This document shows, one piece after another, positions 1-64,000 of a stretch of 64,000 nt of DNA. The DNA is from Betaproteobacteria bacterium RIFCSPLOWO2_12_FULL_62_58. GTDB lineage: Bacteria; Pseudomonadota; Gammaproteobacteria; Burkholderiales; SG8-41. The stretch spans positions 2,762-66,761 of the forward strand of contig MERI01000231.1 of assembly GCA_001772005.1 (NCBI GenBank), given 5' to 3'. Under the pieces are notes generated by a model. That model was not told where the DNA came from, ran no database searches, and saw only the letters and a list, made by a program, of their open reading frames with translations. Each line of letters begins with the position of its first letter. Positions within the stretch are counted from its first letter, which is position 1. The translations under genes were made by a program, and so were the position numbers.

Positions 1-743
1 AAACGAATAACGTCTTGCGCCATCCGCGCATCGTCACTACACGGGAGCGAATGCGAGCCGGTAGTGACGTTGCGCTAAAACCCGCATGAATATTGGCTCC
101 TGATGCCAATTTTCAAAGTGACGGACCCCTACAGATCTGAGTGACGGGCTCAAAACTGGCGCATTCGACATCCCCCTGCCGCTGGCGCAGGGCTCACTAA
201 CCGAACCGCATTCTGGCGCAGTTCCATTCCGTTGGACAGCCATCAAGGTGATGATTCAATCGTGCGAGATCCCAATCGTTGCCAGCGTCCAATTGACGAA
301 CGTTCCGCGCTATCGAGAACTGGCCGCGAAGAGACTGCAAAAGGACCGCACATTCGACTTCAATCCAGGAATCTGGATTGAGTTTATGCAGATCAAAACT
401 TTTTGCAACTTTGTCGGAACTCGGCCCAATATCCATTGGTCAGATGAGGTAACCGCGCGGCGGCTAGGACAATGGAATAGTCCAGCGGCGTCCGGCAATG
501 TCTACCGACCGGATGTTGCGCTGCGCGAAAGTGAATTCGATGTGGTTTCACGGTGGCTTCGTCAGCCCGCTCGATGCCCGTTAACGCATCCCCTGCTCGG
601 GTAGAGCGCCCTTAAAACCGGGGAGATCTCCTGAAAACCAGTGGCCGCAAGATCGACGTTTGCCGTCAGGACACCGCTGTTGGAAGCGGCGGCAACGTCG
701 GAACCGCCGTCATTGAGACGGCAAGGCAATTTCGATTTCCCGC

Positions 744-1109
744 TCAGGCCGCCGCGCGGGCCATCTCGAATTCGGCATGAATCCGATCGAATGGGACGTA
801 AACTCGGCCCGCTTCGTCACGTTCGATGAGTCCTTCTTCAACGAGAACCTTTACGTCCCGATGCACGGATTTCACGTCGCGTCCCACTGACCGTGCCAGG
901 CCCCGAAGGCTCACCGGGCCAAGTTCTTGCAATCGCTCGATCAGTGTCCAGCGCGCAGGGCTGAAGATGCGAAACAATGCTGCCGGCGATTCGAAGCTGC
1001 GTACCTCACCCTGGTAGCGGTGGGTTCGACCGGCTCGAAGCACCCCGCCGCGCAAGCGATTGCGAGCGGTCGCCTCGTCGCGTTCGATCAGAATGGTCAT
1101 CGTTCTCAT
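744..1109 (-). CDS. HTH DNA-binding protein, probable antitoxin partner (TumA-like) of the upstream DUF6516 gene
   Basis: 121-aa ORF with a winged-helix-like segment (LQELGPVSLRGLARSVGRDVKSVHRDVKVLVEEGLIERDE). Its ATG overlaps the stop of 1106..1390 by 4 nt (ATGA), giving a two-gene cassette. Confidence 0.6.
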   Translation of the reverse strand: MRTMTILIERDEATARNRLRGGVLRAGRTHRYQGEVRSFESPAALFRIFSPARWTLIERLQELGPVSLRGLARSVGRDVKSVHRDVKVLVEEGLIERDEAGRVYVPFDRIHAEFEMARAAA

Positions 1110-1390
1110 GGCTTCCTCAATACGTCCACATCTGTGAAGAAATCCTCAAGCAGCCGCTCAAGGCTGACAAACACGTAACGCTCTTCGCGCCTGCCGGCGT
1201 GGCGATGATCACCTTTCCCGCGCTCGTTGTCGTAGCCGACGAGCCGATGCCCCGGTAGGCCGTAGAACAGCCGATACTTGAACCGATGAGCGCTCCCGGT
1301 CACAGGCTTGTCCAATTCCCACACCCGCGCCTCAAGGATCGCTCCGTCGTCGTAGCTGCGCTTGTAGTGGTAGAGGAGGCGCACCGCCAT
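1106..1390 (-). CDS. DUF6516 / TumE-family toxin-like protein
   Basis: 94-aa ORF carrying the motif YDNERGKGDHRH plus FKYRLFY, which I recognise from DUF6516 (TumE-type toxin) proteins. Translationally coupled to the downstream HTH gene. Confidence 0.6.
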   Translation of the reverse strand: MAVRLLYHYKRSYDDGAILEARVWELDKPVTGSAHRFKYRLFYGLPGHRLVGYDNERGKGDHRHAGRREERYVFVSLERLLEDFFTDVDVLRKP

Positions 1391-1554
1391 GTTGGCAAGT
1401 ATGCCAACAGACTGTCACCGACGTCAATGCCCCCGCATCATAAGTAGCCGGGTGGAACACGATCATGGAATCGCCAAGTTGCCGGCGCCTTGCGGACGCC
1501 ATCGGCTTTATGCAGAAAAGGAAGCTGAACGATGTGCCCAGCTTCGTACCAGAG

Positions 1555-1600
1555 TGGCGCGCCCGGCAGGATTCGAACCCACGACCCCCTGGTTCGTAGC
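1555..1600 (-). other. 3' half of a tRNA-Arg(ACG) gene (anticodon loop through CCA); no functional 5' half, so a putative att scar
   Basis: The minus strand reads GCTACGAACCAGGGGGTCGTGGGTTCGAATCCTGCCGGGCGCGCCA. That covers the CUACGAA loop, the T-arm GTGGG/TTCGAAT/CCTGC, the acceptor 3' strand and CCA. The sequence 5' of it cannot form an anticodon stem or D-arm. Confidence 0.6.
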
Positions 1601-1683
1601 AACAGCGAGAAAACAGCCTTGATCCAATACTTGCGCAGCACGACTGAGCCGCGGCGACTTTCTCGGTAACCGCCGTACATCCA

Positions 1684-3156
1684 TCAACTGAGCAACCGCA
1701 ATATTTCCGTCGCGTCGGAAATTTCGTCCAGCTCCGCAATCAGCTCCATGGCTCGCTCCATATTGCGGGCTGGGATCGGTTTCGCTGAAAAGGAAACGCA
1801 GTCGCGAAACTTCGCTTCCAGGAATTCCCGTTTGACCGGATGTTTTGCGTCCCCAGGCACTCGGTCCGGCTGATGCGAGAACACCCTTCCGTCCTTCATG
1901 CGGATTTCCACGATGGGCTTAGAGGCCGAGGAGTAGTCTCCAGCCGCGCGCACCGACGCCATCTGCTCCGCCCGGTAGTTGACCTTGTCCGCCATCGCAA
2001 GGACGATCGGATCGCGCAGACCCTCCGGCGTGTAATCGCGCAGCGTCACGTTTCCTTTCGCCATCATCACCGCGCTGGTGAACGGGATGCTGAACTTTCC
2101 GTCAATGCTCTCCTGGGGGCGCCGTTTGCGGTCAAGCGGTTCGCACAACTGCTGTGTCGAAAGGTTGCCGCCGATCACCGAGATCGCCTCGACATCTTCG
2201 GGCCGCAGAGCATGCTGCTGCCGCAGCTCCAGGATGGCGGCATTGGTCGCCCGCGTATAGCCGCAAGCCGGCCAGACCTTGAACCCGTGTGTATCGAGCA
2301 GCGGAAAGCGCATCCCCAAACCCCCGACGAGGGCGTCCCAGTAGGGTGTGTCCGTGCGGATGTAGTTCTTGAACACGCCGAACGGACCTTCGACCACGTC
2401 TTTCGGACCAATGATGCCCCGCCGCGCCAGCTCGGCGGCCACGACCGCGCCCTGTCCGGAAAACCCCGCCTGCATCGAACGCATGTGTGTCGCCTCGCCC
2501 ACCGCCATCTGCCGGCTGCCGCTCATCTGATTGAAAGCGATCCCGAATGCGTTCTCCATCTGTTCCGCGTCCAACCCGAGCGCGTGCCCCGCCGTCGCAG
2601 CACCGCCGAGAAAACCGAACAACTGAGTCGCGAACCAGCCGGAATTCATCTGCCAGTCAGGCACGTCGATCGACAGGCAGAAGCGCGTCATTAGATCGGA
2701 ACCGGCGGCAAATGCGGTGATGAGGTCACGACCGCTGATCCCGCCCAGCTTTTCTCCCAGCGCGAGTGCAACGGGGATGGTGGCGATGCTGACGTGACCG
2801 CCGCCCACATCGTCATAATCGAGCATGTGTCCCAGGCTGCCGTTAACGAATACGGCCCACGGTGCAGGTGCCCTGCCACCAAAGCCGAGCACGCTACTTT
2901 CCGCCTTGCCGCCGAGTTCCCTCACATACTCCGCGACGATCCGCGCCTCGGGCGCGAGCGTACTGGCACCGATGCACACGCCGAGCGTGTCGAGAACACA
3001 TTGCTTGGCCACCGCGACGAGCGTCGGCGGAAGCTGCTCGTATCTCAGGCCGCTCGCGTGTCTCGCCAGCTTGCGTGTGGCATCCTTTCCCGTTGTTGTG
3101 TCGGTCATTTTCGACGGCTTTCCCGTCACACTTCGGTTTGCGCTCCCGTTGTCCAT
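1684..3156 (-). CDS. MmgE/PrpD family protein (paralog 1)
   Basis: Family-typical N-terminus (TRKLARHASGLRYEQLPPTLVAVAKQCVLDTLGV), typical length and domain order. The ORF opens at GTG 3168. ATG 3156 is preceded by GGAG at a 6-nt spacing. Confidence 0.85.
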   Translation of the reverse strand: MDNGSANRSVTGKPSKMTDTTTGKDATRKLARHASGLRYEQLPPTLVAVAKQCVLDTLGVCIGASTLAPEARIVAEYVRELGGKAESSVLGFGGRAPAPWAVFVNGSLGHMLDYDDVGGGHVSIATIPVALALGEKLGGISGRDLITAFAAGSDLMTRFCLSIDVPDWQMNSGWFATQLFGFLGGAATAGHALGLDAEQMENAFGIAFNQMSGSRQMAVGEATHMRSMQAGFSGQGAVVAAELARRGIIGPKDVVEGPFGVFKNYIRTDTPYWDALVGGLGMRFPLLDTHGFKVWPACGYTRATNAAILELRQQHALRPEDVEAISVIGGNLSTQQLCEPLDRKRRPQESIDGKFSIPFTSAVMMAKGNVTLRDYTPEGLRDPIVLAMADKVNYRAEQMASVRAAGDYSSASKPIVEIRMKDGRVFSHQPDRVPGDAKHPVKREFLEAKFRDCVSFSAKPIPARNMERAMELIAELDEISDATEILRLLS

Positions 3157-3184
3157 TTCTTTCTCCACGTCCCGTAGTGGGTCA

Positions 3185-3228
3185 TGCGACGCCGACGATA
3201 ACCCAGGCGGGAAGTGGTCGGCGTCGCA
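3185..3228 (-). promoter_or_regulatory. Perfect 12-bp inverted repeat (stem-loop) between PrpD paralogs 2 and 1
   Basis: TGCGACGCCGAC (3185..3196) and GTCGGCGTCGCA (3217..3228) with a 20-nt loop, 23 nt downstream of the PrpD-2 stop. No U-tract. Confidence 0.4.
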
Positions 3229-3250
3229 CCGCTTGGCGTCTCCTTTTGCA

Positions 3251-4639
3251 CTAGCCGTGTCGCGCTACCGCACGACCCTTGGATTCGGCCTCGACGACAA
3301 TAGCATCAAATGCAGGCTTGACGTCCGTCATCTCGTCGATGTTTTGCCATTGTTTGAGCGCGGACGCAGCGCGCGCTTCGCCAAGCCTTGGCTCACACAG
3401 ACGCATGAACTTGGTAGCAAGCTCGGCCGCGGAAACAGGATTGTCTTCATGGCCGAGTGGATTAACGATGTAGGCTTGATAAGACTTTCCTGAATGATCC
3501 GTCGCGGTCACCCGCATGCGCACTACCCGCGGAAAATCCTTCTCGAACTCGTCGTTGATCCGCACGGTCACGCGATTCATGAACGAGCGAATGGATGGAT
3601 CGAGATACGACTCCGGCACAAAAGCGCGCTGATCGATGAGTCCGTGGCGCAACGTCCACGCGAATATGTACGGTAGGCTGTGATCCGCGGTTTCCCTCGT
3701 CCTGGGGTCCCACTTGGCCGGTTCGCTCCCGCTCTCGTGCCAGGCCGACCAATAGGTCTCAACGTTTACGCTTGCGATCTGTTCGGCGGAAACCTGCTTG
3801 CGCAGCTCGATGGCGGCCCAGACGAGCGCCTGCATGTTGTAGACCACGGGCCAGTACTTGATTTTTGCCCGGGCGATAAAGAAGTCGTCCGGCGCCGTGC
3901 CGAACGGCGGGAGCTCGATCGGTCCGGAGATAAGCTCGGTGAGACCGTGGCGACCGGTGAAGGGTGCCTCGGGTCCGGTCATGCCGGCCGCGGCAAGCTG
4001 CACACCGAAGACGGCGTTGCGCACCGCATAGGCGGTCGCTGCGCCCTTCCACATTGAAAGTTGACCCGCCCGGCTGGCGCGCATCGGCATGTTGGCGACA
4101 GCCGTAATGCCGATCGCGTGCTGCGCGACTGCACGGCTCAACCCCATCAGGTTGGCGAGACCCGCAGCGGCTCCGACGCTGATACCGAATCCCTGGTCCC
4201 ATCCGCGCTCGCGCAGCTGCGCTTTCATCTGGAGCCGGATGAAGATTTCATACGCGACCACGGTCGCAGTGATCAACCGCTGGCCCGACGCCCCGATTTG
4301 CGGCGCGACGGCGAAGAGGCCGCCGAGGCTGTCGCTCGGATGGCCGCCCGGGTAGGTATCGTTGAAATCCAAGTCGCGGATCATGCACGAGTTAATGAAA
4401 GCCGCAGCGTCGGCCGCCGCGAGGTCGCTGGAGCCCAGGATGCGCCCGGCGAGCTCCTGCCGCGCAGCCGGCCCCGCGAGCGACCGGCCGATTTCCGCCG
4501 TATCGCAGTCGTATGCGCCGAGCGCGCACCCGAGCGCATCGAGGAGGCGCTCCTTGCCCGCTTTCACGGCGTTGGGCGGCAGGTCGCGGTAAGACAAACG
4601 GCTGGCAAAGTCCGCAAAGCTATTCAGAATCGGATCCAA
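3251..4639 (-). CDS. MmgE/PrpD family protein (paralog 2)
   Basis: The ORF runs to 4831, but its first 64 codons overlap the upstream Bug gene. An in-frame TTG at 4639 is preceded by AGGAGG with a 6-nt spacer. Family-like N-terminus (FADFASRLSYRDLPPNAVKAGKERLLDALGCALGA). Confidence 0.85.
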   Translation of the reverse strand: MDPILNSFADFASRLSYRDLPPNAVKAGKERLLDALGCALGAYDCDTAEIGRSLAGPAARQELAGRILGSSDLAAADAAAFINSCMIRDLDFNDTYPGGHPSDSLGGLFAVAPQIGASGQRLITATVVAYEIFIRLQMKAQLRERGWDQGFGISVGAAAGLANLMGLSRAVAQHAIGITAVANMPMRASRAGQLSMWKGAATAYAVRNAVFGVQLAAAGMTGPEAPFTGRHGLTELISGPIELPPFGTAPDDFFIARAKIKYWPVVYNMQALVWAAIELRKQVSAEQIASVNVETYWSAWHESGSEPAKWDPRTRETADHSLPYIFAWTLRHGLIDQRAFVPESYLDPSIRSFMNRVTVRINDEFEKDFPRVVRMRVTATDHSGKSYQAYIVNPLGHEDNPVSAAELATKFMRLCEPRLGEARAASALKQWQNIDEMTDVKPAFDAIVVEAESKGRAVARHG

Positions 4640-4667
4640 CGCATTCCTCCTGTGCTCGACGACTGGT

Positions 4668-5684
4668 TCAACGCAAAGAACCCTTTTCGCTTCGGACACC
4701 CACGTCCTTCGCCAGCTTCCTGAATCGGTTGATCTCATCGGCAAGGTGTCGGCCGAAATCGGCGGGCGCGCCACCGACCGGTTCTGCTCCGTCCGCCACA
4801 AAGCGCTGGACGATTTCGGGCATGCGCACAATCTTGTTCATTTCTTCGTTCAATTTCGTTATGGCCGCATTCGGCGTGCCCGCGGGCGCAAGCACTCCAT
4901 ACCAGGTCAGAACGTGATAACCGGACACGCCGGCTTCTGCGATGGTGGGAACGTCGGGTGCTGCATTCGATCGTTTTGCGCTCGTGACGCCCAGTGCCCG
5001 CAGCCTGCCCGCTCGCCAGTGCTGAAGACCCGCTACTATGGCGGAAAAGGTGAACTGCACCTGCCCGCTGATTACCCCCGTCACAGCCGGAGAACCGCCC
5101 CGGTACGGCACGTGGTCCACCCCGATATCAGCCATGCGCTTGAACAGCTCGCCCGCCATGTGTCCGGAGCCGCCGTGTCCGCCCGAAGAAAAATTCAAAG
5201 TTCCGGGCTTGGCTTTGGCGAGCGCGATCAGGTCTTTCACTGTCCGGACGGGCAGTGACGGAGTCACCACCAGCAGAAACGGTGCCTGCCCAATCTGGAT
5301 TACAGGCGCGAAATCCTTGATCGAGTCGAACGGCAGATCGTAAAGGCTCGGGTTGATGCCAAAGCTGCTCGACACGACAAGCAACGTGTATCCATCGGGC
5401 TGGGCTTTTGCAACGATTCCCGCGCCGATCGATCCCGCCGCGCCAGAGCGGTTGTCGACGATCACCGACTGGCCTAGGGCTTCTGTAAGCTTCTGCGCAA
5501 TGAGTCGCGCAACGATATCGGTCGCGCCGCCGGGCGCCAGCCCGACCACGAAGCGCAGAGGCTTGATGGGATAGCTGTCGGCACTGGACTTCAAAGCGCT
5601 GCCGGTTTGCTGAGCTTGCACCGCAATCGATGGGGCGAGACACAGCAGCAGCGTCAGCAAAGTACTTTTAAATCGTTCGTTCAT
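4668..5684 (-). CDS. Bug-family (TctC-type) tripartite tricarboxylate transporter substrate-binding protein
   Basis: Signal peptide (LLTLLLCLAPSIAVQA) followed by the Bug signature YPIKPLRFVVGLAPGGATD. About 325 aa. Confidence 0.85.
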   Translation of the reverse strand: MNERFKSTLLTLLLCLAPSIAVQAQQTGSALKSSADSYPIKPLRFVVGLAPGGATDIVARLIAQKLTEALGQSVIVDNRSGAAGSIGAGIVAKAQPDGYTLLVVSSSFGINPSLYDLPFDSIKDFAPVIQIGQAPFLLVVTPSLPVRTVKDLIALAKAKPGTLNFSSGGHGGSGHMAGELFKRMADIGVDHVPYRGGSPAVTGVISGQVQFTFSAIVAGLQHWRAGRLRALGVTSAKRSNAAPDVPTIAEAGVSGYHVLTWYGVLAPAGTPNAAITKLNEEMNKIVRMPEIVQRFVADGAEPVGGAPADFGRHLADEINRFRKLAKDVGVRSEKGSLR

Positions 5685-5720
5685 GCTCTCCTCGCTTTAT
5701 AGCGTCATACTGGTGTAGCG

Positions 5721-5760
5721 CCGGATCCATCTTGAAATTCGAATGTCAAATTGGATCCGG
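5721..5760 (-). promoter_or_regulatory. 9-bp inverted repeat enclosing a second palindrome, between LeuD-like copy 1 and the Bug gene
   Basis: CCGGATCCA (5721..5729) and TGGATCCGG (5752..5760). The loop contains ATTCGAAT. It is followed by TCCGGA-tgag-TCCGGA. Confidence 0.35.
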
Positions 5761-5803
5761 ATGAGTCCGGACTGACGGCTGTTTGAGTTCTTGTCCGGGG
5801 CTG

Positions 5804-6316
5804 TTACGAAGCGGTCTCTGCAAGGTAGCGCTTGCGGGCGAAAGCCGCCATCCCGCCACTCTCGAAAATCGCCTCTATCGTCGGCGGATACTTCCGCAAG
5901 GTCACCGTTGCGCCGGTCGCAACGTTGCGCGCGAGCGTGCGGCGGTAGTCGAGTTCCAGTGTCGCGCCATCCTCGATGATCTTGCCGATTTCCGGCGCGA
6001 TGAAAATCGGCATCGGTAGAGCGATGCTGTTGCGCAGGAACAACCGCGACGCGGACTCGACGACGATGGCGGCGATGCCGATCTCCTTCAATACCAGCCC
6101 GGGGCGATGCGAACCGCAGCCGAAGTTGCGGCCCGCAACGATGATGTCGCCAGGCTTCACCTCTTTCGGAAACTCGGGGCGGAATGATTCGAGGGTATGC
6201 TTCTTCAGCTCCGCCATCGTCGAATAGAGGTAATAGGGATTAATGGAATCGGTATCGACGGAATCCCCGAATTTCCAGACGCGGCCCGTGATCGCGCGGT
6301 TCAGGTCAAAGCTCAT
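5804..6316 (-). CDS. Aconitase-family dehydratase small subunit (LeuD-like), copy 1
   Basis: Starts MSFDLNRAITGRVWKFGDSVDTD and contains FGCGS. The ATG at 6316 is preceded by GGAGG and overlaps the LeuC-like stop by 11 nt. The longer ORF (to 6595) is an out-of-frame extension over the upstream gene. Confidence 0.85.
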   Translation of the reverse strand: MSFDLNRAITGRVWKFGDSVDTDSINPYYLYSTMAELKKHTLESFRPEFPKEVKPGDIIVAGRNFGCGSHRPGLVLKEIGIAAIVVESASRLFLRNSIALPMPIFIAPEIGKIIEDGATLELDYRRTLARNVATGATVTLRKYPPTIEAIFESGGMAAFARKRYLAETAS

Positions 6317-7583
6317 GAAACACCTCCTTCGGATTGACGATCTCTCCCGCCACCGCCGCGGCGGTAACGGTGAGAGGGCCGCCCAGATAGATTTGCGCCT
6401 CAAGACTTCCCTTGCGCCCCTTGAAATTGCGTGTAGTGGCGGTGATGCACACCTCGCCCGCGGAAAGGAATCCGACTTTCGGCTGGCACACGCCGCAGCC
6501 CGGCGTGACGACCTGCGCGCCCGATTCGATGAGCTGCTCGATGAGACCGGTTTTGAGGCACTGCAGGTAAACCTGCTGCGAGGCTGGCGAGACAAGGAAG
6601 CGAACGCCTTTAGCCACCTTGCGCCCTTTCAGCATGCGCGCGGCGATCTCGATGTCTTCGAAACGGCCATTCGCGCAGGACCCGATCTGGGCTTGGTCGA
6701 TGCGCGTGCCTTTCACCTCGTCGACGGGCACGACGTTGCCGAACTGGTGCGGCTTTGCGACAACGAACGGCATCTCGTCGACATCCACCACAATCTCCCT
6801 CACGTATTCGGCGTCGGCGTCGGCTACAAGCGGTTCATAGGGCTTGTCGGTGCGCCCGCGCAGGAACGCGTCGGTTTTCTCGTCCGCCGGGAACATCGCG
6901 AACTTTGCGGCCACCTCGACGCCGTGCGTGGACAGGCAGGCGCGGCTGTCGATGCTCAACTGAGGAACGAGCGGGCCGGTAAACTCGATTGACATGTTCT
7001 GAGCGAAGTCGTCTCCGTATTTTCCAGCCAGATAGAGCATGATGTCCTTCGCGATGGGGTATCGGGGTTGCGTGCCTTTCAGCACGATTTTCACCGAGGA
7101 AGGAACCTGAAACCACAGCTCGCCGAAGAGCATCGCGTACATGAGATCGGGCCGGGTGATGCCCGTGGCGCCCGCATTGAGCGCGCCGTAGCCGATAGTG
7201 TGAGAATCCATCCCGACCACCAGTTCGCCGGGGCGCGCAAGACCGTAGTCGAGGATCATCTGGTGAGCGATACCCGGCTCCGCGTCGTGAAAAATATTCA
7301 CGCCGAGCCGTGACGCTTCCTTCCGGATAAGGGCGTTATCATCGGCGATGGACTGGCTCAACGCTGGCTGGTGATGGTCGATCAGGAAAAAAACCTTATC
7401 CCGGTCCCACACGCGCGGAAAGCCGTCCGTAAATCCCGCCTGCACAGCCAGGCGGTGGACGTCCATGAAATGGTAATGACACATCGCGCCGTCGATGCGG
7501 GCGTCAACGATGTCGCCCGCCTTGACCGGCTCTCGCGCCAGGTTGTGCCGCGACAGCAGCTTTTCCGCCAGCGTTTGTCCCAT
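6306..7583 (-). CDS. Aconitase-family dehydratase large subunit (LeuC-like, ~425 aa short type), copy 1
   Basis: Contains DSHT, GSCANGR and PGCGVCQ Fe-S ligand motifs. Directly upstream of the LeuD-like gene. Confidence 0.85.
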   Translation of the reverse strand: MGQTLAEKLLSRHNLAREPVKAGDIVDARIDGAMCHYHFMDVHRLAVQAGFTDGFPRVWDRDKVFFLIDHHQPALSQSIADDNALIRKEASRLGVNIFHDAEPGIAHQMILDYGLARPGELVVGMDSHTIGYGALNAGATGITRPDLMYAMLFGELWFQVPSSVKIVLKGTQPRYPIAKDIMLYLAGKYGDDFAQNMSIEFTGPLVPQLSIDSRACLSTHGVEVAAKFAMFPADEKTDAFLRGRTDKPYEPLVADADAEYVREIVVDVDEMPFVVAKPHQFGNVVPVDEVKGTRIDQAQIGSCANGRFEDIEIAARMLKGRKVAKGVRFLVSPASQQVYLQCLKTGLIEQLIESGAQVVTPGCGVCQPKVGFLSAGEVCITATTRNFKGRKGSLEAQIYLGGPLTVTAAAVAGEIVNPKEVFHEL

Positions 7584-7620
7584 GTTTCCTCCTAGTTCGA
7601 ACGACGCTGCCCCCGCGCGC

Positions 7621-8625
7621 TTAATCGATTCGCGCGCCTGAAGCTCGCACGACGGCGGCCCACTTGTCAGTCTCTCTCTGCAGGAAAGCGCGCATCTCTT
7701 CCGGCGTGCTCGTCATCGAATCCGCCCCGCGGTTCTCGTAGTACTCGCGCACGTCCGGCAGAGCCACGCTCTGCTTGATCGCAGCGTTCAGCTTGCGGAC
7801 GATGTCTTCAGGCGTGCGCGCAGGCACCACGATGCCGAACCAGTTCACCGCTTCATAGCCAGGGTAGCCCGATTCGGCGATGGTCGGCACGTCCGGCAAT
7901 GCACGCACGCGGCGACTCGACGTCACGGCGAGCGGCCTCAGTCTGCCGGAGCGAATGTGTGGTTGCAGTGGCGAGACATTGGCGAACAGTACCTGAATGC
8001 GCCCGCTGATGACGTCCGGGATTGCGAAGGCACTGCCTTTGTAGGGAACGTGCACCATGTCCACGCCGGCCCTCGACTTGAACAATTCGGTGGCGAGGTG
8101 GTTGACCGCACCGTTACCCGTCGAGCCGTAGCTGGCTTGTCCGGGCCGTTGCTTCAGGAACGCCACGAAATCCCGTACTGACTTCACGGGTAGTGACGGA
8201 TGTACCACCGCGCAGAGCGGCTCAGACCCGATCAGTGTGACGGGCGCGAAGTCGCGCGCGAGATCATACGAGAGCTTGCGATAAAGGCTCGGCGCGATCA
8301 CATGCGGTGCCGATACCATGAACAGGATGTAGCCGTCCGGCGCTGCCCTGGCCGCTATTTCCGCGCCGATGTTGCCGCCGGCACCCGGCCGGTTGTCGAT
8401 GATCAACTGCTGGCCGAGGCTGTCTGCCAGCTTCTGCGCGATCGAGCGTATCAGCAGGTCGCTCGCTCCGCCGGGTACCTGCGCGACGATGATGCGCACG
8501 GGCTTCGCCGGGTAAACCTGGCTGGCGGCCGGCAAGGCCAGGAGCAGCAGTAATGCGATCGCCGCCCGGCCCAATAACTCGAATCCCAATGATGGATTGA
8601 ACTGCCGGTACGGGAATTGTCTCAT
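7621..8625 (-). CDS. Bug-family substrate-binding protein
   Basis: Signal peptide followed by YPAKPVRIIVAQVPGGASD. Its ATG overlaps the stop of the upstream flavoprotein gene (ATGA). Confidence 0.85.
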   Translation of the reverse strand: MRQFPYRQFNPSLGFELLGRAAIALLLLLALPAASQVYPAKPVRIIVAQVPGGASDLLIRSIAQKLADSLGQQLIIDNRPGAGGNIGAEIAARAAPDGYILFMVSAPHVIAPSLYRKLSYDLARDFAPVTLIGSEPLCAVVHPSLPVKSVRDFVAFLKQRPGQASYGSTGNGAVNHLATELFKSRAGVDMVHVPYKGSAFAIPDVISGRIQVLFANVSPLQPHIRSGRLRPLAVTSSRRVRALPDVPTIAESGYPGYEAVNWFGIVVPARTPEDIVRKLNAAIKQSVALPDVREYYENRGADSMTSTPEEMRAFLQRETDKWAAVVRASGARID

Positions 8626-10154
8626 TCGGCGTGGTCTCGTTTCTTCACCGCGGTCGCTGGCTTCGTACGTGCATGGCGCGCCGCTTCCGTGCCGGCAATC
8701 CGGCCAAACACCGCGCCGGACACTAGCCCCGTGCCGCTGGGATAGTTGAAATAGAAAAGTCCGCCGACCATCTCTCCAGCCGCAAAGAGCCCGGGGACAT
8801 CGTGCCCGGCCACGCTCTGCACGGCCGCCCGGGGCGAGACGCGTACGCCGCCGAACGTGAACGTGATCCCACAGGTGATAGCGTAAGCATGAAATGGCGG
8901 AGTGTCCAGCACGTTGGCCCAGTTCGACTTCGGGATCGCGAGACCGGTCGTGCCACGACCGTCCAGGATCACCGGGTTGAATGCGACATCCTGACGGACA
9001 GCCTTATTGTATTCAGCGATTGTCTTGAGGCAGCGTTCGGCGTTCACGCCCTCAAGCTTCGTCACCAGCGCTTCCAGAGTGGGCGCTTCTGCTTTGGTGA
9101 TCTTGCGTATACGGTACTCGTCCCTGAGCAGATGGTTCACCTTCGAGTCGAAAATCTGCCAGGCGAACATGCCGGGTTGCTTGAGGATTTCGACCCCGTA
9201 CTTCGCATACGTATAGTTCCTAAAGTCGGCGCCCTCGTCGACGAAACGCTCACCGTTGGCGTTCACCATGATACCGAACGGATAGCTGTGCTTCTGGAAC
9301 AGGTCGCCAATCTCGCGCTCGCCGAAAGGTGGTGCGTTCAAGTCCCAGCCTACGGCGTGCGCGCCGGACCAGTGGCCGAACGGCATCGCCCCGACGGCAA
9401 GCGCCATCCTGATGCCATCGCCCATGTTGAAGCGGGTCCCGCGCACCTTCGCGAGGTCCCAGTTGGGGCCCAGATACCGCGCCCGCATCTCGGCGTTAGA
9501 CTCGAAGCCGCCGCAGGCCAGCACGACCGCGCCCGCTCTCCGCCGGAGCGTCTTGCCCTGCGCTTCCGCGACCACCCCGCGCACTTCGCCATTTTCATAG
9601 ATCAGTTCGGTCGCCGCGGCCTCGTACAGCACCGGAATACCGTTCTTCTTCGCTATCTTGTGCAGGCTGTCAACGAGTCCCTGCCCGGCGCCCCAAGTCG
9701 CGCCTATGAGGCCGGCGTAGAACTTGACCTTGCCGCCGACTTTCTGCGACTGACGCGCCCACATCGCATCGAACCGCACGCCTTTCGACTTCATCCATGC
9801 CAGCGTCTTCCGGCTGTTGCGCACGAACAGCTCGGTGAGGTCCGGATCGCAACGGTACTGGGTCACACGTCCCATGTCTTCAAGGAATTCCTCTTCGGTG
9901 TAAGTGCCGAAGTCGGTGTTCGCAACTTCTTCATCGGTGAGGTCCAGGACCTCGCGCACCTCCTCAACGTTCTTGAAGGCGAATCGCGTGGCGCCGCCCG
10001 TGAATGCGCTGTTGCCGCCGCACTCCGCCTCCGGCGCTCTTTCGAGCACCATGACGCTCGCGCCTGCGTCCTGAGCGGCGAACGCAGCACACATTGCTGC
10101 ATTGCCCGCGCCAACGACCACCACATCGACTTGCTGCGCGTCCTTCAATTGCAT
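8622..10154 (-). CDS. FAD-dependent dehydrogenase, succinate dehydrogenase/fumarate reductase flavoprotein superfamily, TcuA (tricarballylate dehydrogenase)-like, copy 1
   Basis: N-terminal dinucleotide fold VDVVVVGAGNAAMCAAFAAQDAGASVMVLERAP..GGNS. The ATG at 10154 is preceded by GGAGGA; the ORF extension to 10208 is unlikely. About 510 aa. Confidence 0.7.
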   Translation of the reverse strand: MQLKDAQQVDVVVVGAGNAAMCAAFAAQDAGASVMVLERAPEAECGGNSAFTGGATRFAFKNVEEVREVLDLTDEEVANTDFGTYTEEEFLEDMGRVTQYRCDPDLTELFVRNSRKTLAWMKSKGVRFDAMWARQSQKVGGKVKFYAGLIGATWGAGQGLVDSLHKIAKKNGIPVLYEAAATELIYENGEVRGVVAEAQGKTLRRRAGAVVLACGGFESNAEMRARYLGPNWDLAKVRGTRFNMGDGIRMALAVGAMPFGHWSGAHAVGWDLNAPPFGEREIGDLFQKHSYPFGIMVNANGERFVDEGADFRNYTYAKYGVEILKQPGMFAWQIFDSKVNHLLRDEYRIRKITKAEAPTLEALVTKLEGVNAERCLKTIAEYNKAVRQDVAFNPVILDGRGTTGLAIPKSNWANVLDTPPFHAYAITCGITFTFGGVRVSPRAAVQSVAGHDVPGLFAAGEMVGGLFYFNYPSGTGLVSGAVFGRIAGTEAARHARTKPATAVKKRDHAE

Positions 10155-10371
10155 GCTTCCTCCAGTGTCCCTGTACGTAGCCGCGCTTGCCTGGCGGAGC
10201 GGGCACATGGGTGTCTAGTACCTTATCAAGCGCTCGCTCCGAGATAAAAGAACTTGTCTTGTGGCCAGTATGCCTCGTTGTTATCCTGACCGCCGACATG
10301 ACGCTGCAGCAACTTCGTTTTCTCTCAACATCCAGCAAATGCTCAATTCACACGCAGCGACTTGACCGGCT

Positions 10372-11481
10372 TCAGGCACCCGCCCTGACAATGACTTCAT
10401 CCTCCTCGACGGCGAAGGTGTGCGGAAACCCTTCCGACGCCCATTCCATGTACTGCACCGCGTCCGCAAAACGGGGATCTTGCCGGCGCAATGGCTCGGG
10501 CCGCAGCTGCTTGTCGATCAGAACCGGCAGGAATGAAGTCTTCTCGACGCCGTCGGGAGTAACCACCGCCTTCGCGATGAGGCTGCGTTTGGCGTCCTCC
10601 CCATAGGGAAGATGGGGATAGTCCGGGTCCAGCCTGACCCCGTAGCGCTTCTCAAACACCTCGGCCTCACGCGGCGTCTTCGCGCGGGATGACATGATGA
10701 AATTGCTCAGGCTGTAAAAGCATGCCTTGCCGTCGTAGACGCCGATCGCCTTTGGTACATGCGCATGATGGCCGAGGATCAGATCGGCGCCGGCCGCGAA
10801 TGCGGCGCGTGCCGCCGTCTTCTGGTAGTCGGCGATCATGCGCGGAATGAAATGGATGCCCCAGTGCAGCGACACGATTACCGCGTTCGCCGACCTCTTC
10901 GCGGCCGCGATGTCGGCGCGCATGTTCTCGAGGTCTTCCTCATACGGTACGGTGATTACGCGCGGCGGCACTCCGGCCTGATACTCGACCGCCTCATAGT
11001 AGGTGTGGGCCCGGAGCGGCGCGATGCCTGCCTTCTTCGGCCCCGCGGCATAGCCTTCGCGCAGGACCGAGCAGTAGGCGAGGAAAGCGACGCGGACCCC
11101 GTTGCCGTTTATGAAGGCCGGCTGTCTGGCCTCTTCGAGATTGCGGCCGGCGCCCACCGGGACGATACCCTTCCTGCGGAAGAGGTCGATCGAATCGAGC
11201 AGCGCGTCCTCCCCCCAGTCCATGGCATGGTTGCTCGCCACAGACACCACGTCGAAGCGGCAATCGTCGAATACCGATGCCATATGGGGTTTCACGCGGC
11301 TGTGTTCCCCGCCCGAGTGCACTTGCAGCGCACCACGCTCCGAGTACACCCTTTCGACTTGGGCAAACCGGAGATCGGCGGCCTGAAGGGTAGCGCGCAC
11401 GTGTGCGCCATAGCCCTCGGCGGGCTCGTGTATGGGGCCAATGTCGCCGCAAGCGAGGAGAACAAGACTCTCGCCAGTCAT
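10372..11481 (-). CDS. CapA/PGA_cap-family metallophosphoesterase-like protein
   Basis: ACGD..., SVASNHAMDWG, GAGRNLEEA and LHWG motifs are typical of CapA-family proteins. No signal peptide is evident. Confidence 0.65.
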   Translation of the reverse strand: MTGESLVLLACGDIGPIHEPAEGYGAHVRATLQAADLRFAQVERVYSERGALQVHSGGEHSRVKPHMASVFDDCRFDVVSVASNHAMDWGEDALLDSIDLFRRKGIVPVGAGRNLEEARQPAFINGNGVRVAFLAYCSVLREGYAAGPKKAGIAPLRAHTYYEAVEYQAGVPPRVITVPYEEDLENMRADIAAAKRSANAVIVSLHWGIHFIPRMIADYQKTAARAAFAAGADLILGHHAHVPKAIGVYDGKACFYSLSNFIMSSRAKTPREAEVFEKRYGVRLDPDYPHLPYGEDAKRSLIAKAVVTPDGVEKTSFLPVLIDKQLRPEPLRRQDPRFADAVQYMEWASEGFPHTFAVEEDEVIVRAGA

Positions 11482-11505
11482 GAAGAAAATGCCTTTCCCG
11501 GTGCT

Positions 11506-12483
11506 TTACAGCTTCATACCGGACGAGGCGACGAGCTTCGTCCACTTTTCGATTTCATGCGTGATCGTCTCCCTGAACTGCGTCGGCGTACTGGGTGCCG
11601 ATTCGATGCCGTCCGCAGCGAGCTTCTCCCGGATGTCAGGTGACCCGAGAATCTGCGCGATCTGGTGATTGATGTGCTGGACGATGGCTGGAGGCGTGTG
11701 TGCCGGCGCGACGAGACCGTACCAGCCGACGACGCTGTAACCGGTCAGGCCGGCCTCCGCGATGGCCGGCAGATCGGGCAACAAGCCGGACCGCTTGGAA
11801 CTCGTTACGCCGAGCGCTTTCAACCTGCGGGCTTTTACCTGCGGCATCGCAGAAATCGCGCTCGCGAGGAGCAGCTGCACCTGCCCGCTCATCAGATCGA
11901 TCATCGCTTGGCCGGCACCTTTGTAGGGCACGTGAACCATGTCGACTTTCGCCACGTCCTTGAACAGCTCCATGCCGAGATGTGCCGAAGAGCCCGTGCC
12001 GGAGGAGCCGTAGTTCAGCGCGCCCGGTTTGCTCTTTGCGAGCGCGATGAGCTCCTTCACCGACTTCACGGGCAGCGACGGATGCGCGAGCAGCACGTAA
12101 GGTTGAGAGGTCATCTGCGTAATCGGCGCGAACGTTGCCTGTATGTCGTAGGGCACGCGGGTGACGAGCGCAGCGTTGGTGAGTTGACTGCCGGACACGA
12201 CGAGCAGGGTATAGCCATCCGGGACAGCTTTTGCCGCAAGCTCCATCGCGATCGTTCCGCCCGCGCCCGCGCGGTTGTCCGTGACCACCGGCTGACCCCA
12301 CCGCTCCGTCAGCTTCTGCCCCACAGCACGCGACAGAATATCGCTGCCCCCGCCGGGTGCAAAACCCACCAGCAGCCGCACCGGTTTTATGGGATAGCGC
12401 GGCTCCGTTTGTGCATTCGCGCCGAACGGCAGCAGCATGCAGACAAAGCCTGCGCACCAACCGGCAATCATTCTAATGCCCAT
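11506..12483 (-). CDS. Bug-family substrate-binding protein
   Basis: Signal peptide followed by YPIKPVRLLVGFAPGGGSD. Confidence 0.85.
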   Translation of the reverse strand: MGIRMIAGWCAGFVCMLLPFGANAQTEPRYPIKPVRLLVGFAPGGGSDILSRAVGQKLTERWGQPVVTDNRAGAGGTIAMELAAKAVPDGYTLLVVSGSQLTNAALVTRVPYDIQATFAPITQMTSQPYVLLAHPSLPVKSVKELIALAKSKPGALNYGSSGTGSSAHLGMELFKDVAKVDMVHVPYKGAGQAMIDLMSGQVQLLLASAISAMPQVKARRLKALGVTSSKRSGLLPDLPAIAEAGLTGYSVVGWYGLVAPAHTPPAIVQHINHQIAQILGSPDIREKLAADGIESAPSTPTQFRETITHEIEKWTKLVASSGMKL

Positions 12484-12544
12484 TTTCCCTCCTCCTCGAA
12501 TCGTTCGATCTGAAGCAAAGCGAATCGTCTTGTGCCCGTTCCGG

Positions 12545-13063
12545 TCACGACGCGAGAGCCTGCTCGCGCAGGTAGCGCTCGCGCGCGAACTCGGGAAGCC
12601 CGCCGGCTGCGAAGATCCGTTCGATAAGCGGCGGAAACCTGCGGAGCTCGATGCTCGCGCCGCTCACCGGATTTCGCACGACCCCGGCGGGATAGTCGAC
12701 TTCCAGCGTTTCGCCGTCGTGCACGACCCCCGTTATGCCCGGGGCCATGAAAATCGGGATTGCCCGCGCGATGCTGTTGCGAAGGAACAACCGCGCCACC
12801 GATTCGGCGACGATCGCCGCGACGCCGACTTCGCGCAGGACGAGTCCCGGACGGCTCGACCCGCAGCCGAAATTGCGCCCGGCGACGAGGATGTCGCCGG
12901 GGCGGACTTCCTTCGGGAATTCGGGCCGGTACGCTTCCATCGTGTGCTGCTTCAACTCATCCATCGTCGGATACCGGTAATACGGATTGATCGCATCGGT
13001 CTCGATGGAGTCGCCGAATTTCCAGACGCGGCCGCGAATCCTGCGGTTCAGATCAAATGCCAT
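12545..13063 (-). CDS. Aconitase-family dehydratase small subunit (LeuD-like), copy 2
   Basis: Starts MAFDLNRRIRGRVWKFGDSIETD and contains FGCGS. The ATG at 13063 overlaps the stop of the LeuC-like gene. Paralog of 5804..6316. Confidence 0.85.
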   Translation of the reverse strand: MAFDLNRRIRGRVWKFGDSIETDAINPYYRYPTMDELKQHTMEAYRPEFPKEVRPGDILVAGRNFGCGSSRPGLVLREVGVAAIVAESVARLFLRNSIARAIPIFMAPGITGVVHDGETLEVDYPAGVVRNPVSGASIELRRFPPLIERIFAAGGLPEFARERYLREQALAS

Positions 13064-14333
13064 CGAACACCTCTTTCGGATTGACGATTTCGCCGGCGAC
13101 TGCGGCCGCTGCGACAGTAAGCGGTCCGGCAAGATAGATGTCGGCTTTAAGGCTGCCTTTGCGCCCCTTGAAATTGCGCGTGGTGGCGGTGATGCATACC
13201 TCGCCATCCGAGAGAAAGCCGACTTTCGGCTGGCATACACCGCATCCCGGCGTGACAACTTGTGCGCCGGCTTCGAGCAGGGTTTCGACGAGGCCCGCTT
13301 TGACGCACTGCAGATATACCTGCTGTGAGGCTGGTGAAATGAGAAAGCGCACACCTTTCGCGACTTTACGACCCTTGAGTACGCGCGCCGCGATCTCGAT
13401 GTCTTCGAAGCGGCCGTTCGCACACGAGCCGATAATCGCTTGCTGGATTCGCTGACCGGCGAGTTCGTCCACCGGCGCGACGTTTCCGAACTGATGCGGC
13501 CTGGCGACGACGAATGGCATGTCCTCGATGTCGAGTACGATCTCCTTCTCGTACTCGGCGTCCGGATCGGCCGCGATCGGCTCGTAACGCTTGTCGGTGC
13601 GGCCCCGCAAAAACTCGCGCGTCGTCTCGTCGAAAACGAACATCGCCAACTTCGCACCGACCTCGACCCCGTGCGCCGCGAGGCACATGCGGCTGTCGAT
13701 CGACAGTTGCGGCACGAGCGAACCGTCGTACTCCATCGACATGTTGCCGGCGAAGTCGTCGCCGTACCGACCAGCGAGGTAAAGAACGATGTCCTTGGCG
13801 ATCGGGTAGTTGGGTTGATGCCCGTTCAGCACGACCTTGATCGACTGCGGCACCTGGAACCACAGCTCGCCGAAGAGCAGCACGTAGAACATATCGGCGC
13901 GCGTGATGCCGGTCCCGCCCGCATTGAGCGCGCCATAGCTGATCGTGTGCGAATCGTTGCCCACCACCAACTCACCGGGCCGCATGAGGCCGTAATCGGC
14001 CATCATCTGGTGCGAGATGCCGGGCTCGGAATCATGGAAACTTCGAATACCGAGCCGTTCCACTTCCCTGCGGATGAGCGCGTTGTCGTCGGCCTGCTTT
14101 TGCGAGAGCGTCGGTTGGTGATGATCGACCAGTACGAATATCCGCTCAGGGTCCCACACGCGCGGTAGCCCTTCGTTGAAACCGGCCTGCAGCGCGAGAT
14201 CGTGCATCGGCTCCGAGGCATGGTAATGAACCATCGCGCCGTCAATTTGCGCTTCGATTATGTCGCCGGCGCGCACCGGTTTACCGGCAAGGTTATGCCC
14301 GGAAAATAATTTCTCGGCCATCGTCTGTGCCAT
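13053..14333 (-). CDS. Aconitase-family dehydratase large subunit (LeuC-like), copy 2
   Basis: Collinear with 6306..7583, sharing the GSCANGRFEDIEIAA and PGCGVCQPKVGFLS motifs. Confidence 0.85.
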   Translation of the reverse strand: MAQTMAEKLFSGHNLAGKPVRAGDIIEAQIDGAMVHYHASEPMHDLALQAGFNEGLPRVWDPERIFVLVDHHQPTLSQKQADDNALIRREVERLGIRSFHDSEPGISHQMMADYGLMRPGELVVGNDSHTISYGALNAGGTGITRADMFYVLLFGELWFQVPQSIKVVLNGHQPNYPIAKDIVLYLAGRYGDDFAGNMSMEYDGSLVPQLSIDSRMCLAAHGVEVGAKLAMFVFDETTREFLRGRTDKRYEPIAADPDAEYEKEIVLDIEDMPFVVARPHQFGNVAPVDELAGQRIQQAIIGSCANGRFEDIEIAARVLKGRKVAKGVRFLISPASQQVYLQCVKAGLVETLLEAGAQVVTPGCGVCQPKVGFLSDGEVCITATTRNFKGRKGSLKADIYLAGPLTVAAAAVAGEIVNPKEVFDGI

Positions 14334-14353
14334 GTTGTTTCTCTCCGTGCGGA

Positions 14354-15070
14354 TCAGTCCCGGGTCTCGGGAAAGAGCTGCTTCAGCCGTTCTTTCTGCG
14401 CGCTCCGGACATGACCTCGCGCGGCCTCTTCAGCTGCGTCCGGGTCGCGCTTCCGTATCGCAGCCAGGAGTTCACCGTGTTCGGCCAGGGCGCCCTTTGC
14501 GCGGTGTGGGAGCAGCATCTGGCTCTTCCCGAGCAGCCACATCGAATCGTTTACCGCGCTCAGGCTCTTTTCGAGGTAGCGGTTGTGCGCGCCGCGGTGC
14601 ACGGCCTCGTGAAAGAGCCGGTTGTGCCGCGCCAGCTCTTCGAAATTGCCCTGCAGGCGCTCCTCGCGCTTCACAAGTTCCTCGAGTTCCATGACCTCAA
14701 GGTCGGAGGCATGGCGCGCGCAGAGGCGCGCTGCCGTACCTTCGAGCACCTCGCGCATCACGTAGAGTTCGAGCATAGCCTGGCGGCTCAAGGAAGCGAC
14801 TACAAGACCGGTTCGCGGCTCCAAGGTGAGCATGCCGTCGCTCTCGAGCCGGCGTAACGCCTCGCGGACCGGTGTACGGCTCACCTTGAGCCATTCCGCG
14901 ACTTCGATTTCCATGATGCGCTGACCTGGCCGCAAAGCACCCTGCTGGATCGCTTCACGCATCTTCTGATACACGAGCTCGCTGAGCGAGGCGTAATGTT
15001 GCTCCTTCTTCGCGGCAGCCGCTGAGACGCGCGCGACAGACTTTCGAAGCAGTGCTGTAGTCGAGCCCAT
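14354..15070 (-). CDS. GntR-family transcriptional regulator (FadR/FCD type)
   Basis: N-terminal wHTH (LRPGQRIMEIEVAEWLKVSRTPVREALRRLESDGML) plus a helical C-terminal FCD-like domain. Confidence 0.85.
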   Translation of the reverse strand: MGSTTALLRKSVARVSAAAAKKEQHYASLSELVYQKMREAIQQGALRPGQRIMEIEVAEWLKVSRTPVREALRRLESDGMLTLEPRTGLVVASLSRQAMLELYVMREVLEGTAARLCARHASDLEVMELEELVKREERLQGNFEELARHNRLFHEAVHRGAHNRYLEKSLSAVNDSMWLLGKSQMLLPHRAKGALAEHGELLAAIRKRDPDAAEEAARGHVRSAQKERLKQLFPETRD

Positions 15071-15088
15071 GAATCCGCTCCTATGTAT

Positions 15089-16600
15089 TTACAAGGCTGC
15101 GCGCAGAGGCGATCTCTGTGCTGCATGCGCAGCCGCTTCCCGCCCGGCGATGCGCCCAAACACGGACCCGGCCATCAAGCCCGTGCTCCCTGGATAGTTG
15201 AAGTAATACAGTCCGCCCACGAGCTCGCCCGCCGCATAAAGCCCAGGAATCACCGCATCCTCCATGTCAAGCACATGAGTACCGGTGTCGATCTTGAGGC
15301 CACCAAACGTAAAGGTGATGCCGCATCCGACGGAATACGCCTCGAACGGCGCGACTTCAATCGGATTCGCCCAGTTGCTCTTGTTCACCTCGAGCCCCAG
15401 GGTGCAGCGGCCGTCCCTTACGTTCGGATCGAACGGCACGTCGCGTCTGACGGCGGCGTTGAATTGCCGGACAGTGTCCAGGAAGTTCCGCCCATGCACA
15501 TCCTGCATGCGGTCCGCAAGTTCCTCGAGCGTGTTCGCGGTGACTTTCGTTGCGCCGCGCAACTTGTATTCGTCGCGCAGCAGCGGCTTCACCTGTTGAT
15601 CGAAAATCTGCCACGCGAAGCTGCCCGGCTGCTGCAGCACGACGCGGCCGTACTTGGCGTAAGTGTAATTGCGGAAATCGGCGCCTTCGTCGACGAAGCG
15701 CTTGCCGTCGGCGTTCACCATGATGCCGAACGGATAGCTGTGACGGTAACCCGCGTGCGGATGCTCGACGTCGCCGTAATCCGGCGCGTAACGTTCCCAA
15801 GCCACCGAGTGGCAACCTGACCACTGCCCGTAGGATTGCGCGCCAATGTTGAGCGCCATCTGGATGCCGTCGCCGGTGTTGTAGCGCGTGCCTCGTACTT
15901 TGGCCATGTCCCAGCCAGGACCGAGGTAGCGCGTGCGCATTTCGCGGTTCGCCTCGAAGCCGCCGCTTGCGAGCACCACAGTCCTGGCGCGCACCACCTC
16001 CTCGACGCCGTTCGCGATGACGCGCACGCCTTCCACGCCATTCGATCCGCGGACGAGATTCCTGGCCTGCGTGTGGTAACGCACCGTGATACCGTGCTTG
16101 TCCGCGGCCTTGTAAAGCAGATCGACCAGTCCGCGCCCGCCGCCGTTCGCATAGATGACCACGCCGCCAAAGAACTTGAAACGGCCATTGACGTTGTAGG
16201 CTTGCCGACCGTAGTTGGCCATGAACTTGACGCCACGCTCGCGCATCCAGTGCACGGTATCGGTGCTGTTGCGCACGATCGTCTCGGCGAGATCGGGATC
16301 GATGTAATATTGGGTGATGCGGCCGAGATCATCCAGATAGTCTTCAGCCGTGTATTGGCCGAAGTCGGTCCGTCCGATTTCCTCGTCGGTAAGATCCGGA
16401 ACGATCTTCTTGATGTCGTCCGCGCCGTGATGCACGATGCGAAAGCCGCCGCCGGTAAACGCGCTGTTGCCGCCGCGCTTGTCCTCCGGCGCCCGTTCGA
16501 GCACGAGCACGCTCGCGCCCTGTTCCTGCGCCGACAGCGCGGCACAGAACGCGGCATTTCCACCGCCGACCACGACTACGTCATAGGGCTGATCGCTCAT
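15089..16600 (-). CDS. FAD-dependent dehydrogenase, TcuA-like, copy 2
   Basis: YDVVVVGGGNAAFCAALSAQEQGASVLVLERAP..GGNS. Collinear paralog of 8622..10154. Confidence 0.7.
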   Translation of the reverse strand: MSDQPYDVVVVGGGNAAFCAALSAQEQGASVLVLERAPEDKRGGNSAFTGGGFRIVHHGADDIKKIVPDLTDEEIGRTDFGQYTAEDYLDDLGRITQYYIDPDLAETIVRNSTDTVHWMRERGVKFMANYGRQAYNVNGRFKFFGGVVIYANGGGRGLVDLLYKAADKHGITVRYHTQARNLVRGSNGVEGVRVIANGVEEVVRARTVVLASGGFEANREMRTRYLGPGWDMAKVRGTRYNTGDGIQMALNIGAQSYGQWSGCHSVAWERYAPDYGDVEHPHAGYRHSYPFGIMVNADGKRFVDEGADFRNYTYAKYGRVVLQQPGSFAWQIFDQQVKPLLRDEYKLRGATKVTANTLEELADRMQDVHGRNFLDTVRQFNAAVRRDVPFDPNVRDGRCTLGLEVNKSNWANPIEVAPFEAYSVGCGITFTFGGLKIDTGTHVLDMEDAVIPGLYAAGELVGGLYYFNYPGSTGLMAGSVFGRIAGREAAAHAAQRSPLRAAL

Positions 16601-16689
16601 TATTGTTCTCCATTACCCTGCACGCCCGATGTGTTTGCCCGTACCTGAGATCTTGAACGAAACCCGAGGAAGAACTAGGCGGAATTCAT

Positions 16690-16719
16690 GTGTATACACG
16701 ATAATACATTACAATACAT
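16690..16719. promoter_or_regulatory. Candidate GntR-type operator (GTGTATACAC) plus tandem AATACAT repeats in a divergent promoter region
   Basis: A perfect 10-bp palindrome at 16690..16699 fits the GT-N-AC core of GntR operators. AATACAT occurs at 16703 and 16713. It lies between divergent genes 15089..16600 (-) and 16790..17731 (+). Confidence 0.4.
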
Positions 16720-16789
16720 GGCGTGACCAATCGTTCCCGTGAACAGGCGTCGACCGTTACGACGCCAAACGGCGGAGAAAAGCGCAACA

Positions 16790-17731
16790 ATGAATACTGA
16801 ATCGAAAGGTGTGCGCCTGCGCAAACTAATCAACCGCAAGGAAAAGGTATTAGTGGTGCTTCACCCGCCCACTGCCGCTCACGGACGCCTCATGGAGCAC
16901 GCGGGTTGCGAGGCGGGATTCGTTGGCACCGGAGGTGTCGTCGGTGCGTACACCGGGCTCGCCGACGTGGGCGCGCTTACCATGATGGAATGCGTGCAGA
17001 TCGCGGGCTGGATTGCGCAAGCGGTGAATTTTCCAATCATAATGGACGGTGACACCGGCCACGGCGGCATCATGGCCGTGCGGCGCATGGTGCGCGAGTG
17101 CATACGTGCGGGCATCGCCGGCGTGCGCATCGATGATCAGCCAATCGAAGGCAAGCGCCGGACCCAGACCGCGGGCATGGAAGTCGTGCCGATCGAGCAG
17201 GCGATCGCGCGCTATCGCGCCGCCGTCGACATGAAAAACGAGCTCGATCCCGGTTTCGTCATCATGGCGCAGTGCTACGCCCGGGATGCAGCGAACGGCG
17301 ATCTCGAGGACACGATCACCCGGCTCAAAGCGTATCGGGAGATTGCCGGCGTGGACTGGGTGCAGCTCGAATCACCGCACTCGGTGGACGAGATCAAACG
17401 CGCACGGGCCGCGGTGCAAGGTCCGTTTTCTTTCATGAAGGGAAAGCTGCCCCGCTACCTCGACCTGGATGGGCACCTCGCGCTTGGCGTCAATATCGCG
17501 TGGTATCCGGGCTTCACGCACCACGTTACATGGGCTGCTCTTTGGGATTTCATGCAGGACTTCCAAGCGCGCGGCATCACAGCGTGGGAGGAGTTCCTCG
17601 CGAGCCGCAAGGACCGTCCTTATCCGGAGCCTACGGTCGGGCCAGAAGGCGAAGGTGCGGACAAGCAGCGCGAGATCGAGGAGCGCTATCGCTCGCCGGG
17701 AGCGCTCAAGAAATTCCGAGATGGGCGATGA
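16790..17731 (+). CDS. Isocitrate lyase / PEP mutase superfamily protein (non-canonical active-site loop)
   Basis: DGDTGHGG and GVRIDDQ motifs. ATG at 16790 (the ORF opens at GTG 16739). The K-[KR]-C-G-H loop is replaced by GKRRTQTAG. Confidence 0.75.
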   Translation: MNTESKGVRLRKLINRKEKVLVVLHPPTAAHGRLMEHAGCEAGFVGTGGVVGAYTGLADVGALTMMECVQIAGWIAQAVNFPIIMDGDTGHGGIMAVRRMVRECIRAGIAGVRIDDQPIEGKRRTQTAGMEVVPIEQAIARYRAAVDMKNELDPGFVIMAQCYARDAANGDLEDTITRLKAYREIAGVDWVQLESPHSVDEIKRARAAVQGPFSFMKGKLPRYLDLDGHLALGVNIAWYPGFTHHVTWAALWDFMQDFQARGITAWEEFLASRKDRPYPEPTVGPEGEGADKQREIEERYRSPGALKKFRDGR

Positions 17732-18131
17732 GATTATCTCTGTCGGTGATCGTCACATCGCGAGGCAAGCGGCCGCACGCTCGCGTACTGGCGCTCGTCA
17801 CGCCTTGCCTTGCGCTATAGGTGGCGTGCCCTTGCCGGATCAAAGCTTCTTACGAGTAAGTCTCGAGTACCCGGTGTTCTTCCGGGTCCTCATCCGTGAC
17901 GACTGCCGCGACCCAGCTTCGGTAACTACTTCACCAGCAAGGAACATTCCATGTACTCTAAAGCGTTGATTTGTTGATATCTTTAACCAGCCGACCGTTG
18001 CCCATTTTGCATAACAGCGCTGGACAGCGCTTTACAGCACCGTTGCAAAAGCGTTGCAGAGGATTTTCTTCGCGGAGCACTCATTTCCGGCGTTGGAAAA
18101 TCTCCTTGCGGGATCTTCTGCAGCTTTGACG

Positions 18132-18147
18132 AGGCACCTGCTTTGCA
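18132..18147 (+). promoter_or_regulatory. Sigma-54-like -24/-12 element (aGGCAC-N5-TTGCA)
   Basis: AGGCACCTGCTTTGCA matches TGGCAC-N5-TTGCW with correct spacing. There is no obvious downstream plus-strand gene. Confidence 0.25.
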
Positions 18148-18304
18148 CGACGCGGATTCCGAAACCGCGGCCACGGCGAGAATGGGTTGATATCCGTGAT
18201 CGCTTTGTTTAAGCTATTTGAATCATTCTGATTAAAGAGGATTGCCCGCATGGATATCGAAGTGCACCAAATCCTGTAGCGCACCGCGCTGCTCATATCT
18301 GACG

Positions 18305-19657
18305 CTAGCCTTTCAGCGCGGTCGCTGTCATCAATTCCCGAATATCGGGCAGGTTGTCTACAGATATGATCATGGCGAGGAGGTGATCAGCCTTGCCGGC
18401 GCTCATCGCGCAGACCGCGCAGCTCAGAAACTTCTCCTGATGCTCACGCTCGGGTATTGGCCACGAGCGGGAGCCTGGGCCCTTGTCCACGCGCATGGAA
18501 AATTCCCCGCGCGGTGTCTTTACGGCGATGTCGGTGTAGCCGACAGTGCCCGAATAGACCGCCGTATCAGCGACGCGGTAGCGTTCGACTTTCTTCATCA
18601 TCGCCCGCGCCGCCGGCCGCTGTACCGCCTTGTCCGTGAAACTTTGCAGATTGAGCCTACCGTCGATTACCAATGCCGCAACCGGATATTGCGCGCTAAA
18701 CTTTCCCTCGAGGCCTGTTTGCGGATCGTTATAGACCAGTGGCTCGTCTGCCCCGGGCGGAAAGCCGATCCGCACGGCTTCGATTTCATCCGGTTTAATT
18801 TGGTGCGCGGCGATTAGCTCGAGCAGGCCGCCCAGCCCCCGGTGACTGCAGTAACAGCACGGCCAGCGCTTGTAATTCATGCCGGGCTGCACAAGATCCC
18901 AGGGGCTGCCGAGACGCTGGACGTATTGCCCTGCGTTCTTCTCCTCCGCGCCGTATAAACGCTGGAAGCTGTCGTTGCCGTCGAAGATCGCCTCGTTTGC
19001 GGTGAAGCCGCGGCGCGCCATGTCCTCGGCCAGGATGGCGCTGCGTGCCGCATGCCCCGACTGGAAGGACTTCGACATCGTGCCGAAGTTGCGGAGGATG
19101 CCGCCGCACTCGGCCGCAGCAATCCCCCAAGCGTTGCGCAAGACCTGCTCGCTATCTCCGCGTAAGTGCGCCGCGACTGCCGTCGCAGCGAAGATGCCAA
19201 CCGTCGCCGTGTTGTGCCAGCCTTTCAGATAATGGCTGTCGCCAAAGATGCGCCCCAGCTTGCCCGCGACTTCTATCCCAATCGCATACGCGAGCAGCAC
19301 TTGCTTACCTGATGCGCCCATCTGTTCACCCACGGCGAGCGCAACGGGTAACGTGCTTGCGCTGGCGTGACCGCGCAAAGTCGAGAGCGTATCGTCGAAG
19401 TCGAGGACGTGCGTAGCGATCGCGTTGGCAAACGCAGCTTCGGCTGGCGCGGTCGAGAAGTTTGCGCCCCAAACGCTTGCGACTGGCCGCGCGCCCATCT
19501 CCGCGACATGCTCGCGCGCGAGCCGCGCGGCCGGTTCAGTGACTCCTGCCAGAGCACATCCAAGAGTATCCATGAGGGCGACCTTGGCCGCTGCCTGCAC
19601 TTCGCCCGGAAGCGCCTTGGTTTCGCAAACGAAGCGCGCCAGCTGCTGCGTCAGCAC
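18305..19657 (-). CDS. MmgE/PrpD family protein (paralog 3)
   Basis: LARFVCETKALPGEVQAAAKVALMDTLGCALAG and a family-wide layout. GTG start. Confidence 0.85.
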   Translation of the reverse strand: MLTQQLARFVCETKALPGEVQAAAKVALMDTLGCALAGVTEPAARLAREHVAEMGARPVASVWGANFSTAPAEAAFANAIATHVLDFDDTLSTLRGHASASTLPVALAVGEQMGASGKQVLLAYAIGIEVAGKLGRIFGDSHYLKGWHNTATVGIFAATAVAAHLRGDSEQVLRNAWGIAAAECGGILRNFGTMSKSFQSGHAARSAILAEDMARRGFTANEAIFDGNDSFQRLYGAEEKNAGQYVQRLGSPWDLVQPGMNYKRWPCCYCSHRGLGGLLELIAAHQIKPDEIEAVRIGFPPGADEPLVYNDPQTGLEGKFSAQYPVAALVIDGRLNLQSFTDKAVQRPAARAMMKKVERYRVADTAVYSGTVGYTDIAVKTPRGEFSMRVDKGPGSRSWPIPEREHQEKFLSCAVCAMSAGKADHLLAMIISVDNLPDIRELMTATALKG

Positions 19658-19681
19658 GATCTGCTCACTGTTGAGACCCGT

Positions 19682-21376
19682 TCAATTCAATCCCACGGCC
19701 ATGGAATTACGCCGAGGGTCATAACCGCCGAGCATATGTCGTGTCAGCGGATCCACCGCCACCCCTTCCACCCCGCCCACGCGGTCACTCCACGCCGGGA
19801 ATTCGAAGACCTCATGCCCCATCGCGGCAAGCGCCTGCCGCGTCGCGCTGCTAACGCGCCGCTCGATCCCCACGCGGCCTCGCAAATCCTCGATCTTGAA
19901 GCGCGGAGCCTCGATCGCGCGTTGGATGTCGAGACCGTAATCAATCATCTGGCTCACAACCTGCACCATGTACTGGACAATGCCGAAACCGCCGGGACTG
20001 CCGAGCGTTGCGTGGGGAACACCGCTTTCCGCGAGTATCGTCGGCGCATGGCCGATGTTCGCACGATGGAAGGGCGCCACCTGGTTGGCGCCAGCCGCAA
20101 GCGACATCCACCAAGTGCGGTCGTTCACAAGGAGTCCGGTTCCCTCCACCATGTCGGCGCAACCAAATCGCGACCCTATGGTCTGCGTGGCGCTCACCAT
20201 GTTGCCCTGGGCGTCCGCCACGACGAAATGCGTCGTGGCGGAGGCCGATGATTCCTTCTCACCGCGCGGCGTGGCGCCGCGAGCGTCGATGCTCAGGCGC
20301 AATACGTCCGCGTAACCTTTGTCCGCGAGCCGCGCGACATCCATGTCGAGAAAATCCGGATCACCGCCTGCACTGCGCCGGTCAGCGAGGGCGAGTTTCA
20401 GTGCCTCGATGGTTAAGTGGAGTGCCTGCTCGCCGTGATACGGCATCTCACGCAAGGCGTACCCTTCCAGGATGTTGAGCGCCTGTATGACGTACGCCCC
20501 TGCCGTAGGCGGCGCTGTCACGATGACGTCGTTGCCCCGGTACGTACCGCGTACCACGTCCCGCCATACACAGCGATACCGGCGCAGATCCTCCCGCGTG
20601 ATCACGCCGCCATGCCGCTCGCTATGCCTGACGATGCGCGCGGCCGTTTCGCCGTCATAGAAGGCGTCACGACCGCCGCGCGCGAGGCGGCGCAGCGTCT
20701 CGGCAAGCTCCGGCTGCCTCAGCCGCTCGCCTTCCCCGAGCACGGCCCGGTCGTCCTTGAAGAAAACGCGTCGCGTAGCGGCACAAGGAGCAAGCTTGGT
20801 GCGGTACGCCTGCAGCGCAGCAGCCAGATATCGATTGACGAGAAAACCTGTTGCGGCGATCTCGATGGCAGGATCGAGCAGCTCCTCAAAGCGCAGGCGC
20901 CCGTAACGCTGTGCAAGCTCGACCCACGCGGCAGGCGTGCCGGGCACCATCGCGGTGATCATGCCGAGGTGGCGCTGTTCCGGCGGCTCCTCTTGAAACA
21001 CACGGGAATCGGCAAGGACGTCGAGCCCGAAGTGTTGCGCAATGCGCTGCGGCGAGATGGCAGCCGGACACGTGGAATACCCATCGAGGTAGGCGTACTG
21101 GCGGCTTTCAGCGTGGTAGAGGAGCCATGCGGAGTCACCCGCCGGTGCCGCCCAATCCGGGCTCAGCACGGATATCGCGGCGCCGAGGGCAACTGCAGCG
21201 TCGATTGCGTTGCCGCCCCGGCGAAGCACGTCGGCGCCGACCTGCGAAGCGACCGGGTGCATTGAAGACGCCATGCCGCGTGTGCCCCAGATCTGCACCG
21301 GGGGACGGCCATCGCATTCGGTGAGCCACGCGGCATCGATGACCGCTTGCGTTTTTTCCGTTGCGGCTGCAGTCAT
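19682..21376 (-). CDS. Gamma-glutamyltransferase-family (Ntn hydrolase) protein, no signal peptide
   Basis: MASSMHPVASQVGADVLRRGGNAIDAAVA, and the autoprocessing/nucleophile region SASATTHFVVADAQGNMVSATQT. ATG at 21376; the ORF extension to 21511 overlaps the CobW gene. Confidence 0.8.
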   Translation of the reverse strand: MTAAATEKTQAVIDAAWLTECDGRPPVQIWGTRGMASSMHPVASQVGADVLRRGGNAIDAAVALGAAISVLSPDWAAPAGDSAWLLYHAESRQYAYLDGYSTCPAAISPQRIAQHFGLDVLADSRVFQEEPPEQRHLGMITAMVPGTPAAWVELAQRYGRLRFEELLDPAIEIAATGFLVNRYLAAALQAYRTKLAPCAATRRVFFKDDRAVLGEGERLRQPELAETLRRLARGGRDAFYDGETAARIVRHSERHGGVITREDLRRYRCVWRDVVRGTYRGNDVIVTAPPTAGAYVIQALNILEGYALREMPYHGEQALHLTIEALKLALADRRSAGGDPDFLDMDVARLADKGYADVLRLSIDARGATPRGEKESSASATTHFVVADAQGNMVSATQTIGSRFGCADMVEGTGLLVNDRTWWMSLAAGANQVAPFHRANIGHAPTILAESGVPHATLGSPGGFGIVQYMVQVVSQMIDYGLDIQRAIEAPRFKIEDLRGRVGIERRVSSATRQALAAMGHEVFEFPAWSDRVGGVEGVAVDPLTRHMLGGYDPRRNSMAVGLN

Positions 21377-21395
21377 GGCATCTGCGGCAACATGG

Positions 21396-22469
21396 CTACA
21401 AGAAGTGCTTCGCCGCTTCGAGGAAGCGCGCGTACGCTGCAGGGTCGATCTGCAAGGCGTCGCCAAGCGAGTCCGGCATGGCGAAAGCGGCGAACGTTTT
21501 TTCGAGCGCATTACGCTCGAGACCGCGGACGATGAAGACGATACGTGTGCGTTCGTCCGACGTCGGCCACCGTTCCAGTGGTACGGGCTCGTGGATCACC
21601 GTCTGCACCGCGTGGATGATGTAGGGATCGCCCGCAACGTTTACGATGCCTTTGACGCGCAGCAGTTGCGGGCCCTTGAAGCTCGCCAGCATGCTGAGCC
21701 AGGTGGCAAGCCCCGCGATACTGACCAGCCCGTCGTGGATGAGGGTGAATGTCCGGATGTCGCCCGCATGCAGCGTATGTATGTTTCCGCCACCCGCCAT
21801 GGGAGTCTTGGGCGTATCGAGCCCGAGCCAGCGTTCGAGGTCTGCTTCCCGCGTGCGTCCATCCCCCGCGCCGCGACCGAACAACAGCTCCGGATCGATC
21901 TCGCCATGCAGGACCGGAATGAGCTCCGCGCCCGGATTGATCTTCTTCACGGCCGCTTCGACCTCCAGCCGCGCATCCGGCACTGCCAGATCAGTCTTGC
22001 TGAGCAGCAGCACATCGGATACGGCTATCTGCTTGCGCACTTCGTCCTGCGTCGCGAGTTGCCTAAGCGCATGCACGACATCGACTACGCCGACCACCGT
22101 ATCGAGCCGATAGAGCCGGCTCAAGTCGGTGTCGGTTACAATGGTCTGCACTATGGGGACCGGATCCGCGAGGCCCGTCGTCTCGATAAGTATGTGGTCG
22201 AAGGCGGGAATCTCGCCGCTTGCTCTCTTCCGCGACACGTCGGTCAACGTGTCTACCAGATCGCCTTTCACCTCGCAGCACAGGCAGCCGTTGGAAAGAA
22301 GCCGCACGTTCTCGGCGGGCGTGGACACCAGCAGATGGTCAATGCCGACTTCGCCGAACTCGTTGATGATCACCAGGCTGTTCTTGAGTGAGGCGTGCTG
22401 CAACAGATGATTGAGCACGGTCGTCTTGCCACTGCCGAGAAAGCCGGTGATGATCGAAACGGGCAGCAT
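21396..22469 (-). CDS. CobW/COG0523-family G3E GTPase (putative metallochaperone)
   Basis: P-loop GFLGSGKTT and the metal-binding motif GCLCCEV. C-terminal CobW_C-like domain. Confidence 0.85.
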   Translation of the reverse strand: MLPVSIITGFLGSGKTTVLNHLLQHASLKNSLVIINEFGEVGIDHLLVSTPAENVRLLSNGCLCCEVKGDLVDTLTDVSRKRASGEIPAFDHILIETTGLADPVPIVQTIVTDTDLSRLYRLDTVVGVVDVVHALRQLATQDEVRKQIAVSDVLLLSKTDLAVPDARLEVEAAVKKINPGAELIPVLHGEIDPELLFGRGAGDGRTREADLERWLGLDTPKTPMAGGGNIHTLHAGDIRTFTLIHDGLVSIAGLATWLSMLASFKGPQLLRVKGIVNVAGDPYIIHAVQTVIHEPVPLERWPTSDERTRIVFIVRGLERNALEKTFAAFAMPDSLGDALQIDPAAYARFLEAAKHFL

Positions 22470-22477
22470 AAGCGACC

Positions 22478-23689
22478 TTATCCTTTTAGCAGCTGCCGTG
22501 CAATGAGCGAGCGCTGGATTTCGTTAGTGCCGCCGCCGATCTGGTAATGGCGCAGATAGCGGTAAAACTGCGTGAGCGGCAACTCACTCGATTCGCCCAT
22601 CGCGCCGTGGATCTGGATCGCGTGATCGAGACAGCGGGTGCCCCACTCAGCGGCGACCATTTTCACCAGCGCCGCTTGTGCTCTCACGTCTTCACCGCCG
22701 TCGGCGCGCGCAGCCATCTCGTACGTCAATGCGCGCAACGCCATGATATCGACGTGCATATCGACGAGCTTCCACTGTATCGCCTGGCGCTCCGAGATCG
22801 GTCGTCCGAACGTCACGCGCTCCTTGGCCCATTTGATCGACATGTCGAGCGCCCGCTGCATCTTGCCGAGCGAATACGGACCGCGCAACAGGCGATCGTG
22901 TATCGTCAGCCACTTCTGACCGAGTCTGAACCCGTTTCCCACTTCGCCAAGCACGTCCTCGGCTCCCACCTTGCAGTCGTCGAAGCGGATGATGTATTGC
23001 GCGGCTTTCTGGCTGAGCCACGTCGGGATGCCAGGTTCCTCGATTTTCACCCCCGGGCTGTTGCGCTGGACGACGAACATCGTAATGCCGCCGCGCTGGC
23101 GCTTCTCAGCGTCGGTCACCGCCTGCAGCAGGATGATGTCCGATTCGGCCGCGCCGGAGATCCACATCTTGGTGCCATTAATCACCCATTGCGAGCCGTT
23201 CCACACCGCACTCGTCTTCATCATGCCACCGGGATCGGAACCGGCATTGGGCTCTGTCTGCGCGAAGCAATGGATCATCTTGCCTTCGATCACCGGCTTC
23301 AGAAAGCGCTCGGCCTGCGCGCCTCGGCACTCGTACAGGATGTTGGGCACGTTCACCCACGGGAAAGGCACCGCGGTGTACATGAATTCCTCGATGATCG
23401 CGATCTGAGCGAGGAGCGAGAGCCCCATGCCCCCGTGCGCCTCGGGCACCATGACATACCACAAGCCGGTGTCGCGGGCGATTTTCTCCAGCCGGCGCAC
23501 GACGTCGGGCGGAAAGACGGCCCGCAGATTGGTTATCGGCTGCAGGCCGTAGGCCTGCTCGGGCGATTTGAGGTAAGCCTGCTCAAGCGGCAGCAGTTCT
23601 TCATGCACGATCTTGCGCGCTACTTTGCGGAACTCCTTCACTTCCGCAGGCAGTTGATACAACGGCTCGCTCACAGCGGATGCATGCAT
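22478..23689 (-). CDS. Acyl-CoA dehydrogenase family protein
   Basis: About 403 aa from ATG 23689. FAQTEPNAGSDPGGM and the C-terminal IYEGTNEIQ-like GGTNEIQRSLIA motif. Confidence 0.85.
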   Translation of the reverse strand: MHASAVSEPLYQLPAEVKEFRKVARKIVHEELLPLEQAYLKSPEQAYGLQPITNLRAVFPPDVVRRLEKIARDTGLWYVMVPEAHGGMGLSLLAQIAIIEEFMYTAVPFPWVNVPNILYECRGAQAERFLKPVIEGKMIHCFAQTEPNAGSDPGGMMKTSAVWNGSQWVINGTKMWISGAAESDIILLQAVTDAEKRQRGGITMFVVQRNSPGVKIEEPGIPTWLSQKAAQYIIRFDDCKVGAEDVLGEVGNGFRLGQKWLTIHDRLLRGPYSLGKMQRALDMSIKWAKERVTFGRPISERQAIQWKLVDMHVDIMALRALTYEMAARADGGEDVRAQAALVKMVAAEWGTRCLDHAIQIHGAMGESSELPLTQFYRYLRHYQIGGGTNEIQRSLIARQLLKG

Positions 23690-23733
23690 GGGGTGGCTAT
23701 CCTTTATCGTCTTTTTTTCGTCGTTATGGCGCT

Positions 23734-24738
23734 TCAGGCGGTGGCGGCAGCGCGGGCCCGTTCCCGCAGCGTCTTCAGGTTCCCGCCGCGCATCACCGAG
23801 CCGGGCAGCGGATGGCCCACGATGTCCTCCGCGAGTTGCGCGGCCGCAATTAACACATCGAGATTGACGCCGGTCTCTATGCCCATTTCCTCGCACATGA
23901 ACACGAGATCTTCGGTGCAGACGTTGCCGGCAGCACCCTTGTGTGCCGCAAACGGACACCCGCCGAGCCCCGCGACAGACGCGTCGAGTATGTCCACGCC
24001 CATCTCCAGCCCGGCATACACGTTCGCGATGCCCATCCCGCGTGTGTCGTGAAGATGCAAAGCTAGACGTAGGGCTGGGAATTTCTCACGCATTGCACCG
24101 ACCATGCGCTTGACCGACTGTGGCGTCGCCCATGCCATCGTATCGGCGAGACTGAAGACTTTGATCTCAAGCGCATATTCCGCCGCAAGATCGAGCACCT
24201 GCTGCGTCAGATCCAGGACTTTCTGCCGGGAAATGTCGCCTTCAAAATTGCAGCCGAAAGCCGCCATGATGGAGCCGCGCTCCACCGGCACGCGATGCTC
24301 CTTGTACATTTCGATGATACGGCGTTGCGCTTCGATGTTCTCCTGCAGCGTGCGGTTCTGGTTACGCTTGAGGAAGGCCTCGGACGCGGTGAGCGCAATT
24401 GATCCCTTGACATCGAGTTTTCCGGCCGCGAGCGCCCGCTGCAGACCTTTCTCGTTGAGCCACAGCGCCGTGTAGCGCACACCGGACTGTCTGGTGAAGC
24501 CCTTCACCACTTCATCGGCGTCCGCCATGCCCGGCACGTTCTTCGGGGGCACGAACGAACAGACCTGGATTTGCGCGAGCCCGGTGCGCGAAAGCGCGTC
24601 CACCAGCTCGACTTTGCGCCGGGTCTCGATGGGCCCCTTCTCGAACTGAAAGCCTTCGCGCGGGCCCTCTTCGTTGATTTGCACTCGTTTCGGCAGATCA
24701 GGCACGACAACACTCCTTGGCTTATCGCCGTAGTTCAC
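23734..24738 (-). CDS. Hydroxymethylglutaryl-CoA lyase-like (HMGL family) acyl-CoA lyase
   Basis: VQINEEGPREGFQ, HLHDTRGMGIANV and GLGGCPFA motifs. GTG start abutting the upstream stop. Confidence 0.8.
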   Translation of the reverse strand: MNYGDKPRSVVVPDLPKRVQINEEGPREGFQFEKGPIETRRKVELVDALSRTGLAQIQVCSFVPPKNVPGMADADEVVKGFTRQSGVRYTALWLNEKGLQRALAAGKLDVKGSIALTASEAFLKRNQNRTLQENIEAQRRIIEMYKEHRVPVERGSIMAAFGCNFEGDISRQKVLDLTQQVLDLAAEYALEIKVFSLADTMAWATPQSVKRMVGAMREKFPALRLALHLHDTRGMGIANVYAGLEMGVDILDASVAGLGGCPFAAHKGAAGNVCTEDLVFMCEEMGIETGVNLDVLIAAAQLAEDIVGHPLPGSVMRGGNLKTLRERARAAATA

Positions 24739-25203
24739 TCATTGCGTGGGCGGCACAAAGGGATACGGCACAGGCTCGCCGTCACGATAGGGCAGCGCGA
24801 TCACCGCCGTGCCGGGGGTCGATTCCTTCTCCTGCTCGTTAAGAATGCCGAGCTCGACCTCCACGAGCCCATATGATTTCCACTCCCGTTTCGCGGCGAC
24901 GCGGCCCCACACCCTGAGCGTCTCGTTCTCCAGATTCATGGCGCGAAACTGGAAGCTCACCTTCCATACCCATCCGTCGTCGCCAGCCCACTCGCGGAGC
25001 AGCTGCATGACGAACTGCTGCTTCAATGTGCCGTTCACAAGAATGCCGGGAAGCTTGTCATGCTCCATCGCAAACGGTTTGTCGTAATGGATCTTGTGCC
25101 AATTCTCCATCGCCGCGGACCAGCGCATGAGATGCGCACTGGTGAGAGGCCCTTTCGGGAGCGGTCCCAGCATATCTCCCACGTTCACGGACTCGTAACG
25201 CAT
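24739..25203 (-). CDS. MaoC-like (hot-dog) dehydratase, C-terminal-type subunit
   Basis: 154 aa from ATG 25203. HYDKPFAMEHDKLPGILVNG resembles the MaoC hydratase motif region. Confidence 0.7.
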   Translation of the reverse strand: MRYESVNVGDMLGPLPKGPLTSAHLMRWSAAMENWHKIHYDKPFAMEHDKLPGILVNGTLKQQFVMQLLREWAGDDGWVWKVSFQFRAMNLENETLRVWGRVAAKREWKSYGLVEVELGILNEQEKESTPGTAVIALPYRDGEPVPYPFVPPTQ

Positions 25204-25207
25204 CACC

Positions 25208-25735
25208 TCATCTCCGGATCTGGTGTTTCTGCACGCGCAGCAGCAAGTCACCGTTGCCGGCCCGATACTCGGTCTCGATCACTACGAGCAGCATTGGTCC
25301 TTTGCTGCTGTGCTTTTCGGTGATGCTCGCGTACCGCGATTTGGCGGTCACGCTTTCCCCCTGGCGCGCGTAACGGAACACCTCGACTTCCGTACCGGCA
25401 TTCAAAAAGCCGATGCCCTTGGGCAGCGGCAACGGCGGCAGGCCCTGTGCAGTAGAGCCGACGATGCCGTCGAAGTCAAGATTGCGGGCGTGCTCCTCGA
25501 ATGGGTCACGCGTGCCGAACGGCCGCCGAAACATGTTCATCGGGAACAGGGCCGGCGAAACAGGCCCGCCGTAGCGCGAATCGCCGCGCTGCTCTTCGGC
25601 ATAAAAGATCGAGGCGTCGTCCATGTACGCCTGAACATAACGTCGCACTGCGCCGCGCTCCACCACATCGCAAGCGGTCTCGTTGTCGCTTTCCGCGCCG
25701 ATCAGGCGTTCGATTTCCGGCGTCATCAAACCCAC
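25208..25735 (-). CDS. MaoC_dehydrat_N-type hot-dog protein (N-terminal-type subunit)
   Basis: 175 aa with a RYVQAYMDD.. / PPLF-type layout typical of N-terminal MaoC/FAS1-like dehydratase halves. 4 nt upstream of the C-type subunit. Confidence 0.6.
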   Translation of the reverse strand: MGLMTPEIERLIGAESDNETACDVVERGAVRRYVQAYMDDASIFYAEEQRGDSRYGGPVSPALFPMNMFRRPFGTRDPFEEHARNLDFDGIVGSTAQGLPPLPLPKGIGFLNAGTEVEVFRYARQGESVTAKSRYASITEKHSSKGPMLLVVIETEYRAGNGDLLLRVQKHQIRR

Positions 25736-25756
25736 CTCAGTCCTCCTTTCTGTGCT

Positions 25757-26968
25757 TTAACCTAGCGCGACAACGCCTTCTCTCACAAGGCGCTGCAGCT
25801 CTGGGTCGGTGTAGCCAAGCGACTTCATGATTTCCTTCGAGTGTTCTCCAAGGCGGGGCGGTCCCGTCCGCACGCCGCCCGCGGCATCCGAGAACTTGAT
25901 CGGCACGCCCGCCATGCGGATTTTGTCGGAGCCGCTGCTCCCCACTTCTACGATCATGTCCCGGGCCTGTACCTGTTCTTCCTGTACCACCTGGTCGATG
26001 GGCAGCACCGGCGTGCACGGGATGCCGAGCGGGCCAAGGCGTGCACGCCACGCTGCGACGGACTCGCGCGCAAAGATCTCAGTGAGCGCAGCGATGATGG
26101 TCTCCCGGTTCACCATGCGTCGTTGGGGGCTATTGAAACGCGCATCATCGCCCCACTCCGGCATGCCGAGCGCGCTGCACAGGTCACGCCACATGCGATC
26201 GGTAAACACCGCGACAACCATCCAGCCGTCGCTCGCCTTGAACGCCTGGTATGGAACGAGTCCCTGCGCCGATGACCCCTTGCGCTCGGGCGCCTTGCCG
26301 CTCGCGAAATACGCGGTGCAGTGATAGGAGAGCATCGCGATCTGACCTTCGAGCAACGACGTATCGACGCGCTGACCCTTGCCGGTGACGTTGCGCATCT
26401 GCAGCGCCAGCAGCACGCCGGTCGTCGCGAACATGCCGGCCCCAATGTCCGCCACCGAAATGCCCATTTTCACTGGGCCCCGGCCGGCTTCGCCGGTAAT
26501 GCTCATGCCGCCCGCGTAGGCCTGCATCGCTACGTCGTTCGCGCGCTCGTCCTTCAAAGGTCCGGTCGCACCATAACCCGTGATGCTGCAATAGATGAGT
26601 CGCGGATTCTTTCGATGCAACATCTCGTATCCGAGTTCCGCGCGCTCCAGCGCACCGGGCCGGAAGTTATCGATCAGGACGTCGGCATCGAGCACCAATC
26701 GCTCGACTACGGCCCTTCCCTCTTTGTTCTTCAGATCGACGGCAAGGCTTTTCTTGTTCCGATTAACGGCTGCGAAGTAATGCGACATGCGCCCCTCGAA
26801 AAATGGCGCCCAGTTGCGGCTTTCGTCGCCCTGGTCGGTGCGTTCGACCTTGATCACGTCCGCGCCATAGTCAGCGAGCATCATCCCGCAGTACGGTCCG
26901 GCCATAGCGACGCCGATTTCAATCACCTTCAGTCCCTGCAGCGGCGCCGGCAACTGCGTTCCTACCAT
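25757..26968 (-). CDS. Family III CoA-transferase (CaiB/BaiF)
   Basis: LQGLKVIEIGVAMAGPYCGMMLADYGADVIKVE near the N-terminus. About 400 aa. Confidence 0.85.
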   Translation of the reverse strand: MVGTQLPAPLQGLKVIEIGVAMAGPYCGMMLADYGADVIKVERTDQGDESRNWAPFFEGRMSHYFAAVNRNKKSLAVDLKNKEGRAVVERLVLDADVLIDNFRPGALERAELGYEMLHRKNPRLIYCSITGYGATGPLKDERANDVAMQAYAGGMSITGEAGRGPVKMGISVADIGAGMFATTGVLLALQMRNVTGKGQRVDTSLLEGQIAMLSYHCTAYFASGKAPERKGSSAQGLVPYQAFKASDGWMVVAVFTDRMWRDLCSALGMPEWGDDARFNSPQRRMVNRETIIAALTEIFARESVAAWRARLGPLGIPCTPVLPIDQVVQEEQVQARDMIVEVGSSGSDKIRMAGVPIKFSDAAGGVRTGPPRLGEHSKEIMKSLGYTDPELQRLVREGVVALG

Positions 26969-27738
26969 GCGGTCGTTCCTCCATCCACGGACAGTATCGT
27001 GCCAGTAACAAAGTTGGATGCATCTGACGCAAGATAAACAGCGGCGCCCTTCAAATCATCTTCCCCGCCTGGGCGGGCCAGCGGTATCTCGCCGAGGATG
27101 TGCTCTTTGCGCTCTTCGTACCGTCCCCGGTTTCGGCTGGCAAGGAAAAAGCCGGGTGCGATTGCATTTACCAGGATGTTGTGATGCGCCCACTTCACAG
27201 CGAGGTCGCGCGTCATGTTGACCACGGCACCCTTTGTGGTGTTGTAAGCGATGGAATTGTGCACGGATGGGTCCTTGCCGCGCAGCCCCGACACTGAGGC
27301 AATATTGATGATCTTGCCGCGCTTCCGTCTGATCATTTCCCGGCCGAAGATTTGCGAACAAAGGAAGGTGCCCGTCACGTTGAGATCGATCACGTATTGC
27401 CAGCGATCGAGCGGCATCTCCTCGGGTGCGGCGAACCAGGCACGCCCCGCGTTGTTGATGAGCACGTCGACGCGACCAAAGCGAGCCATCACCTCATCCT
27501 TGAGGTGTTCTACTTCGTTCAACTGGGAAACGTCGCAGCCCGCCGCAAGCACCTCGACGCCGATCGCGCGGAGCCCCTCTGCGGCTTGCTCGCAACGCTC
27601 GGCGTTGCGGGCGCAGATGACGATATGAGAGCCCGCCTCCGCGAGGCCCCGTGCCATCTGCAGACCCAACCCGGCCGAACCGCCGGTGATAACGCTCACC
27701 CGTCCTGTGAGGTCGAAGAGTTCCCGTATCGTCGCCAT
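26962..27738 (-). CDS. Short-chain dehydrogenase/reductase (SDR)
   Basis: TGGSAGLG, NNAG and the catalytic YNTTK. Confidence 0.85.
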   Translation of the reverse strand: MATIRELFDLTGRVSVITGGSAGLGLQMARGLAEAGSHIVICARNAERCEQAAEGLRAIGVEVLAAGCDVSQLNEVEHLKDEVMARFGRVDVLINNAGRAWFAAPEEMPLDRWQYVIDLNVTGTFLCSQIFGREMIRRKRGKIINIASVSGLRGKDPSVHNSIAYNTTKGAVVNMTRDLAVKWAHHNILVNAIAPGFFLASRNRGRYEERKEHILGEIPLARPGGEDDLKGAAVYLASDASNFVTGTILSVDGGTTAW

Positions 27739-27739
27739 C

Positions 27740-29101
27740 TCACGCGTTGTCGATGATTTTCCACGAGCCAGGCTCGAACTGGATCACGCGCCGTGGCGTG
27801 GCAGAGAGTTTGTCCACCCACGGCTCACCCTCCTTCATCACCATCTTCATGTTCTCCTTGTCGCACAGCACGGCAATGTCCTTCGAGGGATCGCCGTCCA
27901 CCGCCAGGATATCGGCCAGCTTGCCGTTCTCCAGCGTGCCTAGGTCCTTGCCCAGCCACAGCGCCTCGGCCGCGTTCCTGGTCGCCGTCTGGATAGCCTC
28001 CATGGGTGCCATGCCCAAATTGACGTAAAGCTCCAGTTCCCGGGCGTTGGTGCCGATCTCCGGTTCCGGTCCCAGGTCGGTGCCCATCGCGATTTTGATA
28101 CCCGCCTGATGCATTACCTTGAAAGTCTCGAAAGTATAGGGCTGAATCTTCTTCATCTTGTCGAGAATGTTTCGTTGCGTGCCAATCTTCGCGCGCACCT
28201 CGATCGCGTGATCGGTGCGGTGCGAAAGCGTGGGCGTCACCGGAATACCGGAGTCCTTGATCATGGCGATCGACTCCTTGTCGTGAAACACCATATGCTC
28301 GATCGTGTCTACCTTTGCCCGAACGCACATCTTGTGCGATTCGGCGGTAAAGCAGTGCGCAGCAGTCGGCTTATGGAACGCGTGTCCTTCATCGACAATC
28401 GCCTCCAGTTCCTCAAGCGTCATATTGCGAACATCGGGTTCCTCGTCCGCAGTTCCGCCACCCCCCGAAACGCTGGTCTTCAATAGGTCCGCGCCGGCCC
28501 GAAGATGCTCGCGCGCAAGCGACCGTAACGCCCACGGACCGTCAGCGGTAAACGAAAGATCAAAGTTGCGCGCAGCAGCACGCGGCAGCGTCAAATCCAA
28601 ATGGGACCCCGTAATGATGGGACGACCGCAAACATGCAACCTCGGCCCCACATGAATACCCGCATTGATTGCATCGCGTACCGCACACGCCTCGAACACA
28701 AAGGGCCCGCGCGAAGTCGCACGGCCCAAATCGCGCAGTGTCGTGAACCCCATCTCTAAGCACATCTGGGCATGAAACAGCATGTAGAGCATCTGCAGCT
28801 GCGGGGTCACCTCCCAGATCGAGACCCGGTAGTTGGCAAATGACGCGCAGTTGAACGCCGCCAGATGCAGGTGGCAATCGATCAGCCCAGGCATAAGGGT
28901 GTATTTGCCGGCGTCGATCACTTGCGCCCCCTCCGGCTCCTTGACCTCCCCCTTCTTGCCAATCGCCTTGATGCGCTTGCCTTCCACAACAATCACCGGG
29001 TCCTTGGTCACCGCCCCCCCGTTGCCGTCAATCAGCCAGCCACCTCGTATGACACGAACCTTCGCCTGCGTCGCCGCAACCCCGCCCGTCGCTGCTTCCA
29101 T
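27740..29101 (-). CDS. Amidohydrolase-superfamily metallohydrolase (COG1228-like), copy 1
   Basis: The GLIDCHLHL metal motif, and a C-terminal ..GKLADILAVDGDP.. composite-domain motif. Confidence 0.8.
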   Translation of the reverse strand: MEAATGGVAATQAKVRVIRGGWLIDGNGGAVTKDPVIVVEGKRIKAIGKKGEVKEPEGAQVIDAGKYTLMPGLIDCHLHLAAFNCASFANYRVSIWEVTPQLQMLYMLFHAQMCLEMGFTTLRDLGRATSRGPFVFEACAVRDAINAGIHVGPRLHVCGRPIITGSHLDLTLPRAAARNFDLSFTADGPWALRSLAREHLRAGADLLKTSVSGGGGTADEEPDVRNMTLEELEAIVDEGHAFHKPTAAHCFTAESHKMCVRAKVDTIEHMVFHDKESIAMIKDSGIPVTPTLSHRTDHAIEVRAKIGTQRNILDKMKKIQPYTFETFKVMHQAGIKIAMGTDLGPEPEIGTNARELELYVNLGMAPMEAIQTATRNAAEALWLGKDLGTLENGKLADILAVDGDPSKDIAVLCDKENMKMVMKEGEPWVDKLSATPRRVIQFEPGSWKIIDNA

Positions 29102-29183
29102 ATGCGCCTCTCCTCTGGATAGAACTGGACAAAAAAAGTAAGTTCGCGGGGACGCACAGCCTCGATGTCACCGCCCATCACAT

Positions 29184-29236
29184 CATTTGCATACATTAAT
29201 AGTCACATTATGACTATCATTTCGCCGTTGCAAATG
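29184..29236. promoter_or_regulatory. Nested inverted repeats between the amidohydrolase operon and the IclR gene (candidate IclR operator)
   Basis: Outer arms CATTTGCA (29184..29191) and TGCAAATG (29229..29236). Inner arms ATAGTCA-cat ta-TGACTAT (29199..29217). Confidence 0.4.
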
Positions 29237-29457
29237 CGAATCCACAGTGACAATATACGCCCTGACAGTCATTGACAAGCTGATTACTCATATAGTGGAT
29301 ATCTCGTGGCGCGCAGCGACGTCAGGAGACGAAAGAAAAAACAGGCACGCAAAGCATCGATCGCACGATTGCGCTGCTCACGGAACTCGCCCTGCACGGC
29401 GCAAACGGCGCACGCGTTTCCGAACTTGCGTCCGCGCTCCGACTCGAATACCCGACC

Positions 29458-30120
29458 GTGCACCGCATGATCCGCTGCCTGGTTTCGCACCGCATGGTGG
29501 AGCGGAACGAAGCGACGCCGCGCTACTCGCTGGGCCCGCTGGTCTACGAGCTGGGTCTTAGCGTCCCGGCTAAGATGAACCTTCGCGAGATCTACGACGC
29601 GGTCACGACGAAGATCGCAGAGAGCACGGGCGACACCGTGTTCCTGAACGTGCGCAGCGGTCTCGACGTGTTGTGCATCGACCGCAAGGAAGGCACCTAC
29701 CCGATCAAGACACTCATCTTCGAGGTCGGCAATCGCCGCCCCTTGGGCGTCGGCGCAAGCGGTATCGCGCTGCTCATGCCGCTGCCCAATGACGAACTCG
29801 AATCAGTAGTACGCGCTAACTCGACGCGTCTGCAGGCGTACGGAAGCGTCAAACCAAAGAGCGTACTTGCGCTGGTAAGACAGTCGAGGGAGAGAGGTTA
29901 CGTCGTCACCGAGGACATTGTCGTGCGCGGTGTAAGCGCCATCAGCCTGCCGTTCGGCGGGGGCAAACGTGTGCCGCACGCGGCGATCAGCGTCGCTTGC
30001 GTGCCCTCCCGCATGCCGCAGGCACGCCACCGAGAACTAGTTGCCCTTTTGAAGTCCGAGATTAGGAACCTGGAGGAGATCTTTCGTTCCGCAAGCCTGA
30101 TAATCAGAAGAGTGGCATAA
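29458..30120 (+). CDS. IclR-family regulator; the ORF as it stands lacks most of the wHTH (see frameshift finding)
   Basis: Effector domain collinear with 61041..61943. The HTH-coding sequence continues in frame upstream (29296..29457) without any start codon. Confidence 0.7.
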   Translation: MHRMIRCLVSHRMVERNEATPRYSLGPLVYELGLSVPAKMNLREIYDAVTTKIAESTGDTVFLNVRSGLDVLCIDRKEGTYPIKTLIFEVGNRRPLGVGASGIALLMPLPNDELESVVRANSTRLQAYGSVKPKSVLALVRQSRERGYVVTEDIVVRGVSAISLPFGGGKRVPHAAISVACVPSRMPQARHRELVALLKSEIRNLEEIFRSASLIIRRVA

Positions 30121-30198
30121 CTGGTCATCAACCATGCCCGGAGGCAAGGCGAGGCGGCACAAGACACCAGCACAACCACAAAAGCACGAAGGAGAAAG

Positions 30199-31179
30199 AT
30201 GAGAAAATTTCACTACTTAGGGCTTTGGGCTGTTGTGCTGACCACGGGTATCTGCGTGTCCGAAATCACGCATGCTCAGAGCTATCCGTCGAAAAATATT
30301 CGCCTTACCATACCATTCCCTCCTGGAGGGGCGAGCGACATTCTTGCTCGCGCGGTTGCGGATCGCCTAACCGATTCCCTGAAGCAGCGCGTTATCGTCG
30401 ACAACCGCCCTGGCGGAGGCGGTTTGATCGCCATTGACCTGGTCGCGCACGCACCAGCAGATGGCTATTCACTTCTGCAAATTGCAGCGAGTTTTGTGAT
30501 AAACCCCAGCCTCTACAAGAAACTTCCTTATAACGCGCAAACTGATTTCAGTGCAATAAGCATACTGGCGATCGCGGACAATATTCTCGTTGCCCATCCA
30601 TCGCTGCCAACCAGGTCAGTCCGGGACCTGATTGCGCTCGCGAAAAAACGCCCTGGCCAGCTCAATTACGGGCACTCCGGATACGGAACACAGTCGTTCC
30701 TTGCAGCCGAGCTTTTCAAGCAGATGGCTGAGGTGGATGTGGTGCCTATTCCGTATAAAGGTGCCCCGGCTGCGCTGCTCGACGTGATCGCCGGACAGAT
30801 TCAGATCATATTTGCGGGTGCCCCGCCCGCGTTATCTCATGTCCGGAGTGGCAAATTGAGACCCCTCGCCGTCGGTGGGAAGAACCGTCTTCCCCAGCTG
30901 CCGGGAGTGCCTACCCTTGCCGAAACTCTGCCAGGGTTCGAAGCCAGTGTTTGGTACGGTTTTCTGGCGCCGGCAGGCACTCCTCAAGAAATAGTTGTGC
31001 GCCTGAACGCCGAGGTCAACAAAATTCTGCAGCTCCCCGCAACAAAAGAATTCCTTATGGCAAACGGCTTTCGCATTGCTAGCCCAATGACACCTGAAGC
31101 GTTTTCCGCTTACATGATTTCCGAGGGTGAAAAATGGGCGCAAGTCCTGAAGCAATCGGGGGTCAGCGCCACAAACTAG
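30199..31179 (+). CDS. Bug-family substrate-binding protein
   Basis: AAGGAG SD, signal peptide, then YPSKNIRLTIPFPPGGASD. Confidence 0.85.
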   Translation: MRKFHYLGLWAVVLTTGICVSEITHAQSYPSKNIRLTIPFPPGGASDILARAVADRLTDSLKQRVIVDNRPGGGGLIAIDLVAHAPADGYSLLQIAASFVINPSLYKKLPYNAQTDFSAISILAIADNILVAHPSLPTRSVRDLIALAKKRPGQLNYGHSGYGTQSFLAAELFKQMAEVDVVPIPYKGAPAALLDVIAGQIQIIFAGAPPALSHVRSGKLRPLAVGGKNRLPQLPGVPTLAETLPGFEASVWYGFLAPAGTPQEIVVRLNAEVNKILQLPATKEFLMANGFRIASPMTPEAFSAYMISEGEKWAQVLKQSGVSATN

Positions 31180-31224
31180 CCAGCCTGTCGCAGAGATCCG
31201 CCCTATGCTCTAAGGACTTATGTC

Positions 31225-32937
31225 ATGACGCGAAATACAGCTTCCAAGGCAAGTCACGATGACACCACGCTGCCATCCACGGGAGCACAGTGCGCTGCAT
31301 ATGCACTCAAGTCCGCGGGTATAACGAAAGTATTTGCTCTCTGTGGAGATCATGTGAACTCTCTGTTTCACGCCGTAAGCGCCACCGGAATCGAGATTGT
31401 CGGTACACGCCATGAGTCCGCCGCGGTTCAAATGGCGGACGGATGGGCCAGAGCCACCGGTCGCCCCGGTGTTGCGATTGTGACCGGCGGCCCAGGCCAC
31501 ACCAATGCAGTTACCGGCGCTGCGGTGGCGCAATATGCGCAATCTCCGGTTCTCGTCATCTCGGGACAGGCCCCCAAGGCACGGCGGGAACGCGGTGGCA
31601 ATCAGTCGCTGCATCAAGCCAACATCATGCGGCCCGTTACGAAATGGGCTGCTGAAGCGGAAGATGGCACGGGCCTTCGCGAACTCGTTACACGTGCGCT
31701 CATGGTGGCGAAAAGCGACACCCCCGGTGCAGTAAGCCTGTCTATCCCGGTCGATGTTGCGGATTCAAAGGTTGACGCTTTATTGGACGCTGCGCCGACA
31801 ATCCCTACGACGGCTTTCTGGCAGCAAGTAAGCCGCGCTCCGCTAGCACCTTCGGACGCGGATCTGGACGCAGCAGTGAAAGCACTTCACACCGCGCGAA
31901 GACCGGTGATTGTCCTCGGCGGCAACCCATTCCAGCATGCGTGCTGCGACCTTCTTGAAACAGCGGTACGCCGGCTGGGAATGCCGACCTTCACAAACGG
32001 CCACTCCCGCGGTGTTGTTGCCGATGACGGCAAGACCTGCTTTGGCTTCGCAAGAGCTCGTTTCAATAAATTATTCAGTGAGGCCTCAGAAGCTGATTTG
32101 TGGCTCGTGGTTGGCACGGCGATCGACTACAACATCGCATCGGTCGTGTCCAGATCGGCAACCGTGATTCAGATACACCACGACCCTAAGCAGATAGGAG
32201 TAGGGCGTCTACCGACACATGCTCTTGTCGGCGGCTCGGCAACCACAATAGACGCTCTTGCGAACGCGCTCCCTACAACCCCTGAAATATGGGACGCATG
32301 GCGCGCCAGATTCCAGGCAGGGTACCTTGCACAGACCGCCTACTGGGACAGAAAGACTGAAGAGGCATCCCGGTGCGGCGAGGGTATCCACCCGGCATCG
32401 CTGTGCGCCGTCCTGCGGCAGTACTGGACGGCCGACACCACGCTCGTGGTCGACGTCGGCGACTTCATCAACTGGCCTAGAGCATACTTTCCCGCCCTTA
32501 GTCCCACCAGGTACATGGATGGTGGGGCGTTGGGTAACCTGGGAGGCGCTCTGCCCATAGGAATCGGCGCCCAGATCGCCCGTCCTGAACAGCCGGTGTG
32601 GGTCTTTATCGGAGACGGCGGTTTGGGATTTTACGGTTGGGAACTTTCAATCGCAGCAGAGCATGCGCTGCCTCTCAAGGTGTTCGTTGGCAACGACCGG
32701 GCTTGGGGTACCGAGAAGCGGTTGCAGCGCAACAGCTACGAAACGGACATCGCCTGTGATCTGCCTGCCATACGTTATGACCGATTCGCGGAATTGCAGG
32801 GAGTGCGCGGCCTTCATGCCACCGACCACAGCCAGCTCACCTCAGCCGTCACGGAACTCATGGCACACGAAGGTCCTTGCCTTGTTAATTTGGAAACGAT
32901 GCAACTCGCGGGACGTCCTTACGCGGAAACCCCGTGA
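31225..32937 (+). CDS. Thiamine-diphosphate-dependent enzyme (acetolactate synthase / benzoylformate decarboxylase-like)
   Basis: N-terminal Pyr domain (RHESAAVQMADGWARATGRPGVAIVTGGPGHTNAV) and the C-terminal PP motif GDGGLGF...ND. Confidence 0.8.
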   Translation: MTRNTASKASHDDTTLPSTGAQCAAYALKSAGITKVFALCGDHVNSLFHAVSATGIEIVGTRHESAAVQMADGWARATGRPGVAIVTGGPGHTNAVTGAAVAQYAQSPVLVISGQAPKARRERGGNQSLHQANIMRPVTKWAAEAEDGTGLRELVTRALMVAKSDTPGAVSLSIPVDVADSKVDALLDAAPTIPTTAFWQQVSRAPLAPSDADLDAAVKALHTARRPVIVLGGNPFQHACCDLLETAVRRLGMPTFTNGHSRGVVADDGKTCFGFARARFNKLFSEASEADLWLVVGTAIDYNIASVVSRSATVIQIHHDPKQIGVGRLPTHALVGGSATTIDALANALPTTPEIWDAWRARFQAGYLAQTAYWDRKTEEASRCGEGIHPASLCAVLRQYWTADTTLVVDVGDFINWPRAYFPALSPTRYMDGGALGNLGGALPIGIGAQIARPEQPVWVFIGDGGLGFYGWELSIAAEHALPLKVFVGNDRAWGTEKRLQRNSYETDIACDLPAIRYDRFAELQGVRGLHATDHSQLTSAVTELMAHEGPCLVNLETMQLAGRPYAETP

Positions 32938-32956
32938 CGCGATGCCGTAACCGCTT

Positions 32957-33589
32957 GTGAAAATAATGGATATTGACCCTTCAAAGCTTGAGGAACGCGA
33001 TCAGTACAAATTGATGACCGGTTCCATCGTTCCCCGCCCAATAGCACTTGTAACTACCATGGGGCCGAAGGGCTTCAACGCGGCACCATTCAGCCTTTTC
33101 AACATGGTGGGCTCCGCGCCTTGCATGCTGATGTTCTGCGTCGGCAATCAGGGAGACGGATCGGAGAAAGGCACCCTGCAGAACATCCGTCACCTGCCCG
33201 AATTCGTTGTTCACATCTGCAACGAAAAAATCGCCGAGCGCATGAACATCTGCTCGACGGACTTCGATCATGGAATAAACGAACTCGAAAAGGCAGGCCT
33301 CACCGCATTGCCCTCGCTGCTGGTGAAACCGCCGCGTATCGCTGAAGCCCCAGTGCAGATGGAATGCCGCCTGATGAAAATCGTCGAATTCGGAACGCGG
33401 CATCACGTAGTCTTCGGCGAAATCGTCATGTTCCACTTTCATGATGGCATCGTCAACGAACGCTATCACGTGAATGTCGAGAAGCTAAACCCGATCGGTC
33501 GGCTATCGGGGTCGCTGTATACGAAGGTGCGGGAACCGTTTCGCATGGAACGACCCTTTCTCGGTGAGAGGCCGAAGCAACTGACTTAG
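32957..33589 (+). CDS. Flavin reductase-like (FMN-binding split-barrel) protein
   Basis: VPRPIALVTT....NAAPFS motif. About 205 aa. Confidence 0.75.
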   Translation: MKIMDIDPSKLEERDQYKLMTGSIVPRPIALVTTMGPKGFNAAPFSLFNMVGSAPCMLMFCVGNQGDGSEKGTLQNIRHLPEFVVHICNEKIAERMNICSTDFDHGINELEKAGLTALPSLLVKPPRIAEAPVQMECRLMKIVEFGTRHHVVFGEIVMFHFHDGIVNERYHVNVEKLNPIGRLSGSLYTKVREPFRMERPFLGERPKQLT

Positions 33590-33601
33590 GAAAGAACTGG
33601 C

Positions 33602-35008
33602 ATGGACGCTCCACAGCAGAATACCACTGTCACACGACAACCTATCACGAAACAAATCGCTGAATTCGTGCATTCGGCGACCTTTGAGAAGCTGCCGCCT
33701 GAAGTCATACAGCTCGCGAAGAACTCTTTTCTCGACACCCTGGGCCTCACTCTCGGCGGCATGACGGAGAGTGCGCCGCAGATCCTCTCCCGTTTCGTGC
33801 GGGGTCAGGGCGGAACAGGCAATGCAACAGTACTGGCGGGCAAGTTTAAGACTTCAGCGCCTTATGCCGCACTCGTCAATGGCACCGCCGGAGACATATT
33901 CGGGTGGAGTGATATCTCAGTCATTCAAATGACTCATCCTTCCGTATCGATCTGTCCCGCGGTCTGGGCGCTTGGTGAGCAGTTGCACGTCTCAGGCAAG
34001 GCCGTGCTGCTCGCCCATGTTCTTGGGCTGGAAGTTGCGGATAAGATCGGTGCGGGGGTAAAACCCGGCTTCCAGCTCAAGGGCTGGCATCCTCTCGCCG
34101 TGCTTAATACCTTCGGGTGTGCAGCGGCAGGCGGCAAACTGCTCGGGTTAAACGTGGACAAGTTATGTAATGCACTCGGCATTGCAGGTGCAGAAGCCTC
34201 CGGCATGCGCGTGGCGATGGGCACGATGAGCAAGGCGTATGGCGCAGGCCGGTCGGCTCGTGACGGCGTGACGTCCGCGCTGCTTGCGGATCTCGGCTAC
34301 ACCGGCCCGGGCGACGTGATCGAGGGCCGGGACGGATTTTTGCAGACTTTCGGCGATGGCGCGTCGGGAGCAGGCATTCTCGACAATCTCGGCGATCCAT
34401 ATGAATTTTTTTCTCCCGGCATTACCCTCAAGAAATTTCCCGCCTGCACCCGCTCGCATAACGGCATACAGGGAATGCTCGACCTCCGCAAGCGATACGG
34501 CTTCGGCTCGTTGGACATCGAATCCGTTGAATGCCTGGTGACCCCCGCGGTAGTCGACTACCTTAAATTTTCTCAGCCCAAGAGCAAGTTCGAGGCGAAA
34601 TACAGTATGGAATTCTGCCTTGCCACCGTCCTGAGGGACAATGCGGTCACCATCTCCTCCTTCAGCGATGAGCGGGTGCGCGACCCGGAACTCACCACGC
34701 TTATGAAAAAAATCAATATGAAGGTCTGGCCCGAATATGCCAAAGATGGCTACAACCCTTCCTATGCACCATACGGCTGTATCGTAAATGTAAAACTAAA
34801 GGATGGCCGTCAGTTCTCGGAGCGGGTGGACAAAGGACCGTGGGAGCCCGGCACTTCTCCAAGCTGGGATGATCTCACCGAGAAGTTCCGCGGCAATGCC
34901 GAAATGGTGCTTGACAAGCGCGTGGTGGAGCAGGCCGTCGATCTAGTGGCACGGTTGGAGCACATTGAGGATATCAGCACGCTGATGTCCCTCCTTGCCG
35001 GAAACTGA
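33602..35008 (+). CDS. MmgE/PrpD family protein (paralog 4)
   Basis: IAEFVHSATFEKLPPEVIQLAKNSFLDTLGLTLGG. Collinear with 52074..53513. Confidence 0.85.
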   Translation: MDAPQQNTTVTRQPITKQIAEFVHSATFEKLPPEVIQLAKNSFLDTLGLTLGGMTESAPQILSRFVRGQGGTGNATVLAGKFKTSAPYAALVNGTAGDIFGWSDISVIQMTHPSVSICPAVWALGEQLHVSGKAVLLAHVLGLEVADKIGAGVKPGFQLKGWHPLAVLNTFGCAAAGGKLLGLNVDKLCNALGIAGAEASGMRVAMGTMSKAYGAGRSARDGVTSALLADLGYTGPGDVIEGRDGFLQTFGDGASGAGILDNLGDPYEFFSPGITLKKFPACTRSHNGIQGMLDLRKRYGFGSLDIESVECLVTPAVVDYLKFSQPKSKFEAKYSMEFCLATVLRDNAVTISSFSDERVRDPELTTLMKKINMKVWPEYAKDGYNPSYAPYGCIVNVKLKDGRQFSERVDKGPWEPGTSPSWDDLTEKFRGNAEMVLDKRVVEQAVDLVARLEHIEDISTLMSLLAGN

Positions 35009-35077
35009 CATAATATGTTTGATTAATATACAGTCGATACAATTTATCATATTGTGGATATTTACGGGAGCTCAAGA

Positions 35078-36004
35078 ATGCTAGCTGAAAACAGCGCAGT
35101 TAAGACACGGTATGTCTACAACTTTGACGAACTCGACCGCGCCCCCGAAGGACCATGCAGCGCAACCGTAACTCCCCGAAGGCTAATTTCAGGCTCCAAG
35201 ACACTCGCGACCAGCAAGGCAACTTCCACCGGCGCGGTGATCACCGGGGAGCGGTTTCACGTGGCCTTGGTGTGGAAACCGAAGGGGACGGGATCCAAGA
35301 TCCATACCCATCCGAACGAGCAATTCAATTACGTACTGCAGGGCACTTTAATCGCGGATATCGACGGTCAAGTGCTACTGGTGCCAAAAGGGCATGTGGT
35401 TCACATCCCTGCCGGTGTTCCTCACAGCCATGTGTCGACGGCTGACCAGGATGTGCTTTTTTTCGCAGCGAAGGACACGCGTTATGGCATCACCGGGCCA
35501 GCGGTTGACGGCAAACACGATGGTCCCCGTTATCTGCCAGGTTTTTATAAACCGGATTTTGGTGCGCCCGGGAACAACCAGTGGGATGTGGGCAGTGATG
35601 GGCTACCCGAACCCCAGACAACAAATCAATCCGGTAGGAAAGTACGCTATGTATATAACTTTCATGAGCTTGAGCAAATCCTCGAAGAAAATTGCAGCGC
35701 AAAGGTGATACCGCATGGCAATCTGTCGAACCAAACTCCATCCTTTGCTGGAGCACTTGCTGGGCAAAAGGTGCGCGTCGAGTTACATCATATCGCTCGC
35801 GGTTCTGGCACCAAGCCAAGCTCTTTGCCATACGAGCAATTTTACTGGGTCCGAAAGGGAACGCTAGTTGGAGAAGTGGATGGTCAGCGCGTCCGAGTTC
35901 CAGAACTGTGTGTCTTGCATATACCAGAAGGAATCACGCATGGTATCGCGACGTTACCAGATCAAGACTTAATTTTGTACGTCGTTAAGCCAGCCGGTCA
36001 CTAG
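35078..36004 (+). CDS. Bicupin protein
   Basis: Two cupin barrels (HTHPNEQFNYVLQGTL...HIPAGVPH, and a second C-terminal barrel). ATG 35078 follows GGGAG; the ORF opens at GTG 35054. Confidence 0.7.
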   Translation: MLAENSAVKTRYVYNFDELDRAPEGPCSATVTPRRLISGSKTLATSKATSTGAVITGERFHVALVWKPKGTGSKIHTHPNEQFNYVLQGTLIADIDGQVLLVPKGHVVHIPAGVPHSHVSTADQDVLFFAAKDTRYGITGPAVDGKHDGPRYLPGFYKPDFGAPGNNQWDVGSDGLPEPQTTNQSGRKVRYVYNFHELEQILEENCSAKVIPHGNLSNQTPSFAGALAGQKVRVELHHIARGSGTKPSSLPYEQFYWVRKGTLVGEVDGQRVRVPELCVLHIPEGITHGIATLPDQDLILYVVKPAGH

Positions 36005-36014
36005 GGACAATACC

Positions 36015-37016
36015 ATGTTTCATTTCAAGATCGCCCTCCTTGCAGCGGGGCTTGCTTTTCCCCACGCTGCTGCTGCTGGACAGAGTACCTGGAAGCCGGA
36101 GAAAAACATTGAGTTTGTGATCGGCTCGGCTGCGGGCACTGGGACCGACGTGGCAGCGAGAATAATTCAGCAGTTGTGGCAAGAAACAAAGGCCCTTGAT
36201 GTACCAAGTGTGGTTGTAAACAAACCAGGGGGAGGTGGTGCCGTAAGTTGGGCCTATCTCGCTCAACGTTCTGCGGATCCTCACCATCTTTTGATTACCT
36301 CATACAACATCGTAGGCGGTCATATTACGGGAAGATCAAAGCTAACGTATACTGACTTCACGCCCATATCGCTATTGATAAGTGAGTATATTGCGTACTC
36401 GGTTCGAGCAGAGTCGCCGATAAGATCAATACTGGATCTCGTTAACATGCTTAAGAAAGATCCCGGCTCGGTTTCAGTTGCAATATCCGCCGCATTGGGC
36501 GGCGCAAACCATATTGCTCTTGCATCGTTTTTGAAGTCAGCTGGAGTAGACCATCGGAAGGTTCGTGTAGTCGTGTTTAATTCAGGCCGCGAATCCATAG
36601 TTGCCGTTTTGGGAGGGCACGTGGATTTTATGGTTGCTTCCGGCTCTGCGATTGCGTCAGCTGTCACATCTGGGCAGGTTCGGCCGTTGGCTTTTTCAGC
36701 GCCCAAGAGAGTTGGTGGAACGTTCGCATCCATACCTACGCTGGCTGAGGTTGGCTTTCCTGTCTCGGCGGACAATTGGAGAATTGTGATTGCACCGAAG
36801 AACTTGACACCCGCTCAAATCAAATTTTGGGATGTTCAGTTTGAGAGACTTACCTCATCAAGAGAATGGAATAAAGAACTGGAATCCCAGAATCTTTCCA
36901 ATAACTATCTAGATAGCGCAGACACGACGAAGTTTCTTCAACGTCAGTACAACGAAGTCAAAACAATCCTCATGGAACTCGGGCTTGCGCGCGCAGCCCA
37001 ACCGACCGTTCAATAA
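36015..37016 (+). CDS. TctC-type substrate-binding protein (second subfamily)
   Basis: Signal peptide, then WKPEKNIEFVIGSAAGTGTDVAAR and KPGGGG. Confidence 0.8.
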   Translation: MFHFKIALLAAGLAFPHAAAAGQSTWKPEKNIEFVIGSAAGTGTDVAARIIQQLWQETKALDVPSVVVNKPGGGGAVSWAYLAQRSADPHHLLITSYNIVGGHITGRSKLTYTDFTPISLLISEYIAYSVRAESPIRSILDLVNMLKKDPGSVSVAISAALGGANHIALASFLKSAGVDHRKVRVVVFNSGRESIVAVLGGHVDFMVASGSAIASAVTSGQVRPLAFSAPKRVGGTFASIPTLAEVGFPVSADNWRIVIAPKNLTPAQIKFWDVQFERLTSSREWNKELESQNLSNNYLDSADTTKFLQRQYNEVKTILMELGLARAAQPTVQ

Positions 37017-37025
37017 GGAGGAGTT

Positions 37026-37451
37026 ATGTCAATGCATACTAAGACAGCCGCAACACATTTTTTCGATTTCCACGCGCTTCCAGCACATTCTTTCACCAAG
37101 CACACAACCTCAAACGGGTCCGCCGTCACGGGCGATACGGTAATCGTCGGCCTTGTGAACAAGCCGCGCGGGTCGGGCTCGCAACCTCACCGCCATCCGT
37201 TTGAACAATTTAATTACGTGATAAAGGGCAAACTCAAGGCGCTGGTGGGTGAGGAAGAACGAGTGGTGGGGCCGGGTGGACTGATCCACATCCCGGCTAA
37301 CACGCTGCACACTATCGTCGCAACGCCAGAGGAAGATGTAGTCTTTTTCATGGTAAAGGAGAAAACGCCGATGGGCACAGCAGGAATACCCGAAAACCCG
37401 AATGTTACCGGACCACGCTATGAGCCAGGGTTCGAACCGAGAAAGATATAG
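37026..37451 (+). CDS. Monocupin protein
   Basis: HRHPFEQFNYVIKGKL...HIPANTLH. Strong AAGGAGG SD. Confidence 0.7.
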   Translation: MSMHTKTAATHFFDFHALPAHSFTKHTTSNGSAVTGDTVIVGLVNKPRGSGSQPHRHPFEQFNYVIKGKLKALVGEEERVVGPGGLIHIPANTLHTIVATPEEDVVFFMVKEKTPMGTAGIPENPNVTGPRYEPGFEPRKI

Positions 37452-37548
37452 TCTCACTTCCCTGCTTGCAACAAGGGGCGCGTCTTCGACCCTGCCAACA
37501 TATTTTAACGACCTCAATTATACTGGGCCTCGATAAGGAGGAGCAAGA

Positions 37549-38053
37549 TTGCGGCGTCAGCCGCCGCAATCAAGTCACAATGTGGAGGATCGCGAGTTGA
37601 GCAGGCGCGCAGCGAGCTTGACCCGCGCGCATACGCCCACCGCGCAAGTTGCGGCGTTCGTGGCGAACACCGAATACGCGTCTTTGCCGCCGGCCGTGGT
37701 CGCGGCGCGCGACGGTTTTTTTCAGACTTTCGGCGCAGGCGGCGAAGCGCCCGATCTGAGCGATGCGCTTGGACGGCCGTACGCCTTCGAGGCGCCCGGC
37801 ATCACGATCAAGCCGTATCCCGCGTGCACGCGGTCGCATCCGGCATTCGATGCGGCGCTCGCGATCGCTGCACAACGCGAGTTGTCCGTGGACTCGATCG
37901 AAGTCGTCGGATGCGACATTGCGCCCGCGGTCCTGCAAGTTGTGAAAGTCGCGAATCCGCGCAACGCGATGGAAGCGAAATTCAGCCTGCCATTCTGTCT
38001 GGCGGCGGCATTGCTCGACGGCAAAGTCGTGATGGACACGTTTTCGGATCAGA
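37549..38053 (+). pseudogene. MmgE/PrpD gene remnant with a large internal deletion
   Basis: The N-terminal motif AAFVANTEYASLPPAVVAA is joined directly to the C-terminal-domain motif RDGFFQTFG...PYPACTRSHPAF...EAKFSLPFC. About 210 codons of the family core are missing. Homology ends at FSDQTAE. Confidence 0.7.
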
Positions 38054-38320
38054 CTGCCGAACGTGCCCACGGTGGCGGGAACCGTGCCAAGCTACACGGC
38101 TACGGTCTGGTACGGACTACTGGTTCCCCGCGGCACGCCGCCGGCCGTGATCGAAACGTTGAACCGCGAGATCGCGAAAGCGCTCGCAGTGGCCGAGCGC
38201 CTCGCGGCCGTGGGCTTTCAGCCGGAGCCCACCACGCCGCAGGCGTTCGCGAAATACATCGAAACGGAAGCGGGCAAGTGGGCGCGCGTCGTCAAGGAAG
38301 CGAACATCCAGACGGACTGA
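38051..38320 (+). pseudogene. C-terminal fragment (~88 codons) of a Bug-family gene
   Basis: A different frame from the PrpD remnant reads LPNVPTVAGTVPSYTATVWYGLLVPRGTP...KWARVVKEANIQTD, the canonical Bug C-terminus. There is no N-terminal two-thirds. Confidence 0.7.
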
Positions 38321-38369
38321 CGGCGGGCCCGACGGCACCGGGGCCCACGGTAAGCCGCGCACCGCGATC

Positions 38370-39725
38370 ATGAGAGCGACTGCAGAACCGGCCATCGCGG
38401 TTACGCGGCAGCTCGGCCGTTTCATCGCGACTTCTTCGTGGCTGGATATTCCGGTGGACGTTCGGCGCGAAGCGAGGCGCACGCTCGTGCACTGGATCGC
38501 CTGCGCGATCGGCGGGTCCACGCATGACACGGTGGAGCGTGCGGTGAGGGCACAGCTCGCGATGTCGAATCACGGCAACGCGCGCCTTTTCGGGCGTCGC
38601 GAGCGCCTAGTCCCTGCTTCGGCCGCGCTGGTCAACGGGATCGCGTCGCACGTACTCGATTTCGATGACACTCAGCTCGGCGCGACCAACGTGCACCCGA
38701 CCGGCCCCGTTGCCAGCGCCCTGTTCGCGCTCGCCGAGATCCGGCCTCTCTCGGGCGCGGCGCTGGCGCACGCGCTCGTGCTCGGGATCGAGGTGGAGTG
38801 CCGGCTCGCGAATGCCGTGTTCAGGCACGCTAACCGCGGCTGGCATGTGACCGGCGCCGTCGGCAGCCTCGGCGCTGCGGCGGCATGTGCGAAGGCGCTG
38901 GCTCTCGAGGAGCAGCAAATCGCATTTGCGCTGGGCACCGCAGCCACGCAGGTGGTTGGGCTGCGCGAGATGTTCGGCAGCATGTGCAAGAGCCTGCACA
39001 CGGGCCGGGCTGCCGATAACGGGCTCACGGCAGCGATGCTCGCGGCCGAAGGCTATACGAGCGCCGATGCGGCCGTCGAGGGTCCACAGGGTTACGCGCA
39101 GGTCCTCAACGGCGCGACCGATCTCGCGGGCGTGGTCGGCGCCCTCGGCCAGCGATATGAGATTTCGCGCTTGAGCTACAAGCCGTATGCCTGCGGTGTC
39201 GTCATGCACCCGACGATCGAGGCATGCCTGAGGGCGCGCGAAGCGCGTCCCGATCTCTCGGCGCGCGCGACGGCGATTACGCTGCGCGTCCATCCCGATG
39301 TGCTAAGTGCGACGGGCAAGCAATCGCCGCGCACGGGTCTCGAGACGAAATTCAGCGTGTACCACGCCGCTGCGGTCGCGCTCGTGCACGGTATCGCGGG
39401 CGAGGACGCGTTCAGCGACGCGATGGCCGTCGATCCACACGTTTCGGCCGTTCGCGGCCGGGTGCGCGCACAGCCTGACGAAGCTGTTCGCAAGGACGAA
39501 GTGCACGCAACGTTCAGCCTTCCCGGCGAAACCATCGAGGAGCACATCGATCATGTGGTCGGTAGCGTCACGCGACCCATGACCGACGCCGACCTCGAGC
39601 GCAAATTCGAATCGCTCGCGGGCGAAGTACTGGGCGCTTCCCGGTGCGGCCGTCTGCTCGAGCGATGCCGCGGCTTCGAAGAGATCTCCGATGCCCGCGA
39701 AGTACTCGCGGCCGCAACCGCTTAG
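38370..39725 (+). CDS. MmgE/PrpD family protein (paralog 5)
   Basis: LGRFIATSSWLDIPVDVRREARRTLVHWIACAIGG. Full-length family layout. Confidence 0.85.
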   Translation: MRATAEPAIAVTRQLGRFIATSSWLDIPVDVRREARRTLVHWIACAIGGSTHDTVERAVRAQLAMSNHGNARLFGRRERLVPASAALVNGIASHVLDFDDTQLGATNVHPTGPVASALFALAEIRPLSGAALAHALVLGIEVECRLANAVFRHANRGWHVTGAVGSLGAAAACAKALALEEQQIAFALGTAATQVVGLREMFGSMCKSLHTGRAADNGLTAAMLAAEGYTSADAAVEGPQGYAQVLNGATDLAGVVGALGQRYEISRLSYKPYACGVVMHPTIEACLRAREARPDLSARATAITLRVHPDVLSATGKQSPRTGLETKFSVYHAAAVALVHGIAGEDAFSDAMAVDPHVSAVRGRVRAQPDEAVRKDEVHATFSLPGETIEEHIDHVVGSVTRPMTDADLERKFESLAGEVLGASRCGRLLERCRGFEEISDAREVLAAATA

Positions 39726-39759
39726 TGCTCTGCCCGAATTCATCGTTGAAATAGCGAGC

Positions 39760-40506
39760 ATGCAGATGGAAACACGCGAACTCGAAGGCAAAGTGGCGCT
39801 GGTGACGGGGGCATCCCGTAACATCGGTCGCGCGATAGCTGAGGCGCTCGCCTCGGCAGGGGCAATCGTCGTCGTCAATGCGCTGAGATCGAAGGCCGAT
39901 GTCGGGGCCGTGGTCGCGGGGATAGCCGCGAACGGAGGCAGGGCATCGCCGTATCTCGCGGACGTGACCGATGGCGCCGCAGTGCACGCCATGATCGGGC
40001 AGATCGTCGCGCAGCATCGGCGGCTCGATATCCTGGTGAACAACGCTGTGACTCACCAGGACAAGCGTTTCCTCGAAGCAACGTATGAAGACTGGCGGCG
40101 AACGCTCATGGTCACGCTCGACGGCGCCTACCACTGCACGCGCGCCGCGGTGCCCGTGATGATCGAAAGTGGAGGCGGATCGATAGTGAACATCGGCGGA
40201 CTGGCGGGGCACGTGTACATGTACGATCGGGTGCCCGTGTCGGCGGCGAAGGCAGGGCTTGCAGGGATGACGCGTGCCCTCGCCGGCGACCTCGCACGGC
40301 AGAACATCACGGTCAACTGCGTCGTTCCCGGCCCGACCAATACCCTCCGCGCGAAGCCCTCGCGCCAGGACCCGAACGAGATCCCGATTCCGCGCCTCGC
40401 CGAGCCCGCGGAGATTGCAGCGATGGTAAGGCTGTTGTGCGGCCCCGGCGGGCGCTATACGACGGGGCAGTGCATCCACATCAACGGCGGCCTCCACATG
40501 GGCTGA
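39760..40506 (+). CDS. Short-chain dehydrogenase/reductase (SDR)
   Basis: From ATG 39760: LEGKVALVTGASRNIGRAIA, NNAV and the S...K catalytic region. The ORF extension to 39691 overlaps the PrpD 3' end. Confidence 0.8.
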   Translation: MQMETRELEGKVALVTGASRNIGRAIAEALASAGAIVVVNALRSKADVGAVVAGIAANGGRASPYLADVTDGAAVHAMIGQIVAQHRRLDILVNNAVTHQDKRFLEATYEDWRRTLMVTLDGAYHCTRAAVPVMIESGGGSIVNIGGLAGHVYMYDRVPVSAAKAGLAGMTRALAGDLARQNITVNCVVPGPTNTLRAKPSRQDPNEIPIPRLAEPAEIAAMVRLLCGPGGRYTTGQCIHINGGLHMG

Positions 40507-40564
40507 TACGACTCGTAGTGCACTGCCCCAGAACCGGCATCACTGCCGAACGAGGAGGAGACAC

Positions 40565-41557
40565 ATGAACATGCTCACCAGAACGTTGTTGCACCTTGCC
40601 GCCGGTTTGTGCGCGGCAGCGATGCTCGGCACGTCGTCGCGCGCCCACGCTGCTGCATCTTGGACGCCCGAACGCAACGTGGAGATTATCGTCCCGACGA
40701 GCCCCGGCAGCTCCCAGGACGCCACGGCGCGGCTCATGCAGAACGTACTTCAGGGAAGAAAGCTTGTGAGCGTGCCCATTACCATCGTGAACAGACCCGG
40801 CGTGGTCGGGACGGACTATCTGCTGCAACGCGCGGGCGACGGCCACTATCTCTACATCGGTTCCGCGGTCGTGCTCACGAATCACATGACGGGAAAGAGC
40901 GCGATCGACTACATCGATCTCACAGCCGTAGCCCAGCTCTTCGGTGAATACATCGCGTGCGTAGTCAACGCGAATTCCGCGATCAAGAACGGCAACGAGC
41001 TTCTCGAGAGACTGAAGAACGATCCCGCATCGCTCAGCATTGCTTTTGCGACCAGCCGGGGCAATACCAATCACGTCGCAATTGCACAAGCGGCCAAGGC
41101 CGTGGGCATCGATCCCAAGGCGTTGAAGATCGTCCTTTTCAAGTCGGGCGGAGAGGCGATGACTGCGCTCCTGGGTGGCCACGTGGACGTGGTGTCCTCC
41201 GCAGCCGGGACGGTTGTGGATCACCTCGCGGTCGGACGTGTGCGCGCCCTCGCGATTTCATCACCGCAGCGCATGAGCGGAGTGCTTGCGAGCGTTCCGA
41301 CCTGGCGCGAGCTCGGCGCCGACTCGGTCGCGTCGAATTGGAGGAACATCTTCGGCCCGAAAGGCATGACTCCCGAGCAGATCCAGTACTGGGAGGAACG
41401 CGTTGCCCATTTGGTCGAAACGGACGAATGGAAGCGTGACCTCGAAAAGCGCTTCCGCGCGAATACGTTCATGAGGAGCAGCGAGAGCCGGGTCTTTCTG
41501 CACAGCGAGCACAAGAGGCTGAAAGACATACTGGCCGACCTCGGGTTGGCAAAATGA
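40565..41557 (+). CDS. TctC-type substrate-binding protein (second subfamily)
   Basis: GAGGAGGAG SD, signal peptide, then WTPERNVEIIVPTSPGSSQD. Confidence 0.8.
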   Translation: MNMLTRTLLHLAAGLCAAAMLGTSSRAHAAASWTPERNVEIIVPTSPGSSQDATARLMQNVLQGRKLVSVPITIVNRPGVVGTDYLLQRAGDGHYLYIGSAVVLTNHMTGKSAIDYIDLTAVAQLFGEYIACVVNANSAIKNGNELLERLKNDPASLSIAFATSRGNTNHVAIAQAAKAVGIDPKALKIVLFKSGGEAMTALLGGHVDVVSSAAGTVVDHLAVGRVRALAISSPQRMSGVLASVPTWRELGADSVASNWRNIFGPKGMTPEQIQYWEERVAHLVETDEWKRDLEKRFRANTFMRSSESRVFLHSEHKRLKDILADLGLAK

Positions 41558-41582
41558 CAGCGCAACTGGTGCCGCGGCCCGC

Positions 41583-41607
41583 GCGCTCAGCGGCGGGTGC
41601 TGAGCGC
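41583..41607 (+). terminator. GC-rich hairpin 26 nt after the TctC stop (no U-tract)
   Basis: GCGCTCAGC-ggcgggt-GCTGAGCGC, a perfect 9-bp stem with a 7-nt loop. Confidence 0.3.
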
Positions 41608-41688
41608 CTCCGGATTGATGCGCCGATCGGTCGGCCGCCGGCAAAACCGCCGCGCAGCGGCGCGGGGCTCCTGAGCGGACCTGCGTGC

Positions 41689-42192
41689 TTATACGTAGTC
41701 CTTGTACTTGTCGAGCAGGCGCACCGGCATCGACAACGCGTCGCGCCGGAACGGATCGCCGCGCTCGCACGTGACCATCACTTCGAGCACTGTGGTGCGA
41801 CCGTCGCGCTGCGCATCGCACGCAACTCGTAGCGCCGGACCCACGTCGGAGAGAATCGTCACCAGCACGCCTTCGGCGCCCATCGCCTTCGCTATTCCCG
41901 CAAAGCTCACGGCGGGGCAGATCGAGACCGAAGGGTGCGTCATCTGGATGACCGAGATGCCGCTCCAGCCGACGATGTCGGCAGCCGTCCCGTTGACGAG
42001 CGCTGCGTCGGGCGCGCTGGTCTTGAACGATTGCGCAAGCACCGTCGCTTGCGGCGCGCCGCCTTGCTTGCGCACGTAACGGCAGAGGATCTGCGGCGCA
42101 GACTCGACCATGCCGCCGAGCGCGATGCCCACGGATACGCGCTGGATCGTGCGTGCGGTATTATCGTTTGCACCACCCGCCCCTGTGGGCAC
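41689..42192 (-). pseudogene. Chimeric ORF: PrpD N-terminal fragment fused to the C-terminal tail of a TPP-dependent enzyme
   Basis: Residues ~22-95 (GGMVESAPQIL...ISVIQMTHPSVSICPAV) match the PrpD paralog 4 N-domain. Residues 96-167 (FAGIAKAMGAEGV...GDPFRRDAL...LDKYKDYV) look like the extreme C-terminus of an acetolactate-synthase/Xsc-like TPP enzyme. Confidence 0.65.
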
Positions 42193-42215
42193 GACGATTT
42201 CGAACTATGGAACAA

Positions 42216-43190
42216 TCAATCTATAGGGATTTTAGCTTCCGTGATAACCCGCTTCCACGTATCGGCTTGAGCTTTTATGAACTTCGTTAAACCTTCGGGC
42301 GTACTGAGTGTAACTTGAAATCCCACGGTTCCCAACTTTTGTACTACGTCCGGCATTTCCAGAACTTTGCCGATGTCTTGGTTGATTTTCTCAATGATGG
42401 CTGTCGGCGTCCCTCGCGGCATGAGCAAGCCATACCAGGTCGTGGCATCGTAGCCGGGTACCGTCTCCGCGACGGTAGGCACGTCCGGCAATTCCGGGAT
42501 GCGCTTGGCCCCGGAAACTGCAATGCTGCGCAGCCTCCCTGATTTCAGATGCGGCATTACCACGGGTGTAAGCGCCATCATCACCTGCACCCGTCCCGCG
42601 ACGAGGTCCGTGACCGCGGGCGGAGTGCCTTTGTACGGGATGTGCAGCATGTCTATTTTGGTCATCAACTTGAAAAGCTCTGTGGCCAGGTGCGGTCCGG
42701 TAAGCGAGCCGCCTGTTCCGTAGTTGATTTGCCCCGGTTTCGATTTGGCGAGCGAAATCAGGTCTTTTACCGTTTTCACCGGCAGACTGGGATGCACCGA
42801 TAGCACATTGGGTACAGAGGTAAGCAGCGCCACCGGTACCAGATCGCGGTAGGGATCATATGGCAGTTTCTTGCCCATGGCGATCAGGTTGGCGTACGTG
42901 CTCGATACCAACAGCATGGTATGGCCATCCGGGGAAGCTCCGGCCACAAGAGAATTGGCAATGATCCCGCTCGCGCCCGGCCGGTTATCGATCACCACCG
43001 GCTGCCCCCACATTTCGTTCAGTTTAGGAGCGACAGCGCGCGCGAGAACATCACTGGTGCCGCCGCCCGGAAATCCCAGCACCCATCGAACGGGCTTGGT
43101 CGGAAAGTTCTGCGCCGCGCCCGGCATCGATGCGATCGCAATCGCGGCCCCCGCTATGGCTAAACTCACATAACGCCGCATGATATTCAT
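42216..43190 (-). CDS. Bug-family substrate-binding protein (lower-GC copy)
   Basis: ATG 43190 is preceded by AAGGAGG; the ORF opens at TTG 43217. Signal peptide followed by FPTKPVRWVLGFPGGGTSD. Confidence 0.85.
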   Translation of the reverse strand: MNIMRRYVSLAIAGAAIAIASMPGAAQNFPTKPVRWVLGFPGGGTSDVLARAVAPKLNEMWGQPVVIDNRPGASGIIANSLVAGASPDGHTMLLVSSTYANLIAMGKKLPYDPYRDLVPVALLTSVPNVLSVHPSLPVKTVKDLISLAKSKPGQINYGTGGSLTGPHLATELFKLMTKIDMLHIPYKGTPPAVTDLVAGRVQVMMALTPVVMPHLKSGRLRSIAVSGAKRIPELPDVPTVAETVPGYDATTWYGLLMPRGTPTAIIEKINQDIGKVLEMPDVVQKLGTVGFQVTLSTPEGLTKFIKAQADTWKRVITEAKIPID

Positions 43191-43206
43191 CCAGTCCTCC
43201 TTTAAT

Positions 43207-43866
43207 TTATGAGCCAAACTCTTCGGAACTCAGTGAGACGGGCTCCGCACCTTGCGCGGTCAAGCGCTCCGCAATTTCAGGCGTCCGCAGGGCGCTGGAA
43301 ATGCTGGCGTGGAGCACGCTCACCCTTGCTCTCGGTACAGAAGCGGGCGCCACCACCCCGAACCAGGAAGTTACGTCGAAACCCGGAATCGCCGCCTCGG
43401 CGATCGTAGGTACTTCCGGAAAGGCCCGTGAGCGCCTGGCGCTGGTTACAGCCAGCGCCGTGAGCTTGCCGCTGGCCACGTGTGGCAACACCAGAATGAC
43501 GGGCGAAAACATCGCAAAGGCAGGTGCGCTGAATAGAAGCGTATAACCGTCTCCGGCTGCCTTCGCCACCATCTCGGTGCCGATGTTGCCGCTCGCACCC
43601 GCCCTGTTGTCGACCACTACGGGCTGGACCATCGTCTTGGCCATCTGTTCGGCGACGATTCTTGCAAGGATGTCGCTGATGCCGCCCGGCGCGAAAGGCG
43701 CCACCATCCTGATCGGTTTGGACGGATACAGCTGGCCAATAGCCGGCGATGCGGACACGAGCGCACAAACGAAGGCGACACTTCGCGCGATCGACATAAA
43801 CCCAATCAAGGGCCCCGCCTTCCTGCCGTAGGTCCGCTCACGCGCGTACAAGCTAGCCTCCCTCAT
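43207..43866 (-). pseudogene. Bug-family gene with internal deletion and 3' truncation
   Basis: 219 aa against ~325. The N-lobe (YPSKPIRMVAPFAPGGISD...GYTLLFSAPAFAM) jumps straight to ..HVASGKLTALAVTS. It ends at SSEEFGS, without the ..KW..V.. C-terminal helix. Confidence 0.65.
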
Positions 43867-43890
43867 ATCGCTGATTTGCGCGCGCCCGAT

Positions 43891-45246
43891 TCATGCCTGT
43901 CCGGCATATAGATCCGCAACTGACGCAAGCTCGTCTACATGCTGCAGCGCTCCAAACAGACGTGCGACATCCACGCTGCCGCCGCCTGCTGCGATGCAAT
44001 CGTTGAATTTGTGCCAGAGTTCACCGGGCCTCAGCGGATTGGCCGGGTGGCCCCGGGGCCTGCGCACCTGCTCGCTCGACAAATGCTTTCCTGCCGCAAG
44101 CGCGATGTGCACCTCGTCATATATGGACTGCACCGGCGATTCGGCGTCATAGATCTCGTTGGTTTCGACACTTACTCTTTTCATGAAATTCTGGATACCT
44201 GCGTTTCGCACGAATTCATCGGTCAACTCGCTCAAACCGACATTGCCCGAAATCAGCGCGGCAGCGACAGCGAACTGGGCGCTGAACTTGGCCTCAAGCG
44301 CTGTCTGCGGAAACGCGTTGCGCAACAGCTTGGCTGCGAGCAAGCTCAGACAGACGCGCACATGCACGACCTGCTCTGCTTTGATGTCTTGCGCTCCTGC
44401 GAGATCCAGCACCGCATCGACGATACGGTGGGCGGCAAAGCAAATGGGATATTTCTTGATGCTTAGTCCTTGCTTTTCGATCTGCCAGGTCTCGCCGATA
44501 CGGATGGTGCGCGCGTCGTAATCGCCCGACTGCGAGACCGCATTGAGGAAGCCCTGGGGATGCTCGAGCGCATCCGGTGCGCTTGTCATCCCGAGTTCCG
44601 CCAGGCGCGCCGCCAACACGCCGGCGTGCGCGGCGCAACCGGCGTGAAACGGCTTCGTCATGGTGCCGAAATTCGCCATCAACCCGCTCGCACGGGACGC
44701 CGCAATGCCGAGCGCCGCCGCCGCTCTTCGGGAATCCAGGCGTCGCAACCGCGCGCACGCTGCGGCAGCTGCGATCGGGCCGAAAATGCCCGTTGGATGC
44801 CATCCTTTGTCGTGATGCTTGCCGCGCTCGCGATCGACGAGATCGGCCCATACCTCGTATCCGGCGACATACGCGGTTGCGATCTCTGCGCCGGAATTGC
44901 CCAGCACTTCGCCTTCTGCCAAGAGAGCCGGCACGAGCGTCGTGCTGGGATGGCCGCGCAGTGCAACGTCATCATAATCAAGAGCGTGGGCAGCCGCTCC
45001 GTTGATCCATGCAGCCTCCGCCGCTCCTGATTTCTCCCTGCCGAAGTAAAGCGTCGCCTCGCGTGTTTCCGACGCGCCGAGCGTTCGCTTCAGAATCTGC
45101 ACCACAGGCTCGGACTTGCCGGCGACCATGGTGGCGGCGCAGTCCGTAAAACCCGAACGCACCGTCGGCCAGACGGTGCACGGAATATCGCCAAACTGGA
45201 TGCTGCTGGCGAATTCCCCCAAAGCTGCGGTCAATCCCACGCTCAT
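43891..45246 (-). CDS. MmgE/PrpD family protein (paralog 6)
   Basis: From ATG 45246: LGEFASSIQFGDIPCTVWPTVRSGFTDCAATMVAG. Full family layout. Confidence 0.85.
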   Translation of the reverse strand: MSVGLTAALGEFASSIQFGDIPCTVWPTVRSGFTDCAATMVAGKSEPVVQILKRTLGASETREATLYFGREKSGAAEAAWINGAAAHALDYDDVALRGHPSTTLVPALLAEGEVLGNSGAEIATAYVAGYEVWADLVDRERGKHHDKGWHPTGIFGPIAAAAACARLRRLDSRRAAAALGIAASRASGLMANFGTMTKPFHAGCAAHAGVLAARLAELGMTSAPDALEHPQGFLNAVSQSGDYDARTIRIGETWQIEKQGLSIKKYPICFAAHRIVDAVLDLAGAQDIKAEQVVHVRVCLSLLAAKLLRNAFPQTALEAKFSAQFAVAAALISGNVGLSELTDEFVRNAGIQNFMKRVSVETNEIYDAESPVQSIYDEVHIALAAGKHLSSEQVRRPRGHPANPLRPGELWHKFNDCIAAGGGSVDVARLFGALQHVDELASVADLYAGQA

Positions 45247-45257
45247 CCCCGATCCCC

Positions 45258-46253
45258 TCAGCCAACCAAGGTCGAAATCGCCGCATCGAGACGGACCGCA
45301 TTGGGCAGGCAAGCGGCGGCAAGGCGAGGACTCGCGGGGATGTGCGTTTCAAGCGTACCCACGCGCTGGGCCGGCGCGCGCAACAGCAGCTCCGGGCCGT
45401 CCGACACGCACGCGATCACTTCGGCGCTGATGCCATAGCTCGCCCAACCTTCGTGCATCACTGCCAACCGGCCCGTCTTCCTTACCGATGCGCGTATTGC
45501 ATCGATATCGAGCGGACGAAGGCTGCGCAAATCAAACACCTCGATCGACACCCCGCGCTGCGCCCAGCGCTCGCGGGCGGACAGCGCATCGTGCACGCAG
45601 CGCCCGACGCACGCCAACGTCACGTCGGTACCCGCCATCTTTATGTCGGCCTTGCCCAACGGAACAAGATGCTCCCCTGCCGGGACGAAGCCCTTGACCC
45701 CGTAAAGCGGAATCTGCTCGAGAAAAATGACCGGGTTGTCGTCGCGTATCGCAGCCGCAAGCAGGCCCTTGGCATCGGACGGGGTGGCCGGCATAACGAC
45801 TTTGAGTCCCGGTATGTGCGCGAACCACGCCGCGTAAGAGTCCTGATGCGGGCCGCCGTCTTCCGGCTTGCTGCCGTCGCGCCCGCGCAGCACGTACGGG
45901 GCCGTGCGCCCGGTGGCGAGCTTGAGCCGCGCGCCACTCGTCACGATGTTGTCCGCCATGAACATGAGCATGTCGCTGTAGTAGAACTCGCCGACCGGAC
46001 GCAGCCCGCTCATCGCGGCCCCGCAGCAGGCGCCCGCGATCGCCATTTCGGAGATCGGCGTATCGATCACGCGCTCGCGGCCGAATTCTTCGAGCAAACC
46101 ACGCGACACACCGGCTATGCCGCCTTTGCGGCCGACATCCTCGCCGAGGAGGATCACCCGTTTGTCCCGCGCCATTTCCTGTCTCAGCGCCTCGTTAAGT
46201 GCTTCCCGAAATGTCAGGATGCGCGAGGCGATGTCTTTGGCTACGGCGCTCAC
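45258..46253 (-). CDS. 2-oxoacid dehydrogenase E1 component, beta subunit (transketolase-like)
   Basis: The GTG at 46253 overlaps the alpha-subunit TGA (GTGA). LTFREALNEALRQEMARDKRVILLGEDVG, IDTPISE. The long ORF to 46532 is an out-of-frame extension. Confidence 0.8.
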   Translation of the reverse strand: MSAVAKDIASRILTFREALNEALRQEMARDKRVILLGEDVGRKGGIAGVSRGLLEEFGRERVIDTPISEMAIAGACCGAAMSGLRPVGEFYYSDMLMFMADNIVTSGARLKLATGRTAPYVLRGRDGSKPEDGGPHQDSYAAWFAHIPGLKVVMPATPSDAKGLLAAAIRDDNPVIFLEQIPLYGVKGFVPAGEHLVPLGKADIKMAGTDVTLACVGRCVHDALSARERWAQRGVSIEVFDLRSLRPLDIDAIRASVRKTGRLAVMHEGWASYGISAEVIACVSDGPELLLRAPAQRVGTLETHIPASPRLAAACLPNAVRLDAAISTLVG

Positions 46254-47263
46254 TTGCTCACCCCTTCCGCATAAGGCCAGAATTCCGTGAGCGGATCGCC
46301 GCTCGCGTCCAGCATCGGCTGCTCGGCGGCCAAACGTTCTGCTTCCTCGATCCGCGCCCGCGCTGCCTTCACCATGCTGCGGTAATCGTCTTCCACCAAC
46401 AACCCGCGCTCCGACAGCATCCCCTTGAACCGCTGCACCGGGCAATTGCGCCGCGCGGCATCCTTTTCGGCCGCGGGCCGCAGTGCGTCGGCATCTTTCA
46501 CGGTCGAGCCGCCGAATCGATAGGTCTTGCATTCGATGAGCGTAGGGCCGCCGCCCGCCCGCGCCCGCTCGAGGGCATCGTCCACGGTTTGGTACACAGC
46601 AATCGCGTCATTGCCGTCCACCGTGATGCCCGGTATGCCGTAGCCTTCCGCCCGCCGCGACAGGTCTTTTACTCTCACTACGCTCGATATCGGTGTGGAG
46701 ACCGCGTAGCCGTTGTTCTCGATGATGATCACCAAGGGCAGATCCGCGAACGCGGCGAAGTTAACTCCCTCATGGAAATAACCGGTGTTTGTCGCGCCAT
46801 CGCCGAGCATGGTGACCACGACGTTTCCGGTTTTCAGATACTTTTGCGAGAGAGCAACACCGCCCGAGGTCACCAGGCCACTCCCCAGCATACCGGTCTG
46901 CGCGAGCACCCCTGCGTCGGGCACCGGACTGTGCCAGTGTGCCCAGCGGCCATTCGCGATGCCACCGGCGCGGTCGAAGAAGGTGGTCATCAAATCCCTG
47001 AGCGACGCACCACGACACAGGTAGACGCCCATACCGCGTATGGAGGGACAGATGAGATCCGAGGGCCGTATGGCGGCGCAAGTGCCCACGGCGATTGCTT
47101 CCTGCCCCAGGCTCAGGTGAAATTCACCCACCATGTGCACGCGCGCCTTCCACAGTTCCTCGCAGCGCGTTTCGAATTCACGCACGAGCACAAGCTGCTC
47201 CATCATCCTCCGCAGCGTCTCGCGCCCCGGTTCCTTGCCTGTGTTTGCAGCGTTCACCAGCAC
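46250..47263 (-). CDS. 2-oxoacid dehydrogenase E1 component, alpha subunit (TPP-binding)
   Basis: The TPP motif GDGATNTG...NNGYA. Notably YRFGGS stands where E1 alpha subunits normally have YR..GHS. Confidence 0.8.
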   Translation of the reverse strand: MLVNAANTGKEPGRETLRRMMEQLVLVREFETRCEELWKARVHMVGEFHLSLGQEAIAVGTCAAIRPSDLICPSIRGMGVYLCRGASLRDLMTTFFDRAGGIANGRWAHWHSPVPDAGVLAQTGMLGSGLVTSGGVALSQKYLKTGNVVVTMLGDGATNTGYFHEGVNFAAFADLPLVIIIENNGYAVSTPISSVVRVKDLSRRAEGYGIPGITVDGNDAIAVYQTVDDALERARAGGGPTLIECKTYRFGGSTVKDADALRPAAEKDAARRNCPVQRFKGMLSERGLLVEDDYRSMVKAARARIEEAERLAAEQPMLDASGDPLTEFWPYAEGVSK

Positions 47264-47329
47264 TCCTTGGTCATCGAATCAATCCAATGCCGGCGCGGAC
47301 CCCGTTGCCGGGCGATATACGCGCCATCG

Positions 47330-47497
47330 TTACGATACCGGTGTGAGCACCGGCTGCCCCGCGGAGTGCGCGCGCAAATTCGCGAGCAGCAACGCGCCCC
47401 GCTCTTCCTGGATTTCCTGGGTCGAAGTACCGATGTGTGCGGTCAAGACGACGTTCTCCAAGTTCACCAAGGCCCGTGGTAGACGCGGTTCGTCGCC
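47330..47497 (-). pseudogene. C-terminal fragment of a D-isomer-specific 2-hydroxyacid dehydrogenase
   Basis: The minus strand reads DEPRLPRALVNLENVVLTAHIGTSTQEIQEERGALLLANLRAHSAGQPVLTPVS*, the family's catalytic-His region and tail. No upstream Rossmann domain. Confidence 0.6.
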
Positions 47498-47643
47498 CTA
47501 CTTCATCACCATCTTGACGTCGTCCTTGATCGTGCCCAGCTCCTTGCCCAGCCACAACGCCTCGACCGCGTTCTTGCTCGCGGTCTGGATCGCCTCCATC
47601 GGGCTCATTTCGAGCTTCACGTAGATCTCAAGCTCGCGCGCGT
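47498..47643 (-). pseudogene. C-terminal fragment of an amidohydrolase paralog (internally deleted)
   Basis: The minus strand reads DARELEIYVKLEMSPMEAIQTASKNAVEALWLGKELGTIKDDVKMVMK*. It is collinear with residues near the C-termini of 27740..29101 and 54553..55887, minus about 25 codons. Confidence 0.65.
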
Positions 47644-48644
47644 CGAGCGGTTGAGAGCAAGCGGGAGACATCTCAATTGTACTTCACTTAACAAGACCCG
47701 CTTCGAAGAGCGCTCCTCTGAGCTGGATCTCGAGTTTCCCGAGGTAATACGCAGTATCCTTACTTCCGAGATAGTTGCTTACCCAGTGTTCCTTATCGAG
47801 ATTCCTACGCCATTCTTCAGTACGAACGAGTCTTCCAAAAGCGCTATCCCAGTAGGCGATCTGAACCGCAGTCATGTCTGGCGCTCCGAGGATAAATCTG
47901 GAAGCCGAGAAATCCATCTCTCCTCCCTGTTCTTTCCATGTCGGTACGTCGGCGAACTCTCCGGGAAGCCGTGCCTGTGACGTAATTCCAATCATTCTTA
48001 ACCGACCGGACTTTGACGCGCTCAACGCCGGCGCCGCCAGAATGATCCCGACATCGACGTGACCACCCATAATGGCCGTGGCAGCATGCGCGTTCGACTG
48101 AAAAACCACCGTCTTAAGCCTGCTCGCGTCGATCCCATTAGCTTTTGCCACAAGTGCCATGGCTAAATGAGCAGTCCCTCCACGCGCAGCACCGATTGCC
48201 AAACTTAACGATGTAGGATCCGCCCTGAGTCGTTGCAGCATATCGCGTCCGGACTTCAACGCCGAATCTGCATTAACGACTGCGACAAGATATTCATTGT
48301 AGAGCAGCGCCACCGCAGAAAACTCCGAATAGTGGAGCTTTGATCTGCCAATGATGTGGTTAGTCAAGACATTGATGGCGCCATTCAACAAATAATGGCC
48401 ATCGCCCCGAAATTGGCTCAAGTAGGTGAGACCGATCGTGGCTGCACCGCCTGGCTTGTTGACGAGAATGATCGGCGCGCCGACCATACCGTATTTCTGA
48501 AATATCTGTTGAACGATTCGGGCACTGGTGTCGTTCGCGCCGCCCGCTCCCGACGGAATAACGATTTCTACGTTGCGGTCCGGGCTCCAGCTAGCTTGCT
48601 GAGCCTCCGCAATTCCGAAAACCAACAGTCCAAGAACAAAGCAC
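47630..48644. repeat. ~1.0-kb diverged direct repeat, copy A (partner 49700..50719, offset 2075 nt)
   Basis: By-eye nucleotide alignment is collinear from ~55 nt downstream of the TctC stop through the signal-peptide codons, at roughly 80% identity. Confidence 0.7.
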
Positions 48645-48745
48645 GCAAGTGCCTCATAGCGGAGCGTTGCTGCATAACGAGCTAGCTTTCGTGTCGTACC
48701 CTTGCCTTGTGCGCCGGTAGCGGGCTTGATCATGGTCCGGCTCAT
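47684..48745 (-). CDS. TctC-type substrate-binding protein, duplicate copy 1, with a PrpD-derived N-terminal leader
   Basis: The mature part (SWSPDRNVEIVIPSGAGGAND...) is ~80% identical to 49747..50778. The N-terminus (GKGTTRKLARYAATLRYEAL) matches PrpD N-termini. ATG 48745 lies ~9 nt after GGGAGA; the ORF opens at 48793. Confidence 0.75.
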   Translation of the reverse strand: MSRTMIKPATGAQGKGTTRKLARYAATLRYEALACFVLGLLVFGIAEAQQASWSPDRNVEIVIPSGAGGANDTSARIVQQIFQKYGMVGAPIILVNKPGGAATIGLTYLSQFRGDGHYLLNGAINVLTNHIIGRSKLHYSEFSAVALLYNEYLVAVVNADSALKSGRDMLQRLRADPTSLSLAIGAARGGTAHLAMALVAKANGIDASRLKTVVFQSNAHAATAIMGGHVDVGIILAAPALSASKSGRLRMIGITSQARLPGEFADVPTWKEQGGEMDFSASRFILGAPDMTAVQIAYWDSAFGRLVRTEEWRRNLDKEHWVSNYLGSKDTAYYLGKLEIQLRGALFEAGLVK

Positions 48746-48767
48746 GCTATTCATTCTCCCGGATAAC

Positions 48768-49592
48768 CTACTTTGGATCCTTGCTGGCGCCATGTTTATC
48801 GACTTTACCTTCGAGCCAAGCAGTGGAACGCACGGCGCAATAGCGGACGATGTTCGGCCCGTCTACGGAGACACGGCTTGGCGCACCTTTCGGAATGTAA
48901 ATGATGTCTCCCGCATGAACCCGCTTGTCCTCCCCGGCGACGCGTGCGTCAAGGCCTCCTCTGAGGATATAGACAAACGTCTCATGTAATGCGCTCGTTT
49001 CTTCTTCAACCTCTCCTGGCAGCAGCTCGACAAATCCAAATGCCAGTCGTTCGCCGGAGACCCAGTGCTCGCGATGCCCTGAGGCGGGTGGGGCGTCAAG
49101 GGAATCGATTATTTCGTAGTAGCACTCGCCCAGCCCCTCGATGATGGCCTGCGATTTCTCCGGCTGTTTTTTCCCACCGGGCCATCTACCGGCGTCATGT
49201 GCTTGTGCGACTTCCTCTGGTGTAGGCGCAAGCTCCGGCGGTGCCTCGTCCGCGGCGATGCCTATCAGCGACCACGTGCGGTCCTTAATGTAAAGATAGT
49301 CCATCGGTCCATCCTCGGTCGCCCTCATGGAATGCCTGGCATTAGCCGGAACATGCACGAAAGTACCGGGAGATACAATTCGTCGGTCCTTTCCCACGAT
49401 AGCGTTAATCTTGCCGCGGAGTGGGAAAATCATCAGTTCGTTGGGATGGTAGTGCAACTCTGAACCTGTTCCTGTATTTTTATGTATTGTGCGGAAGTAC
49501 ATGTACCGACCTTCGATCGTTCTCCCTTCACCAGTTGACAAGTGGGGATTGAATCGCTCTATGTCGAGACCTTCAAAACGGTAAAAAGGCAT
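48768..49592 (-). CDS. Bicupin protein
   Basis: Two cupin barrels (LHYHPNELMIFPLRGKI...HVPANARH; second barrel ...ETFVYILRGGL...YIPKGAP). GAGGA SD. Confidence 0.7.
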   Translation of the reverse strand: MPFYRFEGLDIERFNPHLSTGEGRTIEGRYMYFRTIHKNTGTGSELHYHPNELMIFPLRGKINAIVGKDRRIVSPGTFVHVPANARHSMRATEDGPMDYLYIKDRTWSLIGIAADEAPPELAPTPEEVAQAHDAGRWPGGKKQPEKSQAIIEGLGECYYEIIDSLDAPPASGHREHWVSGERLAFGFVELLPGEVEEETSALHETFVYILRGGLDARVAGEDKRVHAGDIIYIPKGAPSRVSVDGPNIVRYCAVRSTAWLEGKVDKHGASKDPK

Positions 49593-49699
49593 GGCAGGTC
49601 CTCATCGGCTGGCTTCACAAAGGTGCACAGCGTCAGCCAACCTCCTTAAGATACGACAAAGCGGGTCGTTCTCGGCAGGGGACGATCGCGCAGTCATCA

Positions 49700-50719
49700 G
49701 CCTCGTACGCGTCAAACGGTTGAGCGCAACTAGGAGACGTTCTAATCTAATCGGCACTTCGTTTAACAAGCCCCGTATCAGAAAGTGCGCCTCTAAGCTG
49801 GATCTCGAGTCTCTGAAGGTAATGCGTAGTATCCCCACTTCCGAGATAGTTGCTTACCAAGCGTCCCTTATCGAGCGTCCTACGCCATTCTTCAGTATTA
49901 ACGAGGTTTGCAAAAGCGCCATCCCAGTAAGCAATTTGAGCTGCAGTCATCCCTGGAGCTCCCAAGATAAACCTGGAAGCCGAGAATTCCACATCTCCTC
50001 CCTGTTCTTTCCATGTCGGGATGTTGGCGAGGTCTCCGCTAAGCCGTACCCGTGATGTAATCCCAATGATTCTCAACTGCCCGGACTCCAGTCCGCTCAA
50101 CGCTGGTGCCGGCAGTATGAAGGCGCCATCGACGTGACCTCCCATGACGGCCGTGACAGATTCCGCGAACGATTTAAAACCCACCGTCCTGAACGTCCGC
50201 ACATCGATTCCGTTAGCTTTTGCCACCAGTGCCATAGCTAAATGGGCAGTCCCTCCGGGTGCGGCACCGATTGCCAGACTTAATGACGTCGGATCCGCCT
50301 TGAGCCGTCGCAGCATTTCGCGCCCGGACTTCAACGGTGAATCTGCCTTGACGACGGTGACAAGGTACTCATTATGTAGCAGTGCGACCGGAGAGAAGTC
50401 TGAATAGCGTAGCTTTGACCTGCCAATGATGTAGTTGGTCAAGACATTGATGGCGGCGTTCAACAGATAATGAGCATCGCCTCGAAACTGGCTCAAGTAG
50501 GTGAGGCCAATCGTGCCTGCACCTCCCGGCTTGTTCACCGCAACGATCGGCCTGCTGACGATACCGTGCTTCTGAAATATCTGCTGGACAATTCGCGCAG
50601 TGGTGTCATTGGCGCCTCCTGCTCCCGCCGGAATGACGATTTCTATGTTGCGGTCGGGACTCCAGCTAGCTTGCTGAGCTTCAGCAATTCCGAACGCCAA
50701 AAACACAAAGAGAAAGCAC
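49700..50719. repeat. ~1.0-kb diverged direct repeat, copy B
   Basis: See copy A. Landmarks AACAAG (47690 vs 49765) and AAAGCAC (48638 vs 50713) are both offset by 2075 nt. Confidence 0.7.
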
Positions 50720-50778
50720 ATAATGCGGCATGCGATTACTCTTTTCATACAGGGAACAAAGCAGGCTCTATCGAGCAT
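49747..50778 (-). CDS. TctC-type substrate-binding protein, duplicate copy 2
   Basis: Signal peptide (IMCFLFVFLAFGIAEA), then SWSPDRNIEIVIPAGAGGAND. An alternative start at 50748 is possible. Confidence 0.8.
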   Translation of the reverse strand: MLDRACFVPCMKRVIACRIMCFLFVFLAFGIAEAQQASWSPDRNIEIVIPAGAGGANDTTARIVQQIFQKHGIVSRPIVAVNKPGGAGTIGLTYLSQFRGDAHYLLNAAINVLTNYIIGRSKLRYSDFSPVALLHNEYLVTVVKADSPLKSGREMLRRLKADPTSLSLAIGAAPGGTAHLAMALVAKANGIDVRTFRTVGFKSFAESVTAVMGGHVDGAFILPAPALSGLESGQLRIIGITSRVRLSGDLANIPTWKEQGGDVEFSASRFILGAPGMTAAQIAYWDGAFANLVNTEEWRRTLDKGRLVSNYLGSGDTTHYLQRLEIQLRGALSDTGLVKRSAD

Positions 50779-51002
50779 AGTACCGTCTCCCCTCTAAAAG
50801 CCACCTCAAAAAAACCCTTCATATCTCTGTAATTTGATCAGCACTATTCCGTAAACCCGGTCGATCGCACGCTTGGGGAACGTAGCGATGACCAGCCATG
50901 TATTTTCATGGCAGTAATCCTACTAGCAAGATTGCGGAAAGCGAAAAAGGCTTTACAAAAGACATGGTGTTCTCCTACTGTGGTTCATTGTCAGCAAATG
51001 CA

Positions 51003-52040
51003 TTAGTCAACAGCGACCCCCGACTTCTTAACTACTTCAGCCCATTTAACGATTTCGGTTTTGATAAGAGTGGCGAACTCGTTGGGGGTGCTACTGAATG
51101 GTTCGGCGCCATCGCCGGCGAGGCGTTCCTTGATGTCGGGCATGTCAAGAATCGTCACAAACTCCACATTGAGTTTGGTGATTATGCCTCTGGGGAGGCC
51201 GGCTGGACCGACAACTCCATACCACGCTACAGCCTCGTACTCAGGCACGCCCGCTTCCGCTAACGTAGGCACGTGCGGAAGCGCCGTTAACCGCTTTGAA
51301 TCGGTCACGGCCAGCGGCCTCAGATTCGCAGACTTGATCTGGGACATCGCGACCGGCATGTTCGCGAAAACCAGTTGCACTCGTCCGCCTAGCAAGTCTG
51401 CAAGAGCCAGATTCGCCCCTCGATATGGAATGTGAACTATGTTGATGCCCGCCAGAGATTTGAATAACTCCCCGGCGAGATGGGGGGAGGTACCGACACC
51501 CCCGGAGCCAAAATTGAGTTGTCTGGGCCTGGATTTCGCAAGGGCGATCAGCTGCCTGACCGTTTTCGCCGGCGTCGATGGGTTTATCAGCAAAACGAGG
51601 GGTACCCTGGCCACCAGAGATATCGGTGCGAAATCTCTGGTTACGTCATAAGGCAACTTGCTGTGGATACTGGGATTGATGACGAAGCTGCTCGCCACGA
51701 GAAGAATCGTGTAGCCATCAGGGGCAGTTTTCGCGGCGATACCGGTACCGATGATGCTACCCCCTCCGGGCCGGTTATCGACCACCACCGATTGCTGCAC
51801 CTTTTCAGCAAGCTTCTGTCCGATAGCTCTCGCCAAAATATCCGAAGATCCACCCGGCGGGAAAGCGACGATGAAGCGAATCGGTTTATCAGGATATTTG
51901 CTCGCGTGAACCCCGATTGCCGCAACGACGGACCCTGCAACCACGAAGAACAAGGTAGCAAAGCGCAATACAAGATTCATGGCGCGCCTCCAAACAGATC
52001 GTGTCACACAAGCAGCGGAGAGGGCTCCTGCGTAAACCAA
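51003..52040 (-). CDS. Bug-family substrate-binding protein
   Basis: YPDKPIRFIVAFPPGGSSD. The probable start is MNLVLRF at 51980. Confidence 0.85.
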   Translation of the reverse strand: MVYAGALSAACVTRSVWRRAMNLVLRFATLFFVVAGSVVAAIGVHASKYPDKPIRFIVAFPPGGSSDILARAIGQKLAEKVQQSVVVDNRPGGGSIIGTGIAAKTAPDGYTILLVASSFVINPSIHSKLPYDVTRDFAPISLVARVPLVLLINPSTPAKTVRQLIALAKSRPRQLNFGSGGVGTSPHLAGELFKSLAGINIVHIPYRGANLALADLLGGRVQLVFANMPVAMSQIKSANLRPLAVTDSKRLTALPHVPTLAEAGVPEYEAVAWYGVVGPAGLPRGIITKLNVEFVTILDMPDIKERLAGDGAEPFSSTPNEFATLIKTEIVKWAEVVKKSGVAVD

Positions 52041-52073
52041 TTATCAACCCTTGAAACTACTTTTTCGTGCTCC

Positions 52074-53513
52074 TCAAGTATGAACAATGTCCATCAATCG
52101 AGAAATATCCTCGGCCCTTTCCAGGTTCTGAACAATGTCAATCGATTCATCGATTTTTTCTCGGGATAGAACCACCTCTGCGCAGCTACGATATTTTTCA
52201 AGGAGTTCGTCCCATGAAGGCGGGGTTGCGGGCTCCCACGGTCCTTTATCCACCCGGCACGTGTGCGCCACGCCATTCCGCAATTTGATCGTCACCATAC
52301 ACCCGAATGGAGCTGCCTCCGGGTTATAACCGAGCGCAGCCATATCTGGCGATACGACCATTTTCACCCTTCTCATCACGGCTAACGTTTTGGGTTCATT
52401 GACTCTGTCATCCGTAATTGCGGTGATGACGACTCGTCCCTCGAGAAGAGCAAGTGCTACACAAAACTCCAGACTGTACTTGGCTTCGAACTTATTCTTG
52501 GGTGAAGGATATTTAAGAAGATCAGCCACCGCTGGGGTCACACTGCACTCGACGGATTCGACATCGTCAGCCGAAAATGCGTGCTTCTGTTTTAGTTCTA
52601 ATACCCCTTGAATAGCATTGTGGGAGCGCGTGCAGGTCGGAAAACGTTTGAGCGTTATGCCCGGCGACTCGAACTCGTACGGGGCACCGAGGTGCTTGAG
52701 GATCTTGTCGCCGCCCGCGCCACCGCCAAAGGTTTGCAAGAAACCGTTCCTCGCTTCAAACACGTCGGTAGGCCCGGTAAACCCCATCTGGGCCAGCTTC
52801 GTCGCGACCACGCCGTTCTCTGCGCCCCTGCCGCCCCCATAGGCTTTGCTCATGGTGCCCATCGTCGCCCTCAGCCCGGACGCCTCCTGAGCCGCGATGC
52901 CTAAAGCATTAGCCATCTGACCCACATCCAAGCCCAGAAGCTTTCCGGATGCTGCGGTGGCACCGAAGGTGCCGAGTACCGCCAAAGGATGCCAACCTTT
53001 CTTCTGAAAGCCGGGTCTGATTGCGGCCGAAATCTTGTCCGAAATTTCTACGCCCAGGACGTGGGCCGTTATGAGGGCTTTCCCCGTCGACCGGCACTGT
53101 TCGCCGACAGCCCACATGGCTGCGCAAACGGGCACCGACGGATGGTGCATGTTAACGACGGAGATATCGCTGAATCCTATGACGTCGGCTGAGGTCCCAT
53201 TGATTAAGGCTGCATCTCGAACCGCGCTCTTGAAACCTTTTCCGATGACCGACGCGACGGGCGAACTTCCAGCTTCCTTGGCGAATCGGCAGAGAATGGA
53301 GGGGGCCTCTTCAACCGATCCCGCGAGAGTAATCCCTAGCGTGTCCAGAAATGAATTCTTGGCCAGGCGAACAACCTCAGCAGGAATATCTTCGTACCTC
53401 GTCCGCACAATGAACTCCGCCAACTTCGCCGTAACCGGAGCCTGCGGTTGTCTTGACTCCTCCAGATCCCCATCAGTCTTCATCGTTCCGTCCTCGGATC
53501 GAGGCATGGTCAA
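52074..53513 (-). CDS. MmgE/PrpD family protein (paralog 7)
   Basis: LAEFIVRTRYEDIPAEVVRLAKNSFLDTLGITLAG. Collinear with paralog 4. Start uncertain: TTG 53513, or ATG 53483 with a GAGGA SD. Confidence 0.85.
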   Translation of the reverse strand: MTMPRSEDGTMKTDGDLEESRQPQAPVTAKLAEFIVRTRYEDIPAEVVRLAKNSFLDTLGITLAGSVEEAPSILCRFAKEAGSSPVASVIGKGFKSAVRDAALINGTSADVIGFSDISVVNMHHPSVPVCAAMWAVGEQCRSTGKALITAHVLGVEISDKISAAIRPGFQKKGWHPLAVLGTFGATAASGKLLGLDVGQMANALGIAAQEASGLRATMGTMSKAYGGGRGAENGVVATKLAQMGFTGPTDVFEARNGFLQTFGGGAGGDKILKHLGAPYEFESPGITLKRFPTCTRSHNAIQGVLELKQKHAFSADDVESVECSVTPAVADLLKYPSPKNKFEAKYSLEFCVALALLEGRVVITAITDDRVNEPKTLAVMRRVKMVVSPDMAALGYNPEAAPFGCMVTIKLRNGVAHTCRVDKGPWEPATPPSWDELLEKYRSCAEVVLSREKIDESIDIVQNLERAEDISRLMDIVHT

Positions 53514-54493
53514 AGGCGAGATATCTGCCCGCCGATCGGCAATTTCACTCCGAGCCCTCGCTCTCTTGCTGCAAGCAACACCCTGGCAGCAACGAATAAA
53601 TCCTGAACGGCCATGCCATGGGACTCAAATAGCGTAATCTGCATCGGCGAGGTGCGCAGTGGCGCACGGCCGGCCACGGCGTCTTTCAGTTCAACAAGTG
53701 TCTCCCAGTGCAGATATCCACCCTCAACCAAGGGTAGGAGATCACCGCTCTCATTCTTTGCAATGTCTCTCGAATCCACCACCACGATATCGCACTTACG
53801 CACGGTGTCAGCGTCGATTTCCCGGCGAGTTAATGTATTTGATCCTACGGCGTTGATATGCTGACCGGCTTCCACCCATTCACCTCGAAACACCGGACTA
53901 GCCGCTCGCGTGATCGTCGTTACGATATCGCTACCACGTGCTGCAGCCTCGGCGGATTCCGCCGGGACGGCATCAATTTCGAGTTCCTCGCTCATCGATC
54001 GGCAGAAGTTCTGCAGTTTTTCCGAGTTACGGGAAAAGACTTTGGCTTTGCCGATGTTCCTGACCGCACAAAGAGCTTCTAGCTGCCCCCTTGCCTGCCA
54101 GCCGGCGCCAAACAGGCCAACCTGCGCTGATTCTTCTCGCGACAAATAACGCGTGGCGAGACCGCTCGCTGCCCCAGTGCGCATCATCCCCAAGAAGTCT
54201 GCCTCGATGATCGCGGACAGAGCGCCACTCGCGGTGTCGTAAAGATAAACATGGCGGTGCCGCGCGGTATCGCTAAGCTTCGGCGCGTAATAGGCTTTGT
54301 ATCCCACTACTCCCAGCTCAGGCGCGGCGCCTTGCAAAATATTAAGGTTGCCTGTGGGAAGTCGTGTCCTCTGCCGCGGCATATCAACGGCTTTCGCCGC
54401 AGCGAGAGATTTCATCGCGTGTTCCACTGCTTCCAACGCCACGCCCATCGTGAGCACCTGGCGAACATCGGCCTCGGTCAAGTAATACGCCAT
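53510..54493 (-). CDS. Ornithine cyclodeaminase / mu-crystallin family protein
   Basis: The N-terminal LTEADVRQVL.. layout, the Rossmann motif GLFGAGWQARGQLEAL, and a length of about 325 aa. Confidence 0.75.
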   Translation of the reverse strand: MAYYLTEADVRQVLTMGVALEAVEHAMKSLAAAKAVDMPRQRTRLPTGNLNILQGAAPELGVVGYKAYYAPKLSDTARHRHVYLYDTASGALSAIIEADFLGMMRTGAASGLATRYLSREESAQVGLFGAGWQARGQLEALCAVRNIGKAKVFSRNSEKLQNFCRSMSEELEIDAVPAESAEAAARGSDIVTTITRAASPVFRGEWVEAGQHINAVGSNTLTRREIDADTVRKCDIVVVDSRDIAKNESGDLLPLVEGGYLHWETLVELKDAVAGRAPLRTSPMQITLFESHGMAVQDLFVAARVLLAARERGLGVKLPIGGQISRL

Positions 54494-54552
54494 GACCGCC
54501 TAACGTCAGCGAAGATCAAACCTGCACCGACTAATTGCCATTGGCCCGCGCA

Positions 54553-55887
54553 CTAAAGGTTATCGATGATTTTCCAGGATCCTGGCTCGGGATGCATGAC
54601 ATACTTCTTTTCGTTAGAAATCTTGTCAACAAAAATGCTTCCCTCTTTCATGACCATCTTGATGTTGTCCCGTTGCTGAAGCACCTTGATGTCGCGGGAC
54701 GGGTCGCCCTCTACTGCGACAATGTCGGCCAGCTTCCCTGGCTCCAATGTCCCGAGATCCTTGCCGAGACCAAGCGCCTCGGCGGCGTTCTTTGTGGCCG
54801 TCTGAATTGCTTCCATCGGGCTCATGCCGAGTTTCACATAAATCTCTAGTTCTCCAGCGTTGCTGCCCATTTCCGGGTCCAGCCCGATGTCTGTTCCCAT
54901 CGCCATCTTCACACCGGCCTGATGGAATTTCTTGAAAGATTCGAATGTATAGGGCTGGATCTTCTTCATTTTGGTCAAGACATTCTGCGGTGTGCCGATC
55001 CGGCGTCTAACTTCAATGGCGTGGTCCGTCCTGTGGGAAAGTGTGGGGATCACTGGAATCCCGGCGTCTTTTATCATCGCGATCGTTTCATCGTCGGTAA
55101 ATACGATATGCTCGATCGTGTCGACACCAGCTTTGACGCACATGCGGTGAGACTGCGTAGTAAAGCAATGCGCCGCCACCGGTTTGTGAAACGCATGGGC
55201 TTCGTCGACGATTGCATCCAGCTCCTCTTGGGTCATGTTCCTCACATCGGGCTCTTCGTCGGCAGTCCCGCCGCCGCCGGATACACTAGTCTTGATGAGA
55301 TCCGCCCCGGTTCTCAGTTGTTCCCGCGCTAGCCGACGCAATTCCCATGGCCCGTCCGCGACCATGTCCGGCTGACGTAAGGCCGCGCGCGGCAATACGA
55401 GATCAAGATGGGAGTTCGTTATTATTGCCCTCCCGCAGACGATCAATCTGGGTCCAGGGACAATGCCGGCATTGATCGCGTCCCGAACGGCACAAAACTC
55501 CGCGGTAAATTGGCCACGGGGCGTCACTCTCCCCAAATCTCTTACAGTCGTGAAGCCCATCTCGAACAACATGTGAGCGTGGAAAAGCACATAAAAAGAT
55601 TCCAGTTGGGGGGTTACTTCGAATATCGCAACCCGGTAATTATTGAACGTCGCGGCGTTGTAGGCCGCGAGATGGGCGTGGCAGTCGAACATACCGGGCA
55701 TGAGGGTGTATTTGCGGGCATTGATAACTTTCGCGCCGCGCGGCGCTTTGATTTGTCCCGCAATACCCACAGCTTTGATTCTCTTGCCCTCAACAACGAT
55801 CGTCGGGTTCCTGGTGACAGCGCCACCGTTTCCGTCGATCAGTCTGCCACCGTTGATTACGCTTAGTTTCTTATCAACATTAGACAT
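54553..55887 (-). CDS. Amidohydrolase-superfamily metallohydrolase, copy 2
   Basis: Collinear paralog of 27740..29101 (GMFDCHAHL; GKLADIVAVEGDP). GGAGA SD. Confidence 0.8.
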   Translation of the reverse strand: MSNVDKKLSVINGGRLIDGNGGAVTRNPTIVVEGKRIKAVGIAGQIKAPRGAKVINARKYTLMPGMFDCHAHLAAYNAATFNNYRVAIFEVTPQLESFYVLFHAHMLFEMGFTTVRDLGRVTPRGQFTAEFCAVRDAINAGIVPGPRLIVCGRAIITNSHLDLVLPRAALRQPDMVADGPWELRRLAREQLRTGADLIKTSVSGGGGTADEEPDVRNMTQEELDAIVDEAHAFHKPVAAHCFTTQSHRMCVKAGVDTIEHIVFTDDETIAMIKDAGIPVIPTLSHRTDHAIEVRRRIGTPQNVLTKMKKIQPYTFESFKKFHQAGVKMAMGTDIGLDPEMGSNAGELEIYVKLGMSPMEAIQTATKNAAEALGLGKDLGTLEPGKLADIVAVEGDPSRDIKVLQQRDNIKMVMKEGSIFVDKISNEKKYVMHPEPGSWKIIDNL

Positions 55888-55982
55888 TCATGTGTCTCCG
55901 CATGTCGTTAAACAATTTGACCCTGTTGTTCCTGAGCGTCCGGTATATGCCTAGACTTCTCACCGCGGAAACGCCCGCGGCA

Positions 55983-57044
55983 TTAATTGTTCGTCAGCTT
56001 GAGCGCTTTCACCACTTTGGTCCATCTTTCGGTCTCGGACTTGATATAAGCAGCAAACTCCTCGGGGCTGCTGCTCGGCGCGGGTTCGATGCCCTGCTTC
56101 AACAGCATTTCGCGGACGTCTGGAAGGTTGAGGACCGTCACGGTTGCCCGGTACAAGCGCTCTATGATCGGGCGCGGTGTGCGAGCCGGCGCAAGCATCC
56201 CGTACCAATTGGTCGCTTCATACCCCTTAATCCCTGCTTCTGCTACGGTAGGCACGTCTGGCAACACTCCCGCGCGCTTCGCTCCGGCAACCGCGAGCGC
56301 GCGCGCCTTGCCGGCCTTCACCTGCGGCAAGATGGTCGATATCATGCCAACCAGCATCTCGAGTTGCCCTGAAACGACAGCGGTAATTCCTAACGTGCCG
56401 CCTTTGTACGGCACGTGCACTATGTTCACCCTGGCCATTGTGGTGAACAGCTCCCCTGCGAGGTGCCCTGGACCGCCGACGCCCGCGGACGCGTAATTGA
56501 GCGCTCCGGGGCGCGACCTGGCAAGCGCGACCAGCTCCTTGATCGAGTGAACAGGAAGTGACGGATGGATGACGAAAACGATCTGTAGTGCAACAGCGTT
56601 GCTGATCGGCGCGAAGTCCTTGATCGGGTCGTATGGGACTTTGCGGATCAATGGAGAGATCACCTCCGCGCCAAATGTGCCAAGATGAATAGTGTAACCG
56701 TCTGGGGCAGATCTCGCGGCGAGCTCGGCGCCAATAACGCCCGCCGCACCAGGACGGTTGTCCACGATGAATCGCTGCTTGAATGCTTCATCGTACTTTG
56801 ACGCAAGCAGCCGCGCGACAATATCCGTGCCGCCTCCTGGTGGGAAACCGATGATGATGGTTACTGGCCTGCTCGGGTAGTCCTGTGCGAATACTTTGGA
56901 CGCACTCAAAATGGCGAATAGCGAGACTACGAAACCGACTGCCAAGGCCGCGCGAACGACGAGTTGAGGGAATGGTCGACATTCGGGGGCTGCAAATAGA
57001 TTCCTCATGCTCTTCTCCTTGCCCTCTGGGGCAACCCCTATCAC
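55983..57044 (-). CDS. Bug-family substrate-binding protein
   Basis: YPSRPVTIIIGFPPGGGTD. The probable start is MRNLFAAP at 57008. Confidence 0.85.
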   Translation of the reverse strand: MIGVAPEGKEKSMRNLFAAPECRPFPQLVVRAALAVGFVVSLFAILSASKVFAQDYPSRPVTIIIGFPPGGGTDIVARLLASKYDEAFKQRFIVDNRPGAAGVIGAELAARSAPDGYTIHLGTFGAEVISPLIRKVPYDPIKDFAPISNAVALQIVFVIHPSLPVHSIKELVALARSRPGALNYASAGVGGPGHLAGELFTTMARVNIVHVPYKGGTLGITAVVSGQLEMLVGMISTILPQVKAGKARALAVAGAKRAGVLPDVPTVAEAGIKGYEATNWYGMLAPARTPRPIIERLYRATVTVLNLPDVREMLLKQGIEPAPSSSPEEFAAYIKSETERWTKVVKALKLTNN

Positions 57045-57093
57045 ACCCTGGACTTCAACATTGACGAAATCCGCACCAACGGGAGATTGGGGC

Positions 57094-58539
57094 CTAGCTA
57101 TTGCATCTCAGATGTTCCGTGCTTCCCATGGTTAACGGCGAGTCGGAATCCCAGGCGTGTCTTTTGGTCAGCCCCGCACTATGTTCCCGCTGCGCCTCGG
57201 CGGTGGCCCGAGTAAGTTTCGCAATGGCGTCCAGGCGCTGGATCGAGCGCGCAAGACCCAGCAACCGGCGTGCGCCAGCGTCTGTCAAGGCGCGGCGTAC
57301 ACAATCCAGGAATTTTTCTTCATGCTCGGCCGGCGGCATGGGCGAAGCCGGCGAGCCTGGGGTTTTGGTGACGCGCGTAGAAAACACGCCGCGGCGGGTC
57401 GAAATTTCGACATCGTTGTAGCCAACAACTCCGGAATACATCCTCGCATCGGCGATGTGATAGCGCTCGACGCGACGCATCATTTCTCGCAGGACGAGAC
57501 GCTGCACCATTGCGTCCGTGAAAGTTTCGAGACCTAGTCTGCGATCGAGCACTATGGCTGCTGCGACATACTCGATGCTGAACTTTCCCTCGAGTCCGGT
57601 TTGCGGATTGGTATGTATGAGCGGCTCGTCAGTTCCCGGCGGAAACCCCACCCTGATTTTCTCAATCTCTTCTGAAGCGATCGAATGCGCTCGCAGTAAG
57701 TCGAGCAGACCTCCTACCGCACGATGGGTACAGTAACAGCACGGCCAACGCTTATAGCTGATCCCTGGCACCACCGCCTCCCACGGATTGCCGAGGTTAT
57801 TCAGCGTTGAGCTGAGTGAAGGGCCATCCGCGTGGTACATGTCAATGAAGCTGTGCTTTCCATCAAGAATCGCGGGATCGGCGGTAAAACCAGATCGGGC
57901 GAGCGTGGCCGCATGCACAGCGCAACGCGCTGCATGCCCCACCTGCAAAGGCTTGGTCATCGTGCCGAGGTTACGAACAAGCCCTGCGGCCTGCGATGCG
58001 GCTACCCCCCACGCATGACACAGCTCCCGCACACTCATACGCCACAACCGAGCCGCAACAGCCGTCGAAGAAAAAATCCCGACGGTCGCTGTACTATGCC
58101 ATCCGTGCAGATAATGGCTATCGCCCAGCGCTCTCCCGAGTTTACCCGCCACTTCAAGACCTAGCGCATACGCGGTCAATACCTCACGCCCGGAAGCCGC
58201 CGTCGTTTCCCCGACAGCCAACGCGACCGGCATCATCGTTGCGCTCGGATGGCCACGCAGACCGGCCATTGTGTCGTCAAAGTCAAGCGCGTGGCTTGCA
58301 ATGCCGTTTATAAATGCGGCATCCGCTGCCGACGTGAACAGATCCCGCCCCCACACGGTGGCCTTCGACCCGGTTTGCAGTTCTTGAACGCACCGCAGTG
58401 CAATGTCCACCACTGGCTCCCGCGTCCCCGCAAGCCCGACACCAAGCGTATCGATCAGCGCAATCTGAGCGCTCTCCAGGACCGGGGCCGGAATCTCCCC
58501 GGCCTCAACGACAAAGCGCCCCAGACGTTCAGTCTGCAT
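57094..58539 (-). CDS. MmgE/PrpD family protein (paralog 8)
   Basis: From ATG 58539: LGRFVVEAGEIPAPVLESAQIALIDTLGVGLAG. Closest in layout to paralog 3. One nt separates it from the upstream stop. Confidence 0.85.
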   Translation of the reverse strand: MQTERLGRFVVEAGEIPAPVLESAQIALIDTLGVGLAGTREPVVDIALRCVQELQTGSKATVWGRDLFTSAADAAFINGIASHALDFDDTMAGLRGHPSATMMPVALAVGETTAASGREVLTAYALGLEVAGKLGRALGDSHYLHGWHSTATVGIFSSTAVAARLWRMSVRELCHAWGVAASQAAGLVRNLGTMTKPLQVGHAARCAVHAATLARSGFTADPAILDGKHSFIDMYHADGPSLSSTLNNLGNPWEAVVPGISYKRWPCCYCTHRAVGGLLDLLRAHSIASEEIEKIRVGFPPGTDEPLIHTNPQTGLEGKFSIEYVAAAIVLDRRLGLETFTDAMVQRLVLREMMRRVERYHIADARMYSGVVGYNDVEISTRRGVFSTRVTKTPGSPASPMPPAEHEEKFLDCVRRALTDAGARRLLGLARSIQRLDAIAKLTRATAEAQREHSAGLTKRHAWDSDSPLTMGSTEHLRCNS

Positions 58540-58540
58540 A

Positions 58541-59596
58541 TCAGTCTGCACGCGCCCCGGACGCTCGCACCACGGCCGACCATTTGGTGATCTGTAATTT
58601 GATATACGCGCCAAACCTTTCCGGCGTGGTAATAAAAGGCTCAGCGCCCGTTTTTGATAACTGCTCCCTGACATCCGCCATATTCAATATCCTGTTGATC
58701 TCCTGGTTCAGCCGTGTCGTAACGGCGGTCGGGGTGCCGACAGACGTGACCACACCGAACCAGCCGTCCGCTTCATAGCCAGGCAATCCAGATTCCGAGA
58801 CCGTGGGCACATCCGGCAGAAATCGGGATCGCTTAACGCAAGTCACCGCAAGGACGCGTACTTTCCCGCTTTTTATCAATGGCATCGCTGGTGGTAGATT
58901 GACGAACATCAAGGGAACCTGACCGCTCATCACGTCAACAAGAGCAGGGGTGGTGCCCTTATATGGAACATGCACGATGTCAATACCCGACATCGTCTTG
59001 AATAATTCACCTGATAAATGAATACCGGTTCCCGTACCGCCCGATGCAAAATTCAACGCCCCCGGCCGAGATTTGGCCAACCTGATCACATCTTTCACCG
59101 ATTTCGCCGGGACAGACGGGTGTGCAACAAGCACATTACAAACGTTGATCAGCGAGGCGACCGGGGTGAAATCTTTTACCGGGTCATAAGGCAGATGACG
59201 ATATAAGCTTGGATTGATGGCATAAGCTGTCGAGATTAAGAGGATCGTGTATCCGTCTGGTGCAGTTCTCGCCGCCAGTTCGCTGCCAATACGGCCAGCC
59301 GCCCCCGGCCTGTTGTCGACTACGATCTGCTGACGAAGACCCTCAACTAATTTTTGAGCGACGATCCTGGCGGGAATGTCGCTTGCTCCACCCGCTGGCC
59401 CCGCTACGATGAAACGAATCGGCTTATTCGGGTATTCGCTGCCGAGAGTCAATCCAGAAAGACAGAGCGGAACTACCAGCACGAAGAACGACTGCTTCAC
59501 GTGGAAACGTCTTCGATCGACGGCCCCGATTGGCCGCCGTCTTCGAGAGCGTGCGGCGCCCCGCCTCAGGGGTAACCGGCTGAACAAGAAGCGCAT
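58541..59596 (-). CDS. Bug-family substrate-binding protein
   Basis: YPNKPIRFIVAGPAGGASD. A GTG at 59500 gives a normal signal peptide (VKQSFFVLVVPLCLSGLTLG), so the ATG 59596 start is probably too long. Confidence 0.85.
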   Translation of the reverse strand: MRFLFSRLPLRRGAARSRRRRPIGAVDRRRFHVKQSFFVLVVPLCLSGLTLGSEYPNKPIRFIVAGPAGGASDIPARIVAQKLVEGLRQQIVVDNRPGAAGRIGSELAARTAPDGYTILLISTAYAINPSLYRHLPYDPVKDFTPVASLINVCNVLVAHPSVPAKSVKDVIRLAKSRPGALNFASGGTGTGIHLSGELFKTMSGIDIVHVPYKGTTPALVDVMSGQVPLMFVNLPPAMPLIKSGKVRVLAVTCVKRSRFLPDVPTVSESGLPGYEADGWFGVVTSVGTPTAVTTRLNQEINRILNMADVREQLSKTGAEPFITTPERFGAYIKLQITKWSAVVRASGARAD

Positions 59597-59615
59597 TGCC
59601 GTACTTTTGATGGTG

Positions 59616-60716
59616 TCAAGCCGTATGAGCGGCCTTCTCAGCCTTAAGTCGTGGTGAGGTAAGTTTTATTCCAAGAATCTCGCGCGCTTCGTCCGGTGTG
59701 GCTATTTCCCTTCCTAATTCTCTAGCGATCGTGGCGACTTTTCGCACCATATCGGCATTTCTTTGTATGACGTCGTCCTTGTGCGGATACACCCAATAAC
59801 AATCTTCAGCTCCCACTCTCACGATCTGCGCGCCGAGCATTATTCCCAATACAGTTATCGGCAGCCAATTCCGTCCGCCGACGTAGACCCCCATCACGCT
59901 GTCTGGAATTGTTTCTTTAACCATGTAGAAACTCGTGATAAGTTGCAGCGCTCCCCAGGGATCCTTGTGTATGGTGTATGAATCATGTTTCCCCATGTGC
60001 AGATTTAGGATGTAAGGTTTCATCCTGGAGAGGCCGGGATCTATCAGAATATCCTTCAAGCGCATCAACGAAATCGGATTGTAGAGTTGGTAGACAGGTT
60101 TAACATTGTGTTCTTCGAGAAACGGAATCCCCTCGATGAGGGATTTTTCACTAATGTGGAAATCCCCCGGCTCGTATCTGCCCCATCCAACAAGCACAAC
60201 ACTTCCCTGGCAGTACTTGTTGCCATTACCCATCTCAAGTAATTTTTTTGTTTTCTTTATCCAGTCAACCTCCGCGCCGAAACGATCGAACGTGTCTTGC
60301 ATAGTGACCATGTCGACCTTCTCGTAGACGCGGTCGAAAATTTCTGCGTTTAGCTTCGGGTCATATGCTTTTTCCGTCCGGAAACCCCGCTCCGGATCTA
60401 TCGCATGGTGGTGAATTGCAGCGGCGCCTTCCTTCACCGAGTCGACAATCGTATCTACCTGTTCTTCCACCGTGCACGGAATGGCCGGATATCTTATTCC
60501 TCCCTCTTTGTAGCCGGGGGGCTCGAACGGATAAATTTCCCGAGGTCCCCAGAATCGGACAGATGGCCCAGTAGTTGCGCACTCAATAATGAGTTTTTTA
60601 TCCATCGTCGGGATTCGAGGCTCGAGGTCGATTGGAAATCTTTTCAGCCGAATCCTGATGTACTCTTCAAGCGATTTCGCCCAATCTTTGACAGGCGCTT
60701 TGTATTCCATAACCAC
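59616..60716 (-). CDS. BKACE / DUF849 family (3-keto-5-aminohexanoate cleavage enzyme-like) protein with N-terminal extension
   Basis: LIIECATTG, the AAIHHHAIDP metal motif and VRVGAEDCYW match the BKACE TIM-barrel signature. About 38 extra N-terminal residues. Lowest GC in the window. Confidence 0.7.
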   Translation of the reverse strand: MVMEYKAPVKDWAKSLEEYIRIRLKRFPIDLEPRIPTMDKKLIIECATTGPSVRFWGPREIYPFEPPGYKEGGIRYPAIPCTVEEQVDTIVDSVKEGAAAIHHHAIDPERGFRTEKAYDPKLNAEIFDRVYEKVDMVTMQDTFDRFGAEVDWIKKTKKLLEMGNGNKYCQGSVVLVGWGRYEPGDFHISEKSLIEGIPFLEEHNVKPVYQLYNPISLMRLKDILIDPGLSRMKPYILNLHMGKHDSYTIHKDPWGALQLITSFYMVKETIPDSVMGVYVGGRNWLPITVLGIMLGAQIVRVGAEDCYWVYPHKDDVIQRNADMVRKVATIARELGREIATPDEAREILGIKLTSPRLKAEKAAHTA

Positions 60717-61039
60717 ACCTCCTTGACCAGGTTAACTCTGCGCTTGATCCCAAAACGAAGTATCGCAATCCTTGATCGACACGGCAAGATTAGTTTTCCG
60801 CTCTGCGGAAATTTTATGGATCCTATTTTTTCCCTAGTTTTTGCCCTAATTACACAGGCTTATGACAGGTTAGCTTCTGAAGCTGTTCCTCGCTACGACT
60901 TATCTGTTTTCTCGACCAGGAGTAGACGCGCGTTCGTGAAGCCCTGCAGCCGAGTCGAGGATTACAATGTCTTATCGGCAAAAAAATGAGATTCTGTCTT
61001 CAATATACGCAGAACGACATCAAGAGCGCGGATCAACTA

Positions 61040-61056
61040 ATTGCAGAGCTTGCAAT
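61040..61056. promoter_or_regulatory. Inverted repeat ATTGCA-gagct-TGCAAT upstream of the probable IclR-2 start
   Basis: A 6-5-6 palindrome 45-95 nt upstream of the candidate ATGs. It shares the TTGCA core with the repeats at 29184..29236. Confidence 0.3.
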
Positions 61057-61943
61057 CGTCGACCCATTTGAATAGATTCGGATTCAGCATCGCCCGCGAC
61101 ATGACCCGGACAACGCAGGGAAAGAACCAGCTTGTCACACCCCGGCAAAATATGCCCAAGACGCGGCGAAAATCTGGCGGCACACGAAGCATTGAACGCA
61201 CGGTCCAGCTGCTGCGAGAAATAGCGAGATTCGGCAGGCGTGGCGCAAGGCTGTCCGACCTTGTCATGGCAACCCAGCTTGGATACGCGACGGCCCATCG
61301 CATCTTGAAATGCCTTGTCGATCAGGAGCTAGCCGAAAAAGATCTGCGAACACGACGCTATTCGCTGGGTCAACTAATCTACGAACTGGGTCTTGGTGCC
61401 ACACCGAAAGTAAACCTGCGCGAGATATGTGAGCCGATCGTTTCATGCATCGCGGAGCGAACCGGCGATACCGTCTTTCTCCATGTTCGCAGCGGCCTAG
61501 ACGTCCTTTGCATCGACCGCAAGGAAGGAATGTCGCCGATCAAGACCCATGTCTTTGACATCGGAAGCCGTCGGCCTCTCGGGGTAGGAGCCGGAGGAAT
61601 TGCGCTGTTGGCCGCCCTGCCTCAAGACGAGGTTGAGGAAATTGTGAACACAATCGCACCTCGCCTCTTACCGTGGCGCGTAACACCAAAAAGGGTGTTG
61701 ATAATGGTCGCACGCGCGAAACGAGACGGTTATGTAGCTACAGAAGGTGCCGTAGTGAAATGGGTGAATGCTGTAAGTGTTCCGTTTGGGGGGCAGAACG
61801 GATTGCCGCAGGCTACAATCACCATTGCCACGATTCCTCCCCGTCTTCCTAGCTCGAGGCAGCACGAATTGGTGGCCATGTTACGCGCGGGAATACGGGA
61901 AATCGAAAGACTCGCGAAGGAATTTTCGTCCCCTGGGCGGTGA
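61041..61943 (+). CDS. IclR-family transcriptional regulator
   Basis: wHTH (SIERTVQLLREIARFGRRGARLSDLVMATQLGYATAHRILKCL) plus an effector domain. The likely start is ATG 61152 (MPKTRRKSGG) or 61101. Confidence 0.85.
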   Translation: MQSLQSSTHLNRFGFSIARDMTRTTQGKNQLVTPRQNMPKTRRKSGGTRSIERTVQLLREIARFGRRGARLSDLVMATQLGYATAHRILKCLVDQELAEKDLRTRRYSLGQLIYELGLGATPKVNLREICEPIVSCIAERTGDTVFLHVRSGLDVLCIDRKEGMSPIKTHVFDIGSRRPLGVGAGGIALLAALPQDEVEEIVNTIAPRLLPWRVTPKRVLIMVARAKRDGYVATEGAVVKWVNAVSVPFGGQNGLPQATITIATIPPRLPSSRQHELVAMLRAGIREIERLAKEFSSPGR

Positions 61944-62232
61944 GTGGACATCGACGGCACGCATGACGGTCACCCACAGTCTGCACACGCTGCGGTTCCG
62001 GCACGAGTCTTGAGCCAGCCGCAATCCCCGGCAGAAATCCACACAGTTTGACCGCGCCGAGAGAGAGTAGGAGCGTTACCCGGATAAAGTTTGCTCCGCG
62101 CGCCCGTCGCCTATCCCCGCAGCAAGACTGCGGGGGTATTACGGCGACGAAAAACAAAATCACGGCGCGCTTCGCTAACGTCAACAACAAAAAACATGCA
62201 GTTCCCGCGTGCCAAGAGCACGGGGAATAGCG

Positions 62233-62443
62233 AGTTCAATCCTGCACAGTAGAAATTGCAGGGCGTGCATGAAGTGAGAATCTTCAGGTCGGATAGCATG
62301 TGACGCCAGCCGCTGTGCACATACCTTTCAAACGGGGAGCCGTCTAGCTCCTCCGCGGTGTCGCCCTCTATGATTCCGTAGAACACGCGTCCCTGCTGCT
62401 CGAATCGTCCATACTTCATTTTTTGCACTCCGCTCATGATCAA
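62233..62443 (-). pseudogene. N-terminal fragment of a fumarylacetoacetate hydrolase (FAH)-family gene
   Basis: MKYGRFEQQGRVFYGIIEGDTAEELDGSPF....LSDLKILTSCTPCNFYCAGLN matches the FAH-family N-terminal domain up to the ..GLNY motif. Homology is then lost and the ORF ends at 110 aa. Confidence 0.5.
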
Positions 62444-62461
62444 TGGTGAGCCGGAAAGCGG

Positions 62462-63370
62462 TTACCTTTTTCGCTGCTGCTTTTGTAGCGCTTCCAGAAT
62501 GTTGCATGACGCCTGAGCATGCTGCAGAAATGTCCCGAACGATGCGGAATCCAAAAAATGACTTCCCCAGAAATGCTCGTCCAGCAGACGAGTCCATTCG
62601 GGGCACCCAGCAAGTCGGCGAACTGTTCCTTCCCAGAAATCGACAGCTTCTTGCAATAGCCCAGGCGGTCCAATAATCCCGCGCCATGCGACAAAAGGAT
62701 GCCGAACGCCGACTTCTTTAAGGCAGACCGTGCGTTGAAAAGGTCCGGGCAAAGGCCGATCGCTCGATACCGCAATCGGGTGGCACTGCTGGGAATACGC
62801 GAGCCGCGCGATGGCGGCTGCAGTATCGGCATATAGCTGGATTACATCCGACGCGAGTGCTCCAAGCGCGGCGTCCTCGTTTTCGAATACTTTTGTCACA
62901 GCCGTCTTATCTAGGTGGAACGCTTCCAAGGCGCGCGTAACGGCGAGATGGCGTGCGTTCCCCGGCTTTCCGACGAACCCGGTTTCAAGCGGCGAGTGCC
63001 GGCGCTGAACCGATTCGACAAAGCCACTCCAATCGAGAGCCGGTTCGCACGGCTGGACGCCGAGTACGATGTATTCGTCAACCAGTAGCGCGATGGAGGT
63101 GAAGTCGGTCGGTCCCACGGTCGACTTACCGCTCAGGTAATTGCTAACGAGCATGTTCGACGCGATGCCGATTGTATGACCGTCCGCTGGGCACTCGCGC
63201 AAGCGCTCCCATGTGAGCGCTTGCCCTCTGCCGGGCAAGTTGACGACCTCGATCTGCACACCCGTTGTCGACTCGATGGTCCTTTGGATGACGCGTGCGA
63301 GCACATCATTTGCACCGCCGCGCTTTGACCCGACAACAAGCTGCACCGCGCGGTTGGGTCGCCAAGACAT
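62462..63370 (-). CDS. Divergent TctC-type binding-protein homolog lacking a signal peptide
   Basis: Starts MSWRPNRAVQLVVGSKRGGANDVLARV, which aligns with the mature N-terminus of TctC-type proteins. An in-frame TGA lies 6 codons upstream of the ATG. Confidence 0.65.
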   Translation of the reverse strand: MSWRPNRAVQLVVGSKRGGANDVLARVIQRTIESTTGVQIEVVNLPGRGQALTWERLRECPADGHTIGIASNMLVSNYLSGKSTVGPTDFTSIALLVDEYIVLGVQPCEPALDWSGFVESVQRRHSPLETGFVGKPGNARHLAVTRALEAFHLDKTAVTKVFENEDAALGALASDVIQLYADTAAAIARLAYSQQCHPIAVSSDRPLPGPFQRTVCLKEVGVRHPFVAWRGIIGPPGLLQEAVDFWEGTVRRLAGCPEWTRLLDEHFWGSHFLDSASFGTFLQHAQASCNILEALQKQQRKR

Positions 63371-63425
63371 GGACTCCGCTACAATTCAGGAAGGTCCGTT
63401 CGCGCGTCGCGCGCGGCATCCCATG

Positions 63426-64000
63426 TCATTGCTTCTTGAGCATGCCTAGCTCGCCCAGCGCCTTCTCTACCTCCTTATGCGTCTCGTCCATGAACGCTTC
63501 GAGATCACGGCTGTTCATAAACTGCCCTTCCCATCCGTTCTCGTCCAGTATCTTTTTCCACTCGCTATCCCCGGAGAGCCGGTTGAAGCGGCCCTCCCAG
63601 TACGCAATCTGTTCCGGGTTCATGTCTCGGGGGCCGATGATGGCGCGGTACTTCGACAGATACGGCTTCACGCCGAGCTCGCGAAAGGTGGGCACGTCCG
63701 CGTAGACGCCGCTCAGGCGGTTCGGTGCTACCGTGGCGATCGCGCGCAGCCGTCCTGCGTTGAGGTGAGATATGACCACCGAAGGGCTCAACGCGATCAT
63801 GTCCACGTGTCCGCCGAGCAGCGCGGTGACACTGCTGCCGCCCGCGTTGAACACTACCGTTCGGACCTTCTTCACGTCCACCCCCGCTCCGCTAAGCGCC
63901 ATGGCCGCGGCCAAGTGATTTGAGCCGCCCGCGGCCGTCGATACACCGAGAGAAACGGCGTTCGGGTCTTTTTTTAGTATCTGGATAATGTCGGCCGGAC
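63426..64000 (-). CDS. TctC-type substrate-binding protein, 5' end beyond the window
   Basis: The reading frame stays open to nt 64000 (..DPNAVSLGVSTAAGGSNHLAAAMALSGAGVD..). Canonical C-terminal lobe. Confidence 0.75.
   Translation of the reverse strand, partial: PADIIQILKKDPNAVSLGVSTAAGGSNHLAAAMALSGAGVDVKKVRTVVFNAGGSSVTALLGGHVDMIALSPSVVISHLNAGRLRAIATVAPNRLSGVYADVPTFRELGVKPYLSKYRAIIGPRDMNPEQIAYWEGRFNRLSGDSEWKKILDENGWEGQFMNSRDLEAFMDETHKEVEKALGELGMLKKQ

Follow-up and report, generated by a model that had tools for sequence, protein, structure and literature searches.

An orphan tRNA-Arg(ACG) half as a probable relic of a large serine recombinase element in a betaproteobacterial genome

Introduction

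Displaced fragments of tRNA genes (tDNAs) and tandem arrays of tyrosine-integrase genomic islands form the signature on which the Islander approach is based (Hudson, Lau and Williams 2015, PMC4383910). According to that paper, no serine-family integrase was known to use tDNAs as targets, and its tDNA-based island finding requires a tyrosine integrase (PMC4383910). A serine-recombinase counterpart is found at the ssrA gene of Dehalococcoides, where islands with the serine recombinase DsiB form tandem arrays (McMurdie et al. 2011, PMC3146451). A few tycheposons carry large serine recombinases.

We analyzed a window of 64,000 nucleotides, corresponding to positions 2762-66761 of contig C231 in a metagenome bin of 277 contigs (G000, 98.6% complete, 6.25% contamination), which contains an orphan 3' half of a tRNA-Arg(ACG) gene. 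As in the islands identified by Islander, the 3' tDNA fragment of the window is identical to the regenerated gene and its break lies in the anticodon loop, corresponding to the "anticodon centered" class. Several fragments are likewise present for one tRNA, and the gene is a hot spot in relatives. Unlike in Islander islands, only recombinase stubs remain, no integrase was found here between the tDNA and the fragment, and the 3' flank of the fragment is a serine-family recombinase gene belonging to another element. The Dehalococcoides ssrA islands (PMC3146451) share with this locus a large serine recombinase (LSR) at a tRNA-like gene, next to its 3' end, as well as direct repeats of short length and tandem accretion in which old members become fixed in the chromosome. 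They differ in that the target is a tmRNA rather than a tRNA and the repeats are 20 bp long, and in the accessible part of the report no reading frame of a recombinase is described as crossing the target gene.

The tRNA fragment and its junction

The fragment lies at 1555-1600 on the minus strand, reading GCTACGAACCAGGGGGTCGTGGGTTCGAATCCTGCCGGGCGCGCCA from 1600 to 1555. ARAGORN identified one intact tRNA-Arg(ACG) in the whole assembly, at G000:C202:3370-3446, and the fragment matches positions 32-77 of this tRNA (C202:3401-3446) in 46 of 46 bases. The matching piece spans the anticodon loop, the 3' anticodon stem, the variable loop, the T arm, the 3' acceptor strand and CCA, and we consider that an exact match of this kind could not have arisen by chance. 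A first-pass annotation made from the window alone had described an orphan 3' half of tRNA-Arg(ACG) displaced by site-specific integration and had anticipated an intact gene with the same 3' half elsewhere in the genome; both points are borne out. A full-length functional tRNA, which would have spoken against that description, was looked for at the fragment and was called by neither ARAGORN nor Rfam.

ARAGORN returned zero tRNAs in the window and Rfam zero matches at the gathering score. Under permissive settings the RF00005 model scored 14.4 bits at the fragment (E=4, cut-off 29 bits) in an alignment whose stems were broken and which required an insertion of 20 nt, and 1555-1600 does not form the cloverleaf above the covariance-model threshold that is expected of a functional tRNA gene. 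Upstream of the fragment, an arm of 83 nt (1601-1683, minus strand), present as a single copy in the genome, extends to the stop codon of a MmgE/PrpD gene. No tRNA 5' half is present in this arm, although it would be expected there, and a search of the whole assembly also showed no orphan 5' half of tRNA-Arg. The 211-nt region around the half-tRNA does not fold better than its shuffles (z=0.89). It is therefore extremely unlikely that the fragment is a working noncanonical tRNA, a tRNA half or a tRNA-like regulatory RNA, even with an intact T arm and acceptor 3' strand and 100% identity to a functional gene, and no tRNA promoter context was found.

The 165-nt junction is identical in at least nine independent metagenome assemblies and is therefore not an assembly artifact. 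Base composition gave no island signal at the fragment, with no compositional step.

A recombinase gene ending inside the tRNA

On the opposite strand, the fragment coincides with the end of an LSR gene. The 3' stub of this gene (1456-1599, plus strand) consists of 47 codons followed by a TAG stop at 1597-1599. In a tblastn search, the stub (C231:4217-4357, window 1456-1596) showed 76.6% identity to residues 490-536 of the LSR from the congeneric genome G007, the last 47 residues of the query, and it was the sole match to this LSR family in the genome. Its translation reads ...RRLADAIGFMQKRKLNDVPSFVPEWRARQDSNPRPPGS and ends with ...VPSFVPEWRARQDSNPRPPGS, a tail that is identical in G113, L108 and others. 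In its last 14 codons (WRARQDSNPRPPGS) the stub runs antisense to the tRNA piece, and an in-frame stop occurs 51 codons ahead of the stub end. The window retains only these last 47 codons and lacks the Resolvase, Recombinase and zinc-ribbon domains, all three of which are present in the full LSR proteins of G007 and L108. Since the opposite strand aligns with the C terminus of the LSR and tblastn found no full-length relative of the G007 protein in the assembly, the half-tRNA doubles as the tail of a destroyed recombinase gene. The stub, together with the LSR family to which it points, is what this locus adds to the described systems.

A complete version of the arrangement is found in G007. 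Its contig C55 provides the one match among relatives that covers both the fragment and 66 nt past the CCA end, with 88% nucleotide identity. The tRNA-Arg(ACG) is whole in this contig and is overlapped on the opposite strand by an open reading frame of 541 amino acids ending ...VPSFVNDWRARQDSNPRPPGS*, which we assign to the large serine recombinases based on its Resolvase, Recombinase and Zn_ribbon_recom domains. Its tail can be read directly against the tRNA: the Trp codon TGG is complementary to CCA, RARQDSNPRPPGS is encoded opposite the acceptor and T arms, and the TAG stop falls opposite CTA of the anticodon loop. The reading frame in the window similarly ends within the tRNA on the opposite strand, with its Trp codon as the antisense of CCA. 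Because the LSR gene ends inside the tRNA in this way, an intact integrated element consists of a whole tRNA gene with the LSR gene reading into it from the 3' side.

A terminator-like hairpin of 10 pairs followed by CTTTTCTGCA (1521-1545, minus strand) is the element-borne terminator that lies 3' of the tRNA in intact LSR loci; the same hairpin is found after the whole tRNA genes in G007, G146, G113 and L108. In the window, a distance of 140 nt separates it from the stop codon of the MmgE/PrpD gene upstream, and the promoter of a putative toxin gene, described below, comes after it.

Comparison with G007:C55 identified three collinear blocks in the window, at 1600-1489, 723-546 and 151-16. 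The second (546-723) shows 72% identity to the G007 LSR element over 183 nt and the third (16-151) shows 66% over 145 nt. On the basis of this collinearity, the recognizable remnant of the element is on the low-coordinate side of the fragment, next to the toxin-antitoxin cassette. Blocks 546-723 and 16-151 are apparently noncoding and match neither Pfam nor Rfam families.

The first two blocks are about 4 kb apart in G007, with the LSR body and an open reading frame of 288 amino acids between them, whereas in the window they are separated by 0.77 kb holding the genes for a TumE protein and an HVO_A0114 winged-helix protein. The putative TumE-family toxin gene is at 1106-1390 (minus strand; PF20126, 1.1e-13) and overlaps by 4 nt with a putative TumA-like antitoxin gene encoding an HVO_A0114/MarR-like winged-helix partner at 744-1109 (minus strand; PF25212, 1e-27). 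A sigma-70-like promoter is predicted ahead of TumE at 1398-1427. The toxin-antitoxin cassette reported in the first-pass annotation is thus recovered as a TumE-domain protein with an adjacent helix-turn-helix partner. As in known TumE/TumA pairs, the two genes encode a Pfam TumE protein and a winged-helix partner, have a 4-nt overlap and lie beside a mobile-element scar. The cassette occupies the place of the LSR body. It thus replaced part of the element and is not a demonstrated stabilizer of it; in the exchange, about 4 kb comprising the LSR body and neighboring genes gave way to 0.77 kb.

The best explanation for these observations, which we regard as probable, is that an LSR-driven integrative element had inserted at the 3' end of tRNA-Arg(ACG) and that the fragment is what remains, in inert form, of its recombinase end. 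The reading as an LSR relic is well supported. No cognate recombinase is left, so nothing at the locus can recombine. The present role is plausibly passive, with the T arm and the hairpin at 1521-1545 predicted to end MmgE/PrpD transcription ahead of the TumE promoter, and the fragment is otherwise an ordinary genomic scar for which no function other than this passive termination is likely.

A family of large serine recombinases at tRNA 3' ends

Relatives of the LSR were found in 21 of 159 genomes of the same taxonomic family. Among the 27 loci in these genomes, 16-17 have the 3' end of the LSR gene inside a whole tRNA gene (Arg-ACG, Arg-CCG, Arg-CCT, Asn, Glu or His), and about 10 adjoin a partial tRNA piece of 16-48 nt. 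In G146:C39, an LSR stub of about 100 codons adjoins a whole tRNA-Arg(ACG), which indicates that LSR decay of this sort recurs. In species-representative genomes, the LSR family includes at least 569 loci from many phyla, distributed over Burkholderiales, Geobacter, Nitrospirota, Azonexus, Bradyrhizobium, Mesorhizobium, Sphingopyxis, Rhizobiales and others. In the best 80 of these loci, the LSR end is inside a whole tRNA in about 49 (Asn about 21, Arg about 17, Glu about 6). Across the family the targets are the tRNAs for Asn, Arg, Glu, Ala, Ser and Lys, and the proteins share a conserved tail, ...VP(S/R)F(V/A)P.W, in which the W is the antisense of CCA. Phage and plasmid collections contained LSR relatives at no more than 43% identity, annotated as "recombinase family protein", and no description of this family was found in the searchable literature.

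Two islands with an LSR only could be delimited, one of 4.4 kb at tRNA-Asn (G017:C50) and one of 6.7 kb (G074:C12). Their far ends repeat just 12-18 nt of the tRNA end. The repeat is preceded by GTGCCCAGATTTG, which is the inverted copy of CAAATCTGGGCAC found 3' of the tRNA at the recombinase end. As judged from the sequences, this is the usual attachment-site layout of serine integrases, with a short core. The 46-nt block in the window is not an LSR product, since LSR-only islands leave repeats of only 12-18 nt. The far-end mark, a repeat of 12-18 nt with its inverted half-site, was not found in the 28 kb on the low-coordinate side, nor in the rest of the assembly.

The partial tRNA pieces adjoining about 10 of the 27 loci in related genomes would be compatible with the fragment and its 5' arm being the element's own attP-like attachment site, carried on a larger element or inserted in another way, with no second island involved. 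We consider this improbable, as true LSR attachment sites (also in L048) keep about 12-18 nt of tRNA after an inverted half-site like GTGCCCAGATTTG, whereas here 46 nt are identical to the tRNA and no half-site precedes the last 17 nt.

Empty sites that would give the exact junction were not found among congeners, the genus being too divergent (73-82% identity) and its synteny broken; the synteny upstream of tRNA-Arg also differs between the genome studied here and its congeners. When metagenomes were scanned for an LSR-type flank like that of the window attached to a whole tRNA, one soil contig was returned, which carries a full LSR and does not represent the ancestral state of this locus.

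Taken over the whole family, we lean toward the view that these LSRs use tRNA 3' ends as landing sites, with the attachment site within their own coding sequence, so that integration would swap the C-terminal tail of the enzyme. Together with tyrosine-type islands, they would build mixed layered arrays that become fixed when the host deletes the recombinases. A widespread family of serine integrases targeting tRNAs is of interest for integration tools, and its elements would be missed by tDNA-based island finders that demand a tyrosine integrase (PMC4383910).

Tyrosine-type islands at the same tRNA gene

The break point of the fragment points to a second type of element. Orphans at tRNA-Arg(ACG) in eight relatives (G019, G040, G049, G009, G002, G004, G008 and G006) and on contig C78 of the genome studied here all begin with (G)CTACGAACC, as does 1555-1600. 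The islands of G019 (9.4 kb) and G040 (45 kb) both carry tyrosine integrases beside the tRNA. The extent of the fragment equals the crossover sublocation of a tyrosine-integrase subfamily, in agreement with the tyrosine-integrase-type extent proposed in the first-pass annotation. A random deletion or rearrangement next to the LSR could also have taken the 5' half of a whole tRNA-Arg with no second element, in a locus as heavily rearranged as this one, with its LSR truncated, a neighboring attachment core deleted and synteny broken. The coincidence required is considerable, as the break falls within 1 nt of the tyrosine-type island position in at least eight other genomes and only roughly 3 of 77 random end points are estimated to do so; we give this explanation little weight.

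Further traces of tyrosine-type islands are present on other contigs. The intact tRNA on C202 is followed (C202:3447-3721) by a P' arm of the G019/G004 kind with its own terminator and then by the 3' stub of a tyrosine-integrase gene, whose last 60 codons show 68% identity to the G019 integrase; metabolic genes come directly after. A tRNA-Arg orphan at C78:7080-7128 is 98% identical to the tRNA and carries a G-to-A substitution in the T loop. The P arm in front of this orphan is common to G004, G008 and G002, and the flank behind it is that of the unoccupied tRNA-Arg in G001. Two additional tRNA-Arg 3' pieces were found at C143:356-399 (82% identical) and C123:3924-3949 (26 nt). The pieces on C78, C143 and C123 suggest at least four past insertions at tRNA-Arg, provided that the contigs represent one genome. 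Across the whole genome, a PF00589 search yielded 14 matches, none of them on C231, C202 or C78, and tblastn with two tyrosine integrases and the LSR identified nothing beyond the two stubs. The intact tRNA (C202), the fragment (C231 and C62) and the C78 orphan are on separate contigs, and only the 60-codon stub follows the tRNA on C202.

The window itself contains, as a stretch of 116 nt (17952-18067, minus strand), the P arm of a tyrosine-integrase island on its own, with 93% identity to C78:7133-7247 and the same orientation as 1555-1600. P arms of this type precede the orphans in G004, G008 and G002. The neighboring 77 nt (17864-17940, minus strand) are a copy, at 87% identity, of the flank found after the C78 orphan and after the unoccupied G001 tRNA-Arg. 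Arm and flank are now separated by only 11 nt, about 185 nt with the tRNA core and terminator having been deleted between them. The region 17864-18067 is a second and more decayed attachment-site relic, which shares the orientation of the first and lies 16.3 kb away from it. The relics explain the toxin-antitoxin cassette beside the half-tRNA and a gene-free gap of 573 nt near 18 kb.

The combination of both element types is preserved intact at another tRNA. In G125:C68:107662-120326, a whole tRNA-Glu(TTC) is followed by an 11-kb island, a 48-nt orphan (100% identity) and a full LSR of 558 amino acids, and the island carries a tyrosine integrase at its far end (PF00589, 4.5e-30). ARAGORN miscalls the orphan region of this locus as tRNA-Tyr.

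By analogy with G125:C68, which shows the same layout, the likeliest history of the window would comprise three steps. An LSR element would have integrated at tRNA-Arg; a tyrosine-type island would then have entered the regenerated tRNA gene and displaced its 3' 46 nt, which remained attached to the LSR gene; finally, both recombinases would have decayed. The 46-nt piece would accordingly represent the inner seam of a tandem array, with the intact tRNA and the tyrosine-integrase stub now on another contig. The second step, in which a tyrosine-integrase element of the anticodon-loop type in the regenerated tRNA removed the 5' half, is marginally favored. We place it only slightly above even chances because the multiple pieces do not fit a two-element array, the contigs are unordered and the upstream synteny differs. 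The arm at 1601-1683 is also evidence against a tyrosine-type island, as it lacks recognizable tyrosine-integrase motifs; neither ATCAAYGNNTTAG nor GCAACG was seen when it was read by eye against tyrosine-type arms.

The C78 orphan and the C202 tRNA were also considered as a simple pair flanking 1555-1600 and rejected, as their arm types are unfit for a two-element array. Because the arm before the C78 orphan is of the tyrosine type, such an array is not compatible with the data, and one has to assume either a deletion or no fewer than three insertions. Walks through other assemblies gave no link among C231, C202 and C78 and ended in insertion sequences, with the walk from the C202 end meeting a DDE transposase. 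C202 and C78 might be from another strain, given the 6.25% contamination of the bin.

Gene neighborhood of the fragment

The first-pass annotation had placed an accessory island of about 60 kb at higher coordinates, with the fragment at its boundary. Between 1.6 and 64 kb, 39 open reading frames were tested, and all of them have metabolic or regulatory products. Within the 62 kb of 1684-64000 there are at least eight genes for MmgE/PrpD and at least 12 for TctC, an unusual density of paralogs that goes on in contig C62. Further products include aconitase-like, FAD, acyl-CoA dehydrogenase, CoA-transferase, amidohydrolase, BKACE, cupin, ThDP and IclR proteins. Contig C231 joins C62 at its left end, as established through other assemblies, and the metabolic genes continue there, such that TctC, MmgE/PrpD and acyl-CoA genes occur for at least 65 kb on one side of the fragment and at least 28 kb on the other. 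Integrase, conjugation, phage or other mobility genes were not found on the 69.8-kb contig C231 (39 open reading frames tested).

These results bear on the possibility that a single tyrosine-integrase island of about 60 kb occupies the higher coordinates and has the fragment as its distal attR, with native chromosome on the low-coordinate side. The break point of the fragment equals that of tyrosine-type orphans, the intact tRNA bears a tyrosine-integrase stub, tRNA-Arg(ACG) is a proven hot spot in relatives, and the fragment is identical to the 3' part of the intact tDNA (46/46), as an attR would be. The flank after the fragment, however, is the end of an LSR gene collinear with an LSR element and not the native flank, and native flank of the G001 type follows the C78 orphan instead. 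With zero integrase, conjugation or phage genes among the 39 open reading frames and equal gene content on both sides, a single island of this kind is unlikely. The proposal of an island at higher coordinates is accordingly withdrawn in favor of an element remnant on the low-coordinate side, where the 3' flank is an LSR stub rather than chromosome. The island boundary does not hold either, the same kinds of metabolic genes being found on both sides, and of the integrase envisaged beside the intact tRNA-Arg only the 60-codon stub at C202 remains, with no integrase island on the contig of the fragment. The relic of an LSR-driven element is thus preferred, and the fragment marks a seam of the past, whereas core and accessory genes do not meet there today. 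A half-tRNA is not by default a tyrosine-integrase attR; its flank is decisive, and in this case the flank points to a serine recombinase.

Past the right end of C231, as seen in a contig from another sample (L093 1-6070, ENA ERZ4903185 k141_218551), the run of metabolic genes stops at an IS21-family element consisting of a transposase and IstB. In a zone that is not assembled in G000, this contig carries a second HVO_A0114 (TumA-like) gene and a HigA-like helix-turn-helix gene after the IS21 element.

Follow-up and report, generated by a model that had tools for sequence, protein, structure and literature searches.

Orphan Bug proteins, the periplasmic binding proteins also known as TctC, share a few TctAB units (PMC5812351). 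The TTT binding proteins can reach considerable numbers, as in Rhodoplanes, where 434 of them are encoded, with up to nine in one array (PMC5994714). MmgE/PrpD genes have been described in their company. In SAR11 islands TTT paralogs adjoin multiple prpD genes and are inferred to import their substrate (PMC11796062), and in Cupriavidus necator the itaconate/methylsuccinate cluster, which encodes an MmgE/PrpD isomerase, is neighboured by a TctC gene noted there as of unknown function (PMC12290011). Given these precedents, the view of an earlier note on this DNA that the pairing is not an explained association was overstated. On a Variovorax megaplasmid, genes for RraA, MmgE/PrpD, TctC and IclR follow one another, and in mycobacteria and their relatives three PrpD genes form a conserved cluster with TctC and TctA. 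We analysed a window of 64,000 nucleotides from an uncultured bacterium whose nearest named relatives, judged from named homologues with 55-59% identity, are Betaproteobacteria/Burkholderiales MAGs. Its 62-kb gene-bearing stretch is a dense case of a known genome style, with many separate modules for uptake and breakdown of di- and tricarboxylic acids, and no new type of system. Similar architectures were found in comparison loci: 3 PrpD and 7 TctC genes in 21 kb (L011), one PrpD with 6 TctC genes (L091), and three PrpD genes together with HMGL, CoA-transferase, ACAD and TctC genes (L089).

The window contains eight intact MmgE/PrpD-family genes, as had been claimed; each spans nearly the whole family profile and carries both PF03972 and PF19305. 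Seven of the start positions given earlier stood, and for PrpD7 53483 is likelier than 53513, according to gene calls on identical metagenome contigs. PrpD1 (1684-3156, minus strand, 490 aa) covers profile positions 3-461 of 463 and has an altered active site (H148F and K196R, in PrpD8 numbering). Alterations were also found in PrpD2 (3251-4639, minus, 462 aa; H83R, D88N and H148D), which adjoins TctC1. PrpD4 (33602-35008, plus) and PrpD7 (52074-53483, minus), the latter adjoining TctC10, are 55% identical and share a remodelled first active-site motif (H83D, D86G, D88S). The active site is canonical in PrpD3 (18305-19657, minus), PrpD6 (43891-45246, minus) and PrpD8 (57094-58539, minus), which has TctC genes on both sides and is 54% identical to PrpD3. 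In PrpD5 (38370-39725, plus) the His and Lys active-site residues are canonical.

The label PrpD did not hold up as a statement of function. We rejected 2-methylcitrate dehydratase for all eight proteins, because every NCBIfam cut-off was missed; PrpD2 scored highest, with 122 bits against a cut-off of 950, and PrpD1 had no NCBIfam PrpD match. Moreover, an NCBIfam profile search of the window detected no methylcitrate-cycle partner genes. As a group, the eight proteins are nearest to iminodisuccinate epimerase, PrpD8 being the closest (2HP3, E=5e-102; 39% identity over 413 residues). A C4 1,4-dicarboxylate backbone is common to all MmgE/PrpD substrates known so far, and the family is proposed to work through a shared enolate mechanism (PMC12290011). 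Judging from characterised family members, each PrpD-like enzyme of the window would contribute one step to the pathway of its module, acting by enolate-type chemistry (epimerisation/isomerisation, dehydration or decarboxylation) on a substrate built on a succinate-like C4 dicarboxylate backbone.

For the binding proteins we counted 13 complete genes and one cut by the window end, 14 altogether, plus three remnants. The earlier count of 15 plus one fragment differs only in what is taken as a fragment. All 15 TctC ORFs of at least 90 aa match PF03401, and all but one of the 14 binding proteins begin with a signal-peptide-like N-terminus. The proposed division into two subfamilies is real, with 17-26% identity across types compared with 35-49% within type A. 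Type A proteins are Bug27/TphC/BugD-like (E about 1e-70) and comprise TctC1 (4668-5684, minus; PF03401 with E=1e-70, signal peptide), TctC2 (7621-8625, minus), TctC3 (11506-12483, minus; 58% identical to a TctC in L011), TctC4 (30199-31179, plus), TctC7 (42216-43217, minus), TctC10 (51003-52040, minus), TctC11 (55983-57008, minus) and the Bug27/TphC-like TctC12 (58541-59596, minus). Type B proteins are nearer to PDB 4X9T and 25hk (E about 1e-26 to 1e-29), and their genes associate with cupin genes, not with PrpD genes. TctC5 (36015-37016, plus) lies between a bicupin (35054-36004, plus) and a cupin gene (37026-37451, plus), and TctC6 (40565-41557, plus) lies beside an SDR gene (39691-40506, plus). 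TctC8 (47684-48793, minus) and TctC9 (49747-50778, minus) are 73% identical; a further bicupin is encoded at 48768-49592 (minus). TctC14 (63426-64000, minus) is the gene cut by the window end and encodes 333 aa on identical contigs. The divergent, type-B-like TctC13 (62462-63370, minus; profile positions 26-325) has no signal peptide.

We consider it probable that at least eight operon-like di-/tricarboxylate modules make up the window as a patchwork, in which the two families co-occur through shared operons and form no dedicated one-to-one PrpD-Bug partnership. A module, with boundaries drawn from strand and spacing, would consist of at least one orphan periplasmic TTT binding protein and a set of cytoplasmic enzymes, in some cases with a GntR, IclR or LysR regulator, and the eight anciently diverged MmgE/PrpD proteins would be scattered through these modules. 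PrpD and TctC, both polycarboxylate specialists, would meet because they are co-transcribed in operons for uptake plus catabolism.

The enzyme content differs along the window. On the left, the minus strand encodes two copies of a LeuCD/homoaconitase-type hydratase of the aconitase family (Pfam Aconitase and Aconitase_C). Copy a (small subunit 5804-6316, large subunit 6306-7583) scores above the NCBIfam cut-offs of NF001614 and TIGR02087, and copy b (small 12545-13063, large 13053-14333) shares about 70% DNA identity with it over parts of the genes. A TcuA-type FAD-dependent tricarballylate dehydrogenase (8622-10154, minus) was assigned by the equivalog NF006130 (577.6 bits, cut-off 369), and a paralogous TcuA-like dehydrogenase with FAD_binding_2 lies at 15089-16600 (minus), preceded on the map by a GntR/FCD regulator (14354-15070, minus). 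A CapA-like PGA_cap protein (PF09587; 10372-11481, minus) belongs to a family that also adjoins TctC and TcuA genes in L011. The PEP-mutase/isocitrate-lyase superfamily protein at 16739-17731 (plus; PF13714) was rejected as a true PrpB, with 116 bits in the prpB model against a cut-off of 354. Upstream of PrpD3 and co-directional with it, the run at 19682-29101 (minus; Pfam and NCBIfam, some start codons uncertain) encodes a gamma-glutamyltransferase, a CobW GTPase, an acyl-CoA dehydrogenase, an HMG-CoA-lyase-like protein, two MaoC hydratase halves, a class III CoA-transferase, an SDR and an amidohydrolase. Its HMGL, ACAD and MaoC genes recur at 66-71% identity in another comparison locus (L040), with a PrpD between them.

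Further to the right, an IclR-type regulator that may be truncated (29458-30120, plus; IclR_C, the C-terminal domain, only) is found upstream of TctC4, a thiamine-diphosphate enzyme (31225-32937, plus) and a flavin reductase (32957-33589, plus), both enzymes assigned by Pfam and NCBIfam. The E1 beta and alpha subunits of a 2-oxoacid dehydrogenase (45258-47263, minus) were recognised by Transket_pyr, Transketolase_C and E1_dh, with the beta start uncertain. An ornithine cyclodeaminase/mu-crystallin family (OCD) protein (53510-54493, minus), an amidohydrolase (54553-55887, minus) and a beta-keto acid cleavage enzyme (BKACE) family protein (59616-60710, minus; PF05853 on the identical contig, NCBIfam matches below cut-offs) belong to the gene run from 60710 to 51003. 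An IclR regulator (61041-61943, plus; annotation of the identical contig) is divergent from this run.

The earlier note read the arrangement as tight, repeated pairs and suggested that each PrpD handles the ligand of the neighbouring Bug, so that the two genes would form one functional unit. Some of the gene order speaks for it, since PrpD2-TctC1, PrpD7-TctC10 and TctC11-PrpD8-TctC12 are contiguous and co-directional. Adjacency in the window is nevertheless what the density of TctC genes predicts. Four of eight PrpD genes lie directly beside a TctC, compared with 3.6 after shuffling of gene order (P=0.54), and seven of eight lie within two genes of one, compared with 5.6 (P=0.28); unrelated window genes are directly beside a TctC equally often (15/33). 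PrpD1, PrpD4 and PrpD5 have no directly adjacent TctC, and PrpD3 has none nearby, the distances being about 5.8 kb to TctC3, which ends at 12483, on one side and 10.5 kb to TctC4, which starts at 30199, on the other. TctC genes outnumber PrpD genes about 2:1 (14 versus 8), and those of type B sit beside cupins. Nor are the partners conserved: the neighbours of PrpD8 relatives (55-59% identity) differ from one to the next of the four genomes we examined, and the TctC beside the relative in L011 is closest to TctC3, not to TctC11 or TctC12. One-to-one cognate processing is hence an unlikely account of the window.

A genome-wide co-localisation check had been proposed, and our comparison covered two independent samples, each of 80 loci centred on a PrpD gene and 160 in total, drawn from other genomes and metagenomes. 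PrpD touched TctC more often than expected from within-locus shuffling in both samples (17/46 versus 10.8, P=0.012; 28/62 versus 21.3, P=0.031). The association is thus real, although modest in strength, with a 1.3-1.6-fold excess. TctC density peaks beside PrpD and drops about 4- to 20-fold by 5-9 kb, depending on sample and bin. The association also occurs where TctC is not expanded and TctA is adjacent, in complete TctA-containing systems of Actinomycetota, Acidobacteriota and Rokubacteria, which suggests that uptake and catabolism are functionally linked; confining it to Burkholderiales is unneeded. The conserved mycobacterial cluster also fits dedicated pairs, but a single orthologous arrangement found in several actinobacterial loci inflates the statistics. 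When this arrangement is counted once, PrpD-adjacent TctC genes in non-betaproteobacterial loci fall from 9 to 4.

Decayed genes bear on the same question. We confirmed three PrpD fragments, at 37645-38070 (plus), 41878-42132 (minus) and 48644-48706 (minus), and each of them is fused to TctC sequence. An hmmsearch of the six-frame translation revealed two decayed junctions. In the first (37645-38314, plus) the PrpD remnant (profile 220-360) is joined to a C-terminal TctC remnant (profile 234-325; 38051-38314). In the second (41878-42201, minus) a TctC remnant (profile 36-57; 42136-42201) is joined to a PrpD4-like N-terminal remnant (profile 44-126), and this junction forms an inverted repeat with PrpD4 that is 72% complementary. 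The third fragment lies within the TctC8 ORF, where residues 30-50 resemble the N-terminal region of PrpD1 and continue the reading frame of the signal peptide; of these 21 residues, 14 are identical to PrpD1 residues 23-43 (E=2e-5). Because PrpD remnants are fused to TctC and an excess is seen elsewhere, the sequence data suggest that particular PrpD-TctC pairs have a tighter association than operon membership in general would produce.

No TctA or TctB partner was found in the window, in agreement with the earlier note; the sequence available is a 94-kb scaffold. Among window ORFs of 90 aa or longer, none has as many as three hydrophobic segments, and hence no multi-pass membrane protein was detected; the TctA profile had no match in six frames of the window or of the flanks, which identical contigs made readable for about 8-9 kb to either side. 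These contigs also have no multi-pass ORF annotated as TctA or TctB in that distance past either end. A conventional TctCBA operon just outside the window, serving the whole region, is thereby very improbable, although TctA does adjoin PrpD-linked TctC genes in other phyla. Of the 46 TctC genes that adjoin a PrpD in the comparison loci, 39 lack a TctA within 2.5 kb. Under the patchwork model, the binding proteins would capture periplasmic carboxylates and pass them to a shared TctAB unit encoded elsewhere, as in Bordetella.

Orphan TctC proteins could instead be mainly periplasmic sensors, signalling to regulators, and not transport components. Bordetella BctC indeed interacts with the sensor kinase BctE (PMC5812351), and regulator genes (GntR, two IclR and LysR) accompany the modules. 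These regulators are, however, cytoplasmic one-component types, the hydrophobic-segment scan of the window revealed no sensor kinase or membrane signalling protein, and the characterised orphan TTT binding proteins AdpC and TphC act in uptake (PMC5812351). We regard a mainly sensory role as improbable.

The "iteration" of genes described earlier holds for the number of paralogs, not for their age. PrpD paralogs are 21-35% identical, apart from the two pairs at 54-55%, and TctC paralogs 17-49%, apart from TctC8 and TctC9. This pair, the sole fairly recent duplication, gives the best DNA repeat between paralogs (81% over the first 300 nt), and near-identical DNA repeats are absent from the window. 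A PrpD-Bug cassette duplicated in tandem under selective pressure would account for these closer pairs and for the two copies each of the TcuA and aconitase-like genes, but the divergence of most paralogs, neighbour genes that differ between modules and a GC content ranging from 54 to 63% along the window make recent local amplification exceedingly improbable. Besides the three PrpD remnants, marks of decay include three TctC remnants, the third being a pseudogene (43207-43866, minus) that lacks profile positions 102-204 through an internal deletion, and an intergenic amidohydrolase remnant (47521-47643) with 77% DNA identity to 27925-28047. As read from the sequence, the region most likely grew by accumulation of old, diverged and partly decaying modules rather than by recent amplification.

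Separate metagenome assemblies yielded at least two long contigs with identical gene order, and this independent recovery rules out an assembly artefact as the source of the gene concentration. The end genes recur with identical protein sequences on shorter contigs from several further samples. One flank carries an IS21 element; the opposite end of the gene region, immediately within the left edge of the window, has a tRNA 3' fragment and a toxin-antitoxin pair.

Open reading frames of at least 90 aa were clustered by all-against-all BLASTP, and the counts were refined by a profile search of the six-frame translation. Clustering revealed two big families in the window, one of 15 and one of ten ORFs. 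All 15 members of the larger family matched the TctC profile (PF03401); 13 were full length, one was cut by the window end and one was internally deleted. In the other family, MmgE_PrpD_N (PF03972) and MmgE_PrpD_C (PF19305) were each matched by nine of the ten ORFs. The profile search identified eight intact PrpD genes, which span profile positions ~1-11 to 461-462 of 463. Numbered by rising coordinate, these are PrpD1 (1684-3156), PrpD2 (3251-4639), PrpD3 (18305-19657), PrpD4 (33602-35008), PrpD5 (38370-39725), PrpD6 (43891-45246), PrpD7 (52074-53483) and PrpD8 (57094-58539). A GTG start for PrpD1 was considered and dropped; an exact-match look-up was empty, and the gene call on an identical contig begins at the ATG at 3156. 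Two PrpD remnants (37645-38070 and 41878-42132) were recovered by the six-frame profile search. A third, 21 residues long and resembling the N-terminus of PrpD1 (48644-48706), is fused in frame with the TctC8 signal peptide; it was spotted by eye and confirmed by BLASTP.

The TctC genes comprise 13 complete copies and one cut by the window end (TctC14), hence 14 in 62 kb, and the profile search added TctC remnants at 38051-38314, 42136-42201 and 43207-43866. BLASTP clustering, Pfam and the profile search show that the inventory of an earlier note, which had counted eight PrpD and 15 TctC genes from the sequence, was accurate. The two TctC subfamilies proposed there are likewise real, with 35-49% identity inside type A (TctC1-4, 7 and 10-12) against 17-26% across types. 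Type A proteins match Bug27, TphC and BugD (E ~1e-57 to 1e-70), and type B proteins (TctC5, 6, 8, 9 and 14) find their best matches in the PDB entries 25hk and 4X9T (~1e-26 to 1e-29). A crude hydrophobicity check shows an export-signal-like N-terminus, with an Ala-rich site after a hydrophobic stretch, in every complete TctC except TctC13, which points to a periplasmic location. TctC13 (62462-63370, minus strand) is divergent, with 17-29% identity to the other TctC proteins, lacks a signal peptide and aligns to the profile only from position 26 onwards; it is possibly a cytoplasmic copy or one in decay. The ORF adjoining it (~62111-62419) has a fragment-like appearance and holds a Rv2993c-like N-terminal domain only.

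Although the eight PrpD-like proteins share the two-domain fold family (PF03972 and PF19305) of the true methylcitrate-cycle PrpD, they score far under its equivalog cut-offs. The best score against the NCBIfam 2-methylcitrate dehydratase equivalogs (TIGR02330, NF006943, NF042438) was 122 bits against a cut-off of 950, and three of the eight paralogs had no hit at all to these models. Furthermore, by Pfam and NCBIfam the window lacks prpC, prpE and a genuine prpB, as well as any citrate-synthase-like or acyl-CoA-synthetase gene; a protein of the PEP-mutase/isocitrate-lyase superfamily is not PrpB (116 bits against the PrpB cut-off of 354). Given the low scores and the missing partner genes, we rejected 2-methylcitrate dehydratase (EC 4.2.1.79) as a function for all eight. 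When a profile of the eight proteins was run against the PDB, the iminodisuccinate (IDS) epimerase of Agrobacterium tumefaciens BY6 (2HP0/2HP3), itself an MmgE/PrpD-family enzyme, was the closest solved structure (2HP0, E=1e-115), followed by Bacillus IRG1 and mammalian cis-aconitate decarboxylase. The PrpD structures came last (~1e-39), far below IDS epimerase and IRG1. IDS epimerase was also the closest solved structure to PrpD8 (39% identity, E=5e-102).

Catalytic positions were mapped by aligning PrpD8, whose numbering is used here, to cis-aconitate decarboxylase chain 12vt_A. The aligned positions are those that we take to be the human CAD residues usually cited, H103, H159, K207 and K272. 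H97 and K263 are invariant across the eight paralogs, and the conserved His/Asp/Lys set of carboxylate-binding and catalytic residues, which includes the equivalents of human CAD D93, H103, H159, K207 and K272, is complete in PrpD3, 5, 6 and 8. The remaining paralogs carry replacements: H83D, D86G and D88S in PrpD4 and PrpD7, H148F and K196R in PrpD1, and H83R and H148D in PrpD2. PrpD3 and PrpD8 keep the H..D.DD...H, Y...WH, TM.K and K..P residues of IDS epimerase. They retain Y143, H148, K196 and K263, and only these two have Tyr143, which aligns with the Tyr of the epimerase HYLxGWH motif; at 39% identity PrpD8 is too distant for a shared substrate to be assumed or fixed. Unlike the IDS epimerase system, the window has no identified C-N lyase partner, six of the eight paralogs lack Tyr at 143, and acid/base residues are remodelled in three or four of them. 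Every characterized MmgE/PrpD enzyme uses substrates built on a C4 1,4-dicarboxylate backbone, with an enolate as the probable intermediate, and the majority of homologues are uncharacterized (PMC12290011). The eight proteins of the window most likely differ in specificity, and possibly in reaction type.

The earlier note had also stated that neither TctA (PF01970, 12-TM) nor TctB (4-TM) accompanies the binding proteins, and this is confirmed. Across all six frames of the window, three or more hydrophobic segments do not occur together in a single ORF of 90 aa or longer. A TctA profile made from six Pfam-verified TctA proteins gave zero matches in the window and in the ~8-9 kb flank on each side, which we could read from identical metagenome contigs, and the flank gene calls include no TctA or TctB on either side (~8-9 kb each). 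A TctAB unit immediately outside the window is therefore ruled out over this distance. Beyond the left end lie genes for an alpha/beta hydrolase, an amidohydrolase_2 protein, an ECF sigma factor and a Ser/Thr kinase; beyond the right end follow the remainder of TctC14, an amidohydrolase, a LysR regulator and an IS21 element (IstA/IstB). The gene order of the window was recovered on at least two long contigs from separate metagenome assemblies, and hence the region is neither an assembly artefact nor a chimera. Genes encoding proteins identical to those of the end genes were found on shorter contigs from several further samples.

To judge the pairing of PrpD with TctC inside the window, gene order was permuted among its 58 genes, 15 of which are TctC genes or TctC remnants. 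Four of the eight intact PrpD genes directly touch a TctC gene, compared to a shuffled mean of 3.6 (P=0.54), and seven of eight lie within two genes of one, compared to 5.6 by shuffling (P=0.28). Among unrelated genes, 15 of 33 touch TctC. Adjacency thus stands at the density expectation, and by its own reckoning the earlier note's claim of a tight, repeated PrpD-Bug pairing falls for the window. The unusual feature is the regional density of both families and not their pairing. All three PrpD remnants are joined to TctC sequence, which gives a weak hint that PrpD and TctC were once neighbors at these sites; it is weak because deletion can also join non-adjacent genes.

We then searched the GTDB species representatives, and metagenomes from JGI, with an alignment of PrpD8 and PrpD3. 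From each source 80 loci were collected as an independent set, including flanks of at most 10 kb, and PrpD and TctC were located in them with profiles of the window proteins. The loci were seeded from one PrpD subfamily and reach relatives at 28-58% identity. TctC density peaks in the slot adjoining PrpD. In the genome set it reaches 1.97 per 10 kb there and drops to 0.10-0.24 at a distance of 5-9 kb from the nearest PrpD; the corresponding values of the metagenome set are 3.60 and 0.22-0.84 per 10 kb. When order was shuffled inside each locus, 17 of 46 PrpD genes touched TctC in the first set against 10.8 expected (P=0.012), and 28 of 62 against 21.3 in the second (P=0.031), both counts being based on heuristic gene calls. 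Other genes touched TctC in 22% and 31% of cases in the two sets. Across these 160 PrpD-centred loci the association that the earlier note had proposed for a wider test does exceed shuffling, and its effect is only modest: the link in other genomes is real but modest.

The PrpD-adjacent TctC genes are mostly orphans (39/46 overall). A Pfam-verified TctA adjoins TctC beside PrpD in loci of Actinomycetota (L037, L056, L072 and relatives), Acidobacteriota (L057, L062) and a Rokubacteria MAG (L079), and the link extends beyond the lineages in which Bug genes have expanded. Six actinobacterial loci represent one orthologous arrangement; counting it once lowers the PrpD-adjacent TctC genes in non-betaproteobacterial loci from 9 to 4. 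In Actinomycetota, including Mycobacterium and Mycolicibacterium (L054, L055, L056, L065, L067, L072), three MmgE/PrpD paralogs are followed directly by TctC and then, where the contig reaches, by TctA. Pfam confirmed this TctA in L056 and L072, and the TctA profile recognized it in L054, L065 and L067; in L055 the contig stops shortly after TctC. The conserved cluster is a complete, uncharacterized TTT-linked PrpD system.

Very similar architecture is found elsewhere, and the window is a dense case of a known genome organization. A betaproteobacterial MAG locus (L011) has three PrpD and seven TctC genes in 21 kb, with TcuA-like, PGA_cap and TctC genes 46-59% identical to their window counterparts. 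Six TctC genes surround a PrpD8 relative in L091, and three PrpD genes occur with HMGL-like, CoA-transferase, ACAD and TctC genes in L089. The annotation of a Variovorax boronicumulans megaplasmid lists RraA, MmgE/PrpD, a TTT binding protein and IclR in order. Clustering of PrpD paralogs is general, with 122 PrpD genes across the 80 metagenome loci.

The other genes of the window show a consistent carboxylate-catabolism theme by Pfam and NCBIfam, and strand and spacing suggest at least eight operon-like modules. A co-directional run ending in PrpD3 (18305-29101) encodes a class III CoA-transferase, two MaoC halves, an HMG-CoA-lyase-like protein, an acyl-CoA dehydrogenase, an SDR, an amidohydrolase, CobW and GGT. 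Its gene context resembles the itaconate/methylsuccinate clusters of Cupriavidus necator and Pseudomonas aeruginosa, in which an MmgE/PrpD protein is the (S)-(R)-methylsuccinate isomerase (PMC12290011) and is accompanied by a class III CoA-transferase, a MaoC-type hydratase, a lyase and an acyl-CoA dehydrogenase. The C. necator cluster is adjoined by a TctC gene of unknown function (PMC12290011). The window run differs in that its lyase is HMG-CoA-lyase-like, GGT, CobW, SDR and amidohydrolase genes are added, and PrpD3 is nearer to IDS epimerase. In a Xanthobacteraceae MAG (L040, 1-3945), MaoC, HMGL-like, PrpD and ACAD genes form a single run. Apart from PrpD, these genes share 66-71% identity with those at 22478-25251 of the window, and the PrpD is closest to PrpD6 (46%), not PrpD3. 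This suggests that PrpD has been exchanged among CoA-pathway modules that are otherwise conserved.

Two TcuA-type FAD-dependent tricarballylate dehydrogenases are encoded at 8622-10154 and, as its paralog, at 15089-16600, both on the minus strand. The first scores 577.6 bits against a cut-off of 369 (NCBIfam equivalog NF006130), and neither a TcuB electron-transfer partner nor a TcuC transporter was identified in the window. Each is accompanied by one of the two LeuCD/homoaconitase-type hydratase pairs of the window and by a TctC gene, and a TcuA-like gene also stands beside PrpD8/3 relatives in L010 and L011 (55-59% identity). Further genes encode a thiamine-diphosphate enzyme, a flavin reductase, E1 alpha and beta subunits, an OCD/mu-crystallin protein, a second amidohydrolase, BKACE, three cupins and regulators of the GntR and IclR types. 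All three cupin/bicupin genes adjoin a type B TctC gene, in the orders bicupin-TctC5-cupin (35054-37451) and TctC9-bicupin-TctC8 (47684-50778), a pairing tighter within the window than that of PrpD and TctC. The IclR-type regulator upstream of TctC4 (29458-30120, plus strand) has 220 aa and the C-terminal effector domain only, compared to 300 aa in its paralog at 61041-61943; it may have lost its DNA-binding domain, or its start codon may be miscalled.

Orphan Bug expansion, in which a few TctAB units are shared, is established (PMC5812351; PMC5994714); Rhodoplanes alone has 434 TTT binding proteins, and its arrays contain as many as nine (PMC5994714). As in Bordetella, Cupriavidus and Rhodoplanes, the window contains many diverged TctC proteins with signal peptides, no adjoining TctAB, and a setting of catabolic genes and LysR/IclR/GntR regulators, and it has the arrays TctC9-TctC10 and TctC13-TctC14. 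It differs in its high local density (14 genes in 62 kb), in the intermixed type B subfamily and in coming from an uncultured organism whose closest named homologues are only 55-59% identical. In SAR11 genomic islands, the TTT paralogs Tct-7 and Tct-8 have multiple prpD genes as neighbors, from which the authors infer import of the PrpD substrate (PMC11796062). Here too several PrpD-family genes cluster with TTT binding proteins in a flexible genomic region, but the SAR11 loci are complete TctCBA operons including prpF, whereas the binding proteins of the window are orphan and far more numerous. PrpD-TctC proximity has thus been noted as instances in two papers (PMC11796062, PMC12290011). Our literature search found no systematic analysis of the linkage, and the TTT reviews do not mention PrpD.

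The best-supported explanation of the co-occurrence is generic operon logic. Proteins that bind carboxylates in the periplasm and enzymes that transform them in the cytoplasm would be co-located in uptake-plus-catabolism modules, with a shared TctAB encoded elsewhere serving as the membrane unit. PrpD and TctC genes of other genomes show an additional affinity for each other, which is genuine though modest. A bolder reading, which we consider rather unlikely, would make MmgE/PrpD a principal, phylum-spanning enzymatic partner of TTT uptake, and the island would then encode several undiscovered activities on TTT-imported substituted succinates or natural aminopolycarboxylates. These may include the remodelled-site variants PrpD4/7, PrpD1 and PrpD2. 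The position of the IDS-epimerase-like PrpD3/8 near amidohydrolase, OCD-family, GGT and BKACE genes would fit this idea. To our knowledge, the ligands of most Bug/TctC proteins are not known. If the bolder reading holds, the neighboring Bug proteins would be ready-made ligand probes for a family of ~50,000 mostly uncharacterized homologues. MmgE/PrpD proteins occur in 19% of GTDB species, and of about 50,000 homologues only four activities are known (PMC12290011). Since the cross-genome link is modest yet reproducible, ligand screens of PrpD-adjacent binding proteins could nominate enzyme substrates, and the window brings eight diverged enzymes together with fourteen binding proteins on a single clone-sized fragment. 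Its main value lies in assigning functions to both families; no new type of system or mechanism is revealed.

The paralogs are old. PrpD identities are 21-35%, except for PrpD3/8 (54%) and PrpD4/7 (55%), TctC paralogs are similarly diverged apart from TctC8/9 (73%), and the best DNA repeat between paralogs reaches 81% identity over 300 nt. Recent tandem amplification is ruled out by these paralog identities. Joint duplication of PrpD with TctC was rejected as well. The TctC neighbors of the PrpD4/7 and PrpD3/8 pairs are not mutually closest, therefore there is no sign of a PrpD-Bug cassette duplicated as a unit, and TctC10 is about equally similar to every type A paralog (41-49%). GC content varies between 54 and 63% within the window, and decayed gene copies are common. 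Old modules appear to have accumulated in the region and to be in turnover. A plasmid origin was dismissed, as no PLSDB record exceeds 40% protein identity to PrpD8. One metagenomic homologue is 92% identical to PrpD8, followed by a gap to 62% or less; the named homologues are Betaproteobacteria/Burkholderiales MAG proteins (55-59% identity), which makes a betaproteobacterial origin probable, though not certain.

Just inside the left edge (744-1390, minus strand) are a TumE toxin gene and an HVO_A0114-family antitoxin gene. On the right flank, another HVO_A0114-family gene and the IS21 element (IstA/IstB) occupy 1760-2107 and 3561-5829 of L001, a contig matching the window region. This arrangement fits a genomic island of ~66 kb, a gene-rich region bracketed by mobile or selfish elements. 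No tRNA gene or Rfam family was called in the window. Between PrpD1 and the TumE gene (1555-1580, minus strand), where ARAGORN and Rfam made no tRNA call, lies a lone tRNA 3'-end fragment, GGGTTCGAATCCTGCCGGGCGCGCCA, that ends in CCA and has a degenerate T-stem upstream. A second copy was absent from the window and the fetched loci, except at the same site in L005-L008, further contigs that match the region. The fragment may be the remnant of an attachment site at one edge of an integrated island.

Follow-up and report, generated by a model that had tools for sequence, protein, structure and literature searches.

Organization of the locus

The window analysed here (the whole stretch of DNA, 64 kb long) carries the following genes and features between 1684 and 17731.

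1684..3168, minus strand: MmgE/PrpD-family protein 1, 494 aa, partner of module B (its orthologues end the conserved cluster)
3251..4639, minus strand: MmgE/PrpD-family protein 2, about 462 aa, partner of TcuA_A (PF03972 and PF19305)
4668..5684, minus strand: Bug/TctC binding protein, module A (PF03401, 239 bits)
5804..6316, minus strand: LeuD-like small subunit A, 170 aa (PF00694; TIGR02087, 134 bits)
6306..7583, minus strand: LeuC-like large subunit A, 425 aa (PF00330, 258 bits)
7621..8625, minus strand: Bug/TctC binding protein, module A (PF03401, 257 bits)
8622..10154, minus strand: TcuA-like FAD flavoprotein A, 510 aa, first gene of module A (PF00890, 158 bits)
10372..11481, minus strand: PGA_cap/CapA-family (metallophosphatase-fold) protein, module B (PF09587, 191 bits)
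11506..12483, minus strand: Bug/TctC periplasmic carboxylate-binding protein, module B (PF03401, 248 bits)
12545..13063, minus strand: LeuD-like small subunit B, 172 aa (TIGR02087, 147 bits)
13053..14333, minus strand: LeuC-like Fe-S hydro-lyase large subunit B, 426 aa (PF00330, 268 bits)
14354..15070, minus strand: GntR/FCD-family regulator, module B (PF00392 and PF07729 matches)
15089..16600, minus strand: TcuA-like FAD flavoprotein B, 503 aa, first gene of module B (PF00890, 153 bits)
16690..16699, no strand: palindrome GTGTATACAC, candidate GntR operator in the divergent promoter region of TcuA_B and the ICL-like gene
16790..17731, plus strand: divergent ICL/PEP-mutase-superfamily protein, 313 aa, module B (PF13714, 98 bits)

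The two collinear paralogous sets of TcuA-like, LeuC-like and LeuD-like genes that a first-pass annotation had described are indeed present as open reading frames on the minus strand, and their order is the same in sets A and B: TcuA, one inserted gene, LeuC and LeuD. Identities between the sets are 56% for the TcuA-like proteins (558 bits), 76% for the LeuC-like proteins (679 bits) and 66% for the LeuD-like proteins (E 1e-89), a likeness far beyond chance. The start of the Bug gene at 7621–8625 overlaps the TcuA_A stop by 4 nt. The interleaved Bug genes, the GntR regulator and the divergent ICL/PEP-mutase-family gene of the same annotation were all recovered by family profile matches. However, the extent of 5804–17731 assigned to the locus is too small; the functional unit spans 1684–17731, and the PGA_cap/CapA gene at 10372–11481 and the MmgE/PrpD genes at 1684–3168 and 3251–4639 had been missed. 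The modules had also been called duplicated. Their paralogy holds, but a simple local duplication does not, since each is a module in its own right with orthologues of its own, and module A, together with the PrpD partner that belongs to it, is inserted within module B. The start of the ICL-like gene had been set at 16739, which gives the longest open reading frame; gene callers place it at 16790.

Flavoproteins and the absence of TcuB

Both flavoproteins belong to the TcuA family, as first annotated, and not to KstD or Frd. NF006130 (the ‘TcuA’ model, whose name is carried by all database homologues) gave 577 bits for A and 576 bits for B against a cut-off of 369, and the narrower equivalog TIGR02485 gave 266 and 268 bits, both below its cut-off of 372.55. 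A KstD-type identity is ruled out by the KstD models (141–154 bits versus a cut-off of 789), and the scores also fell far short of the flavocytochrome and NadB models. The active-site pattern is that of Salmonella TcuA: in Fcc3 numbering, His365 is kept, His504 is replaced by Thr (‘GITFT’) and Arg544/545 by Tyr. Canonical TcuA and the window flavoproteins share 33–37% identity, with a value of 35% for TcuA-like B and the Salmonella/E. coli protein.

In every canonical locus examined (Salmonella, Methylobacterium and Comamonas), tcuB lies directly downstream of the TcuA gene. In contrast, phmmer with the Salmonella TcuB query (E<=1e-5) found no TcuB homologue in the 64-kb window, so the absence noted previously holds for all of it, and the 91 related loci of non-canonical type that were searched all lacked TcuB as well. 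The same search detected the tcuB genes of Salmonella, Methylobacterium and Comamonas with 48–60% identity. The window flavoproteins form a clade that never adjoins TcuB. Electron-transfer flavoprotein (ETF) genes occur in the cluster of Burkholderia sp. Ax-1724, which reads TcuA-GntR-LeuC-LeuD-Bug-EtfB-EtfA-TctB-TctA, and a Herbaspirillum MAG and a Bradyrhizobium plasmid likewise have EtfB and EtfA in the cluster or next to it. Since the 64-kb window has no ETF genes and just 3–4 of 82 loci have them with the cluster, an assignment of the electron acceptor can only be tentative.

LeuC/LeuD-like hydro-lyases

The LeuC-like proteins exceed model cut-offs: B scores 434 bits with NF001614 (cut-off 385) and 428 bits with TIGR01343 (cut-off 386), and A scores 425 bits with NF001614. 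The LeuD-like proteins (134 and 147 bits, see above) exceed the cut-off of 109 of TIGR02087, the LeuD/DmdB subfamily. The solved structures closest to set B are the M. jannaschii isopropylmalate/citramalate isomerase 4KP1 for LeuC (E 2e-93) and 3VBA for LeuD (E 3e-38), and LeuC-like B has the GSCANG and PGCGVC motif cysteines. The specificity loop of LeuD reads YYRY in B and YYLY in A; the residue that differs (Arg in B, Leu in A) is R, Q, L, K or H among orthologues of the same cluster, and the substrate is therefore not fixed by this loop.

ICL/PEP-mutase-like protein

Among the hallmarks of isocitrate, methylisocitrate and dimethylmalate lyases is the catalytic K(K/R)CGH motif. The ICL-like protein retains the metal site (DGDTGHGG), but its loop in the window reads GKRRTQ, and GKR(R/K)TQ replaces K(K/R)CGH in 40 of 40 orthologues. 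It scores 116 bits with the prpB model TIGR02317, below the cut-off of 354, and is nearer to methylisocitrate lyase (92 bits) than to PA4872 (55 bits). An invariant Cys lies in a ‘QCYARDA’ motif. Cleavage of the product by an ICL-superfamily enzyme had been proposed as the final step of the route. Because the lyase cysteine is gone from the window protein and from all 40 orthologues, ICL-type cleavage is not supported, and the proposed final ‘isocitrate-lyase’ step is doubtful.

PrpD, CapA and Bug partners

MmgE/PrpD-family protein 1, followed by a terminator-like hairpin (1545–1521, minus strand), has orthologues (600–770 bits) that close the conserved cluster in 26 loci. Its closest solved structure is the IDS epimerase 2HP0 (E 4e-32); the active-site residues H85, D88, H99 and K266 are kept, and Y145 gives way to M, I or V, H150 to F and K198 to R, a pattern seen in 24 of 24 orthologues. 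Protein 2 starts with TTG preceded by an AGGAGG Shine-Dalgarno sequence, has the 2-methylcitrate-dehydratase-like motif IRxLDFND...GHPSD, and is closest in structure to 5MUX; its orthologues (77–83% identity) adjoin those of TcuA_A in loci L091, L100 and L101. The PGA_cap protein, typically encoded directly past the ICL-like gene in orthologous loci, is closest to 8GQ9 (E 1e-15), and its best NCBIfam match, the MslH epimerase model, is far under the cut-off. Most orthologous loci have a Bug gene directly behind that for LeuD or PGA_cap, and the Bug protein of 4668–5684 is 64% identical to the one following LeuD in L100.

Conservation and regulation

Orthologues of TcuA-like B (62–93% identity) were found in 79 genome loci. 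Linkage was counted across the 40 orthologous loci that have full flanks (>=5 kb on each side): LeuC and LeuD are present in 30, and about a quarter lack them; the ICL-like gene is present in 26, always together with LeuC; a PrpD-family gene occurs in 26, a GntR gene in 18 and a PGA_cap gene in 13. The recurring order is GntR-LeuC-LeuD-TcuA-ICL-PGA_cap-Bug-PrpD. TcuA-like A has its own orthologues (up to 94% identity), and module A recurs independently in the L100 operon, TcuA (88%)-LeuC (87%)-LeuD (87%)-Bug-PrpD (81%), while L091 and L101 show TcuA-Bug-PrpD_2-like. Elsewhere in the TcuB-less clade, the flavoprotein gene has further enzymes that handle aconitate as neighbours: AcnA in L092 and L093, PrpF in Haladaptatus and a PrpD-family protein in Halorussus. 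The first-pass annotation had built its route on the association of the flavoprotein gene with those for the aconitase-type hydro-lyase and the ICL-like protein. This linkage is not due to chance, and because it is conserved across many genomes a shared pathway is a sound inference.

The palindrome GTGTATACAC is present once in the 64-kb window, just downstream of a promoter-like -10 element (16729–16701, minus strand). Seven exact copies exist in 1.32 Mb of related loci, all at most 131 bp upstream of the cluster GntR or TcuA-like gene. The candidate operator is thus conserved at promoters of the cluster, and module B is probably repressed through it by its own GntR/FCD regulator.

Proposed pathway and alternatives

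With moderate confidence, we interpret the 1.7–17.7 kb region as two paralogous, TcuB-independent catabolic modules for tricarballylate-like polycarboxylates (C2-substituted succinates). Their most likely role is to oxidise a tricarballylate-like 2-substituted succinate independently of TcuB, giving an aconitate-like enoate that is then hydrated. We infer the order and direction of the reactions, the electron acceptor and the substrate class as follows. In each module, a Bug (TctC-type) periplasmic protein would bind the acid, and the cytoplasmic TcuA-family FAD enzyme would desaturate its succinyl moiety to an aconitate-like 2-substituted butenedioate. The archaeal-type LeuC/LeuD [4Fe-4S] hydro-lyase would hydrate or isomerise this enoate to a hydroxy acid, and the cognate MmgE/PrpD-family protein may serve these same succinate-backbone intermediates, be it as a second (de)hydratase or as a stereo-isomerase. 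TcuB would play no part in re-oxidising the flavoprotein, whose electrons would most plausibly reach the quinone pool via electron-transfer flavoprotein. In module B, the ICL/PEP-mutase-superfamily enzyme, by C-C cleavage or alpha-oxo-acid decarboxylation, and the CapA-like protein would serve downstream steps; the roles of the PGA_cap and PrpD partners are guesses. The complete oxidise-hydrate-cleave route envisaged at first is partly supported, its cleavage by the ICL-like enzyme not.

The LeuCD-like pairs belong to the aconitase/IPMI family with an isopropylmalate/citramalate isomerase as closest structure, and could be housekeeping or back-up isopropylmalate isomerases whose clustering is incidental. 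We give hardly any credence to this, for they lie far below the bacterial equivalogs (169–191 bits for LeuC with TIGR00170, B scoring 191, versus 560; less than 30 bits for LeuD versus 116), no leuA or leuB adjoins them, two copies sit in one catabolic cluster, and most orthologous loci link them to the flavoprotein; the earlier view that they are aconitase-type rather than leucine enzymes is borne out. Flavocytochrome c3 fumarate reductase and urocanate reductase are soluble enoate reductases that work reductively. Soluble fumarate reductases and urocanate reductase are also the solved structures closest to the window flavoproteins (E 4e-36 to 4e-32), which might reduce an aconitate-like enoate formed when LeuCD or PrpD dehydrates a hydroxy acid. 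This direction is very unlikely: a domain profile search found no cytochrome or other donor domain in them, oxidation fits the adjoining ETF genes of some loci and the catabolic setting with its uptake proteins and GntR repressor, and the sole characterised member of the TcuA family is a dehydrogenase (PMC10468695). Ordinary tricarballylate utilisation, with plain tricarballylate dehydrogenases, a TcuB encoded elsewhere in the genome and unrelated neighbours, is somewhat less improbable. The NF006130 cut-off is exceeded, and in L092 and L093 clade members about 70% identical to TcuA-like A are translationally coupled to a true AcnA (TIGR01341 1143 bits, cut-off 945) that overlaps the flavoprotein gene stop, as expected for a cis-aconitate product. 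However, TIGR02485 is not reached, TcuB, adjacent in every canonical locus examined, is adjacent in none of the 91 loci of this clade, and Comamonas has the canonical TcuR-TcuA-TcuB-Bug system also within Burkholderiales. Furthermore, one MAG has at least seven TcuA-like paralogues, each beside a different Bug gene, which argues for diversified substrates, and unrelated neighbours would leave the conserved LeuCD/ICL-like/PrpD order unexplained.

A different back end is unlikely too, but less so than any of these. Here the same front end would be followed by oxidation of the LeuCD hydroxy acid to a 3-substituted oxaloacetate and its decarboxylation by the Cys-less ICL-like enzyme, a substituted-series copy of succinate to fumarate, malate, oxaloacetate and pyruvate. 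Some branches of the superfamily stabilise alpha-oxo-acid enolates, and PA4872 decarboxylates oxaloacetate and 3-methyloxaloacetate; the loss of the Cys loop with retention of the Mg site fits such branches better than the lyases. In L100, a gene for a GMC oxidoreductase lies 1 kb past the orthologue of module A, and after it comes one for a close homologue of PA4872 (214 bits, E 1.5e-62). However, the ICL-like protein itself is distant from PA4872, module B has no conserved hydroxy-acid dehydrogenase, and the invariant ‘QCYARDA’ Cys could serve as a relocated acid/base. The TcuB-independent modules that we favour, whose gene sets recur in conserved form in many bacteria of soil and groundwater, probably represent an uncharacterised route for the breakdown of substituted succinates.

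Organization of the two gene modules

Two paralogous sets of genes, A and B, each made up of a TcuA-like flavoprotein gene and a LeuC/LeuD-like pair, had been described in this region by the first-pass annotation. All six genes are real, and lie on the minus strand in families confirmed by Pfam and NCBIfam. The sets are also collinear as described, but the actual unit is larger and more structured, because a PGA_cap/CapA-family gene and two MmgE/PrpD-family genes that had not been listed belong to it. The genes of the unit are as follows.

Genes of the unit, by window position (families by Pfam and NCBIfam for sets A and B, the Bug/TctC genes, the regulator and the PEP-mutase/ICL-family gene)
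1684-3168, MmgE/PrpD-family gene, PrpD_1 (newly added)
3251-4639, MmgE/PrpD-family gene, PrpD_2 (newly added)
4668-5684, Bug/TctC binding-protein gene, Bug_1
5804-6316, minus strand, LeuD-like gene of set A
6306-7583, minus strand, LeuC-like gene of set A
7621-8625, Bug/TctC binding-protein gene, Bug_2
8622-10154, minus strand, TcuA-like gene of set A
10372-11481, PGA_cap/CapA-family gene (newly added)
11506-12483, Bug/TctC binding-protein gene, Bug_3
12545-13063, minus strand, LeuD-like gene of set B
13053-14333, minus strand, LeuC-like gene of set B
14354-15070, GntR/FCD regulator gene
15089-16600, minus strand, TcuA-like gene of set B
16790-17731, plus strand, divergent PEP-mutase/ICL-family gene

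The A and B products are 66% (LeuD), 76% (LeuC) and 56% (TcuA) identical to each other. Genes are tightly spaced in both modules, from 16600 down to 10372 in B and from 10154 down to 1684 in A, with a gap of 217 bp between the two stretches. Module A, with the order TcuA_A-Bug_2-LeuCD_A-Bug_1-PrpD_2, is nested within module B, between PGA_cap and PrpD_1. Homologues of the window are labelled Betaproteobacteria or Burkholderiales, and the window matches groundwater-type metagenome contigs.

The flavoproteins and their family

Both flavoproteins have the FAD_binding_2 fold over their full length (PF00890; 158 bits for A and 153 for B) and an N-terminal GxGxxA motif. They pass the 'TcuA' equivalog NF006130 with 577.4 and 575.9 bits (cut-off 369; Salmonella TcuA, 792) and fail the narrower TIGR02485 equivalog with 265.8 and 267.9 bits (cut-off 372.55; Salmonella TcuA, 687); their identity to enterobacterial TcuA is around 35%. 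When mapped onto Shewanella flavocytochrome c3, they keep His365 and have Thr at His504 (GITFT) and Tyr at Arg544/545. This pattern is common to Salmonella TcuA, both window proteins and 90 relatives, and is distinct from that of fumarate reductases. Scores against the KstD, flavocytochrome c and NadB models are far under the cut-offs, and a KstD-type or fumarate-reductase identity is rejected by the model scores together with the active-site residues. On the same two grounds, the window flavoproteins are TcuA-family enzymes of a distinct clade, rather than fumarate reductases or steroid dehydrogenases, so the family placement proposed for them in the first-pass annotation holds.

Thousands of proteins of this clade in the databases carry the automatic name 'tricarballylate dehydrogenase TcuA'. 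This name is probably too specific, because the clade lacks the partner required by the characterized enzyme and occurs in a different conserved gene context. One betaproteobacterial metagenome-assembled genome (MAG), RH-23may17-68 (contigs CANJQI01..., a subset of loci L023-L071), has at least seven separate contigs bearing a TcuA-like paralogue, and the Bug or PrpD neighbours differ from contig to contig, indicating a large paralogue expansion.

Absence of TcuB and the electron acceptor

Salmonella tcuB, which encodes the re-oxidation partner of TcuA, is annotated directly downstream of tcuA. With Salmonella TcuB as the query, phmmer found no TcuB anywhere in the 64 kb, nor in 82 related loci, and tblastn revealed none in nine further loci, bringing the non-canonical loci to 91 in all. 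The earlier remark that TcuB is missing from this locus thus extends to the whole window and to these 91 loci. The same tblastn search did pick up TcuB in Methylobacterium nodulans and Comamonas endophytica (48-60% identity), where it directly follows canonical TcuA; the canonical loci with TcuB are L086, L094 and L096. The Comamonas locus has the order TcuR-TcuA-TcuB-Bug, and the canonical system is thus also present in Burkholderiales, which marks the window's flavoproteins as a separate, putatively TcuB-independent clade. A CCG/Fer4 protein encoded 9 kb from an A-type orthologue in locus L090 is not a TcuB homologue.

Genes for TctA, TctB and ETF, like TcuB, are found nowhere in the 64 kb. 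EtfB and EtfA genes lie within or beside the cluster in three or four of the 82 loci (Burkholderia sp. Ax-1724, a Herbaspirillum MAG and a Bradyrhizobium plasmid), the order in Ax-1724 being TcuA-GntR-LeuC-LeuD-Bug-EtfB-EtfA-TctB-TctA. These adjoining genes are the only positive clue to the electron acceptor, and hint at ETF.

On the Bradyrhizobium guangxiense plasmid p53363 (locus L088, 8288-17270), a TcuA-like gene with 57% identity is divergent from etfBA, and is followed by genes for an SsuA/NrtA-type ABC transporter, a CoA ester lyase, a CoA transferase and a sulfate-exporter-family protein. Judged by this context, some members of the TcuA-like family may act on a sulfonated or other non-tricarboxylate substrate.

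The LeuC/LeuD-like pairs

The two pairs fail the leucine-biosynthesis equivalogs, with 169 and 191 bits for LeuC (TIGR00170; cut-off 560) and at most 29 bits for LeuD (TIGR00171; cut-off 116), and neither leuA nor leuB is present within the 64-kb window. The only models that they pass are those of broad subfamilies, namely NF001614 (425 and 434 bits; cut-off 385), TIGR01343 and TIGR02087, 'LeuD/DmdB' (134 and 147 bits; cut-off 109). Both LeuC copies have the three Fe-S cysteines (Cys303, Cys363 and Cys366) in GSCANG and PGCGVC motifs, and the closest structures are the isopropylmalate/citramalate isomerase and the homoaconitase of Methanocaldococcus jannaschii. The first-pass annotation had left the clade of these pairs to profile searches, which place them in the archaeal-type two-subunit class of HacA/LeuC and LeuD/DmdB; by these scores they are not housekeeping leucine enzymes.

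The LeuD specificity loop is YLRT in the homoaconitase (HACN) and YLVY in the isopropylmalate isomerase (IPMI) of M. jannaschii, YYRY in B and YYLY in A. Thus, the position that is Arg in HACN and Val in IPMI is Arg in B and Leu in A, and a carboxylate side chain for B and an alkyl side chain for A could be read from it. However, the same position is R, Q, L, K or H among orthologues of the same cluster, and for this reason the loop was dropped as a predictor of substrates.

Conserved linkage across genomes

Scanning genomes with flavoprotein B yielded 79 loci at 62-93% identity, which were annotated using the window's own proteins. Linkage was counted in the 40 loci with at least around 66% identity and flanks of 5 kb or more at either end. 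Of these 40, 30 have both LeuC and LeuD, with the ICL-like gene in 26 (always with LeuC), a PrpD-family gene also in 26, GntR in 18 and PGA_cap in 13, and no fewer than 11 loci share the order GntR-LeuC-LeuD-TcuA-ICL-PGA_cap-Bug-PrpD. In an alphaproteobacterial variant, TcuA, Bug, the ICL-like gene and PrpD are retained, LeuDC is more divergent, and an ABC transporter and an enolase-superfamily protein are added. Cultured bacteria with the cluster include Burkholderia sp. Ax-1724 (L009) and Shinella lacus CPCC 100929 (L040). The conserved PrpD partner in the orthologous loci is the orthologue of PrpD_1 (1684-3168).

Flavoprotein A has orthologues of its own, with up to 94% identity. At locus L100, an 88% identical orthologue heads a LysR-controlled operon of TcuA, LeuC (87% to LeuC_A), LeuD (87%), Bug (64% to Bug_1) and PrpD (81% to PrpD_2), whereas in loci L091 and L101 LeuCD is missing and the flavoprotein gene precedes Bug genes and a PrpD_2 orthologue (77-83%). 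The separate orthologues of module A in these three loci indicate that the window holds two distinct orthologous modules, A nested in B, each flavoprotein apparently having its own cognate PrpD-family partner.

Some 1 kb downstream of the module A operon in L100 (11736-14158), a GMC oxidoreductase gene is directly followed by a close homologue of the oxaloacetate decarboxylase PA4872 (214 bits). ORFs of the UGSC family (PF24696), small ones as well as one for a larger protein, turn up repeatedly beside PrpD and Bug near A-type flavoproteins in L090, L093 and L100.

In the wider clade, relatives around 70% identical to A show translational coupling to a genuine AcnA (TIGR01341, 1143 bits; cut-off 945). 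The Haladaptatus homologue lies in the order TctC-TcuA-TctB-TctA-PrpF, and that of Halorussus is preceded by PrpD and a cupin gene. Throughout the clade, the neighbours (LeuCD, AcnA, PrpF and PrpD) all work on enoates of the aconitate type or on substituted succinates, and this is the main reason to believe that the flavoprotein product would be an aconitate-like 2-substituted butenedioate. The flavoprotein step would then be the desaturation of a tricarballylate-like or substituted-succinate acid, the TcuA-type conversion of tricarballylate to cis-aconitate being a putative activity here.

The ICL-like protein

The first-pass annotation had envisaged a complete oxidise-hydrate-cleave route, ending in cleavage by an ICL-superfamily enzyme. 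The product of 16790-17731 does have the PEP_mutase/ICL TIM-barrel domain (PF13714, 98 bits), with an invariant DGDTGHGG metal (Mg) site. However, the gating loop of the lyases, K(K/R)CGH with its general-acid Cys (KRCGH in the methylisocitrate lyase 3EOO and KKCGH in petal death protein), is replaced by GKRRTQ in the window and by GKR(R/K)T(Q/G/D) in all 40 orthologues. The protein also fails the equivalogs for prpB (TIGR02317, 116 bits against 354) and ICL (TIGR01346, 42 against 276), its best match being methylisocitrate lyase at 92 bits. The defining feature of the lyase branch is absent, and the cleavage step is therefore not supported as an ICL-type reaction. The oxidation and hydration steps of the proposed route are well supported by comparative genomics, and its ICL cleavage end is not.

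Two alternatives remain for this protein. It may decarboxylate or hydrolyse an alpha-oxo acid, by analogy with Cys-less branches of the superfamily such as PA4872; the two proteins share the missing Cys, but match at 55 bits only and differ in the gating loop (LLPAQFG in PA4872 and GKRRTQ in the window). It may instead be a lyase with a relocated catalytic residue, an alternative kept because an invariant Cys (Cys162) sits in its QCYARDA motif. An AlphaFold2 model from 25 close homologues had a mean pLDDT of 56 and was too poor to help.

PrpD-family and PGA_cap proteins

The MmgE/PrpD enzymes 2-methylcitrate dehydratase, cis-aconitate decarboxylase, IDS epimerase and methylsuccinate isomerase all act on substrates with a succinate backbone (PMC12290011). 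The two-base epimerase set comprises H85, D88, H99, Y145, H150, K198 and K266 (2HP0 numbering), and reads H D H M F R K in PrpD_1 and R D H R D K K in PrpD_2, so that both fail the full set. The closest solved relative of PrpD_1 is IDS epimerase (E 4e-32). Compared with the (S)-(R)-methylsuccinate isomerase and IDS epimerase (PMC12290011), PrpD_1 conserves H85, D88, H99 and K266, but the second catalytic base Tyr145 is M, I or V and His150 is Phe, both residues being missing in 24 of 24 orthologues. PrpD_2 instead looks like 2-methylcitrate dehydratase, with the motif IRxLDFND...GHPSD. Neither protein reaches a PrpD equivalog cut-off. The PGA_cap protein has 8GQ9 as its only solved relative (E 1e-15), and its best NCBIfam match, the MslH epimerase model, is far under cut-off. 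Any roles of these three proteins in the pathway are putative.

A third PrpD-family protein, PrpD_3 (18305-19657), which is encoded outside the modules, is the sole one of the three with the full seven-residue epimerase set (H D H Y H K K). It was rejected as the PrpD of the cluster, whose conserved partner is the PrpD_1 orthologue. In the minus-strand stretch 18305-26968, PrpD_3 has downstream neighbours for GGT, CobW, an acyl-CoA dehydrogenase, an HMGL-like lyase, MaoC-like hydratases (two ORFs) and a family III CoA-transferase. This stretch resembles the itaconate/methylsuccinate degradation cluster of PMC12290011, with an HMGL-type lyase.

Regulation and the rest of the island

A single copy of the palindrome GTGTATACAC is present in the window (16690-16699). 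It falls in the interval separating TcuA_B from the ICL-like gene, a short way downstream of a minus-strand -35/-10 pair that resembles a promoter. There are seven copies in 1.32 Mb of related loci (around 1.3 expected), all at promoters of cluster GntR or TcuA-like genes, making it a plausible candidate operator of the FCD-type GntR regulator. A terminator-like hairpin lies 3' of PrpD_1. Promoter and terminator counts in the scan are not above shuffled expectation, and individual sites are only suggestive.

The stretch 29000-64000 is dense in catabolic cassettes with cupins, amidohydrolases, SDRs, a TPP enzyme, a BKACE enzyme and IclR regulators, and the whole window has around 15 Bug/TctC ORFs and eight full-length MmgE/PrpD-family ORFs, repeatedly paired. 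The G+C content is 0.52-0.57 at 30001-38000 and 48001-62000 compared with around 0.60-0.65 elsewhere, which suggests that parts of the island have a mosaic origin.

Comparison with known systems

The TcuR-TcuA-TcuB-TcuC system of Salmonella enterica shares with the window an FAD_binding_2 flavoprotein of NF006130 with the same active-site changes relative to fumarate reductases, and the same logic of carboxylate import, desaturation to aconitate and possible aconitase-type hydration. The window proteins differ in their around 35% identity and failure of TIGR02485; TcuB is absent, Bug/TTT binding proteins replace the MFS transporter TcuC, the regulator is GntR rather than LysR, and the unit comes with LeuCD-like, PrpD-family, ICL-like and CapA-like genes dedicated to it.

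In the methylcitrate cycle, PrpD is 2-methylcitrate dehydratase and PrpB is 2-methylisocitrate lyase. The back end of this cycle (PrpD; AcnB or AcnD/PrpF; PrpB) likewise brings MmgE/PrpD, aconitase and ICL/PEP-mutase proteins together, substituted tricarboxylates handled via a cis-enoate being the common ground of these superfamilies. However, the window has no methylcitrate synthase, and a flavin dehydrogenase would supply the enoate; a LeuCD of the archaeal type, with two subunits, takes the place of the aconitase, and the PrpB-like protein (116 against 354 bits) lacks the catalytic Cys.

Nicotinate fermentation in Eubacterium barkeri uses the dimethylmaleate hydratase DmdAB and the 2,3-dimethylmalate lyase Dml, and a LeuCD-like maleate hydratase is also known. 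The likeness, by description only (DmdAB, Dml and HbzIJ), is that of a LeuCD-type 'LeuD/DmdB' (TIGR02087) hydratase acting on a substituted maleate, followed by an ICL/PEP-mutase-family enzyme. The flavoprotein first step of the window modules is absent from the DmdAB/Dml pathway, and the Aspergillus niger dimethylmalate lyase (3FA3), which has the Cys that the window protein lacks, matches the ICL-like protein weakly (58 bits).

Significance

Comparative genomics gives good support to a conserved TcuB-independent route that would oxidise and then hydrate a tricarballylate-like or substituted-succinate substrate. A literature search found no paper on this cluster and no experimental work on the clade in the searchable literature. 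More speculatively, and with the odds against the proposal as a whole, the clade may represent a family of aerobic pathways, widespread in Burkholderiales, Alphaproteobacteria and haloarchaea and so far unrecognised, for the degradation of substituted succinates, examples being alkyl- or carboxyalkyl-succinates and analogues of tricarballylate. Its flavoprotein, of the fumarate-reductase family, would pass electrons to ETF, archaeal-type LeuCD would have been recruited to catabolism, every flavoprotein would co-evolve with an MmgE/PrpD partner of its own, and the Cys-less ICL/PEP-mutase enzyme and the CapA-fold protein would carry out a reaction new to the superfamily.

Solving the substrate would overturn no principle. 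It would give functions to a recurrent Bug-linked cluster of groundwater and soil Betaproteobacteria and a catabolic role in bacteria to archaeal-type LeuCD enzymes, reveal the means by which a soluble dehydrogenase of the Frd family dispenses with TcuB for its re-oxidation, and define the chemistry of the Cys-less ICL/PEP-mutase branch and of two uncharacterized MmgE/PrpD subfamilies.
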